Numbered from the stretch's first letter, positions 1 to 64,000 are shown. The stretch is 64,000 nucleotides of DNA from an uncultured virus (IMG/VR IMGVR_UViG_3300036770_004513) (IMGVR_UViG_3300036770_004513); one strand, 5' to 3'. Program-made: numbers and translations. Notes: a model not told the origin generated them from the sequence alone.

Positions 1-1
1 C

Positions 2-9
2 CATAAATA
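2..9 (+). promoter_or_regulatory. T4-type late promoter (CATAAATA)
   Basis: TAAATA core 21 nt upstream of the ATG at 31. Confidence 0.55.
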
Positions 10-30
10 AATTTAAACGATCTCATTCCA

Positions 31-630
31 ATGAGCAGTCTAATGGATTCTTATTACGAATTGGTTATTGATTATCTTCTTGATGAAGGCCTTGTCGATA
101 ATGAAAAGTCCGCACTCAATATCCTAGAATCAATGAGTGATGAATGGCTTGATGTTATTATTGAGGCAAGCAGAATTGATCGTTATAGAGAAAGGAAGTT
201 CAGACAATCTGAAAGAGAGTTGCCACGTTATAATGCATCAAAAGACATCGCAAGATCAAAATCCCAACGCCGCGATTCAGCTTTTCTTGATCGGGACACC
301 CATCCAGATGAAGAACCTAGAACAAGCACTGATTATAGAGGCAGAATCAAAACCGATCAACTTCGTTCCCAAAGACAAAGAGCCCACCAAGGAGAAAGAA
401 ACAGAGGTAAAAAAAGACCAGGAACAACCCCAGAAGAAAGAAAGTGGGAAAAATTCAGTCCAAACAAACCAAAAAATGTCGCCTTACAAGATCGTAAGAG
501 AGAAGGTTATCCAACAGACATTGCAGCAAGAAAGAATGCATTAATTCGTAAAGGTGAACGTAGAAGATCCCTTCGTCAACAGGCTATCAACTCAATTAGA
601 AGAAGTCTTGGCGGTGGTTATACCGATTAA
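31..630 (+). CDS. cyanomyophage-type hypothetical late protein (acidic N-terminal motif, basic C-terminus)
   Basis: 199-aa ORF; YELVIDYLLDEGLVDNEKSALNILESMSDEW resembles a motif I recall from T4-like cyanophage late proteins; late promoter upstream. Confidence 0.7.
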   Translation: MSSLMDSYYELVIDYLLDEGLVDNEKSALNILESMSDEWLDVIIEASRIDRYRERKFRQSERELPRYNASKDIARSKSQRRDSAFLDRDTHPDEEPRTSTDYRGRIKTDQLRSQRQRAHQGERNRGKKRPGTTPEERKWEKFSPNKPKNVALQDRKREGYPTDIAARKNALIRKGERRRSLRQQAINSIRRSLGGGYTD

Positions 631-773
631 CTCCCCTGAATAGAATAATCTTTCTTATTATAAACAACTTCTTCAAAGGAAACATCAGGTAGATCCCTGT
701 AATGATCTAATTCATCATAAGTCTTATTGAAGGCAATACAGTCTTTATTCTGATAGACGTGATAGAGTGTTTC
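627..773 (-). CDS. small hypothetical protein
   Basis: ORF METLYHVYQNKDCIA...; converges on the 31..630 gene. Confidence 0.45.
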   Translation of the reverse strand, partial: ETLYHVYQNKDCIAFNKTYDELDHYRDLPDVSFEEVVYNKKDYSIQGS

Positions 774-1041
774 CATTTTATTTTGTGAGTAGGTTATAAA
801 GGAATACAATCAGTAGGCCAATAGGAAAGCCAATAAACCGAAAGCATTGTTTAGGGTATCTTATTAGCCAGCCAGCAATAACAACCTTAAAGAAGTCCCA
901 GTATGGTTTTTTGTGCGACCTATTTGTCATTTTTTTCCTGCGGGGATTTTTTTTAAAATAGGGTCCCTTATAATTTTATTCGAAAAGGGGACCCTAGGGG
1001 TTGTTTATTTATTATTTCAAAGGGTCGTTTTATGGGGGATC

Positions 1042-1171
1042 TTATGAATTAATTATGGGGGGATGGGCCTTATTTGGGGGCTTTATGAATTAATTATGGG
1101 GGATGGGGCCTTATTTGGGGGATGGGTCGGCTTTATGAATTAATTATGGGGGATGGGGGCCTTATTTGGGG
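1042..1171. repeat. three G-rich imperfect direct repeats (TTATGAATTAATTATGGGGGnATGGGnCCTTATTTGGGGG)
   Basis: copies start at about 1042, 1083 and 1133 and differ in G-run length; non-coding. Confidence 0.9.
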
Positions 1172-1397
1172 CCTTATGGCCGGTAGGCGCCCCGCCTAAG
1201 GCATAAGGCTATACAAATAACTGTCATTTTTGACTGTTAGCTTATACTGTGAATACGGAATACGGAGCATAAGCTTATACTGACACACCTACCATAAGAC
1301 GGCTTTATTGTCAAGTGGACACTTTATGAACTGTCTTTTTATGGGTATTAAAAAGCCCCCAGATTAACGGGGGCAAGCATAGGCTAACAATTTACCT

Positions 1398-2885
1398 TTA
1401 CAAATCCTTTGCCGGCACAGGTACCAGAGTTAGCCTATTCTTTGCTCGTGTTACTTGCACGTAGCAAAGATTATCCTCCTGCTCAATCTCCCAGGCTTTC
1501 TCTGCCCATTTGGAGGGAGAATAGGTCTCCATTCCGAGAGCAAATACGCGGTCCCATTCCCTACCTTTGGAGCGGTGAATGGTAGAGAGAGTCAAAACCC
1601 TCTGAGATTCCCCTTTTTTAGTATCTCCAAACAGCCCTTCAATGCGGGCGCAGAGAGTAGCGATTGAATCGCTATCATCACACTGCGACATAAACACTTC
1701 CAACGTTTTCACTCGGTCCTCGATACCCTGGCAGCGTGCATTATCTTTCTTTGCTTCATACTTTTTGATCTCAGCTTCCGCCCATTGTGAGAGCTTAACG
1801 TAGAGTTCTCCCACGGTTTTAATACGCTTCCAACGTGTGGCCAACCTAATTAAACCTTGGCCAATCTCCCGGCCTTCCACCTTACAGGCCACATTCTGCC
1901 TCAGCAAACTATAAGCTAACTCCACAAGTGGCTTCGTGAGCCTACAGATAATCACATCATCTTTAGTCGCTTGAGTAGCAATCTCCTGCAAAGTGCAGGA
2001 ATCAACCACCCCATCAGGAGAATCCGGGTGGGATTCGATATGCTTTACCCACTCCTGCGCCACCTTAACTACCTCTTTAGGGCAACGGAATGTCACCGAT
2101 AAAGGTAGAGTTTGTGCCTGAAATTCGCGTTTGATTATATCCAAACTGTCAGCATTGGCACCAGTAAAGCCGAAAATCGCCTGGTGCGGATCGCCAACGG
2201 CCACGAATTGCCCGCCTTTCTTTATCATCTTTTTAACCAACGCCCGCCGCGCGTTGTTAGTATCCTGGGCTTCATCCAAGAAGACATTATCATATTGCCA
2301 CACCTTCAAATTGTGAAGGATAGGGAAATACACCATATCATCGAAGTCGATGATATGCTTAAGGTTGTTACTTTGGCCCAGCAGATACTGGGCCGCGTCG
2401 ATTGCGGTCTCTACTGTATACTTTTCAGGAAGAAGATCCCAGATATTGTGATGCTCACACATTTGAGCCCATACCTTAGGCTCATTGTCGAGAATTGCGC
2501 CGATCGCCCACTGTTTGGCCATCTCAGTGGCCTTTTTAACGAAAGGACGCAAATCTTCATATTCGCCATTGAATTCCTGCTCTGAAATGCGCTCCAATTT
2601 GTATCCGTCAACCTTCACATTGAAGGCGCGACGGATTGAACCCAGGCCGAAGGAATGCACAGTTCCAACGTTACAATTCAGGCCCATTTTCTGGGCTTTC
2701 TGCTCAATCTCCACCTTAATGGCGTGTGAATAGGCACAAATTGCCGATCGGCCCGAAGTAGCCTTTACCATTTCAAAAATGGTTGAAGTCTTACCAGCGC
2801 CTGCTACGGCTTCAACGACAATGGCAGGAGCGCCAGCGGCGACAGCGGCGACAGCGGCAGCTTGCTGGGGGGAGAGGGTTTTCAT
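1398..2885 (-). CDS. UvrD/Rep-family superfamily 1 helicase
   Basis: Walker A AVAGAGKT, motif II FLDEAQD, VGDPHQAIFGF, LSVTFRCP, STIHRSKGREW, YVQVTRAK; start placed at MKTLS because a TACAAT -10 box abuts the upstream ATG. Confidence 0.93.
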   Translation of the reverse strand: MKTLSPQQAAAVAAVAAGAPAIVVEAVAGAGKTSTIFEMVKATSGRSAICAYSHAIKVEIEQKAQKMGLNCNVGTVHSFGLGSIRRAFNVKVDGYKLERISEQEFNGEYEDLRPFVKKATEMAKQWAIGAILDNEPKVWAQMCEHHNIWDLLPEKYTVETAIDAAQYLLGQSNNLKHIIDFDDMVYFPILHNLKVWQYDNVFLDEAQDTNNARRALVKKMIKKGGQFVAVGDPHQAIFGFTGANADSLDIIKREFQAQTLPLSVTFRCPKEVVKVAQEWVKHIESHPDSPDGVVDSCTLQEIATQATKDDVIICRLTKPLVELAYSLLRQNVACKVEGREIGQGLIRLATRWKRIKTVGELYVKLSQWAEAEIKKYEAKKDNARCQGIEDRVKTLEVFMSQCDDSDSIATLCARIEGLFGDTKKGESQRVLTLSTIHRSKGREWDRVFALGMETYSPSKWAEKAWEIEQEDNLCYVQVTRAKNRLTLVPVPAKDL

Positions 2886-3189
2886 TTGAAGGGGAATCCC
2901 TAGGTACCTTGCCATTGTATCACGGCAACGGACAAATAGTGCAAATTCAATTCTCTATACTTTAATGCCGCACAATTTGTTATGTTTTAAAAAATGGACA
3001 GGGTGGGCGTTGGATCAATTATATCGAAAACCGGGGGGTGTGTCTAGTGGTCAGTTTTTAAGGTGTCCACTAGACAGAATGGGTCAGATCGAATAGAATT
3101 ATGACTAACGGGGAAGCTGTCATAATTTTCCCAACAAAGTATAAAAAAGGCAGAGAAGTTAATCTCTGCCCAATAAGGTTATACAAATA

Positions 3190-3498
3190 TCACTCGGTCA
3201 TTGTCACCTTAGGGTAACGTGTGACTGAGCGGATTGTCGCAAATCCGCCACGTTCGAGCGAACGTTTTGCAGCCTTCAAATCCTCCTCCATACAGACAAT
3301 CCTGTACGGATATGAATAGCTTTTACGCTCGCAGATGGAGACCCTGGCAAATGCGCCAGCATAGGAAACCATACCTTCTTCATCCATTGCGATCATCAAA
3401 TGATCGCGCAGGTTTTCGTATGCTGCCGTCGCGGCATCCTTTGCTTCCTTTGCCTCAGCATAGGCGCGGATGAGCGTGTCGAGCTGATGATCGGACAT
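3190..3498 (-). CDS. hypothetical protein
   Basis: ORF between two intergenic cassettes; start at MSDHQ. Confidence 0.7.
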   Translation of the reverse strand: MSDHQLDTLIRAYAEAKEAKDAATAAYENLRDHLMIAMDEEGMVSYAGAFARVSICERKSYSYPYRIVCMEEDLKAAKRSLERGGFATIRSVTRYPKVTMTE

Positions 3499-3735
3499 TG
3501 GCTGGCCGGCTGCGTGGCCGGCTGCGTGGTTGACTCCCATACATTAGTCGCACCATCCGCCCCAGCCCAGCCAGCTTGTGCCACTGGATAAACTGGTTTT
3601 TTTGCTTGACTCCACCGCCAGATCGACTAGACTTAAAACCAACGGGGAAGCTGTCTCTTTTTTATCACTAAAATATAAACTATAAAAAAAGGGATAGCAT
3701 AAGACTACCCCTATAATCTTAACCCAGATACGGTA

Positions 3736-4422
3736 TCACCGGCCAGACAATGCCAGGGTTTGACTACCACCAGCCTGGCGATGTAGGCTGGCATTTGCAC
3801 CAGCATTTGCACCGATTGCGGCACCAACACCAGCAGCACCGGCCATTCTACGGTTACCGAACCTATGCTTCGCGGCTTCGATTGCCGTGATCTCTTTATG
3901 CTCATGATCACCACGAGTCGCCTTCATTTCAATAAGACGATCCCTCACTTTATCAGCAAAAGCCTTATTGAAATTAGTCTTGAATCCTGCCTTATTGAAG
4001 GTAGTGCCCTGAATCTCCGCCAGAATCTGCTCACCTTTGAGAGCTTTTTCTGCCTCCTTTTTCATAGACTCCAGCAGGAAGTCGTAGTATAGTTTAGTCT
4101 GTATTTGCTGCGCCTCTGTGCCGATACACTTAAAAATACTGATTCTGCGGCCCGATGAATAGTCATATTGTGCGTAACCTTTGGCATCATAAAACCGGGC
4201 GACTGCGCAGAATAGAATAAACTCTGCGTCGTTCATTCTGCCGGTTTTATGATGATCCTCTGTTAGGACTGCGGGCGTTGTAGCCTCACTGATTGTCACG
4301 CCATACTTGGCGCAAAGTTTATCAATCATCGCCGCAGCAGCTGCGGATTCTCCCTCAAAATTAGAGGCTTCCTGCAACTTGAGCATTGCGGCGATCTTAT
4401 CGAGAATGGCCTGGCGATCCAT
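3736..4422 (-). CDS. DUF2786-domain protein
   Basis: N-terminal ILDKIAAMLKLQEASNFEGESAAAAAMIDKLCAKYGVT and Gly/Ala-rich C-terminus fit the DUF2786 family pattern. Confidence 0.8.
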   Translation of the reverse strand: MDRQAILDKIAAMLKLQEASNFEGESAAAAAMIDKLCAKYGVTISEATTPAVLTEDHHKTGRMNDAEFILFCAVARFYDAKGYAQYDYSSGRRISIFKCIGTEAQQIQTKLYYDFLLESMKKEAEKALKGEQILAEIQGTTFNKAGFKTNFNKAFADKVRDRLIEMKATRGDHEHKEITAIEAAKHRFGNRRMAGAAGVGAAIGANAGANASLHRQAGGSQTLALSGR

Positions 4423-4628
4423 TGTCGGAATGGTTGACGACTCCCATACAATACAGGCGCCAGATGCGCGATCACGGCCAGCTTGTGCCAGTGGATAAAC
4501 TGACTTTTTTACTTGACACAAGCGCCAGATCGACTAGACTTAAAACCAACGGGGAGGCTGTCCTTCTTTTACACACAAAATATAAACTATAAAAAAGCCC
4601 CCGAATTAACGGAGGCTTGACATAATTA

Positions 4629-5003
4629 TCAGACCCACTGAATGATGATAACTTTACACTGACCCCTGGGATACAGCATAACGCAATCACCCATATCTGC
4701 CTTGTCACACTTTACCCCAGTCCATCCAATTTGCTTTTTGATGTAACGAATCGGATCCCTTTGTTCTGGAATGTATACTGTATGAAGGTCAACCCAACTA
4801 TATTTTGCCTCACCGCCAAATGTGTCGGTGATTGTCACACGAACCTTTGAAACTTTACCCTGAGCATAGAGAAGCTCGGAGTAGTATTCAGTATAACAAG
4901 GAAGTCCATTCTCCCTGATATAACCAGCTGAAATAACTCTGTCCCTTTTGGTTACATCTTGGCTGTGATGCGCGATCAGAGCGGATCCGGTGAGCTTGGC
5001 CAT
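4629..5003 (-). CDS. two-module hypothetical protein
   Basis: N-half resembles 8158..8661, C-half resembles the C-half of 5362..5808. Confidence 0.75.
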   Translation of the reverse strand: MAKLTGSALIAHHSQDVTKRDRVISAGYIRENGLPCYTEYYSELLYAQGKVSKVRVTITDTFGGEAKYSWVDLHTVYIPEQRDPIRYIKKQIGWTGVKCDKADMGDCVMLYPRGQCKVIIIQWV

Positions 5004-5102
5004 TGTCGGATTGGTTGACGACTCACCTAATCTACACCATCTGAGCAGGTTCCGAGCGTTTGATTGATTAGGGTTGATTATGCTTCAGATAAGCTCAGCT
5101 AA

Positions 5103-5303
5103 TCAACCGAGTTTTTCACACAGCCAAACTGAAAAATCTGCAATCTTTTCATTACAGTAAAACGGATCAACTTCACGGGGGATTTGATAATACAAATCTG
5201 GAGACACTGAATATAGATAATTCACCATTGCCTGGCCATACCTTTGTTCAGGATTGCGGAGCCGATAAAGGTCTAGACCTTTCAAATACTCAGAATAAGA
5301 CAT
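5103..5303 (-). CDS. hypothetical protein
   Basis: ORF with QRYGQAMVNYL and DPFY motifs. Confidence 0.65.
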   Translation of the reverse strand: MSYSEYLKGLDLYRLRNPEQRYGQAMVNYLYSVSPDLYYQIPREVDPFYCNEKIADFSVWLCEKLG

Positions 5304-5361
5304 AAGAAAAAGGCGATGGAATGGTTGCCGGTTTTTATACAGAACCGGCAAACTGTATCAC

Positions 5362-5808
5362 TCATTCATAGGCATAATCCGGTTCAATGTACGCTTTTTG
5401 GAGAATACCTACAGGTTCCAACTCAAGATAATGACCACCATCAAACTTGTGGCATCTTACACCACTCCAACCCAACTCATCTTTAACCTTGCGGATGATA
5501 GCAAGGTTGGTCATTTTTCCCGTGATGGGAATTGTAAAATGCTTCAAAGTGTCGTTTGTTTCACCACAAAAAAGACTGTAAAGTGTAACCTCTACGGATG
5601 GCACACGCTCAATATTACTTGAATTGACAAAAAAACCAGAATAATCGGTGATTGCAGCTGCAACCTCATCCTCATCATCAACAACAAAAGTATTACCAAT
5701 GACAGACTTTTGCAGGCTTTTCTGATACTCAGATTCAGTGATTCCGTTTCCCGAAAAGTCTTCGCCTGACAGATCGAAGGAAACGCTGACAATTTTGAAG
5801 GCTGGCAT
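5362..5808 (-). CDS. two-module hypothetical protein
   Basis: N-half resembles 8870..9235, C-half resembles 4629..5003. Confidence 0.75.
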   Translation of the reverse strand: MPAFKIVSVSFDLSGEDFSGNGITESEYQKSLQKSVIGNTFVVDDEDEVAAAITDYSGFFVNSSNIERVPSVEVTLYSLFCGETNDTLKHFTIPITGKMTNLAIIRKVKDELGWSGVRCHKFDGGHYLELEPVGILQKAYIEPDYAYE

Positions 5809-6031
5809 CGGTTGGTTCCGATCACGACTCACCTACTCTACACCATCCGAGCAGGTTCAGAGCGTTTGACTGATTAGAGTTGATTATGCTACTGATAAGC
5901 ACTCCTAATGAACAAACGCTTGACAAAGAATTGATTATTGCTAGAATTGAACCAACACCCACCCTGTCTCTCTTTTACATACAAAAATTAAACAATAAGA
6001 AAAGGGGTGGATAAACCACCCCCTATAAGAA

Positions 6032-6319
6032 TCATTTGAATTCGTTATACAATTCATCGAAATCAACATAGAGATTATCATTAAGATATTTTTCATTTTC
6101 ATCAACACAAGAACACACCAGACAATGGTAATAATTATATCCTTTTACCCAAGAAAGGAACAAATTAAAACATTCGCCAACGGGAATGTTCCCAAGTTTA
6201 CGCTCTTGAAACCACTCGGAATCTTTGACAAAATCTTTTAGACTTTCAAATTCCGATCCAAGATAATAATTGCCAATGACGGAGGCAGATTCCAGAACAG
6301 CTGTTTGGGAGATGGTCAT
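6032..6319 (-). CDS. hypothetical protein
   Basis: ORF in a cassette with its own promoter and terminator. Confidence 0.65.
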   Translation of the reverse strand: MTISQTAVLESASVIGNYYLGSEFESLKDFVKDSEWFQERKLGNIPVGECFNLFLSWVKGYNYYHCLVCSCVDENEKYLNDNLYVDFDELYNEFK

Positions 6320-6525
6320 TTGTGGTTCCCTTTTGGGTTGACGATGTAAGTATGGCACAGCTGAACGGATCTGGCAAGCCCTTAACCCATAAGCACTCCT
6401 GATGGATCAAGTCTTGACAAGGCTTCCCATACTGCTATAATTGACCCAACACCCACCCTGTCTTTCTTTTACATACAAAAATTAAACAATAAGAAAAGGG
6501 ATAGAATAACTCTACCCCTATAATT

Positions 6526-6768
6526 TCACCGTCTTTTTTCTATCATAATCCTTTGCAACCAAAGTATAAACTCTCCTACATCAATTCCAAACTGGCTACC
6601 ATCATCAACCCACTGTGAAGGTAGCCCATAACTACCGAAAAAAGATATTTCTATATCAAATCGCTCTGCAAAATGTCTTGCTGCATCATACGTCATTGCA
6701 TCACAACCTATCGTAAGAGTGTAAACAATGAATGCCTCATTAACAAGTTCTGAGACTAGGAAAGCCAT
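6526..6768 (-). CDS. hypothetical protein
   Basis: 80-aa ORF followed by a cassette terminator. Confidence 0.6.
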   Translation of the reverse strand: MAFLVSELVNEAFIVYTLTIGCDAMTYDAARHFAERFDIEISFFGSYGLPSQWVDDGSQFGIDVGEFILWLQRIMIEKRR

Positions 6769-6840
6769 TTTGGGATGATGGGTGACTGGTGACAGTGTAG
6801 CACGGAAACGGGGCCAGCGACAGCCAGCCCCAAAAGAAGT

Positions 6841-7050
6841 TTATTTAATAACAAATTCCATCAAATACTCCAGGAATTTCATCTCTTTATCGGTAACAAA
6901 GCACCATCCTTCCTTCCTGCAAATTTCATCGGCACAATCTATAACAGAAGCTCCTCCTTGAATCATTGTAGTCACATACGGAATGTGACGCAGAAAAGCA
7001 TACTGATACCTTTTTGCATCTTCCAACTGTGATTCTGTGAGAGCAGGCAT
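6841..7050 (-). CDS. hypothetical protein
   Basis: 69-aa ORF downstream of a CATAAT -10 box. Confidence 0.55.
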   Translation of the reverse strand: MPALTESQLEDAKRYQYAFLRHIPYVTTMIQGGASVIDCADEICRKEGWCFVTDKEMKFLEYLMEFVIK

Positions 7051-7253
7051 CGGAGGAATCCGTGGGACTCCTTAATTATGGCATTATTGGCCAAACTAGG
7101 CAATCACCCCAGGACACTGATTAAAGTGGCACACAGAGGCTCCTAGGGGCCTTAGAATGAGTAGAATAGACAAACGATCGGACTGTGCATAATTTCTCTC
7201 TAACAATAAACAAATAAAAAAGGGATAGCATAAGGCTACCCCTTTAGAATTGA

Positions 7254-7544
7254 TTATGATTTGGAAAACCTAATTAGACCTAATTTGGCCAGTTCTTCAT
7301 CACTTAGTTTATTGATTATTGCATCCGCTTCCTTTAGTTTTTGTTTTTCTTTTTTCTTATTAAGCCAATAAATTTGGCCAAGATTATCAAATTGGTCATA
7401 AACCTCAGAAAAACAAAAAAGTTTTTCGATGTATTGAGCCATTTCGATACGCTCTTCTTCTGTTAAATCTTCATCGACTGGTGGGCATTCAATGAGATAA
7501 GCAAGTACATCGCAGCCAGCAACCATAATCTTTTCGTTAGCCAT
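7254..7544 (-). CDS. hypothetical protein
   Basis: AGGAG RBS before MANEK. Confidence 0.65.
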   Translation of the reverse strand: MANEKIMVAGCDVLAYLIECPPVDEDLTEEERIEMAQYIEKLFCFSEVYDQFDNLGQIYWLNKKKEKQKLKEADAIINKLSDEELAKLGLIRFSKS

Positions 7545-7546
7545 AA

Positions 7547-7765
7547 TCAAATCTCCTTGTTGAGAAAATAAATGAACCAATCGACCTCAATATCCACCCA
7601 CTTAAGGTCTTCGAACGCCCGCTTGAATTTGATAGTCAAATCATCGGAACCGATAGATTCAACAAAGGCGGATAAAGTACCGTAGGAAACTTTACTCTCA
7701 AACTCATGCGTATGTGCAAAAGAAAGATACTCTTCTGCAGCGGAAACAAGATCACGCTTATTCAT
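7547..7765 (-). CDS. hypothetical protein
   Basis: 72-aa ORF translationally coupled to the next gene. Confidence 0.55.
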   Translation of the reverse strand: MNKRDLVSAAEEYLSFAHTHEFESKVSYGTLSAFVESIGSDDLTIKFKRAFEDLKWVDIEVDWFIYFLNKEI

Positions 7766-8157
7766 TTCACTTCACTTCCTTGCTTTTACGGGCCAATTTG
7801 ACTTTTTTGTACTTCTCAGGGCTCCAATAACTTGCAAACTTCTCTTTACCGGCCCCAGTATAATTGGCGCAAGGATTGCCTGCCTTGTGCTGGTGCTTGC
7901 GTTGATCCTTGAATGAGCGTGCCATAATGAATGACAGTGAGGTTGGATGGGGCGGGGATCGTTCCCCCGCTTGAGATTATTATGGCACCATCAGAGGCAT
8001 CTGACAAGCCTTTAACCGATAAGAACTCCTGATGAACAAATGCTTGACAAGGTTTTCAATACTGCTAGAATACAGCCAACGGAGAGACTGTCATAATTTT
8101 TCTAACAAATTATAAACAATAAAAACCCCCAATAATAGGGGGCATTTATTATGTTGA

Positions 8158-8661
8158 TCAGATACGGTTGATTTCCATACCTTCAACAAAAGGAACATCC
8201 TCCCCAACATCTCTAACAAACCATTCTCCTTTTTTCTGGTAAAGATTCATCCCACACAGATGCATAAGGATACGATTCAATCTTGACTTGGTAGTCTTAG
8301 TCTTATATCCGTTACTGTAAATGACAATCTTATCATCATAAATGCGTGCGATAATTTGATCATGAAGCCACACATTCTGACCGCCAATTAAAAAAGGGTT
8401 CACAAGCGTATTCTTATACTTAAATGGCTGCTCATTTTCAATAGCAGCAATCATGTCCATTTCAATCTTTCGCCCTTCAGTAATGCGAGCATTAAACTGT
8501 ACCCTAGCACGAAACAACTCAGTATAATAATTTGTATAAGATGCTTTTTTACCATCCGAACGAAGATAACCTGCCTGGATAATACTATCTGCCAAAGGAT
8601 GAAACCTATCCTGGCAATGGGCATTGTGGTGGTTGAGAAGTGCAGCACCTTTGAGAGCCAT
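8158..8661 (-). CDS. two-module hypothetical protein (TTKSRLN family C-terminus)
   Basis: AGGAGG RBS; C-half paralogous to 12177..12518. Confidence 0.75.
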   Translation of the reverse strand: MALKGAALLNHHNAHCQDRFHPLADSIIQAGYLRSDGKKASYTNYYTELFRARVQFNARITEGRKIEMDMIAAIENEQPFKYKNTLVNPFLIGGQNVWLHDQIIARIYDDKIVIYSNGYKTKTTKSRLNRILMHLCGMNLYQKKGEWFVRDVGEDVPFVEGMEINRI

Positions 8662-8869
8662 CAGGAACCTCCTGTGTGGTTGACGATGTAAGTATGGCAG
8701 AGCAGGCAAAGGAAGTCAACCCATTAACCGATAAGCACTCCTGATGGTTCAAGACTTGACAAAGAATGGATTATTGCTAGAATACAGCCAACGGAGAGAC
8801 TGTCATAATTTTTCTAACAAAGTATAAACAATAAAAGGATAGAATTACTCTATCCTTTTTAATGTAATG

Positions 8870-9235
8870 TTAATTGCGCATTAAATCGGGACAGTTATTT
8901 AGGATTTCTCTAAACAGATCCTCAGTCTCAAATGTTGAATAATCTTCTTCTAGTTGATCGCCAATTATACGCTGCATTTCTTTAATGGACATCCTTTTTA
9001 CCAGGATATCTACATAATCCTCTATAAACTCATCACGCGATTTATCAAGTTTTCTATAACTAATATTTTTAATTCTCCACCCATAATTGGATTCTGAGAC
9101 AACTTCAGAAATTTGATCCTCGCAATCTATCTCAAAAACTTTACCAATCGTATTCTTAGTCACCTTAGACTGAGAATCCTCAGAAAGGGTTGTGTCTGAA
9201 AAGTCAAATTCAATCGCTGTGATTTGGATAAGCAT
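8870..9235 (-). CDS. hypothetical protein
   Basis: N-half paralogous to 5362..5808. Confidence 0.7.
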   Translation of the reverse strand: MLIQITAIEFDFSDTTLSEDSQSKVTKNTIGKVFEIDCEDQISEVVSESNYGWRIKNISYRKLDKSRDEFIEDYVDILVKRMSIKEMQRIIGDQLEEDYSTFETEDLFREILNNCPDLMRN

Positions 9236-9435
9236 TGGATTGGTTGCTTGTGTGGTTGACGATGTAAGTATGGCAGAGCAGGCAAAGGAAGTCAACCCTT
9301 TAATCCATAAGCACTCCTGATGGATCAAGTCTTGACAAAGAATGGATTATTGCTAGAATACAGCCAACGGGGAGGCTGTCATTGTTTTACTTAATTATAA
9401 ACAATAAAAAACCCTGATTGCTCAGGGTAACTTAT

Positions 9436-9768
9436 TCAGTTGTTTACATAGGACATTTCTTCAACAGAAATTGGTGTGATTGTCCCATCATTTTCTGATG
9501 TCTTATGGAGAAGAAAGAAATTCCTTTCTCCATCATTATAATCAGGATTTTGGGTGATCCATCCAACAATACCCTGGAAATCACATTTGGCATCTTTATC
9601 TTGTGCCAAAGAACATAGCCAGGTGCCAGTCTTACGAAGAGCCCACAATCGGGCTTCACCTACCTGCATTTTATCAACTGCAGGAAAGTCGTGATCCGTT
9701 ACATCACTCCAATAATGCTTGACAATAGGCTCAGCAATTTGAACCATCTTTTGTTGGAGAGTAGTCAT
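9436..9768 (-). CDS. hypothetical protein
   Basis: AGGAGG RBS; leader identical to that of 8158..8661. Confidence 0.7.
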   Translation of the reverse strand: MTTLQQKMVQIAEPIVKHYWSDVTDHDFPAVDKMQVGEARLWALRKTGTWLCSLAQDKDAKCDFQGIVGWITQNPDYNDGERNFFLLHKTSENDGTITPISVEEMSYVNN

Positions 9769-9979
9769 CAGGAACCTCCTGTGTGGTTGACGATGTAAGT
9801 ATGGCACAGAACCACCAACCTGGCAACCCTTTAACCCATAAGCACTCCTGATGGTTCAAGTCTTGACAAAACAATCAATACTGCTAGAATTGATCCAACA
9901 CACACTCTGTCTCTCTTTTTCACATAAAAATTAAACAATAAAAAACCCCCAATAATAGGGGGCATTGGATAACTAAAAA

Positions 9980-10321
9980 TCAGGTGACACTTCCATCAAA
10001 ATCTCTTACGGCTTTTGTCCAGGCATTGCAGAATACGGTATCATTTTTCACTTCATCTTTTGTCTGATGATGAAACCGACGATCCCACTCACGGGCAATT
10101 TGAATAGCCTTTTTGAGATTATTGAATTTGCCAGCACTAAAGCCAGTAGGCTTATGGGTGACAGTCCACCTATACAAAAGATCATCTTCTTTTGTGGAAA
10201 GACCAACACCTTCTTCCTTTTTAATCACAAACCGATGAACAGCCAAATTAGAACCATTCCAACGGGTTTGGATTTTAATTTCCCCACTGGTGCCTGTGGC
10301 GATCGTGATGGCGGAGGACAT
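9980..10321 (-). CDS. hypothetical protein
   Basis: ORF in cassette; WTVTHKPTG motif. Confidence 0.65.
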   Translation of the reverse strand: MSSAITIATGTSGEIKIQTRWNGSNLAVHRFVIKKEEGVGLSTKEDDLLYRWTVTHKPTGFSAGKFNNLKKAIQIAREWDRRFHHQTKDEVKNDTVFCNAWTKAVRDFDGSVT

Positions 10322-10518
10322 AAGGAACAATCCTTAACGACCCACTAACAATAACACGGTCCCACCAGCCGGTCAACCCTTTAACCGATAAGAACTCCTG
10401 ATGAACAAATGCTTGACAAGGTTTTCAATACTGCTAGAATACAGCCAACGGGGAGACTGTCATAATTTTTCCAACAAAATATAAACGATAAAAAACCCCC
10501 AATAATAGGGGGCATTTA

Positions 10519-10881
10519 TTATTCAACTTTTATTAAGTTTTTTAGGTTGATCAATGAGTTGAATGTTTGGTGGCTAACCCATTGATCTTCAAAGGCCTCG
10601 ACAATAGATTCGACTTCTTCGTTATCTGTATAATCACAAACGATTTCGTCAGGATCATTCCCCAGCACAATAAACAAAACAACTTGCTGGTTTTCTTTGA
10701 TAAGATTAACCCAAGAATTATCAACAGAAGTGATAAACTCAGATGCTTGTTTCCTTGCATTAAGATTGGAAAGATCCTTCGAGATAAGGTGTTGTTCTTC
10801 CCCATCATTAACGTGGACAATCTTATAACCAGCCTTCTGAAATCGGTTCAAGAGAGAATTGACGGGCTTTGAATAATCCAT
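10519..10881 (-). CDS. hypothetical protein
   Basis: ORF in cassette; VLGNDPDEIVCDY motif. Confidence 0.7.
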   Translation of the reverse strand: MDYSKPVNSLLNRFQKAGYKIVHVNDGEEQHLISKDLSNLNARKQASEFITSVDNSWVNLIKENQQVVLFIVLGNDPDEIVCDYTDNEEVESIVEAFEDQWVSHQTFNSLINLKNLIKVE

Positions 10882-10990
10882 TGGAAACCTTTGGGTTGAC
10901 GATGTAAGTATGGCGCAGCTGATCGGATCTGGCAAGCCTTTAACCGATCAGCAGTGCTTATGATCCAATAATGGGAGTAAGTTAACCGCC

Positions 10991-11242
10991 TTATTCAGGC
11001 CGATTAAATACGGCATCTTCAATAAGTTTTTCGTGCCATTCTCCTGTTCTTGCAGGTTCATCGGTAAATGAAATACCAATCCTGCATTTTGACTTAATAA
11101 GATTTTCCAAAATTCGAGCCTTCATTTCATCACTAAATGCGTGAAACGTAAGGGGCTTGTTAAGTGAATCCTCGAAATTATCTGTATTGAGTATGGATGC
11201 AACAGATGCACAACCAACAACCTGAACTTTTATGGTAGACAT
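10991..11242 (-). CDS. hypothetical protein
   Basis: AGGAG RBS, own promoter. Confidence 0.6.
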   Translation of the reverse strand: MSTIKVQVVGCASVASILNTDNFEDSLNKPLTFHAFSDEMKARILENLIKSKCRIGISFTDEPARTGEWHEKLIEDAVFNRPE

Positions 11243-11331
11243 AAGGATGGCTCCTTTGGGTTGACGATGTAAGTATGGCACAGCTGAACGGATCTGGCAA
11301 CCCTTTAACCGATCAGCAGTGCTTATGGATC

Positions 11332-11685
11332 CTAAATGTACTCAATCGGTATGATTTCATTACCATAATTAACAACTTGAGACCAAACATAGATAACTTT
11401 TTTATGTTGCAATTCCAAATCTTTCATAATTTCATCCCTGACTTTGTTTAACTGTTCCCGTTCAGGATAATCCGCCAAATCACCAACATACTTATGGGGT
11501 TTAACCTCAACTTGGATGCGTTTCCCATCACTAAACCAGATATTAAAGTATCCATAAGCATTTTTACACCAACTATCAAGGTGAAGTGGGATACCATAAT
11601 AATCCTGAAATACAGGATTAGAAACCCTGATAACGTGACGAAAATCGACAGTGCAATCGGCAATGCTATAAAGAACAGGTTGCAT
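11332..11685 (-). CDS. hypothetical protein
   Basis: ORF in cassette. Confidence 0.65.
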   Translation of the reverse strand: MQPVLYSIADCTVDFRHVIRVSNPVFQDYYGIPLHLDSWCKNAYGYFNIWFSDGKRIQVEVKPHKYVGDLADYPEREQLNKVRDEIMKDLELQHKKVIYVWSQVVNYGNEIIPIEYI

Positions 11686-11906
11686 AAGGAACATTCCTTA
11701 ACGACAAAGTAACAATAACACATCCCCACCAGCCTGTCAACCCTTTAACCGATCAGCAGTGCTTATGGATCAGGTCTTGACAAAACAATTCATACTGCTA
11801 GAATACAGCCAACGGGGATGCTGTCTCTTTTTTTCCTTATAATTATAACCAATTATAAAAACCTAAAATACAGTAAAAGGGGCGGAAAAATTCCACCCCT
11901 TGCAAG

Positions 11907-12173
11907 TCAATTTCTGAAGATGAGGTAATTATGTTCTTTCAATTTAGTAAAGATAATACTTGCAGCATCCTTATACATTTCATCAGGCCTCCATTCCACA
12001 AAAGAATAGCTAACACTACTAATACGAATCTTTCCTGGAAACTTGTAAGACAATTGAAATTTATCGGGTTGATTTGGAATAGGCGTTAACTTATAATTTG
12101 TTAATGCCTCCGCAATTTCAACCTTTGTGCCATAATAGGCCCGATCAGTTCTAGGATCGACAACGCAATACAT
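11907..12173 (-). CDS. hypothetical protein
   Basis: 88-aa ORF coupled to the upstream gene, followed by a terminator. Confidence 0.6.
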   Translation of the reverse strand: MYCVVDPRTDRAYYGTKVEIAEALTNYKLTPIPNQPDKFQLSYKFPGKIRISSVSYSFVEWRPDEMYKDAASIIFTKLKEHNYLIFRN

Positions 12174-12176
12174 GAT

Positions 12177-12518
12177 TCAACCCACCATAGGGATAACGGC
12201 ATTGTCTTCAAACTCTTCCCCGTTATTCAAATACCACTCAAATTTCGATTGGTAGATACCGTTATTTGTGAATTCACGCAGGATAGCATTAAGCCGACTT
12301 TTGGTAGTCGTTGTGCGCCATCCACAGGAATTCACCACAACACTAAGGTCATCGACCAGGGTTGCAATTCGATGCCCGTGGAGATAAACATTGATGGTTC
12401 GACTAAACCCAGGAGTGTACTGAATACCCGATTCAATAACCTCCACACGGGTATTATTATTTTTCCAATTCTTCTTTTGTTTGATAGCAGAAATCATTTG
12501 GTGTTCAATGACTCGCAT
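12177..12518 (-). CDS. hypothetical phage protein (GWRTTTTKSRLNAIL family)
   Basis: paralogous to the C-half of 8158..8661. Confidence 0.75.
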   Translation of the reverse strand: MRVIEHQMISAIKQKKNWKNNNTRVEVIESGIQYTPGFSRTINVYLHGHRIATLVDDLSVVVNSCGWRTTTTKSRLNAILREFTNNGIYQSKFEWYLNNGEEFEDNAVIPMVG

Positions 12519-12666
12519 AATAGGAAGAGCGATGGGATGATGCGGGTTTCGTCCCGCTTGAACCTATTATTGCCCATGCTGCCTGCCTAGTGGGGAGACC
12601 TTGTGCCAGTCGTCCAACTGCCCACACTTATCACCACGGGCACCAGTGGCGGTGTATTCTTACAAG

Positions 12667-12845
12667 GTCGGTTGAGGGAGAGAGAGTTTAACTCTCTTTC
12701 TCATTGGCAAATCCAGTTCAAGTAAGAATAACTGTTGGCAGACAGTGTAAGGTGTGTTGATGGTTATCATCAACGTCTTTACTATTCTGAAAGGACGTTC
12801 TCCTGCCAGAGAATAGTGATAGAGGTTCAAATCCTCCAACCGATA
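12667..12845 (+). ncRNA. candidate structured RNA with tRNA-like acceptor stem and T-arm and an internal pseudoknot
   Basis: 5' GTCGGTT pairs with AACCGAT (12838-12844); T-arm GAGG-TTCAAAT-CCTC; several internal hairpins; loop ACTATTCT (12781-12788) complementary to AGAATAGT (12810-12817); -10 TATTCT at 12655-12660. Confidence 0.65.
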
Positions 12846-12926
12846 CTTTCTTTTTAAGGCCTTGTGCCAGTCATCCAACTGCCCACCATCTCACCCATTA
12901 TCCCCAAAATGGTGTATTATAGTATG

Positions 12927-13020
12927 GTCGGTGATTAGGTCCCACCGACAGGTTGGTTTATTCTCCTTTGTTAAATTGCATAATTTCCCCACTGTTTCTC
13001 CTTTCAGTGGGGATTTTTTT
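12927..13020 (+). ncRNA. candidate small RNA (5' hairpin, CU-rich linker, intrinsic terminator)
   Basis: GTCGGTG/CACCGAC hairpin; TCCCCACTG/CAGTGGGGA plus T7 terminator; -10 TATTAT at 12915-12920; no ORF. Confidence 0.55.
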
Positions 13021-13319
13021 GCTTAAAATTATAATTATTATAAATAATTCCAAAAAACCCAAAATAAGGTAATTGAATTGTTCGACCTAATGACCTATCA
13101 CCCCACCAACACCTAAAACCCCGTACAGAGCCTCCTAGGGGCCTCTGACGGGCTTCCCCTTTTTCCTTAAACCATAAATTCCTCTAATCCGTCAACTCTT
13201 GACAAAACATCCAATCCTGCTAGAATACAGCCAACGGAGAGGCTGTTCCTATTTTTAGAGTTAATTATCAATAAAAAAATCCCTCTTATTATAGAGGGAC
13301 AAAGTTCAAAATTCAAATT

Positions 13320-13781
13320 TCAAAGTTCAATAAACCGAAAGGCCCGGACACAGCCCGTACCCGTCTTACTACCGGAGCTCTGCACACCATTATTGAAATT
13401 CACGTAGCACGCACAAGTAGAGCTAGCCTCAGTAGAAGACCAGTAATACGTGGACGAAAAGTATTGATTTGCGTCCCTATATGCAAGTTTCAATTGCTTT
13501 TGTGAAGGAATAAACCACTGTGATGGATTGAGTCCGTGTTCCTTAAGTGACTCAAAAACATCAGTAAATTCCTCACTCCACTTACAAAGAACTTCAGTCT
13601 CCTTTGGTGCAGCAATAAGAACCAGTCCATCATATTTTGCAATAACAACACAACCATCCTCTAGCAATTCCCCAACATTAGCTTCTTCGATTGTAGGGAA
13701 AGCCTTATTCAGTTGTTCTTGAAGCCTATTCAATTGTTCTTGAGTTTTCTCGATCTCTTGTTGAAGTTGAATCCGATTCAT
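13320..13781 (-). CDS. CLec-fold (DUF1566/Lcl-like) DGR target paralog, coiled-coil leader
   Basis: WFIPS.KQL...YWSSTE...CVRAF; variable region at about 13341-13459. Confidence 0.9.
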   Translation of the reverse strand: MNRIQLQQEIEKTQEQLNRLQEQLNKAFPTIEEANVGELLEDGCVVIAKYDGLVLIAAPKETEVLCKWSEEFTDVFESLKEHGLNPSQWFIPSQKQLKLAYRDANQYFSSTYYWSSTEASSTCACYVNFNNGVQSSGSKTGTGCVRAFRFIEL

Positions 13782-13959
13782 AAGGAACACTCCTTAACGA
13801 CCCACTAACAATAACACAGATTCAAACCCATTCCAACAGCAGTAGACAGCCTTTCAACTGGCATAATACTTATTGACACAAGAAAGCTGTGCTAATCCTG
13901 TATTAGAAAAAATTGATCTAACACAGCCTAACACTGTTTTTTATTAAGTTGTTTAGGGT

Positions 13960-14155
13960 GATTATTGAATTGATTATTTGGTGTCTAAGCAGCGCCTTAC
14001 TGGGGGTCTAAATGCCGTTTCCAAGGTTACTTAGCAAAACCTCATAATAAATTCGTTAATCTATTCTGGACCGGGTTAGATTATTGAATTGATTATCAGT
14101 GTCTACACAGAGCCTTACTGGGGGTCGATGCCGTTTCCAAGGTTGTTAGCAAAAC
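13960..14155. repeat. two ~80-bp imperfect direct repeats in a non-coding gap
   Basis: GATTATTGAATTGATTAT..GTGTCTA..CAG.GCCTTACTGGGGGTC..ATGCCGTTTCCAAGGTT..TTAGCAAAAC at 13960-14040 and 14079-14155. Confidence 0.85.
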
Positions 14156-14328
14156 TGATAACGCTTTCTCCAATCTGTTATTATTTATAACACTTATTGT
14201 TTTAAGTGTGTTTTCGTCTGAGGGTGTATGATACGTTCACTACATTTAGAACTGACTAAAATTATTAAATTGTAGTTATTGCAGTCGATTTCAGCCAATA
14301 AAAAAGGGGCCTTATCAGCCCCAAGTTT

Positions 14329-14937
14329 CTAGAGTGTTATGAGTTTGAATGGAATAACAAAGGAACTGGTATTGAGATACTCTAGAGGAAGCCACAATCC
14401 ACTCCTTTCACTCCAGAATAAATCTCTGGCCATAATCCTTTTGCTTTTGAATTCTGGCTTAATCTTAAACAATTGGTCAATCATCTTACGGGTAGGTACA
14501 AACCAACCTGTATTCATTTGTATTGAACGAGGGGTGCTGTTTGTTGAATACATCCCCCTAATGTTAGCAATAAGAACCCAATTGTCTTTCTTATCCACAA
14601 CCAAATAATCAAAAACAGTATCCCCAGGAGAGCAGTTATCATAAGTCTTTTTAGCCTTTTCTTTTTCCAGTTGTTCCTGCAATTTGGCCAGTTGTTTCTG
14701 GGTTTCTTCAATCTGTTGCTGTAGATTCATAGATTCTTCCTTGAGTTTAATGGATTTGATGTTTAAGGGATTAGATACCTTACCATCCCAATAATAACCA
14801 TCTTGAGTGTATGTGTGTGCATTAACAATAAAAGGATAATCAGTTGAGGAGTTACTATAAACTACCCCTTCATAAGTCTTGTCATTCTTATAAGTAACAA
14901 TGACAGTCTTATTGACGAATTGTGAAAGGTCAATCAT
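14329..14937 (-). CDS. MIDLxQF-module protein with a degenerate CLec-like C-terminus
   Basis: N-module shared with 16076, 17239, 24171 and 48004; coiled coil; GWFVPT...FWS...VIPFKLITL remnant. Confidence 0.75.
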   Translation of the reverse strand: MIDLSQFVNKTVIVTYKNDKTYEGVVYSNSSTDYPFIVNAHTYTQDGYYWDGKVSNPLNIKSIKLKEESMNLQQQIEETQKQLAKLQEQLEKEKAKKTYDNCSPGDTVFDYLVVDKKDNWVLIANIRGMYSTNSTPRSIQMNTGWFVPTRKMIDQLFKIKPEFKSKRIMARDLFWSERSGLWLPLEYLNTSSFVIPFKLITL

Positions 14938-15029
14938 AGCAAGGGATCTCCTTTGGTGGGTGACTTGGTTATTGTAGCAGATGGATGAGAGCTGTTGGCC
15001 TTATGGTGTGCCAGTTGATAAAGTGTCCT

Positions 15030-15385
15030 AGTGTGAATTGATTGGGGGGTCTGTGTTTGTTATTGTTGATGGGTGTGAATTGATTATGTTGAGTGTCTTA
15101 TTGTTTGTCTGTGTTTGTTATTGTTGATGGGTGTGAATTGATTATGATTGGAAACCCGAGGATACTAGGCAATAAGGCACCCAACAACCATAATCAATAA
15201 TAAACCCCCCAAACAATAATAAACTCTACAAACTCTACAATCAATAATAAACTCTACAAACAATAAGGCACCCGAAACCCCCCAAACAATAATAAACTCT
15301 ACAAACAATAAGGCACCCGAAACCCCCCAAACAATAATAAACTCTACAAACTCTACAAACAATAATAAACTCTACAAACAATAAT
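15030..15385. repeat. iteron-like repeat tract with a strand-composition switch at about 15150
   Basis: 2x GTCTGTGTTTGTTATTGTTGATGGGTGTGAATTGATTATG, then many AAACAATAATAAACTCTAC and CAATAAGGCACCCGAAACCCCCC units. Confidence 0.9.
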
Positions 15386-15548
15386 TCCCCATCCTTATCA
15401 CAAAAAACCTCAAATGTCACGAAACTAGAACATTTCCCTGGGTCAGCCTTTATCGTATCAATCAAAAACAATTTACCCCCATCAATCTATAGTCCTACAA
15501 AATGGGTTTTAAATGTATTCCATAATACAATAAATCCTTACCAATTCT

Positions 15549-16073
15549 TTACCAACTTTCGCTGTCTAATGATTCCCGTTTAAGACTCAAAATCCTACCA
15601 GTTTCGTGATAAATCAATTCCTGAACCTGCAACTCATCCTCACTCAAATATTGGCCTCCTACAAGATCCTGAAATACCTCAATCCGTCCCAAATTACACT
15701 GTTGAACAATCTCATAAAAATCCTTCTCCAACTGAATCCCCTCACCCAATTCCCTTCCAATTAGACTACAGCAAACCTCCTTATGAGCAATAAACTGATA
15801 ATTCCACCAATTGCTATAAGAGTCATAAACCTCCTTTGGACAACAACCATAATCATCATAATCCTCTACAGAAAGATAAAGAAACTCTCCGCAAGGACGA
15901 TTTTGCTTCCAATTGAATTCATTGAAATGGGCGAAACTAAGGACGGAATGAGTAGAAAAAGACCTGGGTTCCTTTGATGAATTGTAATAAGGCACCATAA
16001 AGGCAACCAAGACAGGTTCACCAGCAGCAATCTCAGTCCTGGTGATACTACACGTAGCAGAGAAACATCCCAT
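15549..16073 (-). CDS. hypothetical phage protein
   Basis: 174-aa ORF; MGCFSATCSIT and YDDYG motifs. Confidence 0.75.
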   Translation of the reverse strand: MGCFSATCSITRTEIAAGEPVLVAFMVPYYNSSKEPRSFSTHSVLSFAHFNEFNWKQNRPCGEFLYLSVEDYDDYGCCPKEVYDSYSNWWNYQFIAHKEVCCSLIGRELGEGIQLEKDFYEIVQQCNLGRIEVFQDLVGGQYLSEDELQVQELIYHETGRILSLKRESLDSESW

Positions 16074-16075
16074 AA

Positions 16076-16744
16076 TCAGAAACTAACGAAACGAAAGGCC
16101 CGGACACAGAGCGTACACGCCTTACTAGAGGTGCCCTGGGTACCAAAATTGAAATTCACGAGGCACGCAGTAGTAGAGCTAGCCTCAGTAGAAGACCAGT
16201 AATACGCGGACGAGAAATGTTGTTCTGCGTTGGTGTATGCAAGTTTCAATTGCTTTTGTGATGGAATAAACCACTGTGAGGGGTTAAATCCTTTTTTCTT
16301 AAGTTTATCAAAAACAGGAGTAAATTCTGGGGTCCATTTACAGCGAACCTCAGTATCTTTTGGAGCAGCAATAAGAGCTGCATTACCGTACTTCTCAATA
16401 ACAACAGTTCCATCCTCCAATTCATCGCCAGGATTTGCATCTTGGAGAGTAGGATAGCTTTTTGCTAGTTGTTGCTTGATAAGTTCTGCTTCTCGTTGGA
16501 TTGTTTCAAGTCGTTGTTCTAGGGTTTCTTCCTTGAGTTTAATGGATTTGATGTTTAGGTGATAAGGGTTTTTGCTCTCCCAAAAATAACCATCCCTCGT
16601 GTAAGAAGTAAGGCTGCCATCAGGATACCGCAATTTATAAGGAAAAAGCGAGGAGTTAAACCTTTCAATAACACCTTCCCTTGTGGTTCCACCCTCACGG
16701 GTTACGACAACAGTTTTGTTGATAAATTGTTCAAGATCAATCAT
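16076..16744 (-). CDS. CLec-fold DGR target paralog with MIDLEQF N-module
   Basis: conserved VR scaffold at about 16097-16215. Confidence 0.9.
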   Translation of the reverse strand: MIDLEQFINKTVVVTREGGTTREGVIERFNSSLFPYKLRYPDGSLTSYTRDGYFWESKNPYHLNIKSIKLKEETLEQRLETIQREAELIKQQLAKSYPTLQDANPGDELEDGTVVIEKYGNAALIAAPKDTEVRCKWTPEFTPVFDKLKKKGFNPSQWFIPSQKQLKLAYTNAEQHFSSAYYWSSTEASSTTACLVNFNFGTQGTSSKACTLCVRAFRFVSF

Positions 16745-17238
16745 TGGTGGTTCCTCGGTTGACTAGAGTAGAATAACAGGTTTTTGGTTGGTGTTGGTGG
16801 GTGGTTGTGACAGTTATTGAGCTGTCATAGGATGTGTTGTTGGTATGCCTCTTCAAGTTGACTTTGTAAATCAACATTATGACTGAACATTGTGATAAGA
16901 TCATAACGTTCGTTAAAAAAATCATACTCAAACCAATAATAAGAACCACTAGCCAATTCTAACCTAGCGTATTGCCTGTTATTATGTCGGAATGCCTCAA
17001 ACACCCCTTATAATGTGGCGTCATTTGGGTTCTTATTCTTGATGGCGGAAAGTCTGGGCAAATTCTTCTGCTGCAGTAAAGGCCATTTCGGACAACCTCT
17101 TATAAGTTGTCCTGAGTTCTTCGATAGATCCATAACCATCCTCCTCTTGATGGAGGGTGGAATGAAGACCCGAAACCAAATCAATAAAGATAGATTGTCC
17201 TAGGTCAACAAAGCGTGTTTGATTGAATTCAGCCATAA

Positions 17239-17937
17239 TCAGAAACTAACGAAACGAAAGGCCCGGACAGGATGATGGCCATCTTTATAAAAATCAGACT
17301 GATTACCTGTACTAAGTTCTACAGTAATCGCTGAAATTTCAGAAAACTCATCGCAGGACCAATGAGTGTAAGTGTAAGAAACTCGCCTAAAGTTTTGTTT
17401 GGCGTTTTTATGGGCAAGTTTAAGTTGATTTGCAGTAGGAATAAACCACTGCGAAGGATTGAAATTGTGCTCTTGGAGTTTATCAAAGACAGGCTGAAAT
17501 TCTGGTGTCCAATGACAATAAATTTCAGTAGATTGTGGTGCAGCAATAAGAGCTGCATTACCGTATTTTTCAATAACAACAGTTCCATCCTCCAGCAGAT
17601 CACCAGGGTTGGCATCTTGGAGAGTAGGGAAAGTTATCTTCAATTGTTGCTTAATTGCCTCGGCTTCTCGTTGAATAGTCTCAAGCCGTTGTTCTAGGGT
17701 TTCTTCCTTCAGTTTAATGGATTTTATGTTTGCTGAACTAGGGCATTTGTCCGGCCAATAATAGCCATCCTTGGTGTAAGTAATAACAGATGCATAAGGA
17801 AAGGCACAAATAGAATACCGCAATTTATAAGGACAATTCGGGAAGTTATTCCTTTCAATAACACCTTCCCTTGTGGCTCCGTCTTCACGGGTTACGACAA
17901 CAGTTTTGTTGACAAATTGTTCAAGATCAATCATCAT
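17239..17937 (-). CDS. CLec-fold paralog with MIDLEQF N-module, diverged VR
   Basis: near-duplicate of 16076..16744 upstream of the VR; HWSCDE...PVRAFRFVSF. Confidence 0.85.
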   Translation of the reverse strand: MMIDLEQFVNKTVVVTREDGATREGVIERNNFPNCPYKLRYSICAFPYASVITYTKDGYYWPDKCPSSANIKSIKLKEETLEQRLETIQREAEAIKQQLKITFPTLQDANPGDLLEDGTVVIEKYGNAALIAAPQSTEIYCHWTPEFQPVFDKLQEHNFNPSQWFIPTANQLKLAHKNAKQNFRRVSYTYTHWSCDEFSEISAITVELSTGNQSDFYKDGHHPVRAFRFVSF

Positions 17938-18019
17938 TGGTGGTTCCTCGGTTGACTAGAGTAGAATAACAGGTTTTTGGTTGGTGTTGGTGGGTGGTTG
18001 TGACAGTTAATCAGCTGGC

Positions 18020-18559
18020 TCAAAGTTCAACAAGCCTAAAGGCTCGAACAGGTTTTTCCCATCCCTTTTTGTGTTCATCAAGACTAAAGGCCCGAACAGG
18101 TTTTTCCCATCCCTTTCTGTCTTTTTTAGCAGGTTCGTAAACGCAGAAATAATCTAAGATTTCAAACATGAAAGGGTCATCGGGGCTGTACCAGTAACCC
18201 TTAATGGTAAAATTCGGAAAATGTTTATTTGCTCTAAAATAGGCAATTACAAGGTGAATTTCAGCAGGAATAAACCACTCTGATGGATTAAACCCATTTG
18301 CTTTCAAGGAGTCAAAAACCGCATTACACTTATAAGACCTATCACACCAAACTTCCGTTTCCTTTGGTGCTGCAATAAGCACCCTTTCTTTGTGGAAAGG
18401 GGTTTTTGGATAACGCTCGATAACAACACAACCATCATCCAACAATTCGCCTGGCTGAGCGTATTGAATGGACGATCGACTATTTGTTACTAGATTCCTA
18501 ATGCGCCTGAATAAATGTTGAGTTATTTCAAGCCACTGGCAAAATTTAGAATTGAGCAT
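18020..18559 (-). CDS. CLec-fold paralog, diverged VR with a duplicated C-terminal segment
   Basis: LIAAPKETEV, NPSEWFIP; KGWEKPVRAF present twice. Confidence 0.8.
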   Translation of the reverse strand: MLNSKFCQWLEITQHLFRRIRNLVTNSRSSIQYAQPGELLDDGCVVIERYPKTPFHKERVLIAAPKETEVWCDRSYKCNAVFDSLKANGFNPSEWFIPAEIHLVIAYFRANKHFPNFTIKGYWYSPDDPFMFEILDYFCVYEPAKKDRKGWEKPVRAFSLDEHKKGWEKPVRAFRLVEL

Positions 18560-18643
18560 AAGATTCTCCAGCTGACGTTGATAGTTTAACAGGATTTTGG
18601 TTGGTGTGGGTGGTTGGTTGTGCCAGTTAATCGGCTGTCCCCA

Positions 18644-19246
18644 TCAGCGGATCAAAAAAGTGTTGGAATTGTTGTTTTTCTCTGTGTAGAGTCTTTTGTC
18701 AAGATCGTAGTATGATGTTTTAGAACCTCTATAAATTATTGCGGAGATGTTTCCAGTATGGGGGTTAGTGCCGATTGCATCCACAATTCCCAAGTCTTTA
18801 GGAAAATGGGCAAATCTTCGGATTTTATAAACACGCTTACCAATTATTGATTCACGATCTTTTTTAGCAGAGGAAATCTTTTTAAATAGGCTCATATCTA
18901 CCTTCAACTCTCTTCTAGGATTATGAGTTCTTAGTCCGTTCCCTTTTTTGTTATTACAAGGAAAACACATTGGTTGATAGTTGTCTATGTGATTTTTACC
19001 ACCAAGGGACTTGGGAATAATGTGATCTACTGTGATAGGAACCAAGTCGTCAGTGTAAAGATCCACATGAATTCCTCCCCCACCATCAATCCCTTTAAAC
19101 AACCTAGTTCCCACCCTTCCGCAAGACACGCACACACAACCTTTTTGGACAAACACATTCAAACGATGATGATTTGAAAATTTAGTCCATAAGTTATCGA
19201 ATTCAATCTCTTCCGCCAGGGTGTAACTAAAAAACTGAGGTTTCAT
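18644..19246 (-). CDS. HNH endonuclease
   Basis: CVSCG...TVDHIIPKSLGGKNHIDNYQPMCFPCNNKKG. Confidence 0.9.
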   Translation of the reverse strand: MKPQFFSYTLAEEIEFDNLWTKFSNHHRLNVFVQKGCVCVSCGRVGTRLFKGIDGGGGIHVDLYTDDLVPITVDHIIPKSLGGKNHIDNYQPMCFPCNNKKGNGLRTHNPRRELKVDMSLFKKISSAKKDRESIIGKRVYKIRRFAHFPKDLGIVDAIGTNPHTGNISAIIYRGSKTSYYDLDKRLYTEKNNNSNTFLIR

Positions 19247-19529
19247 AATCAGCGATCAAACTTCTTGACTGGGTTATAAGGATTGAGATAATGTTCTTTA
19301 ATCTCAACATCAAATGGGTCGATTTCTGGATGTTTATCCCTAAGAAATTCCTTACATTGATCTCTTTTTGGGAAACCACAAAGGATTTCTCCGTGATGAA
19401 CTGCAACGTAGATTGTGTAGTCGGTCATAAGATCCTCCAGCTGACTTTGATAGTTTAACAGGGTTTGAAATGGACTTGATGAGTGGTTGTGTCAGTTTAT
19501 TTTGTGGCACAAAGTTCAAGTAACAAATT

Positions 19530-19991
19530 TCAAAGTTCAACAAGCCTAAAGGCCCGGACACAGCACGTACTCGACTTACTATTGGCGCGCTGGTAACCAA
19601 AAATGAAATTCACGCTGCACGCATTAGTAGAGCTAGCCTCAGTAGAAGACCAGTAATTCGCGGACGAAAATTGTTGTTTCGCGTTTTTGTATGCAAGTTT
19701 CAATTGTTTTTGAGTAGGAATAAACCACTGTGATGGATTAAAGTTATGTTCCTGAAGTTTATTGAATACAGGAGTAAATTCTTCACTCCACTCGCAACGA
19801 ACTTGAGTTTCAATTGGAGCAGCAATAAGAGCTGCATTACCGTACTTCTCAATAACAACAGTTCCATCCTCCAATTCATCGCCAGGATTTGCATCTTGGA
19901 GAGTAGGATAGCTTTTTGCCAGAGCCTTCTTAATCTGTTCGGCTTCCTGTTGAATGGTATTAAGCCGTTGTTGCATTTCGGCGCGGTTCAT
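19530..19991 (-). CDS. CLec-fold DGR target paralog
   Basis: conserved VR scaffold at about 19551-19669. Confidence 0.9.
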   Translation of the reverse strand: MNRAEMQQRLNTIQQEAEQIKKALAKSYPTLQDANPGDELEDGTVVIEKYGNAALIAAPIETQVRCEWSEEFTPVFNKLQEHNFNPSQWFIPTQKQLKLAYKNAKQQFSSANYWSSTEASSTNACSVNFIFGYQRANSKSSTCCVRAFRLVEL

Positions 19992-20062
19992 AAGAGTGTC
20001 TCCGTGGCTGACTTTGATAGTTTAACAGGGTTTGAAATGGACTTGATGAGTGGTTGTGCCAG

Positions 20063-20266
20063 TTATTCAGCTGGCTCAGGATCACATTTTAGAAGAAACT
20101 CAGAAGTCGCCCGCCCTGGTGGAGTGTAGCGAATAACATCACAACCTTTGTATTGATCTACAACCTGAAAACTTTCTTGGGGTGGCTTATCATTAATAGA
20201 CCAACCGCGAAGAATTATGTATGTTAACCCAAAAACTGCAAAAATGATAAGAACAGTTTTAATCAT
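20063..20266 (-). CDS. small membrane-anchored hypothetical protein
   Basis: N-terminal hydrophobic helix; FQVVDQYKGCDVIRY. Confidence 0.65.
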   Translation of the reverse strand: MIKTVLIIFAVFGLTYIILRGWSINDKPPQESFQVVDQYKGCDVIRYTPPGRATSEFLLKCDPEPAE

Positions 20267-20287
20267 AATTGTTTGTAGAAGGAAGAA

Positions 20288-21217
20288 TTAAAGTTCGATT
20301 TTCCTAAAGGCCCGAGCCGCACACACAGCAACCTTATACACTCCATAATGATAACCAGTGTTCATACTTACTTTATAAGCATTCATATCGTTAGCCTCAA
20401 TTGAGGACCAGTACCAAAAATAAGAAAAGTCCTTTTTGGCGTTTCGGTATGCTAATTGTAGTTGTTCAATCGAAGGAATAAACCAATCAGATGGGTTAAA
20501 CCCTTTTTCCTTGAGCCTATCGAAGACTGGTTTTAATTCTGGTGTCCAAATACACTCAACTTCAGTTGTTCTTGGTGCAGCAATAAGCAGACTACCATTC
20601 GATAAGATGTTACGTGGATACCGTTCAACAACAATACAACCATCCTCAAGAAAATCGCCAGGTTGGGCATCTTCTAGAGATGGAAACTTTGGATCAACAA
20701 TTTGATGATTATCGTTCTCAATAACATCAACAAGTTTTTCTTTCCATTTATCAAATCCTGTTGCCATGCTATGTTCTTCTGGATCAAGCGCAACACCAAT
20801 ACCATAAAGAATATCCATCAAGAATGTGTAATCTGAATAATTCTCACAATCAGTACAATTGGCATAGTCATTGAGGTATGATTGTAGATACTCGACCATA
20901 AGCCTCATCCTTTGTTGAGGATTATTCGCTTGGCGAAGTTCTTGCTCAATAGTTGCAGTTGATCGCATAAGTTGCTGTTCTTCTGTTTGAATTTTAACGC
21001 AAATTCCTCGGATGTTATAAGGGCTAGGGGATTCATTAGTCCAAAGAAATCCGTTTACATTGTAGTGGCAAAGGAATTTACTATCATAACTGGTAAACCG
21101 ATAAGGAAAATTCCCTTCAGTAAACGAAATATAGCCATCTATGTTGCGACCATCCTCAATTTGAATTGTAACTGCTTTTCCGACGAATTCATTAAGATTG
21201 ATCATAAGGCTCTCCAA
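20288..21217 (-). CDS. three-module CLec-fold paralog, diverged VR
   Basis: INLNEFVGK N-module, central helical module, C-terminal WYWSSIEA...ARAFRKIEL. Confidence 0.85.
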   Translation of the reverse strand: MESLMINLNEFVGKAVTIQIEDGRNIDGYISFTEGNFPYRFTSYDSKFLCHYNVNGFLWTNESPSPYNIRGICVKIQTEEQQLMRSTATIEQELRQANNPQQRMRLMVEYLQSYLNDYANCTDCENYSDYTFLMDILYGIGVALDPEEHSMATGFDKWKEKLVDVIENDNHQIVDPKFPSLEDAQPGDFLEDGCIVVERYPRNILSNGSLLIAAPRTTEVECIWTPELKPVFDRLKEKGFNPSDWFIPSIEQLQLAYRNAKKDFSYFWYWSSIEANDMNAYKVSMNTGYHYGVYKVAVCAARAFRKIEL

Positions 21218-21293
21218 TGAGGGATGATGGTATTGTAAGGCAGGTTAGGGTAAGATGTGAGGCTTGTCTGTGCCAGTTAGTTGGGTGGCTGGT

Positions 21294-21548
21294 TCAATTA
21301 TCGTAAGGCTTCTTTTTTATAATGAAGGAATTGGATGCTCTAGGTTCAATCTGAAGCGATTCGGTGTAGATAATGCGATTAGATTTTATCATCATTCCAC
21401 CAGTAATCTCTATTGAGTGATCATCAATTCTCATAATTCGAAATGAGACTCTCCCATCATCCGACAAGAAAAACACCTCATTTGTTAAGGGATCAATGTT
21501 TACTTTCGAGAGAGGCTCAAGAATTAAATCGGTTTCGTTGTCTGCCAT
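21294..21548 (-). CDS. hypothetical protein
   Basis: 84-aa ORF in an operon. Confidence 0.6.
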   Translation of the reverse strand: MADNETDLILEPLSKVNIDPLTNEVFFLSDDGRVSFRIMRIDDHSIEITGGMMIKSNRIIYTESLQIEPRASNSFIIKKKPYDN

Positions 21549-21550
21549 AA

Positions 21551-21940
21551 TTAATCTTTAATAAGTTCTACGAGTTCATCAAATTGATAGACAACATCTC
21601 CTAGCCCATTAGCGTGTCCCCGATCCCAGGCCAATTCAAAACACTTGAATCTCTTGGGATTATCGCTAACCCTGTGCAACTTAAAGAGATCATTCTTGAA
21701 TTCTTCTTCAAGTCGCAATCTTTCGCGGTTGTATTCTTTAATATTTTCAGTGTAACCATCACGATCAAAAATCTCCTGAATAACCGCATCAGGATAATCC
21801 TTTTTTAGAACACTCTTGGAATTTTTATGAGCCGGCCCTGACCATACACATTCACCCTTGTCATAAACATAAAGTGTGATGTAATCGGCCTTGTTTGGAT
21901 AGAAAATCGGATTGGATTCGTAATAATCAATTGGTTGCAT
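21551..21940 (-). CDS. hypothetical phage protein
   Basis: AWDRGHANG motif; GAGG RBS before MQPID. Confidence 0.7.
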   Translation of the reverse strand: MQPIDYYESNPIFYPNKADYITLYVYDKGECVWSGPAHKNSKSVLKKDYPDAVIQEIFDRDGYTENIKEYNRERLRLEEEFKNDLFKLHRVSDNPKRFKCFELAWDRGHANGLGDVVYQFDELVELIKD

Positions 21941-22163
21941 CGTTAGACCTCTTTTGAAGTTTGTAAATTGCATCAGCAATAGCCAAGGCGACTTCATTCG
22001 TCATTGCTATGGATCCTACTCGTAAATCTGATGAATCAGATTCTTTTTCATAATAAGAAATCGTGATGCCATCAGTAGATGTCGAAATGTCTTCATCTTC
22101 GACAGTGTAGTAGTAATTCTTATTTGGATGTATGCTGATTCGTGTGGTGGTTTCGATGGGCAT
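21927..22163 (-). CDS. hypothetical protein
   Basis: ORF overlapping the start of the next gene. Confidence 0.55.
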   Translation of the reverse strand: MPIETTTRISIHPNKNYYYTVEDEDISTSTDGITISYYEKESDSSDLRVGSIAMTNEVALAIADAIYKLQKRSNDATN

Positions 22164-22239
22164 AACAATTGGGGGATAATTAATGTGGAGCATTTTTAAG
22201 CCAGGATCCGATTCCGAGTGTGCCTATTCAATGTAGGAA

Positions 22240-22926
22240 TTAAATGCTAAATTTGCGGCCAAAAAGAACCCCGATGCCGCCGCCAAGAGCAAAAACAGCA
22301 AACTCTCTAAATGGATTGTGACTTGACTTTTTCACAATCATTTGATCACTCGGCACTGTAACTTCCTTGCCTTCTGTATTTTTTACAATAACCTGAGTTG
22401 GGGCAGCTGAGCGGTTGTTATCAAGCAGATACATCCAAAACCAAGGATTACTAGAAACCCCAGGATCATTGTAGCGTTCAACATAAGTCTCTCGCCTCAC
22501 AATAGTTTCTGGGGTTTTACTCCTGGTTGGCTGAGAAGTGACAGTAGGTTTAGGCTTTGTGGTTTGTTTATTGATCCTGACGATGTTATTGGATGGGGCC
22601 GATGGGATTTTAGGTGCTGAAATTGTAGGCGCAGAGATTTTAGGGGTGCTTACGCTGGGGCGTGAAGTATAGGATGGACTAGGGCGGCTGAGCGATGAAC
22701 TAGGGCGACTGCTAAATGATGAACTAGGGCGACTGCTAAATGATGAGCTAGGGCGGCTGAACGATGAGCTAGACCGAAACGATGAACTAGACCGAAACGA
22801 AGATGAAGATGTTGCACCAATAGTCCGAGTAATTATAGGTGCTGGGATAGAATTGATTGTGGAAAGGTGATGAAATTGTGGTGTAGTATGGACAATGGAC
22901 AGAGACAGAAGAGTTTCGAGAATCAT
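22240..22926 (-). CDS. Ser/Pro-rich low-complexity membrane protein
   Basis: SSSFRSS/SSRPSS repeats, NPWFWMYL, C-terminal hydrophobic helix. Confidence 0.75.
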   Translation of the reverse strand: MILETLLSLSIVHTTPQFHHLSTINSIPAPIITRTIGATSSSSFRSSSSFRSSSSFSRPSSSFSSRPSSSFSSRPSSSLSRPSPSYTSRPSVSTPKISAPTISAPKIPSAPSNNIVRINKQTTKPKPTVTSQPTRSKTPETIVRRETYVERYNDPGVSSNPWFWMYLLDNNRSAAPTQVIVKNTEGKEVTVPSDQMIVKKSSHNPFREFAVFALGGGIGVLFGRKFSI

Positions 22927-22928
22927 AA

Positions 22929-23195
22929 TTAATACTGTTGATAATGGTTCCAGTCGGTGTGGTTAAGTGTCAAGTATTTTGAGTAATCGGATTCAAGTCT
23001 TTCACCAAAAACCCTAACATCATTAAAGTCACCGCTGACAAGAAAAGATCCGATTGAACGAGTCCAAGATAGTTGTTGAGAATACTCCACAAGGGCAAGC
23101 CCGTGAGAAAGAGATAATTGCCCAACAACATCCCCGATGTTTGGGGAAAGCCAAAATCTAGGTGAATTCCAAGAATTTGAATATTCAAAGATCAT
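22929..23195 (-). CDS. hypothetical protein
   Basis: 88-aa ORF coupled to its neighbours. Confidence 0.55.
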   Translation of the reverse strand: MIFEYSNSWNSPRFWLSPNIGDVVGQLSLSHGLALVEYSQQLSWTRSIGSFLVSGDFNDVRVFGERLESDYSKYLTLNHTDWNHYQQY

Positions 23196-23404
23196 CCAAC
23201 CTCTTGAATAAAAATGACAGATGTTTCCAAAACTTGTTTAGGGATAAAAGCAGTACGACCATCCTCAAGCACAAAGGTCAAGTGCTTAATAGCCTCATTA
23301 CCTAGACTTTTCTCAAGAGAATTTTTAATAAAGCTAACTTGATCTTGGGTGTATTTTTCTGAAGCAAGTTCACCCAAAGGTGTGGCGATGATAAGCTGAA
23401 ACAT
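23192..23404 (-). CDS. hypothetical protein
   Basis: AGGAG RBS; 70 aa. Confidence 0.6.
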   Translation of the reverse strand: MFQLIIATPLGELASEKYTQDQVSFIKNSLEKSLGNEAIKHLTFVLEDGRTAFIPKQVLETSVIFIQEVG

Positions 23405-23499
23405 AAAGTGCTCCTATAAATTTGGTGCAGAACAAGCATAACACGTTTTAAGGCCAATCGGACCATCTATGTGCCACTATGTCAAGTGGCCATAAGCCC

Positions 23500-23507
23500 C
23501 ATAAATA
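23500..23507 (+). promoter_or_regulatory. T4-type late promoter (CATAAATA)
   Basis: 24 nt upstream of the plus-strand ATG at 23532. Confidence 0.55.
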
Positions 23508-23531
23508 AATTACATTTTATCGGAACAAAGA

Positions 23532-24167
23532 ATGAGATGGTTGCCACTAACGAGTGTTCGTGGATTTGAGCAATTTGAGGGTTACTTCGTCACAGATACA
23601 GGTCAAGTTTGGTCAAAGAAACGCGGTGGATTGCACCAGTTAAAACCCTATAGAGGAGATTATAATAACGTCTGGATTTATGGTAAGTATAAAACCTCTA
23701 ATGTTGGTCTAGGAAGACTTGTGGCGTGCGCCTTTGTTGAAAGACCTAAAGGCGCCCTGGCAATTCGATTTAAAGATGGTGATCGGGATAATTGTTCGGC
23801 TGATAATTTAATGTGGGTGATTAGGAAGCCCAAAAATGCTTGGAAAAAAAAGAAAAAACCAGGCCCTCGTAAGAAACCAAAAAGGAGAAAAAGGAAGCCA
23901 GGCCCTAAGCCAAAAAGATGGCCCAAAAGAACCATCGTAAGACAACGATCAAAGTATTACATTCTTAAGAATTCAATTGTTGTAGGTAAAGAGGTCTTCA
24001 CTAAGATGGAACTTATTAAACAAGCCCTTGATGTGAAGACCGGGCAACAACACGAATTTAAGGCGATTGTTGATGAGATTATTGAGTATGCCCTGATTGA
24101 TTTTGTTGAGAAGCGAGGACTAAAAAAGATTATGTTCCAGCTTCAAGAACAACAAAAACAAGCATAA
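23532..24167 (+). CDS. NUMOD4/HNH-like homing-endonuclease family protein, probably catalytically degenerate
   Basis: W..V.GFE..Y.V...G.V.S N-terminus; RLVACAF...FKDGDRDNCSADNLMW; the only convincing plus-strand gene in the early region. Confidence 0.75.
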   Translation: MRWLPLTSVRGFEQFEGYFVTDTGQVWSKKRGGLHQLKPYRGDYNNVWIYGKYKTSNVGLGRLVACAFVERPKGALAIRFKDGDRDNCSADNLMWVIRKPKNAWKKKKKPGPRKKPKRRKRKPGPKPKRWPKRTIVRQRSKYYILKNSIVVGKEVFTKMELIKQALDVKTGQQHEFKAIVDEIIEYALIDFVEKRGLKKIMFQLQEQQKQA

Positions 24168-24170
24168 GCC

Positions 24171-24869
24171 TTATTCATCTTTCTTGACATTAACCAGCTC
24201 TACAGCAGTAGAAAGTGATAACATAGAAAGAATCCCAGCATAGTAATGAATGATGCTATGTTTTGGGAGAAAAAACCCATAACCAATGATAATAGGAAAA
24301 AAGATGGCAAGAAGGTTCTTCTTTAAGAAAGCTGCAACTTTATTGTTATTTTTCTGATCGGTCAAGTAACTGTCCAATTCCTCTAGAGTTGCTTTTTCTG
24401 CCCAATCCAAGAAATTATCTAGATTATCTGATTTAAGAGTGATTGATTCGATGTTATGAGGAGATTGCTGATTTAATTTCCAATAATAACCATCCCTAGT
24501 GTAAGTAAAAAGGTCGCGCTTAGATTGAAATAAGTAAGGAAATTTCGATTCATCGTTTCTTTTAATAAGACCCTCCTCTGTGGTTCCGTCCTCAAGGGTT
24601 ACGAAGACTTCCTTACCAACAAATTGTTCAAGATCAATCATTGGTTTTTCCTTGAGTTTAATGGACTTGATGTTTAAATCACAAGGGGTTTTGCCCGCCC
24701 AAAAATAACCATCCCTTGTGTAAGTGTCCCTTCTACCATTATTAACACCATAAAACAATGAATAAGGGTGGCCTTGATGGATATCTTTTTCAATAACACC
24801 TTCCCTTGTGGTTCCGTTCTCAAGGGTTACGACAACTTTCTTTCCAACAAATTGTTCAAGATCAATCAT
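24171..24869 (-). CDS. protein with two tandem MIDLEQF modules and C-terminal TM helices
   Basis: MIDLEQFVGK...IKSIKLKE occurs twice; no CLec domain. Confidence 0.8.
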   Translation of the reverse strand: MIDLEQFVGKKVVVTLENGTTREGVIEKDIHQGHPYSLFYGVNNGRRDTYTRDGYFWAGKTPCDLNIKSIKLKEKPMIDLEQFVGKEVFVTLEDGTTEEGLIKRNDESKFPYLFQSKRDLFTYTRDGYYWKLNQQSPHNIESITLKSDNLDNFLDWAEKATLEELDSYLTDQKNNNKVAAFLKKNLLAIFFPIIIGYGFFLPKHSIIHYYAGILSMLSLSTAVELVNVKKDE

Positions 24870-25048
24870 AATTTATCACCGATCAAATAAACAATAAAAA
24901 GTGGAAAAAACAGTGAGACTAGAATCAACACAACGGCAAACTTAGGATTTCTTTTAGTGTATCCGCTCATTTCAAACACTTCAAACAAGGAAATGAAAGT
25001 GGCTAAAAACCCTATAAAATAAATTGTAGCAAGAATATTCATAATGTA

Positions 25049-25273
25049 TCACCAACCAAGCAACTTAACCACAATAGCAGCCAGCCGTCGCCCCACCCAA
25101 TAAAGAGCGAGGTAAAACACGATGATTGGCCATAGCAATGATGGCAGGACTACTGCCCCCAACAATTCTCGATTCCCAATAGGATCGCCATTCCATTGAA
25201 AATACTCCAATAGGAACTTGAAACTAAAGACAGCTACGATTACATAGATTGCAATAAGATGATTCATAATCAA
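25049..25273 (-). CDS. small membrane protein
   Basis: two hydrophobic segments, LLWPI motif. Confidence 0.6.
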   Translation of the reverse strand: MIMNHLIAIYVIVAVFSFKFLLEYFQWNGDPIGNRELLGAVVLPSLLWPIIVFYLALYWVGRRLAAIVVKLLGW

Positions 25274-25497
25274 TTCCTCGTTTCAATTTCAACACTGCAA
25301 AGCTCAGGCATTGATCTAGCAATCCCTAGGGCCAACTCTGCTGTAGATTCAATAACATTGAACTTATGGAGAATCTTACCATTTTGTGTCCGTTGTTCAA
25401 ACATAAAACCTCCATCAAAGGTGTTACGAACGTGCTCACTGATAAGATGTGTTTGAAAGTTAAAAATTGTGAAAGACTGAACTTGTTGGATGTTCAT
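25270..25497 (-). CDS. hypothetical protein
   Basis: start at MNIQQ downstream of a promoter motif. Confidence 0.55.
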   Translation of the reverse strand: MNIQQVQSFTIFNFQTHLISEHVRNTFDGGFMFEQRTQNGKILHKFNVIESTAELALGIARSMPELCSVEIETRN

Positions 25498-25603
25498 AAG
25501 GTTGTCCTGTTCGGTTGCTTGGCTAATGTAGCAGGGTGGAGTCGAGTTGGTAGGGGTCCCTTGTGCCAGATTAATTTTTGGCACAAAGTTCAAGTAACAA
25601 AAT

Positions 25604-26002
25604 TCAAAGTTCAACAAGCCTGAAGGCCCGGACACGGAGCGTATTCGTCTTACTAGCGGTGTACTGGTAACCCCCCTTGAAGCCCACGAGGCACGCATCA
25701 GTAGAGCTAGCCTCATCTGAAGACCAGTACCACCAACCGGGAAAATGTGGTTTGGCATTTTTGTAGGCTAATTGCAGTTGCTCAACCGAAGGAATAAACC
25801 AATCAGATGGATTAAATCCGTGTTCCTTGAGATTATCAAAGACTGGTTTAAATTCTGGAGTCCATTCACAGCGAATTTCAGTTTCTATTGGTGCAGCAAT
25901 AAGCAACCTTTCGTTATAAAAAATGGTCCTTGGCTGACGTTCAATCACAATAGAACCATCATCTAGAACTTGACCTGGGATGTAAGTTTGAAGAGTTTGC
26001 AT
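25604..26002 (-). CDS. CLec-fold DGR target paralog without leader
   Basis: VR scaffold at about 25625-25730. Confidence 0.9.
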   Translation of the reverse strand: MQTLQTYIPGQVLDDGSIVIERQPRTIFYNERLLIAAPIETEIRCEWTPEFKPVFDNLKEHGFNPSDWFIPSVEQLQLAYKNAKPHFPGWWYWSSDEASSTDACLVGFKGGYQYTASKTNTLRVRAFRLVEL

Positions 26003-26077
26003 AAAAAAGAAGATGGGTTGACTCGTTCATTCTAAGGCCCCTAGAAGGCCCTGTAAGGGGCCTCTGGGACAGTTTGG

Positions 26078-26803
26078 CTACTGGCGTAGGGTTGGCATCA
26101 ATTTGAGATTATCACGAAAGATTGCTTGTTGCATTGGCATAATAAGACTAGACAACAATTGAATGGATCCAATCGTATCCGCAGCAAACATCTTTTGTAG
26201 TTCTCCCGAAATGCGTTCGATCGAAACTTTCTGCAACATCCTTGCTGCAAATTGAGAGTTTACTGCCTCTTTAGTCTCATTTGCCATCAAAAAGTCCTTG
26301 GTGATAGCAAACCTCAAGGCCCGCATTGCTCTTAGACCATCCTCGCTAATTCGATCCATTGGGTTGCCAACAAATCGAATAATGCGATTGCTGATGTCAG
26401 TAATTCCGCCAAAGGGATCAACAAACTTTTCGTCCAAAATGGCAATCGAGTTCATTGTAAAATCCCTTCGCTGCAAATCATCCATAAGACTACCCGGAAT
26501 TACAAAATCTGGGCGCCTGCCATCAGAACTTGGGCCATCTTTACGAGCCAACACAAAGTCTGCAACATTCGTCCTTTGGAAAAGAGGATGGTCGTTTGGA
26601 ACTTGTGCCCGAACCGTAAAGAATTGTGGCGTGCTGATGAAAATCTTAAAGCCCAGTTCAGAAAGATTATTCTCTAGAGCAGTAAATGCAACATCAGCAT
26701 TATCAAAAGAATGGGTAGGGATAGCAACAAAGTCAACATCCTTGGAATTATGACCGAGAAGGGAATCTCGAACGGCACCACCCACTTCTGCAAATTGAAA
26801 CAT
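26078..26803 (-). CDS. tRNA nucleotidyltransferase (CCA-adding/poly(A) polymerase family), compact
   Basis: VGGAVRD..DVDF, DLQRRDFTMNS, DPFGG, EDGLRAMRALRF, SIERI. Confidence 0.9.
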   Translation of the reverse strand: MFQFAEVGGAVRDSLLGHNSKDVDFVAIPTHSFDNADVAFTALENNLSELGFKIFISTPQFFTVRAQVPNDHPLFQRTNVADFVLARKDGPSSDGRRPDFVIPGSLMDDLQRRDFTMNSIAILDEKFVDPFGGITDISNRIIRFVGNPMDRISEDGLRAMRALRFAITKDFLMANETKEAVNSQFAARMLQKVSIERISGELQKMFAADTIGSIQLLSSLIMPMQQAIFRDNLKLMPTLRQ

Positions 26804-26898
26804 AAAACCTCCTGGTTGACTCGTTCATTCTAAGGCCCCTAGAAGGCCCTGTAAGGTGCCTCTGAGGCAGTTGGGGTAGTGTCCCCTACCCTAGGGAG

Positions 26899-27576
26899 TT
26901 AAAAGGTGAGCAACTGGCCAGAATTGACCACATAAATCGGAAGCACGCCACCATCATCACCACAAGAACCATCAAGAACCAAATGGTTCTCTCCGATTGA
27001 AATTGTATGATAATGGAAAGCAACTCGGACAAAAGATTGCTCCCGATCTTCTTCCCACCAACGAACGGATTCGTTATCCTCGCCACGCTTTTTGAGACCA
27101 TAAAGCATTTGTCCTTTTGCCTTTGATGAAACAACAAAAACTTTGTAGATTCCCTCAAATTCATTCGGAACATAGAGCTTATTGTTCCAGAAAGCGTGAC
27201 AGATTCGATACTCCTTATCGTTAGAGCGGACAACAACACCCATTGGCAGACTTTCAAGCCATTCGATAAGTTCATTCTTATCATAATTGGCAAAGTCATC
27301 GAGAGTCCTTTGTAGACATTCACGATACTCAAGCCCAGGATTGGTCATAACTCGATGCATCTTATACAGATGATTGGAGTTAATTACAGTGATGTTATCA
27401 CCAAGGGATCGAACAAGTTCATAAACACCAGCAGAATTGCTCTCATCACAGCGAGAATCAAAAAGATCGCCGCCTTGGATGATGTGATAATCTTGGATGT
27501 TTTCTTGAACCCAATCGACAGCAGCCTTGAACTTGCTGTATTGTGAATGAACATCACCGATAAACACGTAATTCAT
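26899..27576 (-). CDS. calcineurin-like metallophosphoesterase (Ser/Thr phosphatase-like)
   Basis: IGDVHS, GDLFD, SNH, HYH, LDGSC. Confidence 0.85.
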   Translation of the reverse strand: MNYVFIGDVHSQYSKFKAAVDWVQENIQDYHIIQGGDLFDSRCDESNSAGVYELVRSLGDNITVINSNHLYKMHRVMTNPGLEYRECLQRTLDDFANYDKNELIEWLESLPMGVVVRSNDKEYRICHAFWNNKLYVPNEFEGIYKVFVVSSKAKGQMLYGLKKRGEDNESVRWWEEDREQSFVRVAFHYHTISIGENHLVLDGSCGDDGGVLPIYVVNSGQLLTF

Positions 27577-27645
27577 TGAAATTCCTCCATTACGTCTCTG
27601 ACTATAGCAGACGCAATGGAGGAAGTTGTGGGTTACTGTGCCGGT

Positions 27646-28272
27646 TTATTGGTTGGCACAGAGTTCAATAAACCTGAAGGCGCGAACAGAGAACGTAATC
27701 GTCTTTCTACTGAGGAGATTGTTACCATTAAGGAAGTACACGCTATGCGCATAATCAATGCTAGCATCGTCTGAAGGCCAGTAAACCGCTGACGAAACAA
27801 AGTGCTGTTTGGCGTTTTTGTATGCCAATTCTAGTTGCTCAACCGAAGGAATAAACCAATCAGAGGGATTAACCCCGTGTTCCTTGAGCCTATCGAAGAC
27901 TGGTTGGAATTCTGGGGTCCATTCGCAACGAACTTCAGTTTCTTTTGGTGCAGCAATAAGCAGTTTTTCGTTGTGGAAAATGGATTTGGGTTGACGATCA
28001 ATAACAATACACCCATCAGCCAACTTATCGCCTGGTTTAGCATTCTCTAGAGTCGGGAATCGCTGGCAATTTCTAGGCAATGGCAGCCAATGTGTGGGTG
28101 GGAATGGATGGGGCCAGCGAGCGAATGTGCCATCATTTTCAGCCCACACGCAGTAAGGGTCGCTGGTGTAATTGTTAGCCACTGGACTATGAATCGCAAT
28201 GGCAACAAACATCCTTTTGACTTCTGTTGGGGCGGAATCAATAGGCCGCCAGAGTTCTTGTGATTGGATCAT
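27646..28272 (-). CDS. CLec-fold paralog with DUF551-like N-terminal module
   Basis: WRPIDSAP...PTHWLPLP, then the family core; partly diverged VR. Confidence 0.85.
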   Translation of the reverse strand: MIQSQELWRPIDSAPTEVKRMFVAIAIHSPVANNYTSDPYCVWAENDGTFARWPHPFPPTHWLPLPRNCQRFPTLENAKPGDKLADGCIVIDRQPKSIFHNEKLLIAAPKETEVRCEWTPEFQPVFDRLKEHGVNPSDWFIPSVEQLELAYKNAKQHFVSSAVYWPSDDASIDYAHSVYFLNGNNLLSRKTITFSVRAFRFIELCANQ

Positions 28273-28289
28273 TATTAAGTTGGTAGAAA

Positions 28290-28682
28290 TTATGAGATAC
28301 GAATTGTGTCAGCGTTTACACAATAAACTTCGTGTTTAATTTCAAATTGGGTTGCGATTTGCTCGCAGGTATTCTGAAATTGCTCAAATTGCCGAGTGTA
28401 GCATACAATGTTATAGGGCCAAGCTTCTTTAACCTCCTTTGCGATGAACATTGTCCCATCAGCGTGACGATTGAAAAATTCAGACAGGCGAGGGTTATAA
28501 TTACCTACAATAGGGCACCCTTCTCCCATAACACCAAAGGAATAGAATACCGGACCATAAACACCATAACTAAAACTGTTTCGTTCAGGATCATAACAAC
28601 TACGGCTGGTTGTGGCAATAATTTCACGATAAGTCTTCAGAGGAAGATCATTAGGAGTGAAAGTGCCGACGAGAATGAGCAT
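28290..28682 (-). CDS. hypothetical protein
   Basis: GAGG RBS before MLILV. Confidence 0.6.
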   Translation of the reverse strand: MLILVGTFTPNDLPLKTYREIIATTSRSCYDPERNSFSYGVYGPVFYSFGVMGEGCPIVGNYNPRLSEFFNRHADGTMFIAKEVKEAWPYNIVCYTRQFEQFQNTCEQIATQFEIKHEVYCVNADTIRIS

Positions 28683-28775
28683 AAGAGTTGTCCTCAATTG
28701 GTTGACGATGTTATTGTAGCAATGGGGGTTGATCGGATGGTGTCGTTTGTGCCAGTTTGGATTCTGGCTCAATAC

Positions 28776-29237
28776 TCAAAGTTCAACAAACCTGAAAGCC
28801 CGAACACAGTACGTAGACACCTTACTATAGGTGCCCTGGTTACCATTACTGAAAAACACGCTGCACGCAAAAGTAGAGCTAGCCTCAGTAGAAGACCAGT
28901 AGAACTCGGACGAAAAGTGTTGTTTGGCGTTATTATGGGCAAGTTTCAATTGCTCTTGAGATGGAATAAACCATTGGGATGGATTGAGTCCGTGTTCCTT
29001 AAGTGACTCAAAAACATCAGAGAATTCTTTACTCCACTCACAATCAACTTCAGTCTCCTTTGGAGCAGCAATAAGAACTGCATTGCTATACTTTGCAATA
29101 ACAACAGTCCCATCTTCCAATTTATCACCAGGATTGGCTTCTTGAATAGAAGGGAAAGACTTCTTCAATTGCTGTTTAATTGCCTCGGCTTCTTGTTGAA
29201 TGGTCTCAAGCCGTTGTTGCATTTCAGATCGGTTCAT
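28776..29237 (-). CDS. CLec-fold DGR target paralog
   Basis: VR scaffold at about 28797-28915. Confidence 0.9.
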   Translation of the reverse strand: MNRSEMQQRLETIQQEAEAIKQQLKKSFPSIQEANPGDKLEDGTVVIAKYSNAVLIAAPKETEVDCEWSKEFSDVFESLKEHGLNPSQWFIPSQEQLKLAHNNAKQHFSSEFYWSSTEASSTFACSVFFSNGNQGTYSKVSTYCVRAFRFVEL

Positions 29238-29311
29238 AAGAGTGTCTCCGTGGTTGACTTTGGTAGTTTAACAGCGTGAGTGTGGGGTGATAGGTGCCTT
29301 ATGCCAGTTCT

Positions 29312-29833
29312 TCAGGTGTCTTCGAGAACCAAGCAATAATGAGATTGGAAACAAAAAATGTCTTTTTGTCTTTCTATCCCATCAGAGTTAACATAGGTTA
29401 ATTCATTTCTTTCAAGATCAACATCTGTAATTTCAACCAAATGATTCCTATCCGCCACCCATTTTGAGCCAACTTTAACTTCTTCGCTAGGAAAAATGTG
29501 TTGCACAACTAATTTACGATCATTCTCGAACGAAAGATGAAAGCCAAGCTTTTTGTCATAATAATAAGACCAGGATTCGACAGGTACAAATTTTAATTCA
29601 AGACTTCCATCTTGACTGTATTCTGCAGAAAATCCTCCTGAAAAGCAGTGGTCTTTAACTTTGACCGCATTTTCTAGAAGACTACGACAAGATTTTTTCA
29701 TGGTTTCAACATCAGGAACCTTATAAGATCCATCAAGATGCGCCCATTCCCAATTGTCAAACTCCATAAAACGCCTCGCCCTTTCGAAGTCGAATGTTTT
29801 AAGAATTTGGTCGATGGTTTGTGTGTAGTTCAT
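29312..29833 (-). CDS. hypothetical protein
   Basis: 173-aa ORF; FDFERARRFM...W.W motif. Confidence 0.7.
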   Translation of the reverse strand: MNYTQTIDQILKTFDFERARRFMEFDNWEWAHLDGSYKVPDVETMKKSCRSLLENAVKVKDHCFSGGFSAEYSQDGSLELKFVPVESWSYYYDKKLGFHLSFENDRKLVVQHIFPSEEVKVGSKWVADRNHLVEITDVDLERNELTYVNSDGIERQKDIFCFQSHYCLVLEDT

Positions 29834-29834
29834 T

Positions 29835-30248
29835 TTAATTTAAATGGCGGAGTGTTTTCCAAAAATATTTTTTGTTACAGGATTTAGAGAAATGATCTAG
29901 ATTAAAAAGTTCTTTTTGTTCTTTTAACAGAAGACCTGCTCTTTGCAAAACAAGAAAAGCATTAAACTCTTCTAAAGAAAGCTCCCTGTGATTAAATAAT
30001 GACAACTCCCATTGAAATGCTTTAACATTTTCGGGTGTAAAAGAAATCCACGCATTATTATCGAACTCGATCAAAACGAACGTGTTGGCGATCAGATAAT
30101 AACCGTCACGTTTGTAAATCGGTGAACACTTATGGAACCTGTTTAATTTCATTTCATAGTTTAAATCATCAATTCCATTTAATAGAAGAGAAATTTTAAT
30201 CCAATCAGGAACATCGAGAATTTTAAGCTTCCACATAAGACTTTGCAA
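29835..30248 (-). CDS. hypothetical protein
   Basis: ORF in an operon. Confidence 0.55.
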   Translation of the reverse strand: MQSLMWKLKILDVPDWIKISLLLNGIDDLNYEMKLNRFHKCSPIYKRDGYYLIANTFVLIEFDNNAWISFTPENVKAFQWELSLFNHRELSLEEFNAFLVLQRAGLLLKEQKELFNLDHFSKSCNKKYFWKTLRHLN

Positions 30249-30407
30249 CCATTTCTCGAAATTCGGTGATAAGCCTAAAAACTTCTTCTAATGATTCTGC
30301 TGTGCCGGAACAATCATCAATTCCATCAGGCCCGTCATACACTTCATAGTAATAATTACCATCAGACAGGCCATTAATCTTAATAATAGGAGAGATAGAG
30401 TACATTA

Positions 30408-30719
30408 TCAGTTACGAATTGCGAGAAAACGATTTTTGAGCAGCCGAGCAACCGCTTTTGCTGTGCAAACTCCAACAGAAAGAGAGTAAAAATCGCCAGC
30501 TTCTTTAATGGCCTGGTTGTTAAGAAAGACTTGGCCAGAAAGAACTGCACTATCCCAACGTTGCAATGGAATGTCGTTGAAGTAGTGATTATTACTCGCC
30601 ATAAGTTCTTCAGGCGAAAACAATCCCGCGATGTGAGATTGAAAATCCGGTGTAGAGAACTGAAGGAAATAATCATCGTGGAGTGATGGAGTGTCCAAGT
30701 AGTCGCGGCGGGTGATCAT
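30408..30719 (-). CDS. hypothetical protein
   Basis: AGGAGG RBS; FNDIPLQRWD motif. Confidence 0.7.
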   Translation of the reverse strand: MITRRDYLDTPSLHDDYFLQFSTPDFQSHIAGLFSPEELMASNNHYFNDIPLQRWDSAVLSGQVFLNNQAIKEAGDFYSLSVGVCTAKAVARLLKNRFLAIRN

Positions 30720-30824
30720 TGGGAACCTCCTTTGGTTGGCTTGCTTATTATGGCCTAGGAATGGATGCCTGTCTTGGGGCCTTGTGCCAGTTTATGGGTT
30801 GGTACAGAGTTCAAGTAACAAAGT

Positions 30825-31346
30825 TCAAAGTTCGATAAACCTGAATGCACTGACGCCGCCGTTTTCCATCTTATTAAGAGAGGTGTGGCTACCACCACAA
30901 AAACTCACAAAATACGCATTAAAAGAATCAACCTCCGTAGAAGACCAGTACCAATAGAAGCAAAAATGATGTTTGGCGTTTTTGAGTGCCAATTTCAATT
31001 GATCAAACGATGGAAGAAACCAATCAGGTGGATTTAATCCGTGTTTCTTGAGTTTAATACGGACCTGAGTAAATTCATTACCCCACGCACAACAAACTTG
31101 AGTTTCTTTTGGTGCAGCAATAAGCAGCCGTTCGTTATGAAGAAGTGTTTTTGGATAACGCTCGATAACAACACAACCATCAGCTAGCTTATCGCCAGGT
31201 TGGGCTTCCTCTAGAGTTGGGAAAGTCGTTTTAAGAAGGGTTTTAAGTCTTTTTAATTCAGTTTTAAGTCTTTTTAATTCAGCTTGATTAGTTTTTATTA
31301 CCTCCTGTTTATCTTTGATTTTCTTAACAAGAGTTCGATAATCCAT
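30825..31346 (-). CDS. CLec-fold paralog, partly diverged VR
   Basis: WYWSSTEV...VSAFRFIEL. Confidence 0.85.
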   Translation of the reverse strand: MDYRTLVKKIKDKQEVIKTNQAELKRLKTELKRLKTLLKTTFPTLEEAQPGDKLADGCVVIERYPKTLLHNERLLIAAPKETQVCCAWGNEFTQVRIKLKKHGLNPPDWFLPSFDQLKLALKNAKHHFCFYWYWSSTEVDSFNAYFVSFCGGSHTSLNKMENGGVSAFRFIEL

Positions 31347-31438
31347 AACAATTCCTCAATTGGTTGGCAATAAGAGTCTAACAGCTATGATTTCAAAGAG
31401 TCCTGGGCCTTGTGCCAGTTTATTGGTTGGTACAGAGT

Positions 31439-31942
31439 TCAAAGTTCAATAAACCTAAAGGCCCGAACACAGCGCATATTCGTCTTTCTATCGGCGCTCT
31501 GGTCACCAAAAATGAAAGACAAGCTGCACGCAATAGTTGGGCTAACTTCATCTGAAGACCAATACAAAAAGCCGCCAGGGAATTGTTGTTTGGCGTTTTG
31601 GTATGCCAATTGTAGCTGCTCAACAGAAGGAATAAACCACTCAGATGGATTAAAACTACGTTTCTTGAGTCTATCAAAGACTGGTTTGAATTCTGGTGTC
31701 CACTGGTAACAAATTTGAGTTTCTTTTGGTGCAGCAATAAGCAGCCGTTCGTTATGAAGAATTGTTTTTGGAAAACGCTCGATAACAATACAACCATCAG
31801 CCAACTTATCGCCAGGTTGGGCTTGTTCTGGAGTGGGAAAAGTTGTTTTAAGAAGATTTTTAAGACCTTTCAATTTAGCTCGTGTGGACTTAATTAAATC
31901 CTCTTCTTCCTTGATTTTTTGAACAAGAGTTGAATAATTCAT
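31439..31942 (-). CDS. CLec-fold paralog, partly diverged VR
   Basis: YWSSDEV...CVRAFRFIEL; tandem duplicate of 30825..31346 including the leader. Confidence 0.85.
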   Translation of the reverse strand: MNYSTLVQKIKEEEDLIKSTRAKLKGLKNLLKTTFPTPEQAQPGDKLADGCIVIERFPKTILHNERLLIAAPKETQICYQWTPEFKPVFDRLKKRSFNPSEWFIPSVEQLQLAYQNAKQQFPGGFLYWSSDEVSPTIACSLSFIFGDQSADRKTNMRCVRAFRFIEL

Positions 31943-32291
31943 AACAATTCCTCAATTGGTTGGCAATGAGAGTCTAACAGCTATGATTCCAAAGAGTCCT
32001 GGGCCTTGTGCCAGTTATCGAACCGCCTATTCATAAAAAATTGAACTGAAATTAGAACCACCAATGAAACAAAAACCGAGAAAATTCCTTGTGTTTCAGT
32101 CATAACGAAAAGTCCTACGAATGATTTGGCGAATGAGTGGAGTTGGACCTGTTTGAATCATCTGAGGAGAGAATGCTTTTAATGGTCTCCAAGTCAGTAA
32201 TGTTGTTGAGTTGTTGTTAAAAGCAGAATCAGAATGAGTTAATTGTGATATATCATCCCGAATAAGCTCTATCCAACTTGCATTGTCTTCA

Positions 32292-32672
32292 TTAGGAATT
32301 CTCTGGTTCTTGTTTTTGTTCAGCCAGTTTTTCATCGTGACGTTTAATGTGTTGTTTAAGTCGTGTCGTCTCTTCTTCAAGAAATTGAACGATCTTCTTA
32401 ACATAGTCTGGATTTTTAGATAGAATTTGTTCAAATTCAGATGAAAAGCGATCCATTCGGGTTAGGCAACCAGAAAACTGAACATAAATTGTCTGGGTGT
32501 CCATGTGAATTGGTTCTTGAGCATCAATGTAATTCAAATAATTACCGATTTGATAGCTTTTACAGCAGTTGCTTCTAATAGCTTGGCACACAATTTCGCC
32601 AACTTGCTCTTTATTATTAAAAAAAGCATCGTAGGCATCATTATTAAAAGTGATCGTTGTGTTGTAACCCAT
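32292..32672 (-). CDS. hypothetical protein
   Basis: 126-aa ORF starting MGYNTTI. Confidence 0.65.
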   Translation of the reverse strand: MGYNTTITFNNDAYDAFFNNKEQVGEIVCQAIRSNCCKSYQIGNYLNYIDAQEPIHMDTQTIYVQFSGCLTRMDRFSSEFEQILSKNPDYVKKIVQFLEEETTRLKQHIKRHDEKLAEQKQEPENS

Positions 32673-32843
32673 TTTAGATACCCTTCACGTTGAACTTAAA
32701 TGCATAAACCAGGACAACAAGACTTGAGAGAAGTCCAATAAGACCAAAGAAAGTGGTAGCGTTGCCGGTAAAGTCGAAAGTAGAGATCATAATAAAAATA
32801 GCGATGGATTAGTTGGTGTAGTTGTTCTTAAGAGTTGGTGTCA

Positions 32844-33296
32844 TTAGAGTTCTCCGTTGCAATTAATCCGGTGAAAACTTACAAGACTCTCAAAAAGATT
32901 TACTCTCAATTGTTTCAAAAAAACGGGTGAACTAGGTGGATTAGGGTGTTTAGGGATAAGGTGAATCATTTCTTGTGTTGCGAATTTCCAGGCATCAAAA
33001 TAAGAATCCACGTTAAAAATGAAATTAAAGCAACAAAGGTTAAGGATTCCAACTCCTTTAAATTTTTCTGGATCAGGTGATAGATTAAATTTCATAGAAC
33101 AGTTATCATCATAACCACTGCTTAACTTAATGTTGTAACCTTTGCTTTTTAAGAAAGCTTCTACCGCATTATAATCATTTATTCTAAAAACCCAATCCCA
33201 ATCGGATTTTTCATTAAATCCGCCATAAACACGACTTCCAGTAGCGAAGTGATCGAAAGCAGCAAGTTCGGGTAAAACGTCAATTAGTTTATTCAT
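32844..33296 (-). CDS. Pol-beta superfamily nucleotidyltransferase-like protein
   Basis: TGSRVYGG....SDWDW. Confidence 0.7.
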   Translation of the reverse strand: MNKLIDVLPELAAFDHFATGSRVYGGFNEKSDWDWVFRINDYNAVEAFLKSKGYNIKLSSGYDDNCSMKFNLSPDPEKFKGVGILNLCCFNFIFNVDSYFDAWKFATQEMIHLIPKHPNPPSSPVFLKQLRVNLFESLVSFHRINCNGEL

Positions 33297-33613
33297 CAGT
33301 CAAACAAAAATTCTAGGTTTGGAATGCCAACAAGAAATCCACCGTTTCTTTTTATGCTGGCCAGGCAAAACTCTGCATAAAATTTTGCGTCTTCTATTGA
33401 CGTAAAAGTTCCTGCAGCCCATCGTGAGGTTGCCTTAGAGTCCTTTCGGACTTCTTCGGTCTCAATAACCAGTTCAAACGAAGTTTGCAAACTATTGATT
33501 TCAAAAATAACCCAACTTTCATGAACCCTAGTGCGTTCAACAAGACAGCGGCTGCTGTAGGTAAAATTGGGATGTTTTTGAACTGGCCAATTGATCATAG
33601 TGGGATTCCTCAA
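33296..33613 (-). CDS. hypothetical protein
   Basis: ORF coupled to the next gene. Confidence 0.55.
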   Translation of the reverse strand: MRNPTMINWPVQKHPNFTYSSRCLVERTRVHESWVIFEINSLQTSFELVIETEEVRKDSKATSRWAAGTFTSIEDAKFYAEFCLASIKRNGGFLVGIPNLEFLFD

Positions 33614-33697
33614 CGACTTTCATAGAATAGCAGAAAGGATGGAATGGGAAAGGGTGGTTGTGCCAGATAAAGAACCGACACAACCACCCTCATCAGA

Positions 33698-34018
33698 TCA
33701 CATTCCCCGTTCCCGCAACTTTTGATCAATGTATGCATCTAGACGAGGGCCGATAAATTCCTTAATGTCATCGGCCACGCCATTAGCAAGTTCTTGCATT
33801 TTGTAGCGTTTAATCCAATCACGAATCCGGCGGAAGAATGTCTCATCGCTAAGGAAATTACTGACAGCCTCCATAGCCTCATCTTTAGTCAAGACTGGCG
33901 TATTGCGTTGAGCCTCGTGAAGATACTCGATCGCCTGAAGTAGGTTCTCAAGTTTAACAAGCTGTTCGTTGACAGTCAGTTCCACGGATTGAGTAGAAGT
34001 AGTAGTTGCCATAATCAA
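33698..34018 (-). CDS. hypothetical helical protein downstream of the E1 gene
   Basis: overlaps the ThiF stop codon. Confidence 0.65.
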   Translation of the reverse strand: MIMATTTSTQSVELTVNEQLVKLENLLQAIEYLHEAQRNTPVLTKDEAMEAVSNFLSDETFFRRIRDWIKRYKMQELANGVADDIKEFIGPRLDAYIDQKLRERGM

Positions 34019-34725
34019 GAAATGCTGGTGACGAAGGTACGAAGATTGAAGAACATAGAGTTTTTCTGGGGATTCAGAAGTCCATCCAGAATGTTTTGAA
34101 TAGCAGCAAGAGTGATGGATGCTGCCATAAAGTTAGCACTGATCAGCTGTGGGCGTGATGGTGCATTGAGAGCACAGGAACCTTTCTCTGGGATACTATC
34201 AGTTGGATTCTCGATGCTCTCATAGGCCAGGGCAGGGTTGAGACCATAAGGCACCCCATCAACAGCACCGAACCACATAGTCTGACCCCGGACGGTTTCA
34301 AAACCATCAGAGTTTCCTGGTGTGATAAAGAAGAAGTTTGCCTTATTCACAGAAAGAAGTGCATCAATAACATTCTTTCGTGTGGCATCATTATCAACAG
34401 AGCATACCACAAGAGGACGCTCACACCGATTGAGTAGGGGAATAAAAGTGGTCATTGAAATGAAATCATCAATGTAATCCACATTATTCAGACCTTGATA
34501 CTTGCAAAGATCAACCATTGCCTCTGCCTTGTTTTTACCCATTTGCTGGGCACCAACAAGTTGGCGATTCTGGTTAGATTCTTCGAAACTATCACCATCA
34601 ATAAAGGTGACTTTTGTGTTTTCAGTTGTAGAGTGATAGGCAATAAGCCGTGCCAGCGGTGCGGCAATGTGGCCGCCAGTGCCACCGACACCGATAACAA
34701 AAACGTGATCAGGGGAAAGAGTCAT
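34015..34725 (-). CDS. E1-like ThiF/MoeB adenylating enzyme
   Basis: VIGVGGTGG, IDGDSFEESNQNRQ, GKNKA, CSVDN..TR, GSCA candidate catalytic Cys, PQLISAN. Confidence 0.92.
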   Translation of the reverse strand: MTLSPDHVFVIGVGGTGGHIAAPLARLIAYHSTTENTKVTFIDGDSFEESNQNRQLVGAQQMGKNKAEAMVDLCKYQGLNNVDYIDDFISMTTFIPLLNRCERPLVVCSVDNDATRKNVIDALLSVNKANFFFITPGNSDGFETVRGQTMWFGAVDGVPYGLNPALAYESIENPTDSIPEKGSCALNAPSRPQLISANFMAASITLAAIQNILDGLLNPQKNSMFFNLRTFVTSIS

Positions 34726-34818
34726 AGCGATTGGTGAAGGCAAAGGTATTGTAGGGTAAGAATGGGAACTGGCCAATGGGGCTTGTGCCAGTTCCCTAGG
34801 TGTCACAAAATAGGTTTT

Positions 34819-35190
34819 TCAGATTTTGTTAATCACAGCCTTATCCGGGCAAAATTTAGCCAGACTCCCTGTGATTCCAACAGTAACTTTATCCTTGGCA
34901 TCAGTAAAGTCGTCTGGTTCTATTACATCATTAGTAAAAACAACCCAAGAATTACAATTGATTAACTGACCTTTTATAAGGATTTGATCCTTTTCATTAT
35001 GGACAGAAGTGCAGTTTTTATGGTTGAGGTAATGGGACAAATGTTTCATCGCCTCAACAGAATCTGAAAACCAACCATAATAAACATAGGCGCTTCTATG
35101 CTTTTCGTTATCAAGCAATTCATTTGAGCATCTTATGTAATAATCTACTCTCTGATCGCCCCTAGTGACTAAACAATGTTTGAATTTCAT
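34819..35190 (-). CDS. hypothetical protein within the Ubl cassette
   Basis: 123-aa ORF between the E2-like and E1 genes. Confidence 0.6.
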   Translation of the reverse strand: MKFKHCLVTRGDQRVDYYIRCSNELLDNEKHRSAYVYYGWFSDSVEAMKHLSHYLNHKNCTSVHNEKDQILIKGQLINCNSWVVFTNDVIEPDDFTDAKDKVTVGITGSLAKFCPDKAVINKI

Positions 35191-36195
35191 CTACTTATGT
35201 CGAACACAAGTAAATGCCTCATTCAGCTGTCCGATAAGGAAACCTTCAGAAGTGACATACCATTTACGACCCAATGCATCCTCTGGTGTGGTGTAACCAA
35301 AGAACAATTGATCGCCCCTTGTAATGGATGAATTTTCAATAGGAATAATCATTGCGTGGGGGATTTCTTCCATTGGCCTGAAACCTGCCATAAGCAGAGT
35401 AAAGAATGCCTGAACATCCGTCTGGGCATCCACAATCATAAGAGCCTCATAACCAGAACACAAAAACTTATCGGTAGTGTTTTCGTGGAACAAGTTGGCA
35501 TCCTTATCAAGATCCTGCTGTGCGCTGTTATCGGCAACTACATTAAGACGGGTCAAATCATTATTGAAACGAGCCGACAAATAGGTTAAAGTAGCCTCCC
35601 GCAGATTGGTTGGCCTAGTAGTGCCGCCGCCCCAGCAGATTTTTCCACCAACTCCAGCAGCACCACTGTAAACATTTGCACTCATTCTTGGAGTAGTTGA
35701 GTGAATGTTATTTTCTTCATCAACAAATCCAGCACAGAAATGTGCATTATCAACTTCATCAACCCATTCAAACCTTGGCGACTGTCCTAGGTGATTAAGG
35801 CCGATTTCAATAACACAATTGCTTAGAGAAACAGTTCCCTCATTGTATTCCATTGTATGGCCCAGAGGACAATTTTGTCCACTATAGCCATCATAACAAA
35901 CAATACATTCACCGTTTTGTCTAAGGGAGTACCAATCGACAGAACCGTCAGGACGAGCGTGATTTTCGTAATAATAAGTAGACTCCTTACGAGGACAATT
36001 ATCGCAATGTCTGTAGTAAAAGGCATTGTGTTTGTTACTATCCGTCATTCGATTCACAAAGGTTCGTGACCCTGCAGGCAACCAGGCCTTTAGCTTAAAA
36101 AGACCATCGTGAAACCGATAAGAGATAAAGTCAGCATTGCTAGGGAGCAAATGCAACTTGACTTTGGCAGGATTTTTAGGAAAAAGGACGGTCAT
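35191..36195 (-). CDS. prokaryotic E2-like (Prok-E2 family D / PRTRC-B-like) protein with a Cys-rich N-terminal part
   Basis: ANVY.......GKICWG....P.....YLSARFNNDL; CxxC pairs; lies between the JAB and E1 genes. Confidence 0.7.
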   Translation of the reverse strand: MTVLFPKNPAKVKLHLLPSNADFISYRFHDGLFKLKAWLPAGSRTFVNRMTDSNKHNAFYYRHCDNCPRKESTYYYENHARPDGSVDWYSLRQNGECIVCYDGYSGQNCPLGHTMEYNEGTVSLSNCVIEIGLNHLGQSPRFEWVDEVDNAHFCAGFVDEENNIHSTTPRMSANVYSGAAGVGGKICWGGGTTRPTNLREATLTYLSARFNNDLTRLNVVADNSAQQDLDKDANLFHENTTDKFLCSGYEALMIVDAQTDVQAFFTLLMAGFRPMEEIPHAMIIPIENSSITRGDQLFFGYTTPEDALGRKWYVTSEGFLIGQLNEAFTCVRHK

Positions 36196-36198
36196 AAT

Positions 36199-37290
36199 TC
36201 AAGGAGTAGGAACTTCAAGGTCTTCGAGAGAGTCTTCAAGGTTCTTCATTTCAGAACGAAGAAGACTGGCCAATCCGTTGATTGCGGCAGGGTTTTGTGC
36301 ATTACAGCGAAGATACCGGGCAATTGGAGTCATCATTTGAACGAAACTCGCAATTTCATCGAGATCAGTAACACGATCTTCCAGAAAATAGTCATTGATA
36401 GAATCAGTGATTTGCCACAATGGGGTATCACTTTGGTTCAAAGGTTCTTGGGGCATCTCATCCTCATAAGACTTCCAAAAATCAGGATCAATCGAACCAT
36501 CTTGGAAGTGATAAGGATCTTTGAACCTATCAGCGTATTGGTTTTGAGGATGCTTGAACTTATTTTTATGCCAATTATTATAAACGCTTTGAGAATTGCC
36601 TGCAGGGGGCAGCCACTTATTGTAAGTCTTGGGCTTTTCTACTTCGATGTATTCAAGAACTTTTTCGTGGAATGTTGCACCAGGAACAGGGGTTGCATCA
36701 ACAAGATCATTATAATCTACAAGGAAACGACGACCACTACCCACTACAGAGGCATAGATGATGTAAGTCCGCTTTTCTACATTAATTCCTGCAACAATAA
36801 GATGGATGCCAGGATCTTTTAGCTGATAAGTATCATCAACGTTTGAAAATGAGCAAGTCATCGTATTATGACTATGAGATCCACCAACAGGAATCCAACC
36901 TTCTGGAGGATAGGATTCAAGAACTTCGCCAGTAACAAGGTCAACAGAATCACAGAAATCAGGTGAATCTACCGATGCCATTGAAACCTTTTGACGAGGC
37001 ACAATCATACGGTAGACTGACGGATCTTCTTCACTACGAAGGATCCGAACATTAACCTCAAGTTCACGGGGAACCTTATCGACAAAATGAAAGCACAACT
37101 GAACCCAGGCCTGCCAAAGGTCGGCGGGAATCTTATGAATACCCTCTTTGAGTTCAAAATGCTTTAGATGTTCGTCAGTGATTTCTGCATTGGCATCAGG
37201 GTCAAAGGTTGATCGAATGTAAGAACCCCAAGGTCCTTCATAAACCTCAAAACAACCTTTATCTGCAGTCCTTAGGATAGTTGCGCTCAT
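36199..37290 (-). CDS. JAB/MPN (JAMM) metallopeptidase-domain protein
   Basis: N-terminal E (RELEV), VPRQKVS, GGSHSHNTMTCSFSNVDD (HxH-x7-S-x2-D), GIHLIV. Confidence 0.88.
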   Translation of the reverse strand: MSATILRTADKGCFEVYEGPWGSYIRSTFDPDANAEITDEHLKHFELKEGIHKIPADLWQAWVQLCFHFVDKVPRELEVNVRILRSEEDPSVYRMIVPRQKVSMASVDSPDFCDSVDLVTGEVLESYPPEGWIPVGGSHSHNTMTCSFSNVDDTYQLKDPGIHLIVAGINVEKRTYIIYASVVGSGRRFLVDYNDLVDATPVPGATFHEKVLEYIEVEKPKTYNKWLPPAGNSQSVYNNWHKNKFKHPQNQYADRFKDPYHFQDGSIDPDFWKSYEDEMPQEPLNQSDTPLWQITDSINDYFLEDRVTDLDEIASFVQMMTPIARYLRCNAQNPAAINGLASLLRSEMKNLEDSLEDLEVPTP

Positions 37291-37364
37291 AATGATTCTC
37301 GGTGGTAAATGAACAAAAAAGAGGGGTATGATGGCCCCTCTTTTATTGGGAGTGTGATGCTGGT

Positions 37365-37628
37365 TCAGCCCAGCTTGTCAGCATTCACACTCACTCGGAT
37401 GGTTTCGCCAGGGCGAACCACAGTATCACCAGACACCATTTGGTTGTTGATGATCCACTTGGTAACGCGAGTGCTGTCAATAATGTCGCTAGCGTATTCG
37501 GCCACCAGTTGGGATACAGTCTTACCGCGATACTGGCCCTCGCTGAGGGTAACAGTTTCCTCGTTCACAGCAATAGTGACGGGATCAGAGTAGGACTGGG
37601 TTTCGAGTTGAGAAAAGAAAGAAGACAT
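37365..37628 (-). CDS. ubiquitin-like (beta-grasp) modifier
   Basis: 87 aa; GKTVSQL...IINNQMVSGDTVVRPGETIRVSVNADKLG with C-terminal Gly; first gene of the cassette. Confidence 0.75.
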   Translation of the reverse strand: MSSFFSQLETQSYSDPVTIAVNEETVTLSEGQYRGKTVSQLVAEYASDIIDSTRVTKWIINNQMVSGDTVVRPGETIRVSVNADKLG

Positions 37629-37753
37629 AATGTTTTTCAAAGGTAAAGGAACAAGGTTTGGCGGTGTGGGAGTGGATCTCTCTCACCGACCCCATAAGAA
37701 TAACACAACTTGGTGCGTTTGGGGCCGGTGGTGGACGGATCCTGAACTGTCCA

Positions 37754-38287
37754 CTAGGAGAACTTGGTGATGAGAGATTGCACATAGGCATCGGAAGAAT
37801 CACCAAGATCCTTGCCATCAGGAACAATAACATAGGAATCAGCAAAGTGAGTAAGAGCTAGGCCAGCTTTATCATTGTCACACACCGCGACAATGGGGCG
37901 ATTGAGCATCGAAAGCCAGTTTTTGTAATCTTTTGGTGGAGAATTGCACAAAGTTGCAATGGCAGAACAACCAAACCAAGTTAATCGACAGGCATCAAAA
38001 ATCCCTTCTGTTAAAAAGATTGGACCAGCTGAAAGATTCAGTGATTCGATTCCCCAGACGGACACTGTAGGACAATTCTTGTTTCGATAAGTGTAGTAAC
38101 GACCTGATAATTTATCATTAAAAATCTTTTTGTCTCCATTCGGATTGTATTGCTGATACCCAACAATTTGCTCTGATTGGTTGTAAAGAAGAAAAGTAGC
38201 AATGTTTAACTCCTCATCTAGAATTGGCTGATGCAGTTCTAGATTTAAGTAGCGATCTAAAAGATGTTGCCTGATGTTAGTTACCAT
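37754..38287 (-). CDS. Toprim-domain (primase-like) protein
   Basis: LTEGIFDA, VCDNDKAG, KDLGD. Confidence 0.85.
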   Translation of the reverse strand: MVTNIRQHLLDRYLNLELHQPILDEELNIATFLLYNQSEQIVGYQQYNPNGDKKIFNDKLSGRYYTYRNKNCPTVSVWGIESLNLSAGPIFLTEGIFDACRLTWFGCSAIATLCNSPPKDYKNWLSMLNRPIVAVCDNDKAGLALTHFADSYVIVPDGKDLGDSSDAYVQSLITKFS

Positions 38288-39059
38288 CTAATTCGATTAC
38301 TAGATCGGGATTATAACCTGTTCTTTGATTTGGATAACCAACAGGATTGCATAAGACTCGGCAATTACCAATGTTATAATCAAATGCTGTATGGGTGTGG
38401 CCGTGACACCAATAACGAATCTGAGGGTGTTCTAGAATAAGATTTTCTTGGTTACTACAATAAGCCCCATTACAGCTGCTGGAAAGGAATTCTTCTGCTA
38501 CTGATTGAAAACTAGGAGCGTGATGGCTGATAATAAAAACATTTTCTTTGAGTGTTCTTAATTGCTCTAGGATGTAATTTTTACTTTGTTTATGGAATCC
38601 TAAAACATCATTAACATTCAATTTCCTAAAATTGCTGCCAATTCTGATGGCCTTATAATCATTCATAAACATTCCAGCATCAAGCATCTCAATTGGATTT
38701 TCATTACAAAAATCCGTCCATAGAGTTGCCCCTATGAAGTTCCAGTTATTGATGGTAACAGTATTATTGTCTAGATGATGGAAATTATCTGGTAGATGCT
38801 CAAGAATTTTTGCCTTTGCTTTTTCATAATGATAACCATAATATTCGTGATTACCATTCACATAAAGAACGTGCTCATAATTTTTACTACACTCTTCTAA
38901 AAACCATTCATAATTATGGTGAATGTGTCCATTGGTCTTAAAATGTTTGGCACACAAAATGTCACCAGCAAGCACCAAGATTTCTCCAGTCCCAACCGGA
39001 AATCTTTGGCACGCTACCCAATTATCAATGTGTAGATCACTTAACAGTTTTAATTTCAT
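38277..39059 (-). CDS. metallophosphoesterase
   Basis: LSDLH, LAGD, GNHEYY, TLWTD, SHHAP, HGHTH, NPVGY. Confidence 0.92.
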   Translation of the reverse strand: MKLKLLSDLHIDNWVACQRFPVGTGEILVLAGDILCAKHFKTNGHIHHNYEWFLEECSKNYEHVLYVNGNHEYYGYHYEKAKAKILEHLPDNFHHLDNNTVTINNWNFIGATLWTDFCNENPIEMLDAGMFMNDYKAIRIGSNFRKLNVNDVLGFHKQSKNYILEQLRTLKENVFIISHHAPSFQSVAEEFLSSSCNGAYCSNQENLILEHPQIRYWCHGHTHTAFDYNIGNCRVLCNPVGYPNQRTGYNPDLVIELDGN

Positions 39060-39456
39060 TAATAATCATCCGAAAGTTGCATTTGCCACCAACCACAATT
39101 AAGAGCATTCCAAAAATCATTTGGTGGCTCATTGGATTTTAATTTCATCATCCATTCATTGATAATGTAAGGAATCTCGTAAATAAAGGAATAGTAAAGA
39201 ATGGTTAGTTTTTGCATCATTTTTGGTTGTTGATTTTGTTTAGAAGGGCCTTTAGTGCCTGTTTTCGTGCTTTAAGAGTAGATTTTGAGATTCCTTTTGT
39301 TTTCTTTGGTTTGCCAGAGTTTTTCTGCCAATTGGGAGTGTTAGCCATTGTGGTTGCCTGGTGCTGAATTATGATAAGACTCTACACCACGACCTAAGAA
39401 GTGGTAATTGTTATTGTGCCAGTTTAATTTGTGGTACAAAGTTCAAGCAACAAAAT

Positions 39457-39933
39457 TCAAAGTTCAACAAGCCTGAAGGCCCGGACACAGGACGTAGACG
39501 CCTTACTACGGGTGTACCGGGTACCAGTAAAATACACGGCGCACGCATTAGTAGAGCTAGTCTCAGAAGAAGACCAGTAAAACGTGGACGAAAATTGTTG
39601 TTTGGCGTTTTTGGATGTCAATTGTAGTTGTTCAACCGAAGGGATAAACCAATCAGATGGATTATGGCCGTGTACCTTGAGTTTATCAAAGACTGGCTGA
39701 AATTCTGGTGTCCATTCGCAACGAACTTCAGTTTCTTTTGGAGCAGCAATAAGCAGCCTTTCGTTGTAGAGAATGGATTTGGGTTGACGCTCAATAACAA
39801 CACAACCATCCTCTAGCTTATCTCCAGGTTGGGCTTGTTCTGGAGTGGGAAAAGTTGTTTTAAGAAGTTTCTTAAGTCTTTTTAATTCACGACTTGTCTC
39901 GCTAATTTTAGCCTTAAGTTCAAGATAATCCAT
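39457..39933 (-). CDS. CLec-fold DGR target paralog (VR one codon short)
   Basis: VR scaffold at about 39478-39593; start at MDYLE. Confidence 0.9.
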   Translation of the reverse strand: MDYLELKAKISETSRELKRLKKLLKTTFPTPEQAQPGDKLEDGCVVIERQPKSILYNERLLIAAPKETEVRCEWTPEFQPVFDKLKVHGHNPSDWFIPSVEQLQLTSKNAKQQFSSTFYWSSSETSSTNACAVYFTGTRYTRSKASTSCVRAFRLVEL

Positions 39934-40092
39934 AATTAAGGTAATTAGATAATAGTCCCAGGTTTTAGAGTCTCTGGTGTTTGGTTTAAGGTGTTTTCGA
40001 TAAGTCTTGCAAACACAATGACTGGATCGCCATTCAGTTTGGTTTCGCAAAGAGCCTGTTTCCAGAGACTCTTAATTAGGGTTTCATCCATT

Positions 40093-40293
40093 TTAGGAAA
40101 TAATTAAAACGTCGTTTTTAAAGTCAGTGTGAGGTTTGATGTTCCCATCACGGTCATTATAGATCCTATCATTTTCAGTGAGTGATTCTGGGGCCACTTC
40201 AAAAAGTGTCCAATAAGTTCCAAATTCAGAAAGAAGAACCTCCATTTCGGGTGGATACTGCTGCAGGATTTTTTGTAGGTCTTTGTTTTTCAT
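40093..40293 (-). CDS. hypothetical protein
   Basis: AGGAG RBS; LQQYPPEMEV. Confidence 0.65.
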   Translation of the reverse strand: MKNKDLQKILQQYPPEMEVLLSEFGTYWTLFEVAPESLTENDRIYNDRDGNIKPHTDFKNDVLIIS

Positions 40294-40308
40294 AATAACT
40301 CCTGGTGA

Positions 40309-40824
40309 TTAATTGGTTTCTTTGGTAGGAAATGGGCCACAAATTTCGTCTAGACTTTTTTGTTTATCGCCATGGTATTGGCGACAATTGAGAACCGAAT
40401 TAAATTGTTGTTGAAGCGAATTTTTTTGTTCGGGATCGAAATTTTTCCAATCAGGTAGTTTACCACAAATCAGATCCAATTTTTCTTTAGTGGGATCTTT
40501 AACATTAGAACGACATTCTTGGGTTTTTTCAAGAGTAAGTTGAAAGTTAGTGTAGATTCTCTTGGATTCTAGTGTCCCTTTAACCCCGAAAAAAATGATT
40601 CCAGTTCCTATAAGAGAAAGGATTGTAAAAATAGTTCCAACAAAAATAACACCCTCTTTCTTTGTGCTAATAACATCAGAAATAGCATCAACAATTTTAT
40701 TAGGTTGTTTTCGAATTGGTGGACTTTTACCAGTCTCTAGGACATTATAAAGTTTGGTGTAAGCATCCAACTGTTCAGGGGATGCATTTTCCATCCATTC
40801 TGTTGTAGAATTGGGTTTGCTCAT
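40309..40824 (-). CDS. single-TM protein with a repeated Cys module
   Basis: central TM; CR...LD.ICG..P occurs twice. Confidence 0.7.
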   Translation of the reverse strand: MSKPNSTTEWMENASPEQLDAYTKLYNVLETGKSPPIRKQPNKIVDAISDVISTKKEGVIFVGTIFTILSLIGTGIIFFGVKGTLESKRIYTNFQLTLEKTQECRSNVKDPTKEKLDLICGKLPDWKNFDPEQKNSLQQQFNSVLNCRQYHGDKQKSLDEICGPFPTKETN

Positions 40825-41030
40825 TTTTTAATGGAATTATTTGTGATTTTGAGATAGTCGTAGGTCGTCCTGCATTGTTTGGGTTGTTCGATGCACCAAA
40901 TTATTGTTTCTTTACTACTTTTTTTGTAACCTTTATTATAACCATCGTGAAGTGATGCAAGGCAAAAAACTATGGCAAATGTGATTAGCCAGATTGCTTC
41001 ATAATTAATTTCTTTGTTTGGTTGTTTCAT
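40821..41030 (-). CDS. small membrane protein (CIEQPKQC paralog)
   Basis: tandem paralog of 41005..41199. Confidence 0.65.
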   Translation of the reverse strand: MKQPNKEINYEAIWLITFAIVFCLASLHDGYNKGYKKSSKETIIWCIEQPKQCRTTYDYLKITNNSIKK

Positions 41031-41199
41031 TTGAGGAATCTTTCAATTTGAGATAATCGTAGACGGTCTTGCATTGTTTGGGTTGTTCGATGCACATAAT
41101 TACACCATCTTCAAACGTTTTCTTTATAGGAAGTTTATTTGCTGCATCAATCAAAGGTAACGAAAATGATGCGATTAATATAATTAAAATCCAGTTCAT
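41005..41199 (-). CDS. small membrane protein (CIEQPKQC paralog)
   Basis: tandem paralog of 40821..41030. Confidence 0.65.
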   Translation of the reverse strand: MNWILIILIASFSLPLIDAANKLPIKKTFEDGVIMCIEQPKQCKTVYDYLKLKDSSNETTKQRN

Positions 41200-41672
41200 C
41201 GTTCGTTACCTCCAATAATTAAATCGAACCCTTCAGAATAGGTTGGTCTTTGGTAATCATTAAACATTTCTGTAAGAACACCTTTAGGAATAACCTTACC
41301 AGCTCTAAATTGATTTCGGGCAAGAGCTTCTTCCAGAGAAATCTCAAAATAAACAGCCTGTCTTCGCCACCAAAAAGGGATCCTTTGGAGTTTCTTGTTT
41401 CGTGTTTTGATAGTTAGATTTGTCTGATCCCAAATGATGGGGGTTTGAGATTCGATTGCTTCTGTTAGTTGATGATCAAGAAATTGGTGCGCCGGCCCGA
41501 CAGCACTTGCGAACATTTCATCGTAGCTAACTCCTTTTGAATTAGCCGCTTGTTCGATGTAGTTGTCAGTGGATAGAATTGCAGCAGATTTCCAATAATC
41601 TTGTTCGAGAAGATTATCGACATAGCTGCTTTTTCCCGATGTGGGAATGCCAACTAACATAAGCAATTCCAT
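41196..41672 (-). CDS. P-loop kinase (AAA_33 / polynucleotide-kinase-like)
   Basis: LVGIPTSGKS, LSTD, IWDQTNL...R, ARN..R, PTYSEGF; GGAGGAG RBS before MELLM. Confidence 0.85.
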   Translation of the reverse strand: MELLMLVGIPTSGKSSYVDNLLEQDYWKSAAILSTDNYIEQAANSKGVSYDEMFASAVGPAHQFLDHQLTEAIESQTPIIWDQTNLTIKTRNKKLQRIPFWWRRQAVYFEISLEEALARNQFRAGKVIPKGVLTEMFNDYQRPTYSEGFDLIIGGNER

Positions 41673-41968
41673 CACTCCTCCGGTTCGAGGGTTACAGTAA
41701 GTCCACGAGCCTGAAGACTTAGTTGATAATGTTCTGCTGGCTCTAGGTCGCAAATAATCACGAGTCCTACACCCGTCTGGTGGGCTGTGAGGGCGATGGA
41801 AAGAGCCTTTTGTTCTCCCATACCAACAACCTCCATAAGAGCCGGAACAACCTGATGAAAGCCGATTTCATCATCATTGTGGAGCAAGACTTTATAGCGT
41901 GGGGAATGACGGGCCTTAGGTTGAGAGGCCTGTTCAATTGTAGGACGATCAAGAACCTCGGATGGCAT
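41672..41968 (-). CDS. clpS: ATP-dependent Clp protease adaptor ClpS
   Basis: PRYKVLLHNDD...AHQTGVGLV..CDLEPAEHY...L..RGLTVTLEPE, cyanobacterial-type. Confidence 0.9.
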   Translation of the reverse strand: MPSEVLDRPTIEQASQPKARHSPRYKVLLHNDDEIGFHQVVPALMEVVGMGEQKALSIALTAHQTGVGLVIICDLEPAEHYQLSLQARGLTVTLEPEE

Positions 41969-42024
41969 AATAAAAACTCCTTAGGGTGGGTTTAAGTTGT
42001 GGTACAAAATTCAAAGTTCAATTC

Positions 42025-42486
42025 TCAAAGTTCAACAAGTCTGAAGGCCCGGACACAGTACGTAGACGTCTTACTAAAGGCGCTCTGGTAACCACTATTA
42101 AAACCCACGTAGCACGCATTAGCAGAGCTAGCCTCAGTAGAAGACCAGTAAAGCGTGGACGAGAATTGTTGTTTGGTATTTTTATAAGCAAGAAGCAATT
42201 GCTTTTGTGAAGGAATAAACCACTGTGATGGATTGAGTCCGTGTTTCTGAAGTTTATTGAATACAGGAGTAAATTCCTCGCTCCACTCGCAACGAACCTC
42301 AGTCTCCTTTGGTGCAGCAATAAGAGCTGCATTGTTATACTTTGCAATAACAACGGTTCCATCCTCTAGCATGTCGCCAGGTTTGGCTTCTTGGAGAGTA
42401 GGAAAAGTCATCTTCAATTGTTGTTTAATTGCCTCGGCTTCTTGTTGAATGGTATTAAGCCGTTGTTGCATTTCAGATCGGTTCAT
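42025..42486 (-). CDS. CLec-fold DGR target paralog
   Basis: VR scaffold at about 42046-42164. Confidence 0.9.
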   Translation of the reverse strand: MNRSEMQQRLNTIQQEAEAIKQQLKMTFPTLQEAKPGDMLEDGTVVIAKYNNAALIAAPKETEVRCEWSEEFTPVFNKLQKHGLNPSQWFIPSQKQLLLAYKNTKQQFSSTLYWSSTEASSANACYVGFNSGYQSAFSKTSTYCVRAFRLVEL

Positions 42487-42569
42487 AAAAGTGTCTCCGT
42501 GGTTGACTTTGGTAGAATAGCAGGATGGAATTGGAATAGGATGCTACCTTGTGCCAGTTTTATGAGTGG

Positions 42570-43007
42570 TCAGTCGATCCTAGTGAAGGTTGGAAGGGGT
42601 TGTTCACTCCAATTCATAGGGGTGTCATAATTTACACCAAACATTTTAGACAAATCTCTAGGTGAAGAATCAGATTCAACGATTTTTTCGTCTTTAGCCT
42701 TATCCCAAGATAACCTATGACGAATAGTGTTACTAATGTCTAGTGCTATGCTATTGGTTTCAGGTAAATCAGGATGTCCCACACCAAGAGATGAATTAAG
42801 ACCATTGACATTACTTATAAGATATTTTGATAGGATTTCACCTATAAGATTGGCGTCTTTGTGTAATTCATCATAATCAATGTTTTCTTGAAGCGGGAGA
42901 AGTTCTAGAATTTCTCTCCACTGGCCTATCTGAATTCTTACAAATAGGTCAGTGGCTTTCTGAATAACCTCAATTTGTTCTTTACTGAGTGTTGAGAGAT
43001 AGTTCAT
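42570..43007 (-). CDS. hypothetical protein
   Basis: 145-aa ORF; RIQIGQW motif. Confidence 0.7.
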   Translation of the reverse strand: MNYLSTLSKEQIEVIQKATDLFVRIQIGQWREILELLPLQENIDYDELHKDANLIGEILSKYLISNVNGLNSSLGVGHPDLPETNSIALDISNTIRHRLSWDKAKDEKIVESDSSPRDLSKMFGVNYDTPMNWSEQPLPTFTRID

Positions 43008-43410
43008 TTTTTAGCTGGAGTTTGGCCAATGTCAAAGGTAGGAACAGGAGCACCCCCATTGCTAGGGACCATGTAAACAGTCCGATCGGTTTTTTCTTCG
43101 CCTTGAGTAATCCACAGATACTGAAGATAAGCAGGATTATCTTTCAGTGAATTACCAATGATTCGGTTAGCCTCTGCAACACCTTTGGCTCGAATAACCT
43201 CGGATTCACCTAGAAGTGCAGCAGAATCTTTCTTGGCCTGGGCCTCAAGAACTGCAACTTGCCTTGTGTATTCAGCCTCTTGCAATTGAGCCTTACCGTT
43301 TAGAGTTTTGGTCCAGACACCATACTGAGGCAGACCAAAAGCCAGCCGGCCACAACAATAATGCCGACAAGTGAAAGCATAATGAAAGCGTTGGATTCGT
43401 TGTTACGCAT
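43004..43410 (-). pseudogene. frameshifted stomatin/prohibitin-like membrane protein gene
   Basis: ATG at 43410 with RBS and TM start; one base missing near 43345 shifts from ...IIVVAG to LAFGLPQYGVW...QEAEYTRQVAVLEA...YLQYLWI. Confidence 0.65.
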
Positions 43411-43457
43411 AATAGTTCTCCTTAGAATGAAAGATTTAAAAAATTGAAATTAATGGG

Positions 43458-43919
43458 TCAAAGTTCAACAAGCCTAAAGGCCCGGACACAGCCCGTAAAC
43501 ATCTTACTATCGCGGCTCTGGACACCATTACCGAAATCCACAAAGCACGCACCAGTAGAGCTAGTCTCAGTAGAAGACCAATTCCACCAACCAGAAAAAT
43601 GTTGTTTGCCATTTTTGTAGGCTAGTTTTAATTGTTCAACCGAAGGAATAAACCACTGTGAAGGATTGAGTCCGTGATCTTTAAGGGACTCAAAGACGGG
43701 ATTAAATTCCTCACTCCACTGACAACGAACTTCAGTAGATTGTGGGGCCGCAATAAGAGCTGCATTACCGTATTTCTCAATAACAACAGTTCCATCCTCT
43801 AGCATTTCACCAGGATTTGCATCTTGGATAGAAGGATAGCTTTTTGCTAGAGCCTTCTTAATTTCTTCGGCTTCTTGTTGAATGGTTTCGAGCCGTTGTT
43901 GCATTTCAGATCGGTTCAT
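43458..43919 (-). CDS. CLec-fold DGR target paralog
   Basis: VR scaffold at about 43479-43580. Confidence 0.9.
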   Translation of the reverse strand: MNRSEMQQRLETIQQEAEEIKKALAKSYPSIQDANPGEMLEDGTVVIEKYGNAALIAAPQSTEVRCQWSEEFNPVFESLKDHGLNPSQWFIPSVEQLKLAYKNGKQHFSGWWNWSSTETSSTGACFVDFGNGVQSRDSKMFTGCVRAFRLVEL

Positions 43920-44004
43920 AAGAGTGTCTCCGTGGTTGACTTTGGTAGAATAGCAGAAATTTGATCAAAGGGAAATTGATTATGCCACTTATCGAGTTGG
44001 CACA

Positions 44005-44484
44005 TCAAAGCTCAATAAACCGAAAGGCCCGTACACAGATCGTATTCGTCTTATTAACGGCGTACTGGCTACCATCACAGAAGGTCACGATGCACGCAGT
44101 ATTAGAGCTAGCCTCAGTAGAAGACCAATGCCACCATGTTGGAAAATGTTGTTTGGCGTTTTTGTATGCAAGTTTCAATTGCTCAACCGAAGGAATAAAC
44201 CATCCACTTGGGTTAAATCCTTTTTCCTTGAGTTTATCAAAGACTGGTTGGAATTCTGGTATCCACCTACAAAATTCTTCAGTTTCCATTGGTGCAGCAA
44301 CAAGCAATCTTTCGTTATAGAAAATTGTCTTTGGATACCGCTCGATAACAACACTTCCATCAACCAACTTATCGCCAGGTTGAGCTTGTTCTGGGGTTGG
44401 ATAAGTGACTTTTAAAAGCCTTTCTAGTTTATCAACTTCGGCTTTTGCTTTTTTAAGCCGATCTTTAAGTTCAAGATAATCCAT
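44005..44484 (-). CDS. CLec-fold DGR target paralog
   Basis: VR scaffold at about 44026-44127; keeps many AAT codons. Confidence 0.9.
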   Translation of the reverse strand: MDYLELKDRLKKAKAEVDKLERLLKVTYPTPEQAQPGDKLVDGSVVIERYPKTIFYNERLLVAAPMETEEFCRWIPEFQPVFDKLKEKGFNPSGWFIPSVEQLKLAYKNAKQHFPTWWHWSSTEASSNTACIVTFCDGSQYAVNKTNTICVRAFRFIEL

Positions 44485-44486
44485 AA

Positions 44487-44741
44487 TCAAATAAGCTGGG
44501 CAGGAATTAGTGGTTTGATAATTTGATTCCAATTATTGACATCATTTAAAGAAATAGCGTCTTCACTGATGGTCACACTATCATTATTCTCGTGGGGGAA
44601 AAGAATAACATTATTTTTAATTTTTAGGACAAGACCATCTTTATTCATTTGAGCAACAAGAGTCGATGTCTCATCATCAAAAAGACAATGCTTGAACTTT
44701 TTAAGAAGTTTGTAGGCTTCTTGAAGACTGACTTGTTTCAT
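44487..44741 (-). CDS. hypothetical protein
   Basis: start at MKQVS. Confidence 0.55.
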   Translation of the reverse strand: MKQVSLQEAYKLLKKFKHCLFDDETSTLVAQMNKDGLVLKIKNNVILFPHENNDSVTISEDAISLNDVNNWNQIIKPLIPAQLI

Positions 44742-44806
44742 AAGTAATTTCCGAACTGAGCTAACAATAACAGGTTTAGTGAGTGGTGTCAATTAAGCAT
44801 TACTTA

Positions 44807-45268
44807 TCATTCCCAATGCTCGTATAAGAAACCCTTTTCAGTTGAGTAATGAATGTGTTTAAGATTAGGGTAAAAGTTACGAATCAAGTAAGAACAAGAA
44901 ACACAAGGTCTTGCAAGCCGTAGCCTTCTTGAATTGTATCGACCAGACAACCGACATACCACAATAGTATCAGGTTCTTCTGGCCTTACTTTTTTAAGAG
45001 CAAGTGTCTCGGCGTGGCCATAGACTTTCTTTGAGTATTCGGGGTTATTGTAAATGATAGAGACCTTTTCAGAGATTCTGGCCTGAAATGCATCAGATTT
45101 TGTGTAATTGTTACAGGCAGCAGCAATAATGGTGTTACCCCGAATAAGAATAGCCCCGACTCTTTTTGGTCCTTCTGATGCCATTGCAACAGTTATGGAT
45201 TGTTGAAGGAATCGGGGCTTTAGTTTTGATTTAATCGGGACACAATTCTCGTTTATAGTCAAAATCAT
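44807..45268 (-). CDS. cytidine/deoxycytidylate deaminase-like protein
   Basis: VGAIL, GHAE, ARPCVSC, IHYST zinc-deaminase motifs. Confidence 0.85.
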   Translation of the reverse strand: MILTINENCVPIKSKLKPRFLQQSITVAMASEGPKRVGAILIRGNTIIAAACNNYTKSDAFQARISEKVSIIYNNPEYSKKVYGHAETLALKKVRPEEPDTIVVCRLSGRYNSRRLRLARPCVSCSYLIRNFYPNLKHIHYSTEKGFLYEHWE

Positions 45269-45815
45269 GAGAAATCTTATACAATCGGTCAAAGTAAGTC
45301 TGGGCTTTTACTGCATTAACAAACACAGGCCCATTTGTTGAATTGATTCCCCACAATAAACTACGATTATCAAGCGAATAGCATTGATAGAGAACGTCGT
45401 TCATTTCCGATCCTCTAGGATTTGTTCACAAACATCAAGAATTGCCGAATTGATTGTTAGATCCTCCGAATGAGGATCATTAGAATAGGAGCCACGGCAG
45501 GCTTCTTCTTTGGTGCGGATCATTTCAATTGTTGCATTATCAAGATGGTACAGGGCTCTGCTGATTCCATCGAAAAGGATGCTAAGATTAGAGTTAGTCA
45601 TTTGTTAAAGGGTTCAATGTTGATGTTATCAAAAATAATAAAGGACAATTCGCTTGTAAGTTCCTCGGAAATTTTCCCACCAAACAACCGATTGATTACA
45701 TTGGGGATAATCTCTTGCATAAAGGTGGCGTATTCTTCAGATTTGAAGATTTCATCACACACTTCAGGGGTGATGGTATGGGCGAGTTGAATGAGAGTTT
45801 TGTTAGAAAATGCCA

Positions 45816-46196
45816 TCAGGAAATTACCTTATGAAAGATTTGGAGGGTATCAAGGATACCCATAAGGGCTCCCATTTTTTCGGGATAACTAAGTTCTGGG
45901 TCTTCGTAAATCACTTTTGCCCGTTTAAATGAATCCTGAAAATAAGTATTATCGGATTCAGGAAAACAATAAAGGTCTTGGTTAATAGAAAAATCGACAA
46001 TGGACTTTTCACAAGCAACAAGAACTTGCTGGGCCTTATCAGATTGTTCTTCCCGATCTAGATCAAAATAATGGCAGCGAATGATTGCTTTCTGGTGTTC
46101 AGCATAATGCTCCAAGGCTGCCCGGATCAGATTAACTTCTTCCCTTGGGAATTTTCGCATAGGATGGTTTGTGAACGCCTGATCACTATAACCCAA
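45816..46196 (-). CDS. hypothetical protein
   Basis: ORF in an operon (start probably MRKFP). Confidence 0.55.
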   Translation of the reverse strand: MGYSDQAFTNHPMRKFPREEVNLIRAALEHYAEHQKAIIRCHYFDLDREEQSDKAQQVLVACEKSIVDFSINQDLYCFPESDNTYFQDSFKRAKVIYEDPELSYPEKMGALMGILDTLQIFHKVIS

Positions 46197-47023
46197 GGTC
46201 TGGCGGGATGGGGGTCAGGGTGGGACAGAACCTAGACTGTCCACCTAAAGTTCGAGAGTATCAACAATCTCACCAGTATTGTTATCAATAATACTAGCAT
46301 AACCAAAAGTAATGGCCATTGATTCCATAACGGATTTGGCCTCGTCTAACGAATCTGTTTCATAAGATTCAGTATGGGCTCTTACTGTGTAATTCACGTT
46401 AAATACCCCACAGAATAACCTTGTTCATCAAATACCTCAACTGTTGCATAATCCTTTTTTCCAATTTTGTTTGGGGCATACATAAGTCCATCTTCTCTGG
46501 AATTATTCAGAAATGTTGCAATTTCTGCTGCCTTATTGCGGCTGTATAGTACCCATCGTTCGTGCGAATAGCGGTTTTTCATTGTTGTAATCCAAATTTT
46601 GGTACTAAAAATTGGGTGTCATAAAGACACCCATTGATTATGTTAACTCAACCCTCTTGATAGTTGCTATAAAGAGAGTAAAGTCGATCTTCGTGTTCAA
46701 GAATCATTTCTTGAATTTCTTCCTCAGTCATTTCTGAGTATGTTAGTCCTTGTAGTTCTGCTAGTTGCTGAACACAGACTTTTTGTGCATCATAATCACC
46801 ATCAAAAACATCGTTTAGGATGATAGCAACTTCTTTTGCTAGGGTTAGTCTTTGAATCATAATTAGAAAGCGATTGGATCGGAAGTTGATTCTTTATGGC
46901 CAGTAATTATGGCCAATTGTTCTAGACGTTCTAGAATTTCACTGGCGTTTTTACCAGATTGTAGGTATTCTATCGCATCTTGTTTAGTCTCGACTTGTTT
47001 GTAGAACATAGTTAGTCATAGGT

Positions 47024-47494
47024 TTAGAAAGTAACAAGCCTAAATGCACGGACACAGGACGTAAACGTCTTACTACAGGTGAACTGGTCACCATTAAGGA
47101 AATGTACGTGGCACGCATCAGTAGAGCTAGCCTCAGTAGAAGACCAGTAAGACCAGTAATGCGTGGACGAAAAGTATGGTTTCGCGTTTTTGTATGCAAG
47201 TTTCAATTGCTCTTGAGAAGGGATAAACCACTGAGAAGGATTGAAACCTTGAGATTTCAAGGCCTCAAAAACATCAGAGAATTCTTTACTCCAAGTACAC
47301 CTACACTCAGTAATACTTGGTGCAGCAATAAGAGCTGCATTACCGTATTTCTCAATAACAACAGTTCCATCCTCTAGCAGATCGCCAGGTTTGGCTTCTT
47401 GAATAGAAGGATAGCTTTTTGCCAGAGCCTTCTTAATTTGTTCGGCCTCTTGTTGGATAGTTTCGAGCCGTTGTTGCATTTCGGCGTGATTCAT
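47024..47494 (-). CDS. CLec-fold DGR target paralog (9-bp duplication in VR)
   Basis: VR scaffold at about 47045-47172; YWSYWSS. Confidence 0.9.
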   Translation of the reverse strand: MNHAEMQQRLETIQQEAEQIKKALAKSYPSIQEAKPGDLLEDGTVVIEKYGNAALIAAPSITECRCTWSKEFSDVFEALKSQGFNPSQWFIPSQEQLKLAYKNAKPYFSSTHYWSYWSSTEASSTDACHVHFLNGDQFTCSKTFTSCVRAFRLVTF

Positions 47495-47796
47495 ACCAGT
47501 TTCAGTTGGTTATTACGAATCATACGGTTGACCAGAGAACCAACAGAACCTTCAGCATCCACGAGAGTTGCATAGAGTTCATCAATAATGTCGCCAAGTG
47601 CCTCATCAGAAAGCATATACTCATAGGCATCTTCACGACCACGGAAGGTCACAGAAAGAGTATCGCCATTGTAAGACATTGCAGAAATAGCCGAACTTCC
47701 TTCAGGAGTGAAAGTGGCCTCAAAGGTGTTATCATCGCCGGTATTAAGGGTACCGAGCATTTCTTGAGTTGTTACAGAATTCATAGTAGCAGTCAT
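47491..47796 (-). CDS. KTSC-like domain protein
   Basis: SSAISAMSY...LSVTF....YEY...SVGSLVN; GGAGG RBS before MTATM. Confidence 0.65.
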   Translation of the reverse strand: MTATMNSVTTQEMLGTLNTGDDNTFEATFTPEGSSAISAMSYNGDTLSVTFRGREDAYEYMLSDEALGDIIDELYATLVDAEGSVGSLVNRMIRNNQLKLV

Positions 47797-48003
47797 TTCA
47801 ATTTCCTCCAATAGTTTAAGAGTTTTGGGGTCGAGAGATTCATTGAAACCATCAAAAACAGAGGTTTCAATAATGTCGTCAATTGTAGAGGCGATGTCTA
47901 GTTCCTCATTGAAATCGGACGTGAGTAGCATAGCACGAAAATAGGGGGTAGGGTGAAAGTGTGTGACGGCTATGAGAGTGTCACAAAGCTCAAGCAACAA
48001 AAT

Positions 48004-48675
48004 TCAAAGTTCGACAAGCATGAAGGCTCGGACACCGAGCGTAGTCGTCATACTAAAGGGGCCCTGGAAACCACTACTGAAGGACATGTAGCACGCACCA
48101 GTAGAGCTAGCCTCCGTAGAAGACCAGTAACACGAGGACGAAAAGTGTTGTTTGGCGTTTTTATGAGCAAGTTTCAATTGCTTTTGAGAAGGAATAAACC
48201 ACTGTGAGGGTTTAAAGTTGTGAATTGTGAGCTTATCGAAAACTGGTTGGAATTCTGGTGTCCAGGTGCAAAAAACTTCAGTCTCCTTTGGAGCAGCAAT
48301 AAGAACTGCATTACTGTACTTCTCGATAACAATGCAACCATCCTCAAGTTCATCGCCAGGGTTTGCATCTTGGATAGTGGGATGGCTTTTTGTTAGAGCT
48401 TGTTTAATTACTTCGGCTTCTTGTTGAATGGTTTCAAGTTGCTGCCGTAGATCAACTGGCTTTTCCTCCTTGAGTTTGATGGTTTTGATGTTTAGAGGAT
48501 TAATTAACCAATAAAAACCATCCCTTTTATAAATTGCATAGTCGCCATCAGGCCACCGCAATTCATAAGGAAATTTCGAATTGTTGCTTCTTTCAATAAC
48601 AGCTTCACTTGTGAAGCCGTCTTGAAGGGTTACAATAACAGTTTTGTTGACAAATTGTTCAAGATCAATCTTCAT
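48004..48675 (-). CDS. CLec-fold DGR target paralog with MIDLEQF N-module
   Basis: VR scaffold at about 48025-48143. Confidence 0.9.
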   Translation of the reverse strand: MKIDLEQFVNKTVIVTLQDGFTSEAVIERSNNSKFPYELRWPDGDYAIYKRDGFYWLINPLNIKTIKLKEEKPVDLRQQLETIQQEAEVIKQALTKSHPTIQDANPGDELEDGCIVIEKYSNAVLIAAPKETEVFCTWTPEFQPVFDKLTIHNFKPSQWFIPSQKQLKLAHKNAKQHFSSSCYWSSTEASSTGACYMSFSSGFQGPFSMTTTLGVRAFMLVEL

Positions 48676-48744
48676 TGGGGTTCCTCGGTTGACTAGAATA
48701 GAATAACAGGAATTGAATTGAATTTAGTGGTTGGTTGTGCCAGT

Positions 48745-48984
48745 TTAAGAATTGTCATTGTTGAATGTGCCAAAAATCAATAAGATGAATACCGGCCAAA
48801 TACATCCGAGAAGAATGGATGTAATAATGGAAACTACAGTAAAATTAGTAGATTGCAGGCTTTCATCTGTTACTCCTAGCCCCGACAATCTACCTTTTAT
48901 CTCATTCTCGTGAACAATACAAAAGTTATAAATAAAAGCAGCTGTAAACAGGCACATTGCCAAGTAAAATTTAAGATAGATCAT
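48745..48984 (-). CDS. small membrane protein
   Basis: two hydrophobic segments, CIWPV. Confidence 0.6.
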   Translation of the reverse strand: MIYLKFYLAMCLFTAAFIYNFCIVHENEIKGRLSGLGVTDESLQSTNFTVVSIITSILLGCIWPVFILLIFGTFNNDNS

Positions 48985-49253
48985 AATTCTTCATCAATCC
49001 AATCATCATAATCAAGAATCCATTGCGGATCGTTTTCTTCTAGAAAATCAATAATACTCTTTTCGTCAGTTAGATCACCATTGTAATCATAAAGACGAAC
49101 TTCGGTACGACAAAGAGCAGGAGCGTATTCTGCAGGTTCAATCCAGTTATGGTTACGAACCAATTTTACTTCATCGACAACAGCCCTGACTTTGAGGGTA
49201 ACATAGTCCTCGTAACAAAAAAACTCTGATTCAACAAGTTCAATAATTTTCAT
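48981..49253 (-). CDS. hypothetical protein
   Basis: EPAEYAPALC motif. Confidence 0.65.
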   Translation of the reverse strand: MKIIELVESEFFCYEDYVTLKVRAVVDEVKLVRNHNWIEPAEYAPALCRTEVRLYDYNGDLTDEKSIIDFLEENDPQWILDYDDWIDEEL

Positions 49254-50073
49254 TGCTCAATAAGTCGATGAATCATCGTATTCTGGATAGCCCAGATCGT
49301 CTTCATACTCATCATCATAAAGAGCCTCAATGAGTTCCTGATACTTATCAGACTCGTGATCAATCGTGTCTTGTGCGTAGGTCATTGTGTTAAAAGAGCA
49401 AAGGAAAAAAATTCGAGAAAGTCAGTAACGGTTAATGGACTCGGTACAACCACACCAAATTCTAACATCTGATGGGGTTGTAAAAATCCATAAGAGTCGG
49501 AAATTCGATAGAGAAAGGCGGTGAATTCATCATCAGATAAATGCCTCAGCCTGTTCTTGTGTATTGAATGGGCCATACTCATCGCTCCCGCCATCACTGT
49601 ATTCAATGGCCACCCACCAATAATCATTCTCTTCAAAAACTTCCTTAGAAGTCATAAAGATCGCGGTTCGTTCAAGTGTTGCTGCCATAATAATTCTCCT
49701 TAGATTGGAATAATTTTAATGTCCTTGGCCCCTTGTTGTTTTAAATGAGATTCCCAAAAGAAAGCTGCCTCAAGAGTTAGAAGCACTGCGTTTTGTTTAG
49801 AAAAGTAGCCTTTCTTTTTGGGGCGGAGCCATTCAACTCTGTAGCTCATCTTCGATTCTTTTGATAAGGGTCTGAATCTTATGCTCAGCAACGGTATCGT
49901 AGCCAGCATCCTCTTGAACATCCAAAACGATGTCCTCAAGTTCAAGAATTAGCTCATTCAGAAATTGATTCATCAATCCTCCAATTTGTTTTGTGTAGCC
50001 TACCACAGATGGTGGCATTAAGACGAAAGTGTGTGCCAGTTTAGATTCTGGAACAAAGTTCAAGCAACAAATT

Positions 50074-50595
50074 TCAAAGTTCAACAAGCCTGAAGGCCCG
50101 GACACAGCTCGTAACCGCCTTACTACCGGCGATCCGGGTACCATTATTGAAATACACGTAGCACGCATTAGTAGAGCTAGCCTCATCTGAAGACCAGTAC
50201 CACCAACCGGGAAAAGGTGAGCTGGCATTTTTGTAGGCTAATTGCAGTTGCTCAACCGAAGGAATAAACCAATCAGATGGATTAAGGCCGTGTTCCTTGA
50301 GTTTATCAAAGACTGGTTTGAATTCTGGAGTCCATTCGCAAAGAACTTCAGTTTCTTGTGGTGCAGCAATAAGTAGACGTTCATTATAAAAAATTGTCTT
50401 TGGATAACGCTCGATAACGATACAACCATCCTCTAGCTTATCGCCAGGTTGGGCTTCCTCTGGAGTAACAACTGCATTGTTTCTAAGACGAATAAGTTCA
50501 TCTCTTGTCTTACTAAGAGCCACAATCCGAGCATTTAGTTCATCTAGCTCATCATTCGTTGTTTTGATTACTTGGTCGATCTGTTGATAATTCAT
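50074..50595 (-). CDS. CLec-fold DGR target paralog
   Basis: VR scaffold at about 50095-50200. Confidence 0.9.
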   Translation of the reverse strand: MNYQQIDQVIKTTNDELDELNARIVALSKTRDELIRLRNNAVVTPEEAQPGDKLEDGCIVIERYPKTIFYNERLLIAAPQETEVLCEWTPEFKPVFDKLKEHGLNPSDWFIPSVEQLQLAYKNASSPFPGWWYWSSDEASSTNACYVYFNNGTRIAGSKAVTSCVRAFRLVEL

Positions 50596-50767
50596 AAGGC
50601 TCCTGCTAATGGACCATAATCCTAGCAGACAAAATTTCGCCTTGGACTCGCAACAGGACAGTTGTTAAAGTGGTTTAGGCTCTCGGCGGGTGTTGATCCC
50701 ACTTTGTTCACATCGAACAATCTTACCGAAGACGAGAGTAAAAAAGTCTCAAATGAGACTTATTGGT

Positions 50768-51013
50768 TCATTGAGCAGGACCAGACCCCGGCCCCATTGG
50801 GATCCCTTGGGTTACACTAGGGGCACCAGGAATAGCAGGAGCAACACCACCAGAACGATGGACGATTCCTCGTTGAAGAATGGTCCTTGCTTGCGATTTA
50901 GGAATGCCTAATTGACGTGCAAGTTTAGCGGCAGGGCCAGCACTAGCAGGAACAGCAAATGAACCAATAATCAGAGCAGAAAGGAGAAGATTTTTCATAA
51001 GTTTAGAAAGCAA
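50768..51013 (-). CDS. small signal-peptide protein
   Basis: MKNLLLSALIIGSFAVPASA signal-like N-terminus. Confidence 0.55.
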   Translation of the reverse strand: MLSKLMKNLLLSALIIGSFAVPASAGPAAKLARQLGIPKSQARTILQRGIVHRSGGVAPAIPGAPSVTQGIPMGPGSGPAQ

Positions 51014-51023
51014 TTGGGATTAT

Positions 51024-52292
51024 TTAGGCAGCTGCTTTTACTTTTGGTTCATCAATGGTGTCATAAACATAATTACCATTGATAAAAACCTCAGTAACAA
51101 TCGAGTCTACCTGTTCTTCGATCTTACTTCCGTGATTCCTGTAGACGGGAATGATGATCTCACCGAAAGGCTTTTCATAATTCTCATAATCCCCAGGAGT
51201 TAGGGAACCAGATCGAATACGTTCAATGTCTGTATGACCAAGCCGCAAGGTTCGACCAACATTTTGAACAGTAGCACCAATACTTTGTTGGCGCATAAAG
51301 ATGGATGATTGGATGCTATTATTACTCCATCCCTCATTGAGGATAGAATAATGCATCACCACAAACTTTCTATTTTCTTTACCGTAGTCCTCGATTCGTT
51401 TCAAGAACTCAGTACGTTTGAGCTTATCATTGTTATGGAAAGCCCCGTATTTTGATGTGATGTGAAAGATGTCATAACCATTCTCTGATAGATCCTTAAT
51501 AAAATCTGTCATAGACAGAAGGGCCATCATTGCCTTTGTTGATGGACAAGTAATAAGAACCCGATCGGTATTATCACCATTGAGGATACAATCCATCAAG
51601 GTATAATAATCCCTTTCGTGGGCACCTTCTTTCTTGTCCCTAATTTCTGGAATGTGGATAGGAGTTGTTTTAGGTGGGAGAATGGATCCATCATTAATTA
51701 GCTGAACTGCATTGACGCTATACACCTGATCACCATAAACATCGGCATTGTTATTGCCATTTTTTGTCGGGTCCTTGTGATAGCGTGGGGTTGCAGTAAA
51801 GCTATACAGATGTTCACAGAACTTTTCCGTGTCCTTTACCGACTCAAAGAAGTGTTTTTTTGCTCCATTGTGGGCCTCATCAAGATAGATTGAGTCGATG
51901 TTAAGTTCTGCCTTTGCGATCTTATGCAAGGAATGATAAGTCACAAAGATTACTTTAGGTCCTTGAGTCTTATCAGCCCAATAGGCTAGTTGGAGGAAAT
52001 CAGTGATCTTACGTTTTCCAGTTTCACCAGAATGCATATGTACGATGTTGGCATTGTTAATAACCTTTGAGAATTCATTAGAAAGCTGTTGCAGCAATAG
52101 AATCCGTGAGGAAACAATAACAAAAAGAGCGTTTTCTTGGGATTGCATTCGTTTATGAATGTCACCAAAGATTATGAAACTCTTACCAGCAGACGTTGGA
52201 GCAATAATGAGTGCTTTTTTATGAGCATCCATTACCTCTAGTGCCTGGGTTTGATGAGTCCGAAATTCAACACCGTTCATAAGTTCATTCAA
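51024..52292 (-). CDS. superfamily 2 helicase (ResIII/DEAD-like)
   Basis: RTHQ, APTSAGKS, TYHSL, LDEAH, FTATP, ILNEGW, QNVGRTLR. Confidence 0.92.
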   Translation of the reverse strand: MNELMNGVEFRTHQTQALEVMDAHKKALIIAPTSAGKSFIIFGDIHKRMQSQENALFVIVSSRILLLQQLSNEFSKVINNANIVHMHSGETGKRKITDFLQLAYWADKTQGPKVIFVTYHSLHKIAKAELNIDSIYLDEAHNGAKKHFFESVKDTEKFCEHLYSFTATPRYHKDPTKNGNNNADVYGDQVYSVNAVQLINDGSILPPKTTPIHIPEIRDKKEGAHERDYYTLMDCILNGDNTDRVLITCPSTKAMMALLSMTDFIKDLSENGYDIFHITSKYGAFHNNDKLKRTEFLKRIEDYGKENRKFVVMHYSILNEGWSNNSIQSSIFMRQQSIGATVQNVGRTLRLGHTDIERIRSGSLTPGDYENYEKPFGEIIIPVYRNHGSKIEEQVDSIVTEVFINGNYVYDTIDEPKVKAAA

Positions 52293-52365
52293 AGGTGAGA
52301 CAATAATAAAGGGTTAAGTGTTGTTATGGTGTGTTGATGTGCCAGTTTAAATTGTGGTACAAATT

Positions 52366-52845
52366 TCAAAGTTCAACAAACCTAAAGGCTCGGACACAGC
52401 CCGTATACGCCTTACTAGCGGTGAACTGGCTACCATCATTGAAATCCACGCAGCACGCATTAGTAGAGCTAGCCTCAGTAGAAGACCAGTAACGCTGGTG
52501 CCAAAATTGTTGTTTGGCATTTATGTATGCCAATCGTAGTTGTTCAACCGAAGGAATAAACCAATCAGATGGGTCGAATCCGTGAGATTTTAGCTTATCA
52601 AAGACTGGTTTGAATTCTGGAGTCCACTGGCATTCAACTTCAGTTTTCTCTGGTGCAGCCACAAGCAGCCTTTCGTTGTAGAGAATGGATTTTGGCCGGT
52701 GATAAATAACAACACAACCATCATCTAGCTTATCGCCAGGTTGAGCCTCCTCTAGAGTAGGAAAAGTCGTTTTCAACTTCTCCTTTAACCCCGAAAGATA
52801 GAGTTCGGTTGACTTGATTTCAGCTTGCAGTTCAGAATAATTCAT
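52366..52845 (-). CDS. CLec-fold DGR target paralog
   Basis: VR scaffold at about 52387-52492; start at MNYSE. Confidence 0.9.
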   Translation of the reverse strand: MNYSELQAEIKSTELYLSGLKEKLKTTFPTLEEAQPGDKLDDGCVVIYHRPKSILYNERLLVAAPEKTEVECQWTPEFKPVFDKLKSHGFDPSDWFIPSVEQLRLAYINAKQQFWHQRYWSSTEASSTNACCVDFNDGSQFTASKAYTGCVRAFRFVEL

Positions 52846-52849
52846 TGAT

Positions 52850-53323
52850 TTATTCGTGTTCAAATTCATAAGTTGTGAACCCTTCACGAGTTGCAATGAC
52901 AAGCTTATGATCACCAAAAGTGCTCTTTAACATTTCCTCTGCAGCCGAGGAAGTTATGAAATTAGAAAGGTGAATAACGCTATCACTGTTATCGCAAGCC
53001 CCAGCAACTTTAGATTTTCTACCCATTGAAAACTCGCTCTTATTAAAACAAATTACATCGGGATTATTACCATAATATTCTCCCCAGCTAATCTGCTTAA
53101 GGTCTTCCTCATCTTCAGCATTGGTGAAAGAAACCTCATTGACGCTAAACTCACAAGGATCGCCATCCATAAAATAAGGGGTGTATTGTTGCCAAACAAC
53201 TGCCTTGATTTTAGGATTCAATTCCCAAAACTCTTTGAATCCTTCCTTTAGGGCGGATAACATCTCCTTGTTTAGTTCTTGAATGGTTTCGTTATACTTA
53301 TTGGTGATTTTAGAAAAATCCAT
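52850..53323 (-). CDS. conserved-looking phage hypothetical protein
   Basis: WQQYTPYFMDGDPCEFSV and FGDH motifs. Confidence 0.75.
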   Translation of the reverse strand: MDFSKITNKYNETIQELNKEMLSALKEGFKEFWELNPKIKAVVWQQYTPYFMDGDPCEFSVNEVSFTNAEDEEDLKQISWGEYYGNNPDVICFNKSEFSMGRKSKVAGACDNSDSVIHLSNFITSSAAEEMLKSTFGDHKLVIATREGFTTYEFEHE

Positions 53324-53326
53324 TTG

Positions 53327-53686
53327 TCAATCCTCCAGTGGAATAAAAGTTGTTGATTTGGTGTTTTTAATAGTTCCAGACATCCAAGGTTCTAGACTCA
53401 TACAGTTAAGATATTTTTCAACCGTAGGAATAAACCCAAGATCCTGAATAATGTGATCTTCTGCTACATCTCTCGGTGAGTATTCTTTTCCTTCAGAATT
53501 AATTCTGGTACGACCAAAAATTTGTTCGACAAGGAAACAACCAAAAGAATTGTGCAATAAGGCCCTATGCCTCATATCTGGGACGGCAATCTTTGATGAG
53601 TCAATGAAATCATCAATGTCAGCATAGTCCTCAGGAGTCCCGCCATACTTCTTAGCGTGGATCCTACCGTGTAAAAAAGGCTTCAT
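53327..53686 (-). CDS. DUF6915-like protein
   Basis: P..H....KKYGG..EDY...D.SK....D.RHRALLH..G...E..FG...AEDHI.QDLGFIP. Confidence 0.75.
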   Translation of the reverse strand: MKPFLHGRIHAKKYGGTPEDYADIDDFIDSSKIAVPDMRHRALLHNSFGCFLVEQIFGRTRINSEGKEYSPRDVAEDHIIQDLGFIPTVEKYLNCMSLEPWMSGTIKNTKSTTFIPLED

Positions 53687-53804
53687 TAGAGTGGCATCAC
53701 CTGTTTTTCATTGGCCTTGCCACTGTAGCACAATTTATAAGCAGCCAATAAAAAAGTGGACAGTTTGTTGACCGTCCACCAAGAATTAACTTTTACTTAT
53801 TGAT

Positions 53805-54401
53805 TCAAACGAGAACTTCAGATGCGATTTGAACGTATTTAGCCTTAAGATCGGCCTCAATCTTTTTGAATCGTGCAGTATGGAACCAACCTCTTAGCCT
53901 ATTGTAGTTTGCCTCAGGCACTGGCTGAACAGGAAGACCTTGAACCAGTAGCTGACACATACTACCACCCATAAGATGGCTTCCAAACATTAAGCCATCA
54001 AAAAGGCTGATGGAATATCTCTGTCGTGAAAGAGCTGATTTCCAGCCGCCAGCAGCGAAAGCATCATTAATAGTAGCGATTAAACCTTTTTCATAAAGAT
54101 CATTTCTCCAATCGGAAACAGCCTGCCAAACACTTTTATCAGGTTCTGGTAGAGTTGCAGTTGTGGCTTTTAAATTATAAGCACCGGCTGGAGCAGCAGG
54201 AATGTTGGCTAGTTCAGCTGCTAGGGCATCACAAGCGGGTGAATGAACTAAAAGAACCCGGCGTTGAAATTCTCTGGCCATAGCAAGAACCTCAGCAGGA
54301 TCACGAGATTCTAGATCAGGAAGAGTAATTTTAAGGTATCGAGCCTCTCTTTGAAGTTGACCAATAGGGCCATAATTATTGATTTGATTGGTGTCGGCCA
54401 T
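53805..54401 (-). CDS. hypothetical protein
   Basis: ~198-aa ORF. Confidence 0.65.
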   Translation of the reverse strand: MADTNQINNYGPIGQLQREARYLKITLPDLESRDPAEVLAMAREFQRRVLLVHSPACDALAAELANIPAAPAGAYNLKATTATLPEPDKSVWQAVSDWRNDLYEKGLIATINDAFAAGGWKSALSRQRYSISLFDGLMFGSHLMGGSMCQLLVQGLPVQPVPEANYNRLRGWFHTARFKKIEADLKAKYVQIASEVLV

Positions 54402-54458
54402 AGGAATAATTGGGGATGGTACCATCACTATTTAGCCATAGAAGGTCAAAAATTGAAC

Positions 54459-54803
54459 TTATGTGCAAATCTTAACAATTAATTTAAGATTCTTGGATTC
54501 TGCTAGACTTATCATTTGCTTAGTTCCACGACTCTCACCATCCCATAAAACAATAACAGCATCAGCATAATCTGCCATTTCAGCATTTCTTTTGTAACCA
54601 GCAGACTTACCAAACTTGTTCCAATTAGCAGGAAAGTTCTTTACCGGAATCTGCATAAACTCTGCCCATAATTCGCCTAAATGATCAGCACCACGGGCAT
54701 TACCAGACACCACTTCAGTAATTTCCCAATCTATTTCTTCGATAGCAGAAATAAGATAATTAATGTCTGTTATGGTACGACTACCTGCGATAACTGTTTT
54801 CAT
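54459..54803 (-). CDS. SLOG-superfamily (DUF2493/YspA-like) protein
   Basis: IAGSR, VSGNARGAD, ANW..GKSAG.KRN..M, WDGESRGT..M. Confidence 0.85.
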   Translation of the reverse strand: MKTVIAGSRTITDINYLISAIEEIDWEITEVVSGNARGADHLGELWAEFMQIPVKNFPANWNKFGKSAGYKRNAEMADYADAVIVLWDGESRGTKQMISLAESKNLKLIVKICT

Positions 54804-55444
54804 TTAAAAAGTCTTGTGATAAATTGAATTATGGTCTCGAATAATGATAATTCTTTGGGTGTTATTGAAAAGTTTTCTAACTCTTCAATGGAAGCCTTAT
54901 CGACCCAATCTAAGAATTGGATAGAATCTAGATTATCAGGATCAAATTTAACAATTTTAGTTTCTTTCTTTTCGGACTTTAATTGACTGGTAAGTTTTTG
55001 GTGCTTTAAGGACGCCTTAAGTCTTATTTTTTCTACAGGATAACTTGATGCAATTTTAGCTAGAGTGTAAGCGTTGATAGCAGGATTATCAATAATGGCG
55101 CTAATCAGCCCTTCATCTGCATCATTTGATAACTGATGTAGGATGCGGTTCATCCAAGAATCTGAACAATTTTTGACCAACAAAAACAAAAAGGCAGACC
55201 AGATGCGATCAAAATCACCAGATGTCTTGACTATAGTAGAGCAGATAAAAAAGTGCTCATAAACATTACTTAAAAGGTTGGTAGTAATTTCTGTTGTAGG
55301 CTTAGCAAAATTAACACCAGTGAACGGATTGGTGCTTGGTCTATCATAGAGAGACCAGACTAAATTTGAATTAGACTCTGTAGGATTTACTGTAATCAAA
55401 TATAATTTATCGGATTGTTTGTCACTAATTCTGAATTCGGCCAT
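54800..55444 (-). CDS. hypothetical protein
   Basis: 214 aa; C-terminal FLDWVDKASIEELE motif shared with 24171..24869. Confidence 0.7.
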   Translation of the reverse strand: MAEFRISDKQSDKLYLITVNPTESNSNLVWSLYDRPSTNPFTGVNFAKPTTEITTNLLSNVYEHFFICSTIVKTSGDFDRIWSAFLFLLVKNCSDSWMNRILHQLSNDADEGLISAIIDNPAINAYTLAKIASSYPVEKIRLKASLKHQKLTSQLKSEKKETKIVKFDPDNLDSIQFLDWVDKASIEELENFSITPKELSLFETIIQFITRLFK

Positions 55445-56291
55445 AATTACTCATAACAAAGTGACAGGATAGCAGACGTTTCAATGGATCGAATTAAATT
55501 AGGACAGTTTATTAACTGTCTAACCTAGAAACAAATTCATCATAATCTTTTTCACTCAATCTAATAGTCTCAGCATTTTTAAACATCCATTCCCAACAAT
55601 CTTGTTCTGATGGGTTAGGACCATAAAGAGCCTCAAACTGCATTTTTAACCAGCCAGAATTAAGATAAACGAAAAATTCATAATTGCTAGTCTCACCTAA
55701 TAGATTATCAATCCAGGTTACAATTGTCCAAGATAGTTGATTATTCATTATGCATTAAAGATAATTTTACTAAAAATTTCATAAAGCTCTTGTTTTGTGA
55801 TAGATCCACTAAAGACCATCTCCACTAATTCATCAGGACAATAGCGAATTAAGACAGTTTTAAATTGTTTTGAATTTGTAACTTCTGTTGTAACTTCTTG
55901 AACGATAGGTTCAAGATGTAATCTAATGTTGTCTTTAGAACTCATTTGAATCTCCAATTAGTTGTTTCAGTAATTTTTAATTCATCTAATAAAACATAAA
56001 GAACCACTTCTTCTGGATCAAAGGGTTCAATGTCATAAAATCGTTTGATGCATTCTTCACTAACTCTTGTGTGAATTTTAGGAGTACATTCTACATCAAT
56101 AGAATCAATTCCGTTTGTGACTGTAAGAATTTTATTCATTTGTATTATAGTAGTTAATGTAGTTAGTTAGATAGTAAATGTCCATCAAACGCGACAAGGC
56201 TGAGTCTAGCAGACTTTGCTCGATTTGTCAATAGGGTTTATGACAGTCCAGGAATTGGCACAGGAGGGGTTGACAAAAATTAAATTCTGTG

Positions 56292-58262
56292 TTAGAGTAG
56301 TCCAGCTTGGGAGAGAGCAGTTTTGATAAGTTCCAGTTCTTGTTTCAGTTTTTGATTTTCTTTAATCGTTTCTTTTAAGGCAGCAGTCAATAATGGAGTT
56401 AATTTTGAATAATCTACACTTTGGTAAACGGGATTACCCTCTTCATCCACTTCATCCTTTTCACCGGATGCGGCATAAGGAACTACTTCTTTAAGTTCGT
56501 GTGCAACAAATACATCAACATCAGTATCTGGCTCACTAATGAAATTACAGGTACTAGGATTTAATGCCAAGACTTTTTCAACAGAATCTTCTATAGGTCT
56601 TACATTGGTTTTTAGTCTGTAGTCAGAACCGGATAAGTAGGATACTGAACTATCATTTAAAATTTGTATTCTACCTGCTGTGCCACTACTTCCTCTTCGG
56701 AACAAAACAACATCACCATTACCCGGCCTTGCAAATAGTGCCGCCACACCTCCTGCGCTATTCACATCTCTATTGTAAAAGTCGATTCTGTAATCAAAAA
56801 AATTCTTTTGTCCAGTAATGTCTTGTTGACCTGTGAGTCTTACTACAGAAGAATCAGAAGTTGATGTAGAATTACCATTAATGTTGATGTTATAAGTTCC
56901 ATTATCGTTATATACCCCATTCGTTACGGTCGCAGCCTCGCCAGTGATGCTAATGTTATAAGTTCCGCCATTGTTAATAACACCATTAACAACACTACCG
57001 GCCTGGCCAGTGATGTTAATAGCATAAAGTCCCCCATTGTTAGATACAATCTGTTGTCCATAAACATAACCAATGTTATTAACAGAGTCTAACTGCAGTG
57101 GAAAAGGTGCCTCAAACACACCATCACCTGTCCTATCACACAGAATGTAATAAATGTTACCATCTACCCAATTCCAATAATCATAACCATTAGAATCATT
57201 GAATTTAATATTAGGTACAGCCCCTGTTATTTCCATCCCAGTCGCACTGACCTGGCCAGCACTAATGCCACCAAGACTATCTCGTGCAACAACTGTCGAT
57301 GCAACATTAGATGGGGTAGCATTAACAGACCAAGTTGTTGCGGTAGAACCATTATAATTACTACCAGAAATGTAAGAACCTGCAGTCAATGTTGCAAGAT
57401 TTCCACCAAGAGCCACTCCAGAAATAGTGCTATTCGCTAGTTTATTGTTAGCAATTGGATTGCTAGCATCAAGGTCAGAAGAACGAATAGAGTTACCTAA
57501 ACTTAATTTGCTATAAGCAATACCAGCAGAATTACTAATGTCTGAATTGACAATTGAGTTAGAAAGATTTAATTTACTATAAACAATCCCTGCACTATTA
57601 GAAATGTGGCTATTGATAATGCTCCCTGCACCATAAACCCCACTGGTAATAATCCCTACAGCATTAGTATGAATAAGAGTACCTGTTGTTGTAGGAACAC
57701 TCAGAGAAGCAGAGCCATTAATAATAGTCGAAATTATTGGGGATAATAAAGTCTTATTGGATAAGGTCTGTGTATCATTATCACCAACAATGTTACCGGA
57801 AGGTGGGACTCTACCTTGGAAGAAAGCAGCATTAAGATTAGGAACAAGAGTGCTGGATTGAACAGTAAATGGAGGAATGCCAACAGGGGCAGTAGAGTTA
57901 ATAGTGTATGCTGAAACATTTGATGTAATACCAACACTACCACCAACGTTTAATTTATTAGTAAATGTTGAGGTGCCAATGCCTACATTAGAACCAGTAT
58001 AAATTCCTGACGGAGTAGAAATAAAAGAACCGGAAATAACAGCAAGGACATTATCTAACTTAGAACCATCACCATAATACTCTGTTGCACTAACAATACC
58101 ACTGGCTTTTATGTTTCCTTGAACGTGTAATTTTTCTGTAGGGGCAGTAGTCCCTATACCAACATAAGGCGTGCTACCTGTCGTAATTCCAATGTTTTTA
58201 TTAACATCATTAATGCTAATAAAAGAAGCAAATTGTGAAAGCTCTCTGTTAGGAATTGACAT
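56292..58262 (-). CDS. tail fibre protein with C-terminal intramolecular chaperone (peptidase S74-like) domain
   Basis: VGIGT repeats, Gly/Ser/Thr-rich shaft, SDYRLKTNV...FVAHEL..V.P...VDYSKLTPLLTAALKE coiled coil. Confidence 0.88.
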   Translation of the reverse strand: MSIPNRELSQFASFISINDVNKNIGITTGSTPYVGIGTTAPTEKLHVQGNIKASGIVSATEYYGDGSKLDNVLAVISGSFISTPSGIYTGSNVGIGTSTFTNKLNVGGSVGITSNVSAYTINSTAPVGIPPFTVQSSTLVPNLNAAFFQGRVPPSGNIVGDNDTQTLSNKTLLSPIISTIINGSASLSVPTTTGTLIHTNAVGIITSGVYGAGSIINSHISNSAGIVYSKLNLSNSIVNSDISNSAGIAYSKLSLGNSIRSSDLDASNPIANNKLANSTISGVALGGNLATLTAGSYISGSNYNGSTATTWSVNATPSNVASTVVARDSLGGISAGQVSATGMEITGAVPNIKFNDSNGYDYWNWVDGNIYYILCDRTGDGVFEAPFPLQLDSVNNIGYVYGQQIVSNNGGLYAINITGQAGSVVNGVINNGGTYNISITGEAATVTNGVYNDNGTYNININGNSTSTSDSSVVRLTGQQDITGQKNFFDYRIDFYNRDVNSAGGVAALFARPGNGDVVLFRRGSSGTAGRIQILNDSSVSYLSGSDYRLKTNVRPIEDSVEKVLALNPSTCNFISEPDTDVDVFVAHELKEVVPYAASGEKDEVDEEGNPVYQSVDYSKLTPLLTAALKETIKENQKLKQELELIKTALSQAGLL

Positions 58263-58263
58263 T

Positions 58264-58959
58264 TTATGCTAGATTTAGTGATGTACTCCCGATGCCAGCC
58301 ACAGTGAATACCAAAGTCGAACCTGATACTGTTATTGTTACTGGGGCACTGTAGACTGTAATACCAACACCATTTGCTGTGACACCAATGGTATTGAATC
58401 CTACAAAATTGATGTTATTAATACCTAAAACATTACCAACAATAGTTGAATTTTCTTGGACCGTAATACCAGGGGGAGACGTACCAAACACAGAATAAGC
58501 AACAATGTCAACATTCTCTCCACCAAAACAGGGAACATTCAATACAACAGTAGATCCATCTGTTGCGGTGTACTCTGAGGGTGATAATCTAGCACCATTA
58601 ACGAATACATCAACACCGCTAGTTGGATTATAAGTAGCATTAAAAGTAGTCTGGTTAACTGCTGCCGTAATTGTCGAAAGATTTCTTTGACCAGGAATGT
58701 CTTGCCAAACAATACTGCTTCCTGTTGATACAGGAAACTGACCAGAGTTACCAGCAGAACCATTAATCTCAAAGGGTCCTGAAATGGATAATTTCTGGCT
58801 AACATTGAGGGTTGTTACCCCAACATCACCAGAAACATCTAATTTATAAGAAGGATTGGTCTTACCAACCCCTACCCGATCTAATGTTGGGTCAGCAAAA
58901 ATGAGGTCATCACTAACCTCAATTCCATTCTTAACTACGAAATTTTTACTTACACCCAT
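58264..58959 (-). CDS. virion structural / tail-associated protein
   Basis: KNFVVKNGIEV, VGVGKTNP.YKLDV.G, VFVNGARL; late promoter upstream. Confidence 0.75.
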   Translation of the reverse strand: MGVSKNFVVKNGIEVSDDLIFADPTLDRVGVGKTNPSYKLDVSGDVGVTTLNVSQKLSISGPFEINGSAGNSGQFPVSTGSSIVWQDIPGQRNLSTITAAVNQTTFNATYNPTSGVDVFVNGARLSPSEYTATDGSTVVLNVPCFGGENVDIVAYSVFGTSPPGITVQENSTIVGNVLGINNINFVGFNTIGVTANGVGITVYSAPVTITVSGSTLVFTVAGIGSTSLNLA

Positions 58960-58987
58960 TTGGGATTCCCTATCCTCCCTTTCTTAT

Positions 58988-58995
58988 TATTTATA
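58988..58995 (-). promoter_or_regulatory. T4-type late promoter TATAAATA
   Basis: exact consensus 28 nt upstream of the start codon at 58959. Confidence 0.75.
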
Positions 58996-59002
58996 GCAAA
59001 TG

Positions 59003-62000
59003 TTATTCAATTAAGCCGAATTCTTTCCATTCATTATTAACAGTATAAGTCCAGCCAATGTATTCACCTGATTTTGGTGTACTATTAAAGATCAGATCAC
59101 CATAACCACCCGGAGTTGTTGGGGTTGTTGTTCCAATACCGAGCTTTCTTGAGGTATTTTCATTACCTTGAATTAAGAAATGAGTTGCCTCAATACCTTT
59201 AGATGAATAAGAGGTTAGCTTATCATTAAGAACAAGAGGACCATCAAATTCAGATACACTTGTTCCATCACCCCCTAGGATCTTGATGGCATTAATGATA
59301 ACAGCATCAGTTGTTGAAATAATTTCAAAACTCTTTTGTTCACCGACAACATTATTGATTGGGGTATCATAAACCTCTTCACGTCCCGTTGAGGAATAAG
59401 TCTTCTTATTGGTGCTATAAAGATCACCGTTCTCATCGTTGGCAGTATAATAAACAATACCACCCTTAGTTCTAAAAGAATACGCAAGATTTCTTTCTCT
59501 ATTGCTTAGTTTTCTGTCTTGTCTTTCTGGTAAGGCAGTTGAATAATTACCAGGACCATAACCAACAGATTCTAATGTATGAGAGGATGCCCTGATAATA
59601 GAGTTTCTTCTTAACTCAATAGGAATGATCTTAACCTTTTTAACCACTGATGAGACTGGGTGAGTTTGTTTGGGGGTACCAAATTGTGCCCTCAGAACAG
59701 ATACATCAGTCGATGCAACATCAGTCTTAATACGGAAAATTTCATCATCAACTTTTAAGTAATCACCAATGTTCAATCCAAGGGTTGTTGCATTGGTGAT
59801 TCTTAGTACATCAGAAAGACTATCGGCCGTTAATTGTGCCCCGGTTGTTGATGAAATACCGGCATAATGATAAACAACTTTTCCAAAGTTAGAAGTGATT
59901 GTTGGGTATGCAAATCGAGTACCAGTCGTCGCACCGCCACCAGTTCCAACATTAACCTGAATACTGGTAGTGCTTAGGATTCTCGTGATAATACAATCCT
60001 TATTGAAAAATTCATTATCGAAACCACCAAGTCTAACCTTTTCATTGGCAACAAATCCGTGATTTTTTGTAAAGTTAAGGGTTAGAATACCTGTAGATGA
60101 TGAATAAGAAACGGAAGAAATAGGAATTGCCTTACTCGCGGGGATAACAAGATCAACAGTTGGGCTAAGAGTGGTGGCGGCTGATGCAACTTGAACTTGA
60201 TTGGTAGATGAAATGCCTGTGATTCTATAGGGTGTATCACTATTGGCAATGTAAAGCGTATCATCAATACTATCAACCACATTGGTAACGGTTACTACAG
60301 CAGGAGTAAAGCCGGTTGTGGTACCAAATCCAGCAGCGGGAATAACCGTGGCAGTATTGCCAATACCATAAGCACAGCCATAATTCATAATCTTAATAGA
60401 GGACAGAACACCAGAACCATTAATAACGATTCTTGCTGTTGCATTAGTTCCAATACCTGTTGAGGAAATTAAGGCAGCCCCATAGTAAGTTCCAGGGACA
60501 TAATTACTACCAGCATTAGTAATACTGACGTTGGTTACACCAGAGAAACTATGAGGCTTTTGTGTGGTGAAAGTATGAGCAAGACCAGTTGAATTAGAAA
60601 CGATCGAAGAAATAGCAAAACCAATTGCAAAATCATCTGCAAACTTATGATAAGTCTCACGAGTAATAGAATTTCTTTCATCATTTACCACAACCTCACC
60701 AATAGTATCTGGTAAGGCAAAACACTTTGATGCGACTGGGTTGATTGTAATGTTATCTCTATCGTGTTGTGGATAAAGATTTTCAATAGGTTGCGAAAAC
60801 TCTAGCTCTGTAAAGGGTGATACTAAAGGTGAGTTGGAATTGTTAATAACAGTTAAATCATAAATTCCATTTTGCTTGTTATAGACGTATTCTTGGATCT
60901 CATCAATTTTGTAAATTTGATAAGTTGTTGCCGTCTCAAGTCGTTTGAAGTAGGGAAGGTCTTGATTACGAGTTGTCGTATCTACATTGAAAGTCCCAGG
61001 ATTTGTAGGCAGTAGAACTTGGAATTTAGTTCCATCAATAATGTTATAAACATCATAAGACCCTTCAATAACATTGACAGTCTCAATTTTACTATCAACA
61101 GTTAGATTATGAGGAAGATCAGAATAGATTGTTGCGACACCACCACTCCACTTAACATCTGCAATGTAGTGTGGATTTCTTAATTCATCTTCGGTTACAA
61201 GAGTTGTAACGCTATCAGAGAAGTATTTCGGTAGTTCGTTAACATTAAGGCTGCTGTTATTCGATTCCTGTAAGACATAACCTTCTAATGGCGGTCTTGC
61301 AGAGACGCTTGTAGATGAAGGAATCACATAACGGAATTTAATAATCTTTTCCTCACCACCTCTAGAATCTGCAGTTCTACTGATGTAAATTCTAGGAGTA
61401 GATGCACCTAATACGCCTGTGCCTAGGGCAGCAATTTGGGCATAAATCGAATTTCCCGTGTTGGCACTGACATACCAGTTTTCAGTAGCAGTATCCCATT
61501 GAACCGGATGGCCAAATTCACCAGGAATCTTATCAGATACTCTACTGGAAACAGTTAGGTTACCACCATTGCGATTGATTGTCAGTTCATTGTTAGATAA
61601 GGCCTTGTTGAAGGTCTCTGCAATCTTAATCGCATTTGCAGGAAGTCCTGTCGTAATGGCATAAACAACCCTATGGGCAATAACACCATCGGGCAGTCTG
61701 CCATCATCAGATGAGATTCTAATCTTTTCGCCTGTGGTTAGATTATGATTAGATGTAAGGGTAATAATGTTGTTGGAAATAGAGTTTTGAGTGTTATTAT
61801 TGACTCTTTGAACCTGATAGGCTTTTTCATAAGAATCACTTGTCCCAGGGATAATAACCTTTGCCGTATGGATACCAATAGAGGTTCCATTGGAAAGCTC
61901 TAGGCTGATAATCTCATTAACCTTTGCCCCAATTCTATAACCATCAATAACATAGGCTGGAGGTAGATCATTATTGGTCTCATTGGCAATGAAAAGCTTA

Positions 62001-63658
62001 CTGCCATTACCAGCAGCAGTCAAGGAAACATCTAAAGAATAGAATTCTACGTTAAAGGTATTATTTGAAAGGTGTCTAGGTGGAGTGATCCCTACAATGT
62101 ATCCAATGTCATCTTTGGGGATAGCCTCTCTTCTAAATCCATCTGCAACGAAAGCCTTGGCGCCAAAATCTGACTTTGAGGCATTAATAGTAACATCACC
62201 ACCACTCTCTACGACATACTGCTTTGCAAAACCAATAGCAAAGGTGGAAACCGCCTCGATAAAGGCATCATTGGATAACTTAAGATGATGATGCTCATAA
62301 GATGGTTTATAACGGGCTCTACCATCTTTATGGAGATTGACAATAGATGTGGAATCCTTATAAGTGCCGCTGACTGGATCGTATTTAACGAAAGCATTAT
62401 CGTCTTTTTGAACACTAACTCCTGTAAATTCAGAGACGACAGAACTCTTAAAGCCTTCTACCAATGCACCGTCAGCGTGATAACCACACATACCATAAAC
62501 ACTTCTTAAGGTTAATTTCTTAAGGTATGGTGATGCGGATGTTACGGTATCAACAACAATGTTAAGGGTAGAGCCAACAGTCGAAGGAAGCGGATTCGTT
62601 GGAATGATCGTTGACTTATACTGGATCTCTGTTGGGCTATTGACAGCATAAACAACATACTGACCGTCATAACCAGCCAGACCGACTCCATTAATCTGAA
62701 TTGGCGTATCAACGCTCAATTCGTTTAGCTGCTCCTCTAGCGTTACGGTGATTGTTGTTGAGGCCACGACACCGTTTCCGGCCCTAATACTGGTGATACC
62801 AACCTCTTTACCCCTAGAGCCAACAATTCGGATTTCATCAATGACAGGCTCAAGGTCTAAGGCAACTCCAGTCGAGTAAATGGCATCTTCAATCGAACGA
62901 CCCGATGATTCCCCATAGACCTTTGCAACCTTCTCATAATACATTTGAAGGTCGGTTCTGGTTGTGGTTACATTAAGAAAATCATCATTAATTCTTACAT
63001 TGTTGACACCATCAGCATACCGGAAACAAGATAACTTATGGTGTGAGAAATTAGGTGAGAACTTATTGGTAGTGTAATCCTTATAACAAAAACCATTAGG
63101 ATCCGCATCGAAGAAAGTAACTCCTTCAGGAAGTCCAGCGCCAGTTAAACGAAAAATGCAACTGCGTTCGATAGAATCGTTTTCTGGATTAGGAACATAA
63201 AGAGGGCGAATGATTGTTTTTCTTAGATCATACGCAACAATGCTAACACCTCTTGGTAGAATAACACCACCATTAACAGAGTTTAACTTATAAAGCTCGT
63301 TTGCTGGGTCATAGATGTTAAAGTTTGAGGTTAGGGTCCATTCAGATAAAGATGTTGATTGACCGCTCCTAAAAAACATAGACCCGTCATCTTTTACCAA
63401 GATACCGGGTCTATTATCAATGTCGTATTGTGATGGGTGGAGAACAATAGTTGTTCTACCAAATAAGTCGTTATCAAGTCCAGTGCGATAGCTGAAACTT
63501 ACAACCTCAACCAAGGCTCTTTGAAGGTTTTTAAAAGGCCTTGTGATGGAAGAACCACGGTTTTCAATGCTATCCGTTGCATCTAGACTATCACCATTAA
63601 CGTGAATAGTTGTACCCTTTATTGATCTTAAGAAATTCTCTAAACGACTTAGACCCAT
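59003..63658 (-). CDS. large virion structural protein (cyanomyophage type)
   Basis: 1551 aa; MGLSRLENFL N-terminus, beta-rich repeats (SITNAGSNY, H.L..G), late promoter upstream. Confidence 0.85.
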   Translation of the reverse strand: MGLSRLENFLRSIKGTTIHVNGDSLDATDSIENRGSSITRPFKNLQRALVEVVSFSYRTGLDNDLFGRTTIVLHPSQYDIDNRPGILVKDDGSMFFRSGQSTSLSEWTLTSNFNIYDPANELYKLNSVNGGVILPRGVSIVAYDLRKTIIRPLYVPNPENDSIERSCIFRLTGAGLPEGVTFFDADPNGFCYKDYTTNKFSPNFSHHKLSCFRYADGVNNVRINDDFLNVTTTRTDLQMYYEKVAKVYGESSGRSIEDAIYSTGVALDLEPVIDEIRIVGSRGKEVGITSIRAGNGVVASTTITVTLEEQLNELSVDTPIQINGVGLAGYDGQYVVYAVNSPTEIQYKSTIIPTNPLPSTVGSTLNIVVDTVTSASPYLKKLTLRSVYGMCGYHADGALVEGFKSSVVSEFTGVSVQKDDNAFVKYDPVSGTYKDSTSIVNLHKDGRARYKPSYEHHHLKLSNDAFIEAVSTFAIGFAKQYVVESGGDVTINASKSDFGAKAFVADGFRREAIPKDDIGYIVGITPPRHLSNNTFNVEFYSLDVSLTAAGNGSKLFIANETNNDLPPAYVIDGYRIGAKVNEIISLELSNGTSIGIHTAKVIIPGTSDSYEKAYQVQRVNNNTQNSISNNIITLTSNHNLTTGEKIRISSDDGRLPDGVIAHRVVYAITTGLPANAIKIAETFNKALSNNELTINRNGGNLTVSSRVSDKIPGEFGHPVQWDTATENWYVSANTGNSIYAQIAALGTGVLGASTPRIYISRTADSRGGEEKIIKFRYVIPSSTSVSARPPLEGYVLQESNNSSLNVNELPKYFSDSVTTLVTEDELRNPHYIADVKWSGGVATIYSDLPHNLTVDSKIETVNVIEGSYDVYNIIDGTKFQVLLPTNPGTFNVDTTTRNQDLPYFKRLETATTYQIYKIDEIQEYVYNKQNGIYDLTVINNSNSPLVSPFTELEFSQPIENLYPQHDRDNITINPVASKCFALPDTIGEVVVNDERNSITRETYHKFADDFAIGFAISSIVSNSTGLAHTFTTQKPHSFSGVTNVSITNAGSNYVPGTYYGAALISSTGIGTNATARIVINGSGVLSSIKIMNYGCAYGIGNTATVIPAAGFGTTTGFTPAVVTVTNVVDSIDDTLYIANSDTPYRITGISSTNQVQVASAATTLSPTVDLVIPASKAIPISSVSYSSSTGILTLNFTKNHGFVANEKVRLGGFDNEFFNKDCIITRILSTTSIQVNVGTGGGATTGTRFAYPTITSNFGKVVYHYAGISSTTGAQLTADSLSDVLRITNATTLGLNIGDYLKVDDEIFRIKTDVASTDVSVLRAQFGTPKQTHPVSSVVKKVKIIPIELRRNSIIRASSHTLESVGYGPGNYSTALPERQDRKLSNRERNLAYSFRTKGGIVYYTANDENGDLYSTNKKTYSSTGREEVYDTPINNVVGEQKSFEIISTTDAVIINAIKILGGDGTSVSEFDGPLVLNDKLTSYSSKGIEATHFLIQGNENTSRKLGIGTTTPTTPGGYGDLIFNSTPKSGEYIGWTYTVNNEWKEFGLIE

Positions 63659-63684
63659 TGGTAATAAAACACTTTCTGTTTTAT

Positions 63685-63692
63685 TATTTAGG
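63685..63692 (-). promoter_or_regulatory. T4-type late promoter (CCTAAATA)
   Basis: TAAATA core about 26 nt upstream of 63658. Confidence 0.5.
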
Positions 63693-63693
63693 T

Positions 63694-63972
63694 TTAGTCA
63701 GTTGGTAGTAATTCAGGTTTGTCTATCTTAAGATCGAATAAAAGTGGATGGGCTTCTTCAGCAGACAAGTAATAAGAACCACGAAACAAATCATCAGGGG
63801 TAATCTTTCTTTTTTGGTTTGCCTGCCTATAAACATCTGGATTATCAGCCTCAATTCTGGTCAAATAATCAAAGGCATAAGGGATGTTATTAATTTTAAA
63901 AACCTTTATTATTTGTGATTGAGTGTTCGGCTGGACGTACCATCTGTACTCTAAAGAAAGATTGTAGGTCAT
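63694..63972 (-). CDS. hypothetical protein
   Basis: 92-aa ORF; YL..EEAHPLLF motif. Confidence 0.7.
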   Translation of the reverse strand: MTYNLSLEYRWYVQPNTQSQIIKVFKINNIPYAFDYLTRIEADNPDVYRQANQKRKITPDDLFRGSYYLSAEEAHPLLFDLKIDKPELLPTD

Positions 63973-64000
63973 TTCATTGTTAGGAGATATGAACCGATGC

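Follow-up and report, generated by a model that had tools for sequence, protein, structure and literature searches.

Dispersed C-type-lectin-fold genes of a cyanophage-like virus carry the 3' signature of a diversity-generating retroelement

The window, the whole 64,000-nucleotide stretch of DNA that we analyzed, is part of a large cyanophage-like virus and encodes, on the minus strand, 19 paralogs and a degenerate 20th with a C-type-lectin-fold (CLec) domain of the Lcl_C/DUF1566 type. All 19 stop coordinates listed in a first-pass annotation coincide with minus-strand ORF ends, and the translations terminate as claimed. When a profile built from the 19 paralogs was run against the six-frame ORFs of the window (at least 40 aa), it recovered exactly the same 19, with E-values from 1e-66 to 1e-101, and two further partial matches, ORFs 24171-24869 and 14329-14937. 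The second of these (14329..14937, minus strand) is the probable 20th paralog, a strongly degenerate gene with an N-terminal module and a remnant CLec-like part.

Thirteen paralogs, which we designate by their stop coordinates and which all lie on the minus strand, have in common a DNA-level scaffold of ~102-135 nt at the 3' end of the gene, much as had been described. Across the 80 nonhypervariable columns of this variable region (VR), the 13 genes show 0 to 7 scaffold deviations. There are none in 16076 (16076..16744; VR 16097-16198), encoding 222 aa with an extra N-terminal module of ~75 aa, or in 19530 (19530..19991; VR 19551-19652; 153 aa), whose protein was used for the structure model. 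A single deviation is present in 13320 (13320..13790; VR 13341-13442; 156 aa) and in 52366 (52366..52917; VR 52387-52488), a 183-aa ORF whose true start is probably at MNY further in, and two are present in 42025 (42025..42486; VR 42046-42147; 153 aa). Three were counted in 28776 (28776..29237; VR 28797-28898; 153 aa) and in 47024 (47024..47494; VR 47045-47146; 156 aa), whose VR has a 9-nt duplication, TACTGGTCT, at its 5' edge. Four genes have four deviations each: 39457 (39457..40050; VR 39478-39576), a 197-aa ORF with a true start probably later and a VR one codon shorter; 43458 (43458..43919; VR 43479-43580; 153 aa); 44005 (44005..44532; VR 44026-44127; 175-aa ORF); and 50074 (50074..50595; VR 50095-50196; 173 aa). 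Finally, there are six in 48004 (48004..48675; VR 48025-48126; 223 aa), which has the N-terminal module, and seven in 25604 (25604..26002; VR 25625-25726; 132 aa), where the VR is homogenized from GAG GCT onward only.

The other paralogs, also on the minus strand, were placed by profile match and translation. Three are without the scaffold: 17239 (17239..17937), with the N-terminal module and a degenerate C terminus; 18020 (18020..18559), in which the C-terminal KKGWEKPVRAF segment is tandemly duplicated; and 20288 (20288..21217; 309 aa), with the N-terminal module and a long insert. The scaffold is decayed in 27646 (27646..28272) and 30825 (30825..31346) and partly decayed in 31439 (31439..31942), which was picked up by the 3' scaffold pattern at three mismatches. 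In all, decay has reached six to seven paralogs, six of them fully, and this gradient, from perfect copies through 7 deviations to decayed genes, is what repeated events over time would leave.

Pattern searches delimited the scaffold. Allowing up to three mismatches, the 5' pattern GAGGCTAGCTCTACTNNTGCGTGCNNCGTG has 13 sites in the window, all on the minus strand, with 0 matches in 100 of 100 shuffles; the 3' pattern has 14 sites (0 expected), of which 13 coincide with those of the 5' pattern and the other is in gene 31439. The homogenized block reaches ~30 nt further 5' in eight of the 13 genes (TTT TCG TCC NCG NNT TAC). Its 5' limit is variable, at TTT TCG TCC in eight genes, TGG TCT in three, and GAG GCT in two, and its 3' limit is the GC-rich TGTGTCCGGGCC. 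The only inverted repeat that recurs downstream, TGTRCCA N10 TGGCACA, is part of an intergenic motif that also occurs at many sites other than VRs.

The CLec fold proposed at first pass was borne out by profile and structure comparisons. Lcl_C (PF07603) matched 13 of the 19 proteins with E-values of 0.008 to 8e-8, none above the gathering score (best, 33.0 bits; cut-off, 34.9 bits); the 43458 protein had no Pfam match at E ≤ 0.01. PF07603.18 is listed for several family members in the precomputed Pfam annotation of the protein database. The family profile matched PDB chain 8q4e_A (E 1.6e-6), and a structure model of the 19530 protein (pLDDT 94.3), when searched with Foldseek, ranked 8q4e_A first (E 9.5e-7; TM 0.61/0.71), with C-type lectin-like chains next. 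This best PDB match is the C-terminal domain of Legionella Lcl. The VR corresponds to residues ~115-146 of 153 and ends seven codons short of the stop, a 3'-terminal position within the CLec fold, and Lcl_C/CLec is a known DGR target class, described as CLec2 in Wu et al. 2018 (PMC5758913). In line with the earlier claim of no signal peptide, a crude hydropathy scan showed a hydrophobic signal- or TM-like segment in 0 of 19 proteins. This is uninformative about the suggested role as intracellular binders against host defences, because phage proteins may be virion-borne, and our results point neither toward that role nor away from it. No Pfam effector domain matched any of the 19 proteins above the curated cut-off, and a subthreshold EAD9 match was seen in gene 17239 (E 0.009; 16.2 bits against a cut-off of 25).

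In a codon table (34 codons, 102 columns) that combines the 13 VRs of the window with two from a related contig, we called hypervariable any column in which at least 5 of the 15 sequences deviate. As had been noted, variation is concentrated at positions 1 and 2 of NNY codons: all 22 hypervariable columns are at codon position 1 (n = 12) or 2 (n = 10) and none at position 3, and they fall in 10 NNY and 2 NCS codons, neither of which can be turned into a stop codon. The two codons that had been given as examples, before AGT AAG and after ACG, read as described. The wobble base is frozen in general, though not without exception (GGC, ACC, and TCC in the codon that follows GTG; TTT in 43458; and AAG/GGG in 25604). 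Among the 13 genes, the mean pairwise difference at codon positions 1, 2, and 3 is 0.291/0.269/0.081 within the VR; the upstream domain gives 0.256/0.175/0.432, and the seven codons past the VR give 0.249/0.064/0.304. Codon-position divergence is inverted in the VR relative to the upstream domain. Since T/C changes at the wobble position of NNY codons are always synonymous, selection on the protein would be unable to freeze them, whereas copying from a template would.

The base composition of these columns points the same way. A is the most frequent base (130 of 328 cells) and is retained at 5 to 11 of the 22 columns in each VR, which implies a change of ~60% per adenine. Counting against a DGR, nine scaffold columns with consensus A are nearly constant (7 of 135 cells deviate), which requires purifying selection, context-dependent fidelity, or both.

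We propose, with a probability of roughly 75%, that the last ~102-135 nt of the 13 genes are VRs written by a DGR. A single template (TR) would be transcribed, with A at the 22 hypervariable columns, corresponding to 10 AAY codons, one ACC, and one ACG. Its transcript would be reverse-transcribed with random misincorporation opposite adenines, and the cDNA would replace the 3' end of a target, beginning at the fixed GC-rich 3' boundary (..TGT GTC CGG GCC) and ending at a 5' crossover that varies. That one template serves all 13 loci is suggested by the scaffold they share. The predicted outcome is a repertoire of small proteins, all built from an N-terminal helix, in some with the ~75-aa module, followed by the Lcl_C/DUF1566 CLec-fold domain, whose C-terminal strands would be the diversified part and may bind ligands. 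The capacity would be roughly 15^10 × 4^2, or ~1e13 variants per gene.

An RT, an Avd gene, and a noncoding scaffold copy were sought in the window, as the first-pass reading implied, and none was found in the 64 kb. The 5' and 3' scaffold patterns revealed no TR copy, RVT_1 and the Avd family (PF05635) had no match in 92 of the 129 ORFs of at least 80 aa (the other 37 are shorter ORFs of at most 237 aa that lie within longer ones or antisense to them), and none of the three YxDD motifs in 61 long frames lies within an RT. Scans of IMG/VR, JGI metagenome, and GTDB contigs found no RT, TR, or Avd. TR-like patterns had 0 matches in IMG/VR and JGI metagenomes, and scaffold patterns had 0 in JGI metagenomes and GTDB genomes; since these collections evidently lack this phage altogether, such negatives carry little weight. 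The genome record of this phage is at least 117 kb, and we see an even chance that a TR/RT cassette lies elsewhere in its ~240-kb genome.

Related phages and environmental homologs give some perspective. Record G001, a 55-kb fragment, carries the window scaffold in two CLec genes (0 and 2 deviations), which are surrounded by very large ORFs (1494, 1229, and 686 aa) in a tail-fibre region. The DNA that it has in common with the window is confined to gene 3' ends (38 of 38 blastn HSPs, within three), and protein-level matches to it are limited to 2 of 72 window ORFs. Of its 85 ORFs, 46 match the complete relative G003, at 116-180 kb and elsewhere. G001 thus comes from another part of the genome within this phage family, and, judging from the scaffold, targets in the structural region are probably served by the same template. 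The earlier contrast between the window genes and structural targets is qualified by this identical scaffold. G003 has VR-like 3' ends with a scaffold of its own, and Avd was found in 0 of 5 related records. Only 0-1 CLec genes are present in the relatives whose helicases are closest (70% identity), which makes the expansion lineage-specific. Environmental homologs retain the same constant and variable positions. One Logan contig has 157 other letters in place of 50043-50222 at gene 50074 (run X6). Logan contigs break at the repeats, and alternative joins between paralogs are present.

Could the VRs be DGR-made but with an RT/TR cassette supplied by the host chromosome, a prophage, a satellite, or a co-infecting element, the phage contributing only targets and a 3' recognition sequence? 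RVT_1 was found in 0 of 11 related IMG/VR phage records, among which four have a 100% completeness rating; G003 has a DGR-like pair whose wobble bases are mostly frozen (by eye, 4 of 18 differing codons differ at wobble too) and no extra scaffold copy that might be a TR; and G001 has neither RT nor TR in its 55 kb. Avd, TR, and brt, when supplied on a plasmid, are also reported to function in trans (Wu et al. 2018, PMC5758913). However, a TR-bearing genome was found in 0 of 185,579 species representatives, about half or more of the genome of this phage lies unseen, and no external element is needed to explain scaffold sharing with G001, another region of the same family. In addition, the lineage-specific expansion would follow from a cassette acquired in this lineage. 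Early shutdown of the host by T4-like lytic phages counts further against diversification in trans, which we judge unlikely. Scarcely more probable is that a DGR wrote the VRs and was then lost or inactivated, leaving 13 genes under ordinary mutation and the scaffold as a relic. This would fit the missing cassette in window, collections, and related records, the paralogs already decayed, the 3-7 nonadenine deviations in several VRs, and the VR-like ends kept by RT-less complete relatives. Yet deviations at the 80 columns number 0 in three VRs and 1-2 in three more, against differences of 0.25/0.06/0.30 among paralogs in the adjoining seven downstream codons; a gradation of ages is consistent with an ongoing process; and homologs from other samples diverge most in the VR, that of gene 44005 differing at 11 of 39 residues there and at 8 of 120 outside. 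The DGR may still be active.

A scenario with no retroelement, in which diversifying selection acts on binding residues while gene conversion among paralogs preserves the framework, is in our view very improbable. Conversion does occur in paralog families, and it would be compatible with the alternative joins in Logan contigs and with the RT-less pair G002/G009 (97.6% identity over 6 kb), whose copies of the orthologous target gene differ at 30 of 453 nt, with 18 of these mismatches in one 200-nt bin covering the VR and some at wobble. However, conversion would homogenize the variable codons as well, the A excess is left without explanation, and fixed wobble T/C at codons where positions 1 and 2 differ in most pairs is beyond the reach of selection.

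If written by a DGR, the window VRs resemble those of Bordetella phage BPP-1 (Mtd/bRT/Avd/TR) in their C-terminal CLec-fold location, AAY-codon design, and GC-rich 3' boundary, and the implied ~60% change per adenine is close to the 68% reported for AAC with the reconstituted BPP-1 DGR (PMC12875486). In contrast to BPP-1, which has one target, a tail-fibre tip protein, and an adjoining RT, the window has at least 13 targets spread over 40 kb and, within its 64 kb, neither an RT nor Avd nor a TR; its CLec subclass is Lcl_C/DUF1566 rather than Mtd, and nine scaffold adenines are constant. By domain family, the closer parallel is Legionella pneumophila LdtA and the CLec2/DUF1566 class (category d), about half of which are short proteins of DUF1566 alone as described in Wu et al. 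2018 (PMC5758913), in keeping with the structural match to Legionella Lcl. LdtA is a bacterial surface lipoprotein, whereas here 13-20 proteins are phage-encoded, without a signal or lipobox-like N terminus. Several dispersed targets served by one TR are known from Treponema denticola (TvpA) and Stenotrophomonas. The survey maxima given in the same source are 8 tandem (Stenotrophomonas) and 7 nonadjacent (Treponema) targets, all cellular, and phage-associated targets are placed within ~50 kb of the RT (PMC5758913). By comparison, a single phage window has 13, with two same-scaffold genes in a related fragment, and at least 13 targets in one phage is far above the usual number for phage DGRs. 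Finally, Thiohalocapsa PB-PSB1, among the multicellular bacteria covered by Dore et al. 2024 (PMC10907252), also has many CLec targets that are apparently nonsurface, for which a diversified sensor/binder repertoire in conflict systems is proposed there. Those targets are described as fused to NACHT/STAND or other conflict domains on bacterial chromosomes with nine DGRs, whereas the window encodes minimal helix-plus-CLec proteins in a lytic-type phage.

The window is coded almost wholly on its minus strand. The first-pass annotation had claimed 19 stop coordinates for a family of CLec (Lcl_C/DUF1566) genes, and the paralog family was confirmed, with these coordinates proving to be the ends of 19 minus-strand ORFs of 132–309 aa (genes are named here by stop coordinate). 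Their C-termini read WFIPS..QL.LAY.NA...F...YWSSTE....VRAFR.VEL, and a MAFFT alignment of the 19 has 22 invariant columns across a core of ~125 residues, which begins FPT..A.PGD.LEDG.VVIE..LIAAP.ETEV.C.W. When the profile of this alignment was run against all six-frame window ORFs of at least 40 aa, it recovered exactly the 19 (E 1e-66 to 1e-101), besides two partial matches, ORFs 24171–24869 and 14329–14937. Both ORFs have an N-terminal module of ~75 aa (IDLEQFVNKTVVVT..DGYYW..LNIKSIKLKE) in common with four CLec paralogs (16076–16744, 17239–17937, 20288–21217, and 48004–48675), for which Pfam gives weak LSM/SM-ATX matches and no others. The module is all that ORF 24171–24869 shares with the CLec paralogs, and it occurs there twice in tandem, while in ORF 14329–14937 it is joined to a strongly decayed CLec-like remainder, making this ORF probably a 20th paralog. 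A hydropathy scan detected no TM- or signal-type hydrophobic stretch in any of the 19 paralogs (maximum KD19 1.39). Two local repeats were also seen: a tandem duplication at the end of the variable region (VR, the 3′ end of the target gene) in gene 18020–18559, where KKGWEKPVRAF(S/R)L is repeated, and a repeated 9-nt TACTGGTCT at the VR 5′ edge in gene 47024–47494.

Several searches bear on the fold of these proteins. Pfam Lcl_C (PF07603, formerly DUF1566) matches 13 of the 19, with E from 0.008 to 8e-8 and all scores under the 34.9-bit cut-off (top score 33.0). Among PDB sequences, the sole match to the family profile is the C-terminal domain of Legionella Lcl (8q4e_A, E 1.6e-6). An AlphaFold2 model built from the 19-row alignment (pLDDT 94.3, pTM 0.79) consists of an N-terminal helix (residues 3–24) and then a compact alpha/beta domain, the last four to five strands of the modelled protein being the VR. 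Foldseek on this model returned 8q4e_A first (E 9.5e-7, TM 0.61/0.71) and then C-type lectin-like chains. In PHROGs, the match is limited to the C-terminal ~70 residues, which align to the end of phrog_4245 (function unknown). A three-copy (homotrimer) prediction of the 153-aa protein scored 0.00 and is uninformative either way.

Thirteen of the paralogs share a 3′ scaffold. With up to three mismatches allowed, the 5′ scaffold pattern has 13 sites in the window and the 3′ pattern has 14, all on the minus strand, and neither matched in 100 shuffles. We aligned the 13 window VRs and two VRs from G001, a related IMG/VR record, over 34 codons from TGG TCT TCT to CGG GCC, and called a column hypervariable when at least 5 of the 15 sequences deviate. 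There are 22 such columns, 12 at codon position 1, 10 at position 2, and 0 at position 3, and the codons concerned are 10 NNY plus two N-first codons, NCC and NCG. The remaining 80 columns hold 0–7 deviations per VR: 0 in 16076, 19530, and one G001 VR; 1–2 in 13320, 52366, 42025, and the other G001 VR; 3–4 in 28776, 47024, 39457, 43458, 44005, and 50074; and 6–7 in 48004 and 25604. Pairwise divergence among the 13 genes at positions 1, 2, and 3 is 0.256, 0.175, and 0.432 in the ~80 codons upstream of the VR, 0.291, 0.269, and 0.081 within it, and 0.249, 0.064, and 0.304 in the 7 codons after it. Since wobble T/C changes in NNY codons are always synonymous, selection on the protein cannot explain why the wobble base stays constant beside scrambled positions 1 and 2, but copying from a common template does. 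The homogenised block begins at TTT TCG TCC in 8 genes, at TGG TCT in 3, and at GAG GCT in 2, and it always ends 3′ at the GC-rich TGT GTC CGG GCC. Retrohoming by diversity-generating retroelements (DGRs) has this established geometry, in which the 5′ crossover varies and the 3′ end does not. A is the commonest base at the hypervariable columns (130 of 328 cells, the T, G, and C counts being about 86, 83, and 44, with one extra TTY column included). Each VR retains A at 5–11 of the 22 columns, from which the change per template adenine can be put at about 60%, near the 68% that has been reported for AAC codons with a reconstituted BPP-1 DGR (PMC12875486).

One observation counts against the DGR reading, in that template A should be mutable and nine consensus-A scaffold columns are nearly invariant (7 of 135 cells deviate). 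These constant adenines sit in ACT, GAG, AGC, ACT, CAG, AGT, AAG, and the second ACG. Purifying selection on structural residues can account for them; E and K are conserved even among decayed paralogs, in which the scaffold is lost or partial, and the first A of AAG is the sole scaffold adenine able to create a stop codon. Context-dependent fidelity can provide a second account: in a 2026 study, the mutation rate of adenines in AAC context was reported to be significantly above that of other adenines (PMC12875486). Simple context rules (AA only, or the preceding base) fail, since ACC and the first ACG vary while AAG is constant. Because these rules do not separate the two classes of adenine, we take selection to be the chief cause, and by implication the 13 genes are functional.

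Public sequencing data were examined for variation in the population. Three runs labelled subsurface metagenome contain 96–98% of sampled words, and runs labelled freshwater, lagoon, marine, riverine, and landfill contain 17–36%. The comparison rests on Logan contigs from four (X2, X3, X4, and X6) of the 20 runs listed; the contigs are assembled rather than raw reads and all break at the repeated scaffold. Paralogs cross-map at 88% likeness, and the raw tallies of substitutions cannot be interpreted. Unique stretches in X2 and X3 are identical to the window, and X4 and X6 contain relatives that differ by a few percent. In one X6 contig, 50043–50222, the VR of gene 50074, is swapped for 157 other letters. 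At the protein level, 60 public-metagenome homologs keep the same constant and variable positions, and between gene 44005 and its homolog in another sample, 11 of 39 residues differ in the VR part against 8 of 120 before it. Over window 39001–53000, contigs from the four runs link different paralogs (for example, 47293 to 48274, and 48219 back to 42242). These joins are either assembly-graph ambiguity at repeats or real recombinants, and the gene order of the window's assembly across the repeats is therefore provisional.

The contig on which the window proteins are recorded is 117,141 bp long. Genes in the window encode UvrD and DEAD helicases, two Kyano_Gp96 proteins, HNH endonucleases, a PolyA_pol-type nucleotidyltransferase, ClpS, dCMP deaminase, ThiF, and, at 56–63.7 kb, tail-fibre proteins; no tRNA was found in the window. 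Two of the genes interspersed with the CLec paralogs encode HNH endonucleases, at 18644–19246 on the minus strand and at 23532–24167 on the plus strand, the latter being one of few plus-strand genes. The helicase is 37–39% identical to those of T4-like cyanophages (best match, Synechococcus phage S-SRM01, 240,842 bp), and its 419 matching records are all cyanophages or marine phages. IMG/VR includes related phages of ~245 kb, and one of them, the complete G003 (243,166 bp, with terminal repeats), has 26 of 72 window ORFs in common at 28–80% identity. G001, a 55,105-bp fragment rated 24% complete, carries the window scaffold exactly in two genes and decayed in a third. All 38 HSPs between G001 and window DNA are confined to these three gene 3′ ends, and at the protein level G001 matches just 2 of the 72 window ORFs. 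Since G001 is syntenic with G003 at about 116–180 kb (46 of 85 G001 ORFs match), it comes from a phage of the window's family but covers a different part of the genome. Its CLec genes are located among ORFs of 1494, 1229, and 686 aa, and so, judging from the shared scaffold sequence, the same template probably also serves structural-region targets. Going by the helicase, the nearest relatives are G007 and G008, at about 70% identity; the former has a single CLec gene and the latter none, which makes the expansion to 19–20 copies specific to the window lineage. Megablast of window 51–64 kb and tblastn of one target protein against 50,697 phage records gave no match.

We then looked for the retroelement itself. 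Scaffold patterns revealed no copy of the template repeat (TR) in the window, RVT_1 and the accessory protein Avd were absent from the 92 of 129 window ORFs scanned, and no RT was found among window frames with YxDD. Short ORFs contained no translated-TR candidates. Predicted-template patterns had 0 matches in IMG/VR and JGI metagenomes. Scaffold patterns matched only G001 in IMG/VR, and nothing in JGI metagenome contigs or GTDB species genomes, collections that lack even the window's own VRs, so that absence from them says little. A downstream hairpin was rejected as a DGR stem-loop, its TGGCACA inverted repeat being a general intergenic motif. Among relatives, RVT_1 was absent from all 11 records searched (G002–G005 are rated 100% complete and G008 83%), and Avd from all 5. 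In G003, three VR-like CLec ends share a scaffold of their own, distinct from that of the window, in one gene of the structural region (170159–170398) and two near the genome end (238913–239338 and 241511–241999). Two of these ends, on otherwise very different proteins, differ in 18 codons at positions 1 and 2, and 4 of the 18 differ also at wobble. The complete G003 has no further scaffold copy, template, or Avd, and its 6 frames with YxDD include no RT. G002 and G009, both RT-less, are 97.6% identical over 6 kb. Their orthologous CLec genes (L014 10001–10453 versus L013, the stretches compared) differ at 30 of 453 nt; most of these mismatches cluster in the VR, 18 of them in one 200-nt bin, and some are at wobble. 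A second mismatch hot spot lies about 5 kb downstream of this gene (L014 15000–15400). G002-type relatives were rejected as a second DGR example, as their paralogous VRs also differ at wobble positions.

The earlier proposal of a DGR thus holds for the pattern of variation, which is well supported, and not for the defining RT/TR pair, which was found neither in the window nor in the collections. We consider it likely, with a probability of roughly 0.75, that the pattern in the 13 VRs is a DGR product. As to where the retroelement resides, we favour an RT/TR cassette elsewhere in this phage genome, given the lineage-specific expansion and the VRs that are freshest among the 13; the lack of RVT_1 in the 11 relatives, four of them complete, speaks against it. 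A retroelement supplied in trans and one that recently became extinct both remain as rivals, and the complete relatives that lack an RT prompt one to ask if DGR targets might persist, or be serviced, in genomes with no retroelement of their own. A far-reaching form of the former strikes us as improbable: that a ~240-kb T4-like, cyanophage-related phage without its own RT would carry 13–20 antibody-like, helix-plus-CLec non-structural binders, adenine-mutagenised by a retroelement of host, prophage, or satellite, and directed, within infected cells, at molecules of the host or of competitors.

Most of what is known of DGRs in phages concerns the retargeting of one or two tail-fibre proteins. 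What stands out here is an unusually large, dispersed set of minimal, probable CLec targets in a T4-like, cyanophage-related large phage. In a 2018 survey, DUF1566-type CLec proteins make up the "CLec2" class of DGR targets, and roughly half of this class are short proteins of one domain; the survey's maxima are 8 tandem targets (Stenotrophomonas) and 7 non-adjacent ones (Treponema), and in phage-associated DGRs the targets lay no farther than about 50 kb from the RT (Wu et al. 2018, PMC5758913). Compared with these 8 and 7, the 13 or more targets per template inferred here would be the largest set that we found described. Viral targets are reported to be mostly tail proteins (Roux et al. 2021, PMC8144416), many cellular CLec targets to be fused to conflict-system domains (Dore et al. 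2024, PMC10907252), and FGS-type CLec domains to be absent from 224 jumbo phages in a review (PMC7824862). Among the papers found on DGRs with jumbo phages or multiple targets, DUF1566 phages, and cyanophages, supplementary DGR lists aside, no such array is described. If the DGR reading is true, one template would serve at least 13 small CLec genes, each with its own promoter, in the accessory region of a large phage of lytic type, and such a target set would suggest a function other than receptor switching. Were the proteins to work within infected cells, as the suggested anti-defence repertoire would, they would be the viral equivalent of the "antigen sensors" that have been proposed in multicellular bacteria and that are likewise diversified CLec proteins. 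The ~125-aa minimal scaffold with 12 diversified codons would also be an attractive framework for binder engineering.

Finally, several short motifs recur in the window. An intergenic, partly inverted repeat, ..GCCAG/GACAG N8-10 (A)ACTGGCACAA, recurs on the minus strand (e.g., at 3577, 4484, 12602, 12863, 15007, 18619, 20055, 21269, 32007, 33659, 34784, 42550, and 48736) and also downstream of several CLec genes; it precedes many start codons by about 85 nt. Many CLec genes have this motif and then CCTGTTAWWCTAYCAAAGTCAACCACGGAGACACTCTT-ATG. It may be a phage promoter or an RNA hairpin and is not VR-specific. The last 10 nt of CLec genes (TTGAACTTTG), with 18 copies in the window versus 0.41 expected, recur just past the stop codon of six CLec genes, at 13300, 19510, 25584, 39437, and 50054, some 21 nt downstream of the stop, and at 42012, 14 nt downstream. 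On the plus strand, three copies of GGTTGACGATGTAAGTATGGCACAG lie at ORF ends in the 6–11 kb region (about 6329–6359, 9778–9808, and 11252–11282).
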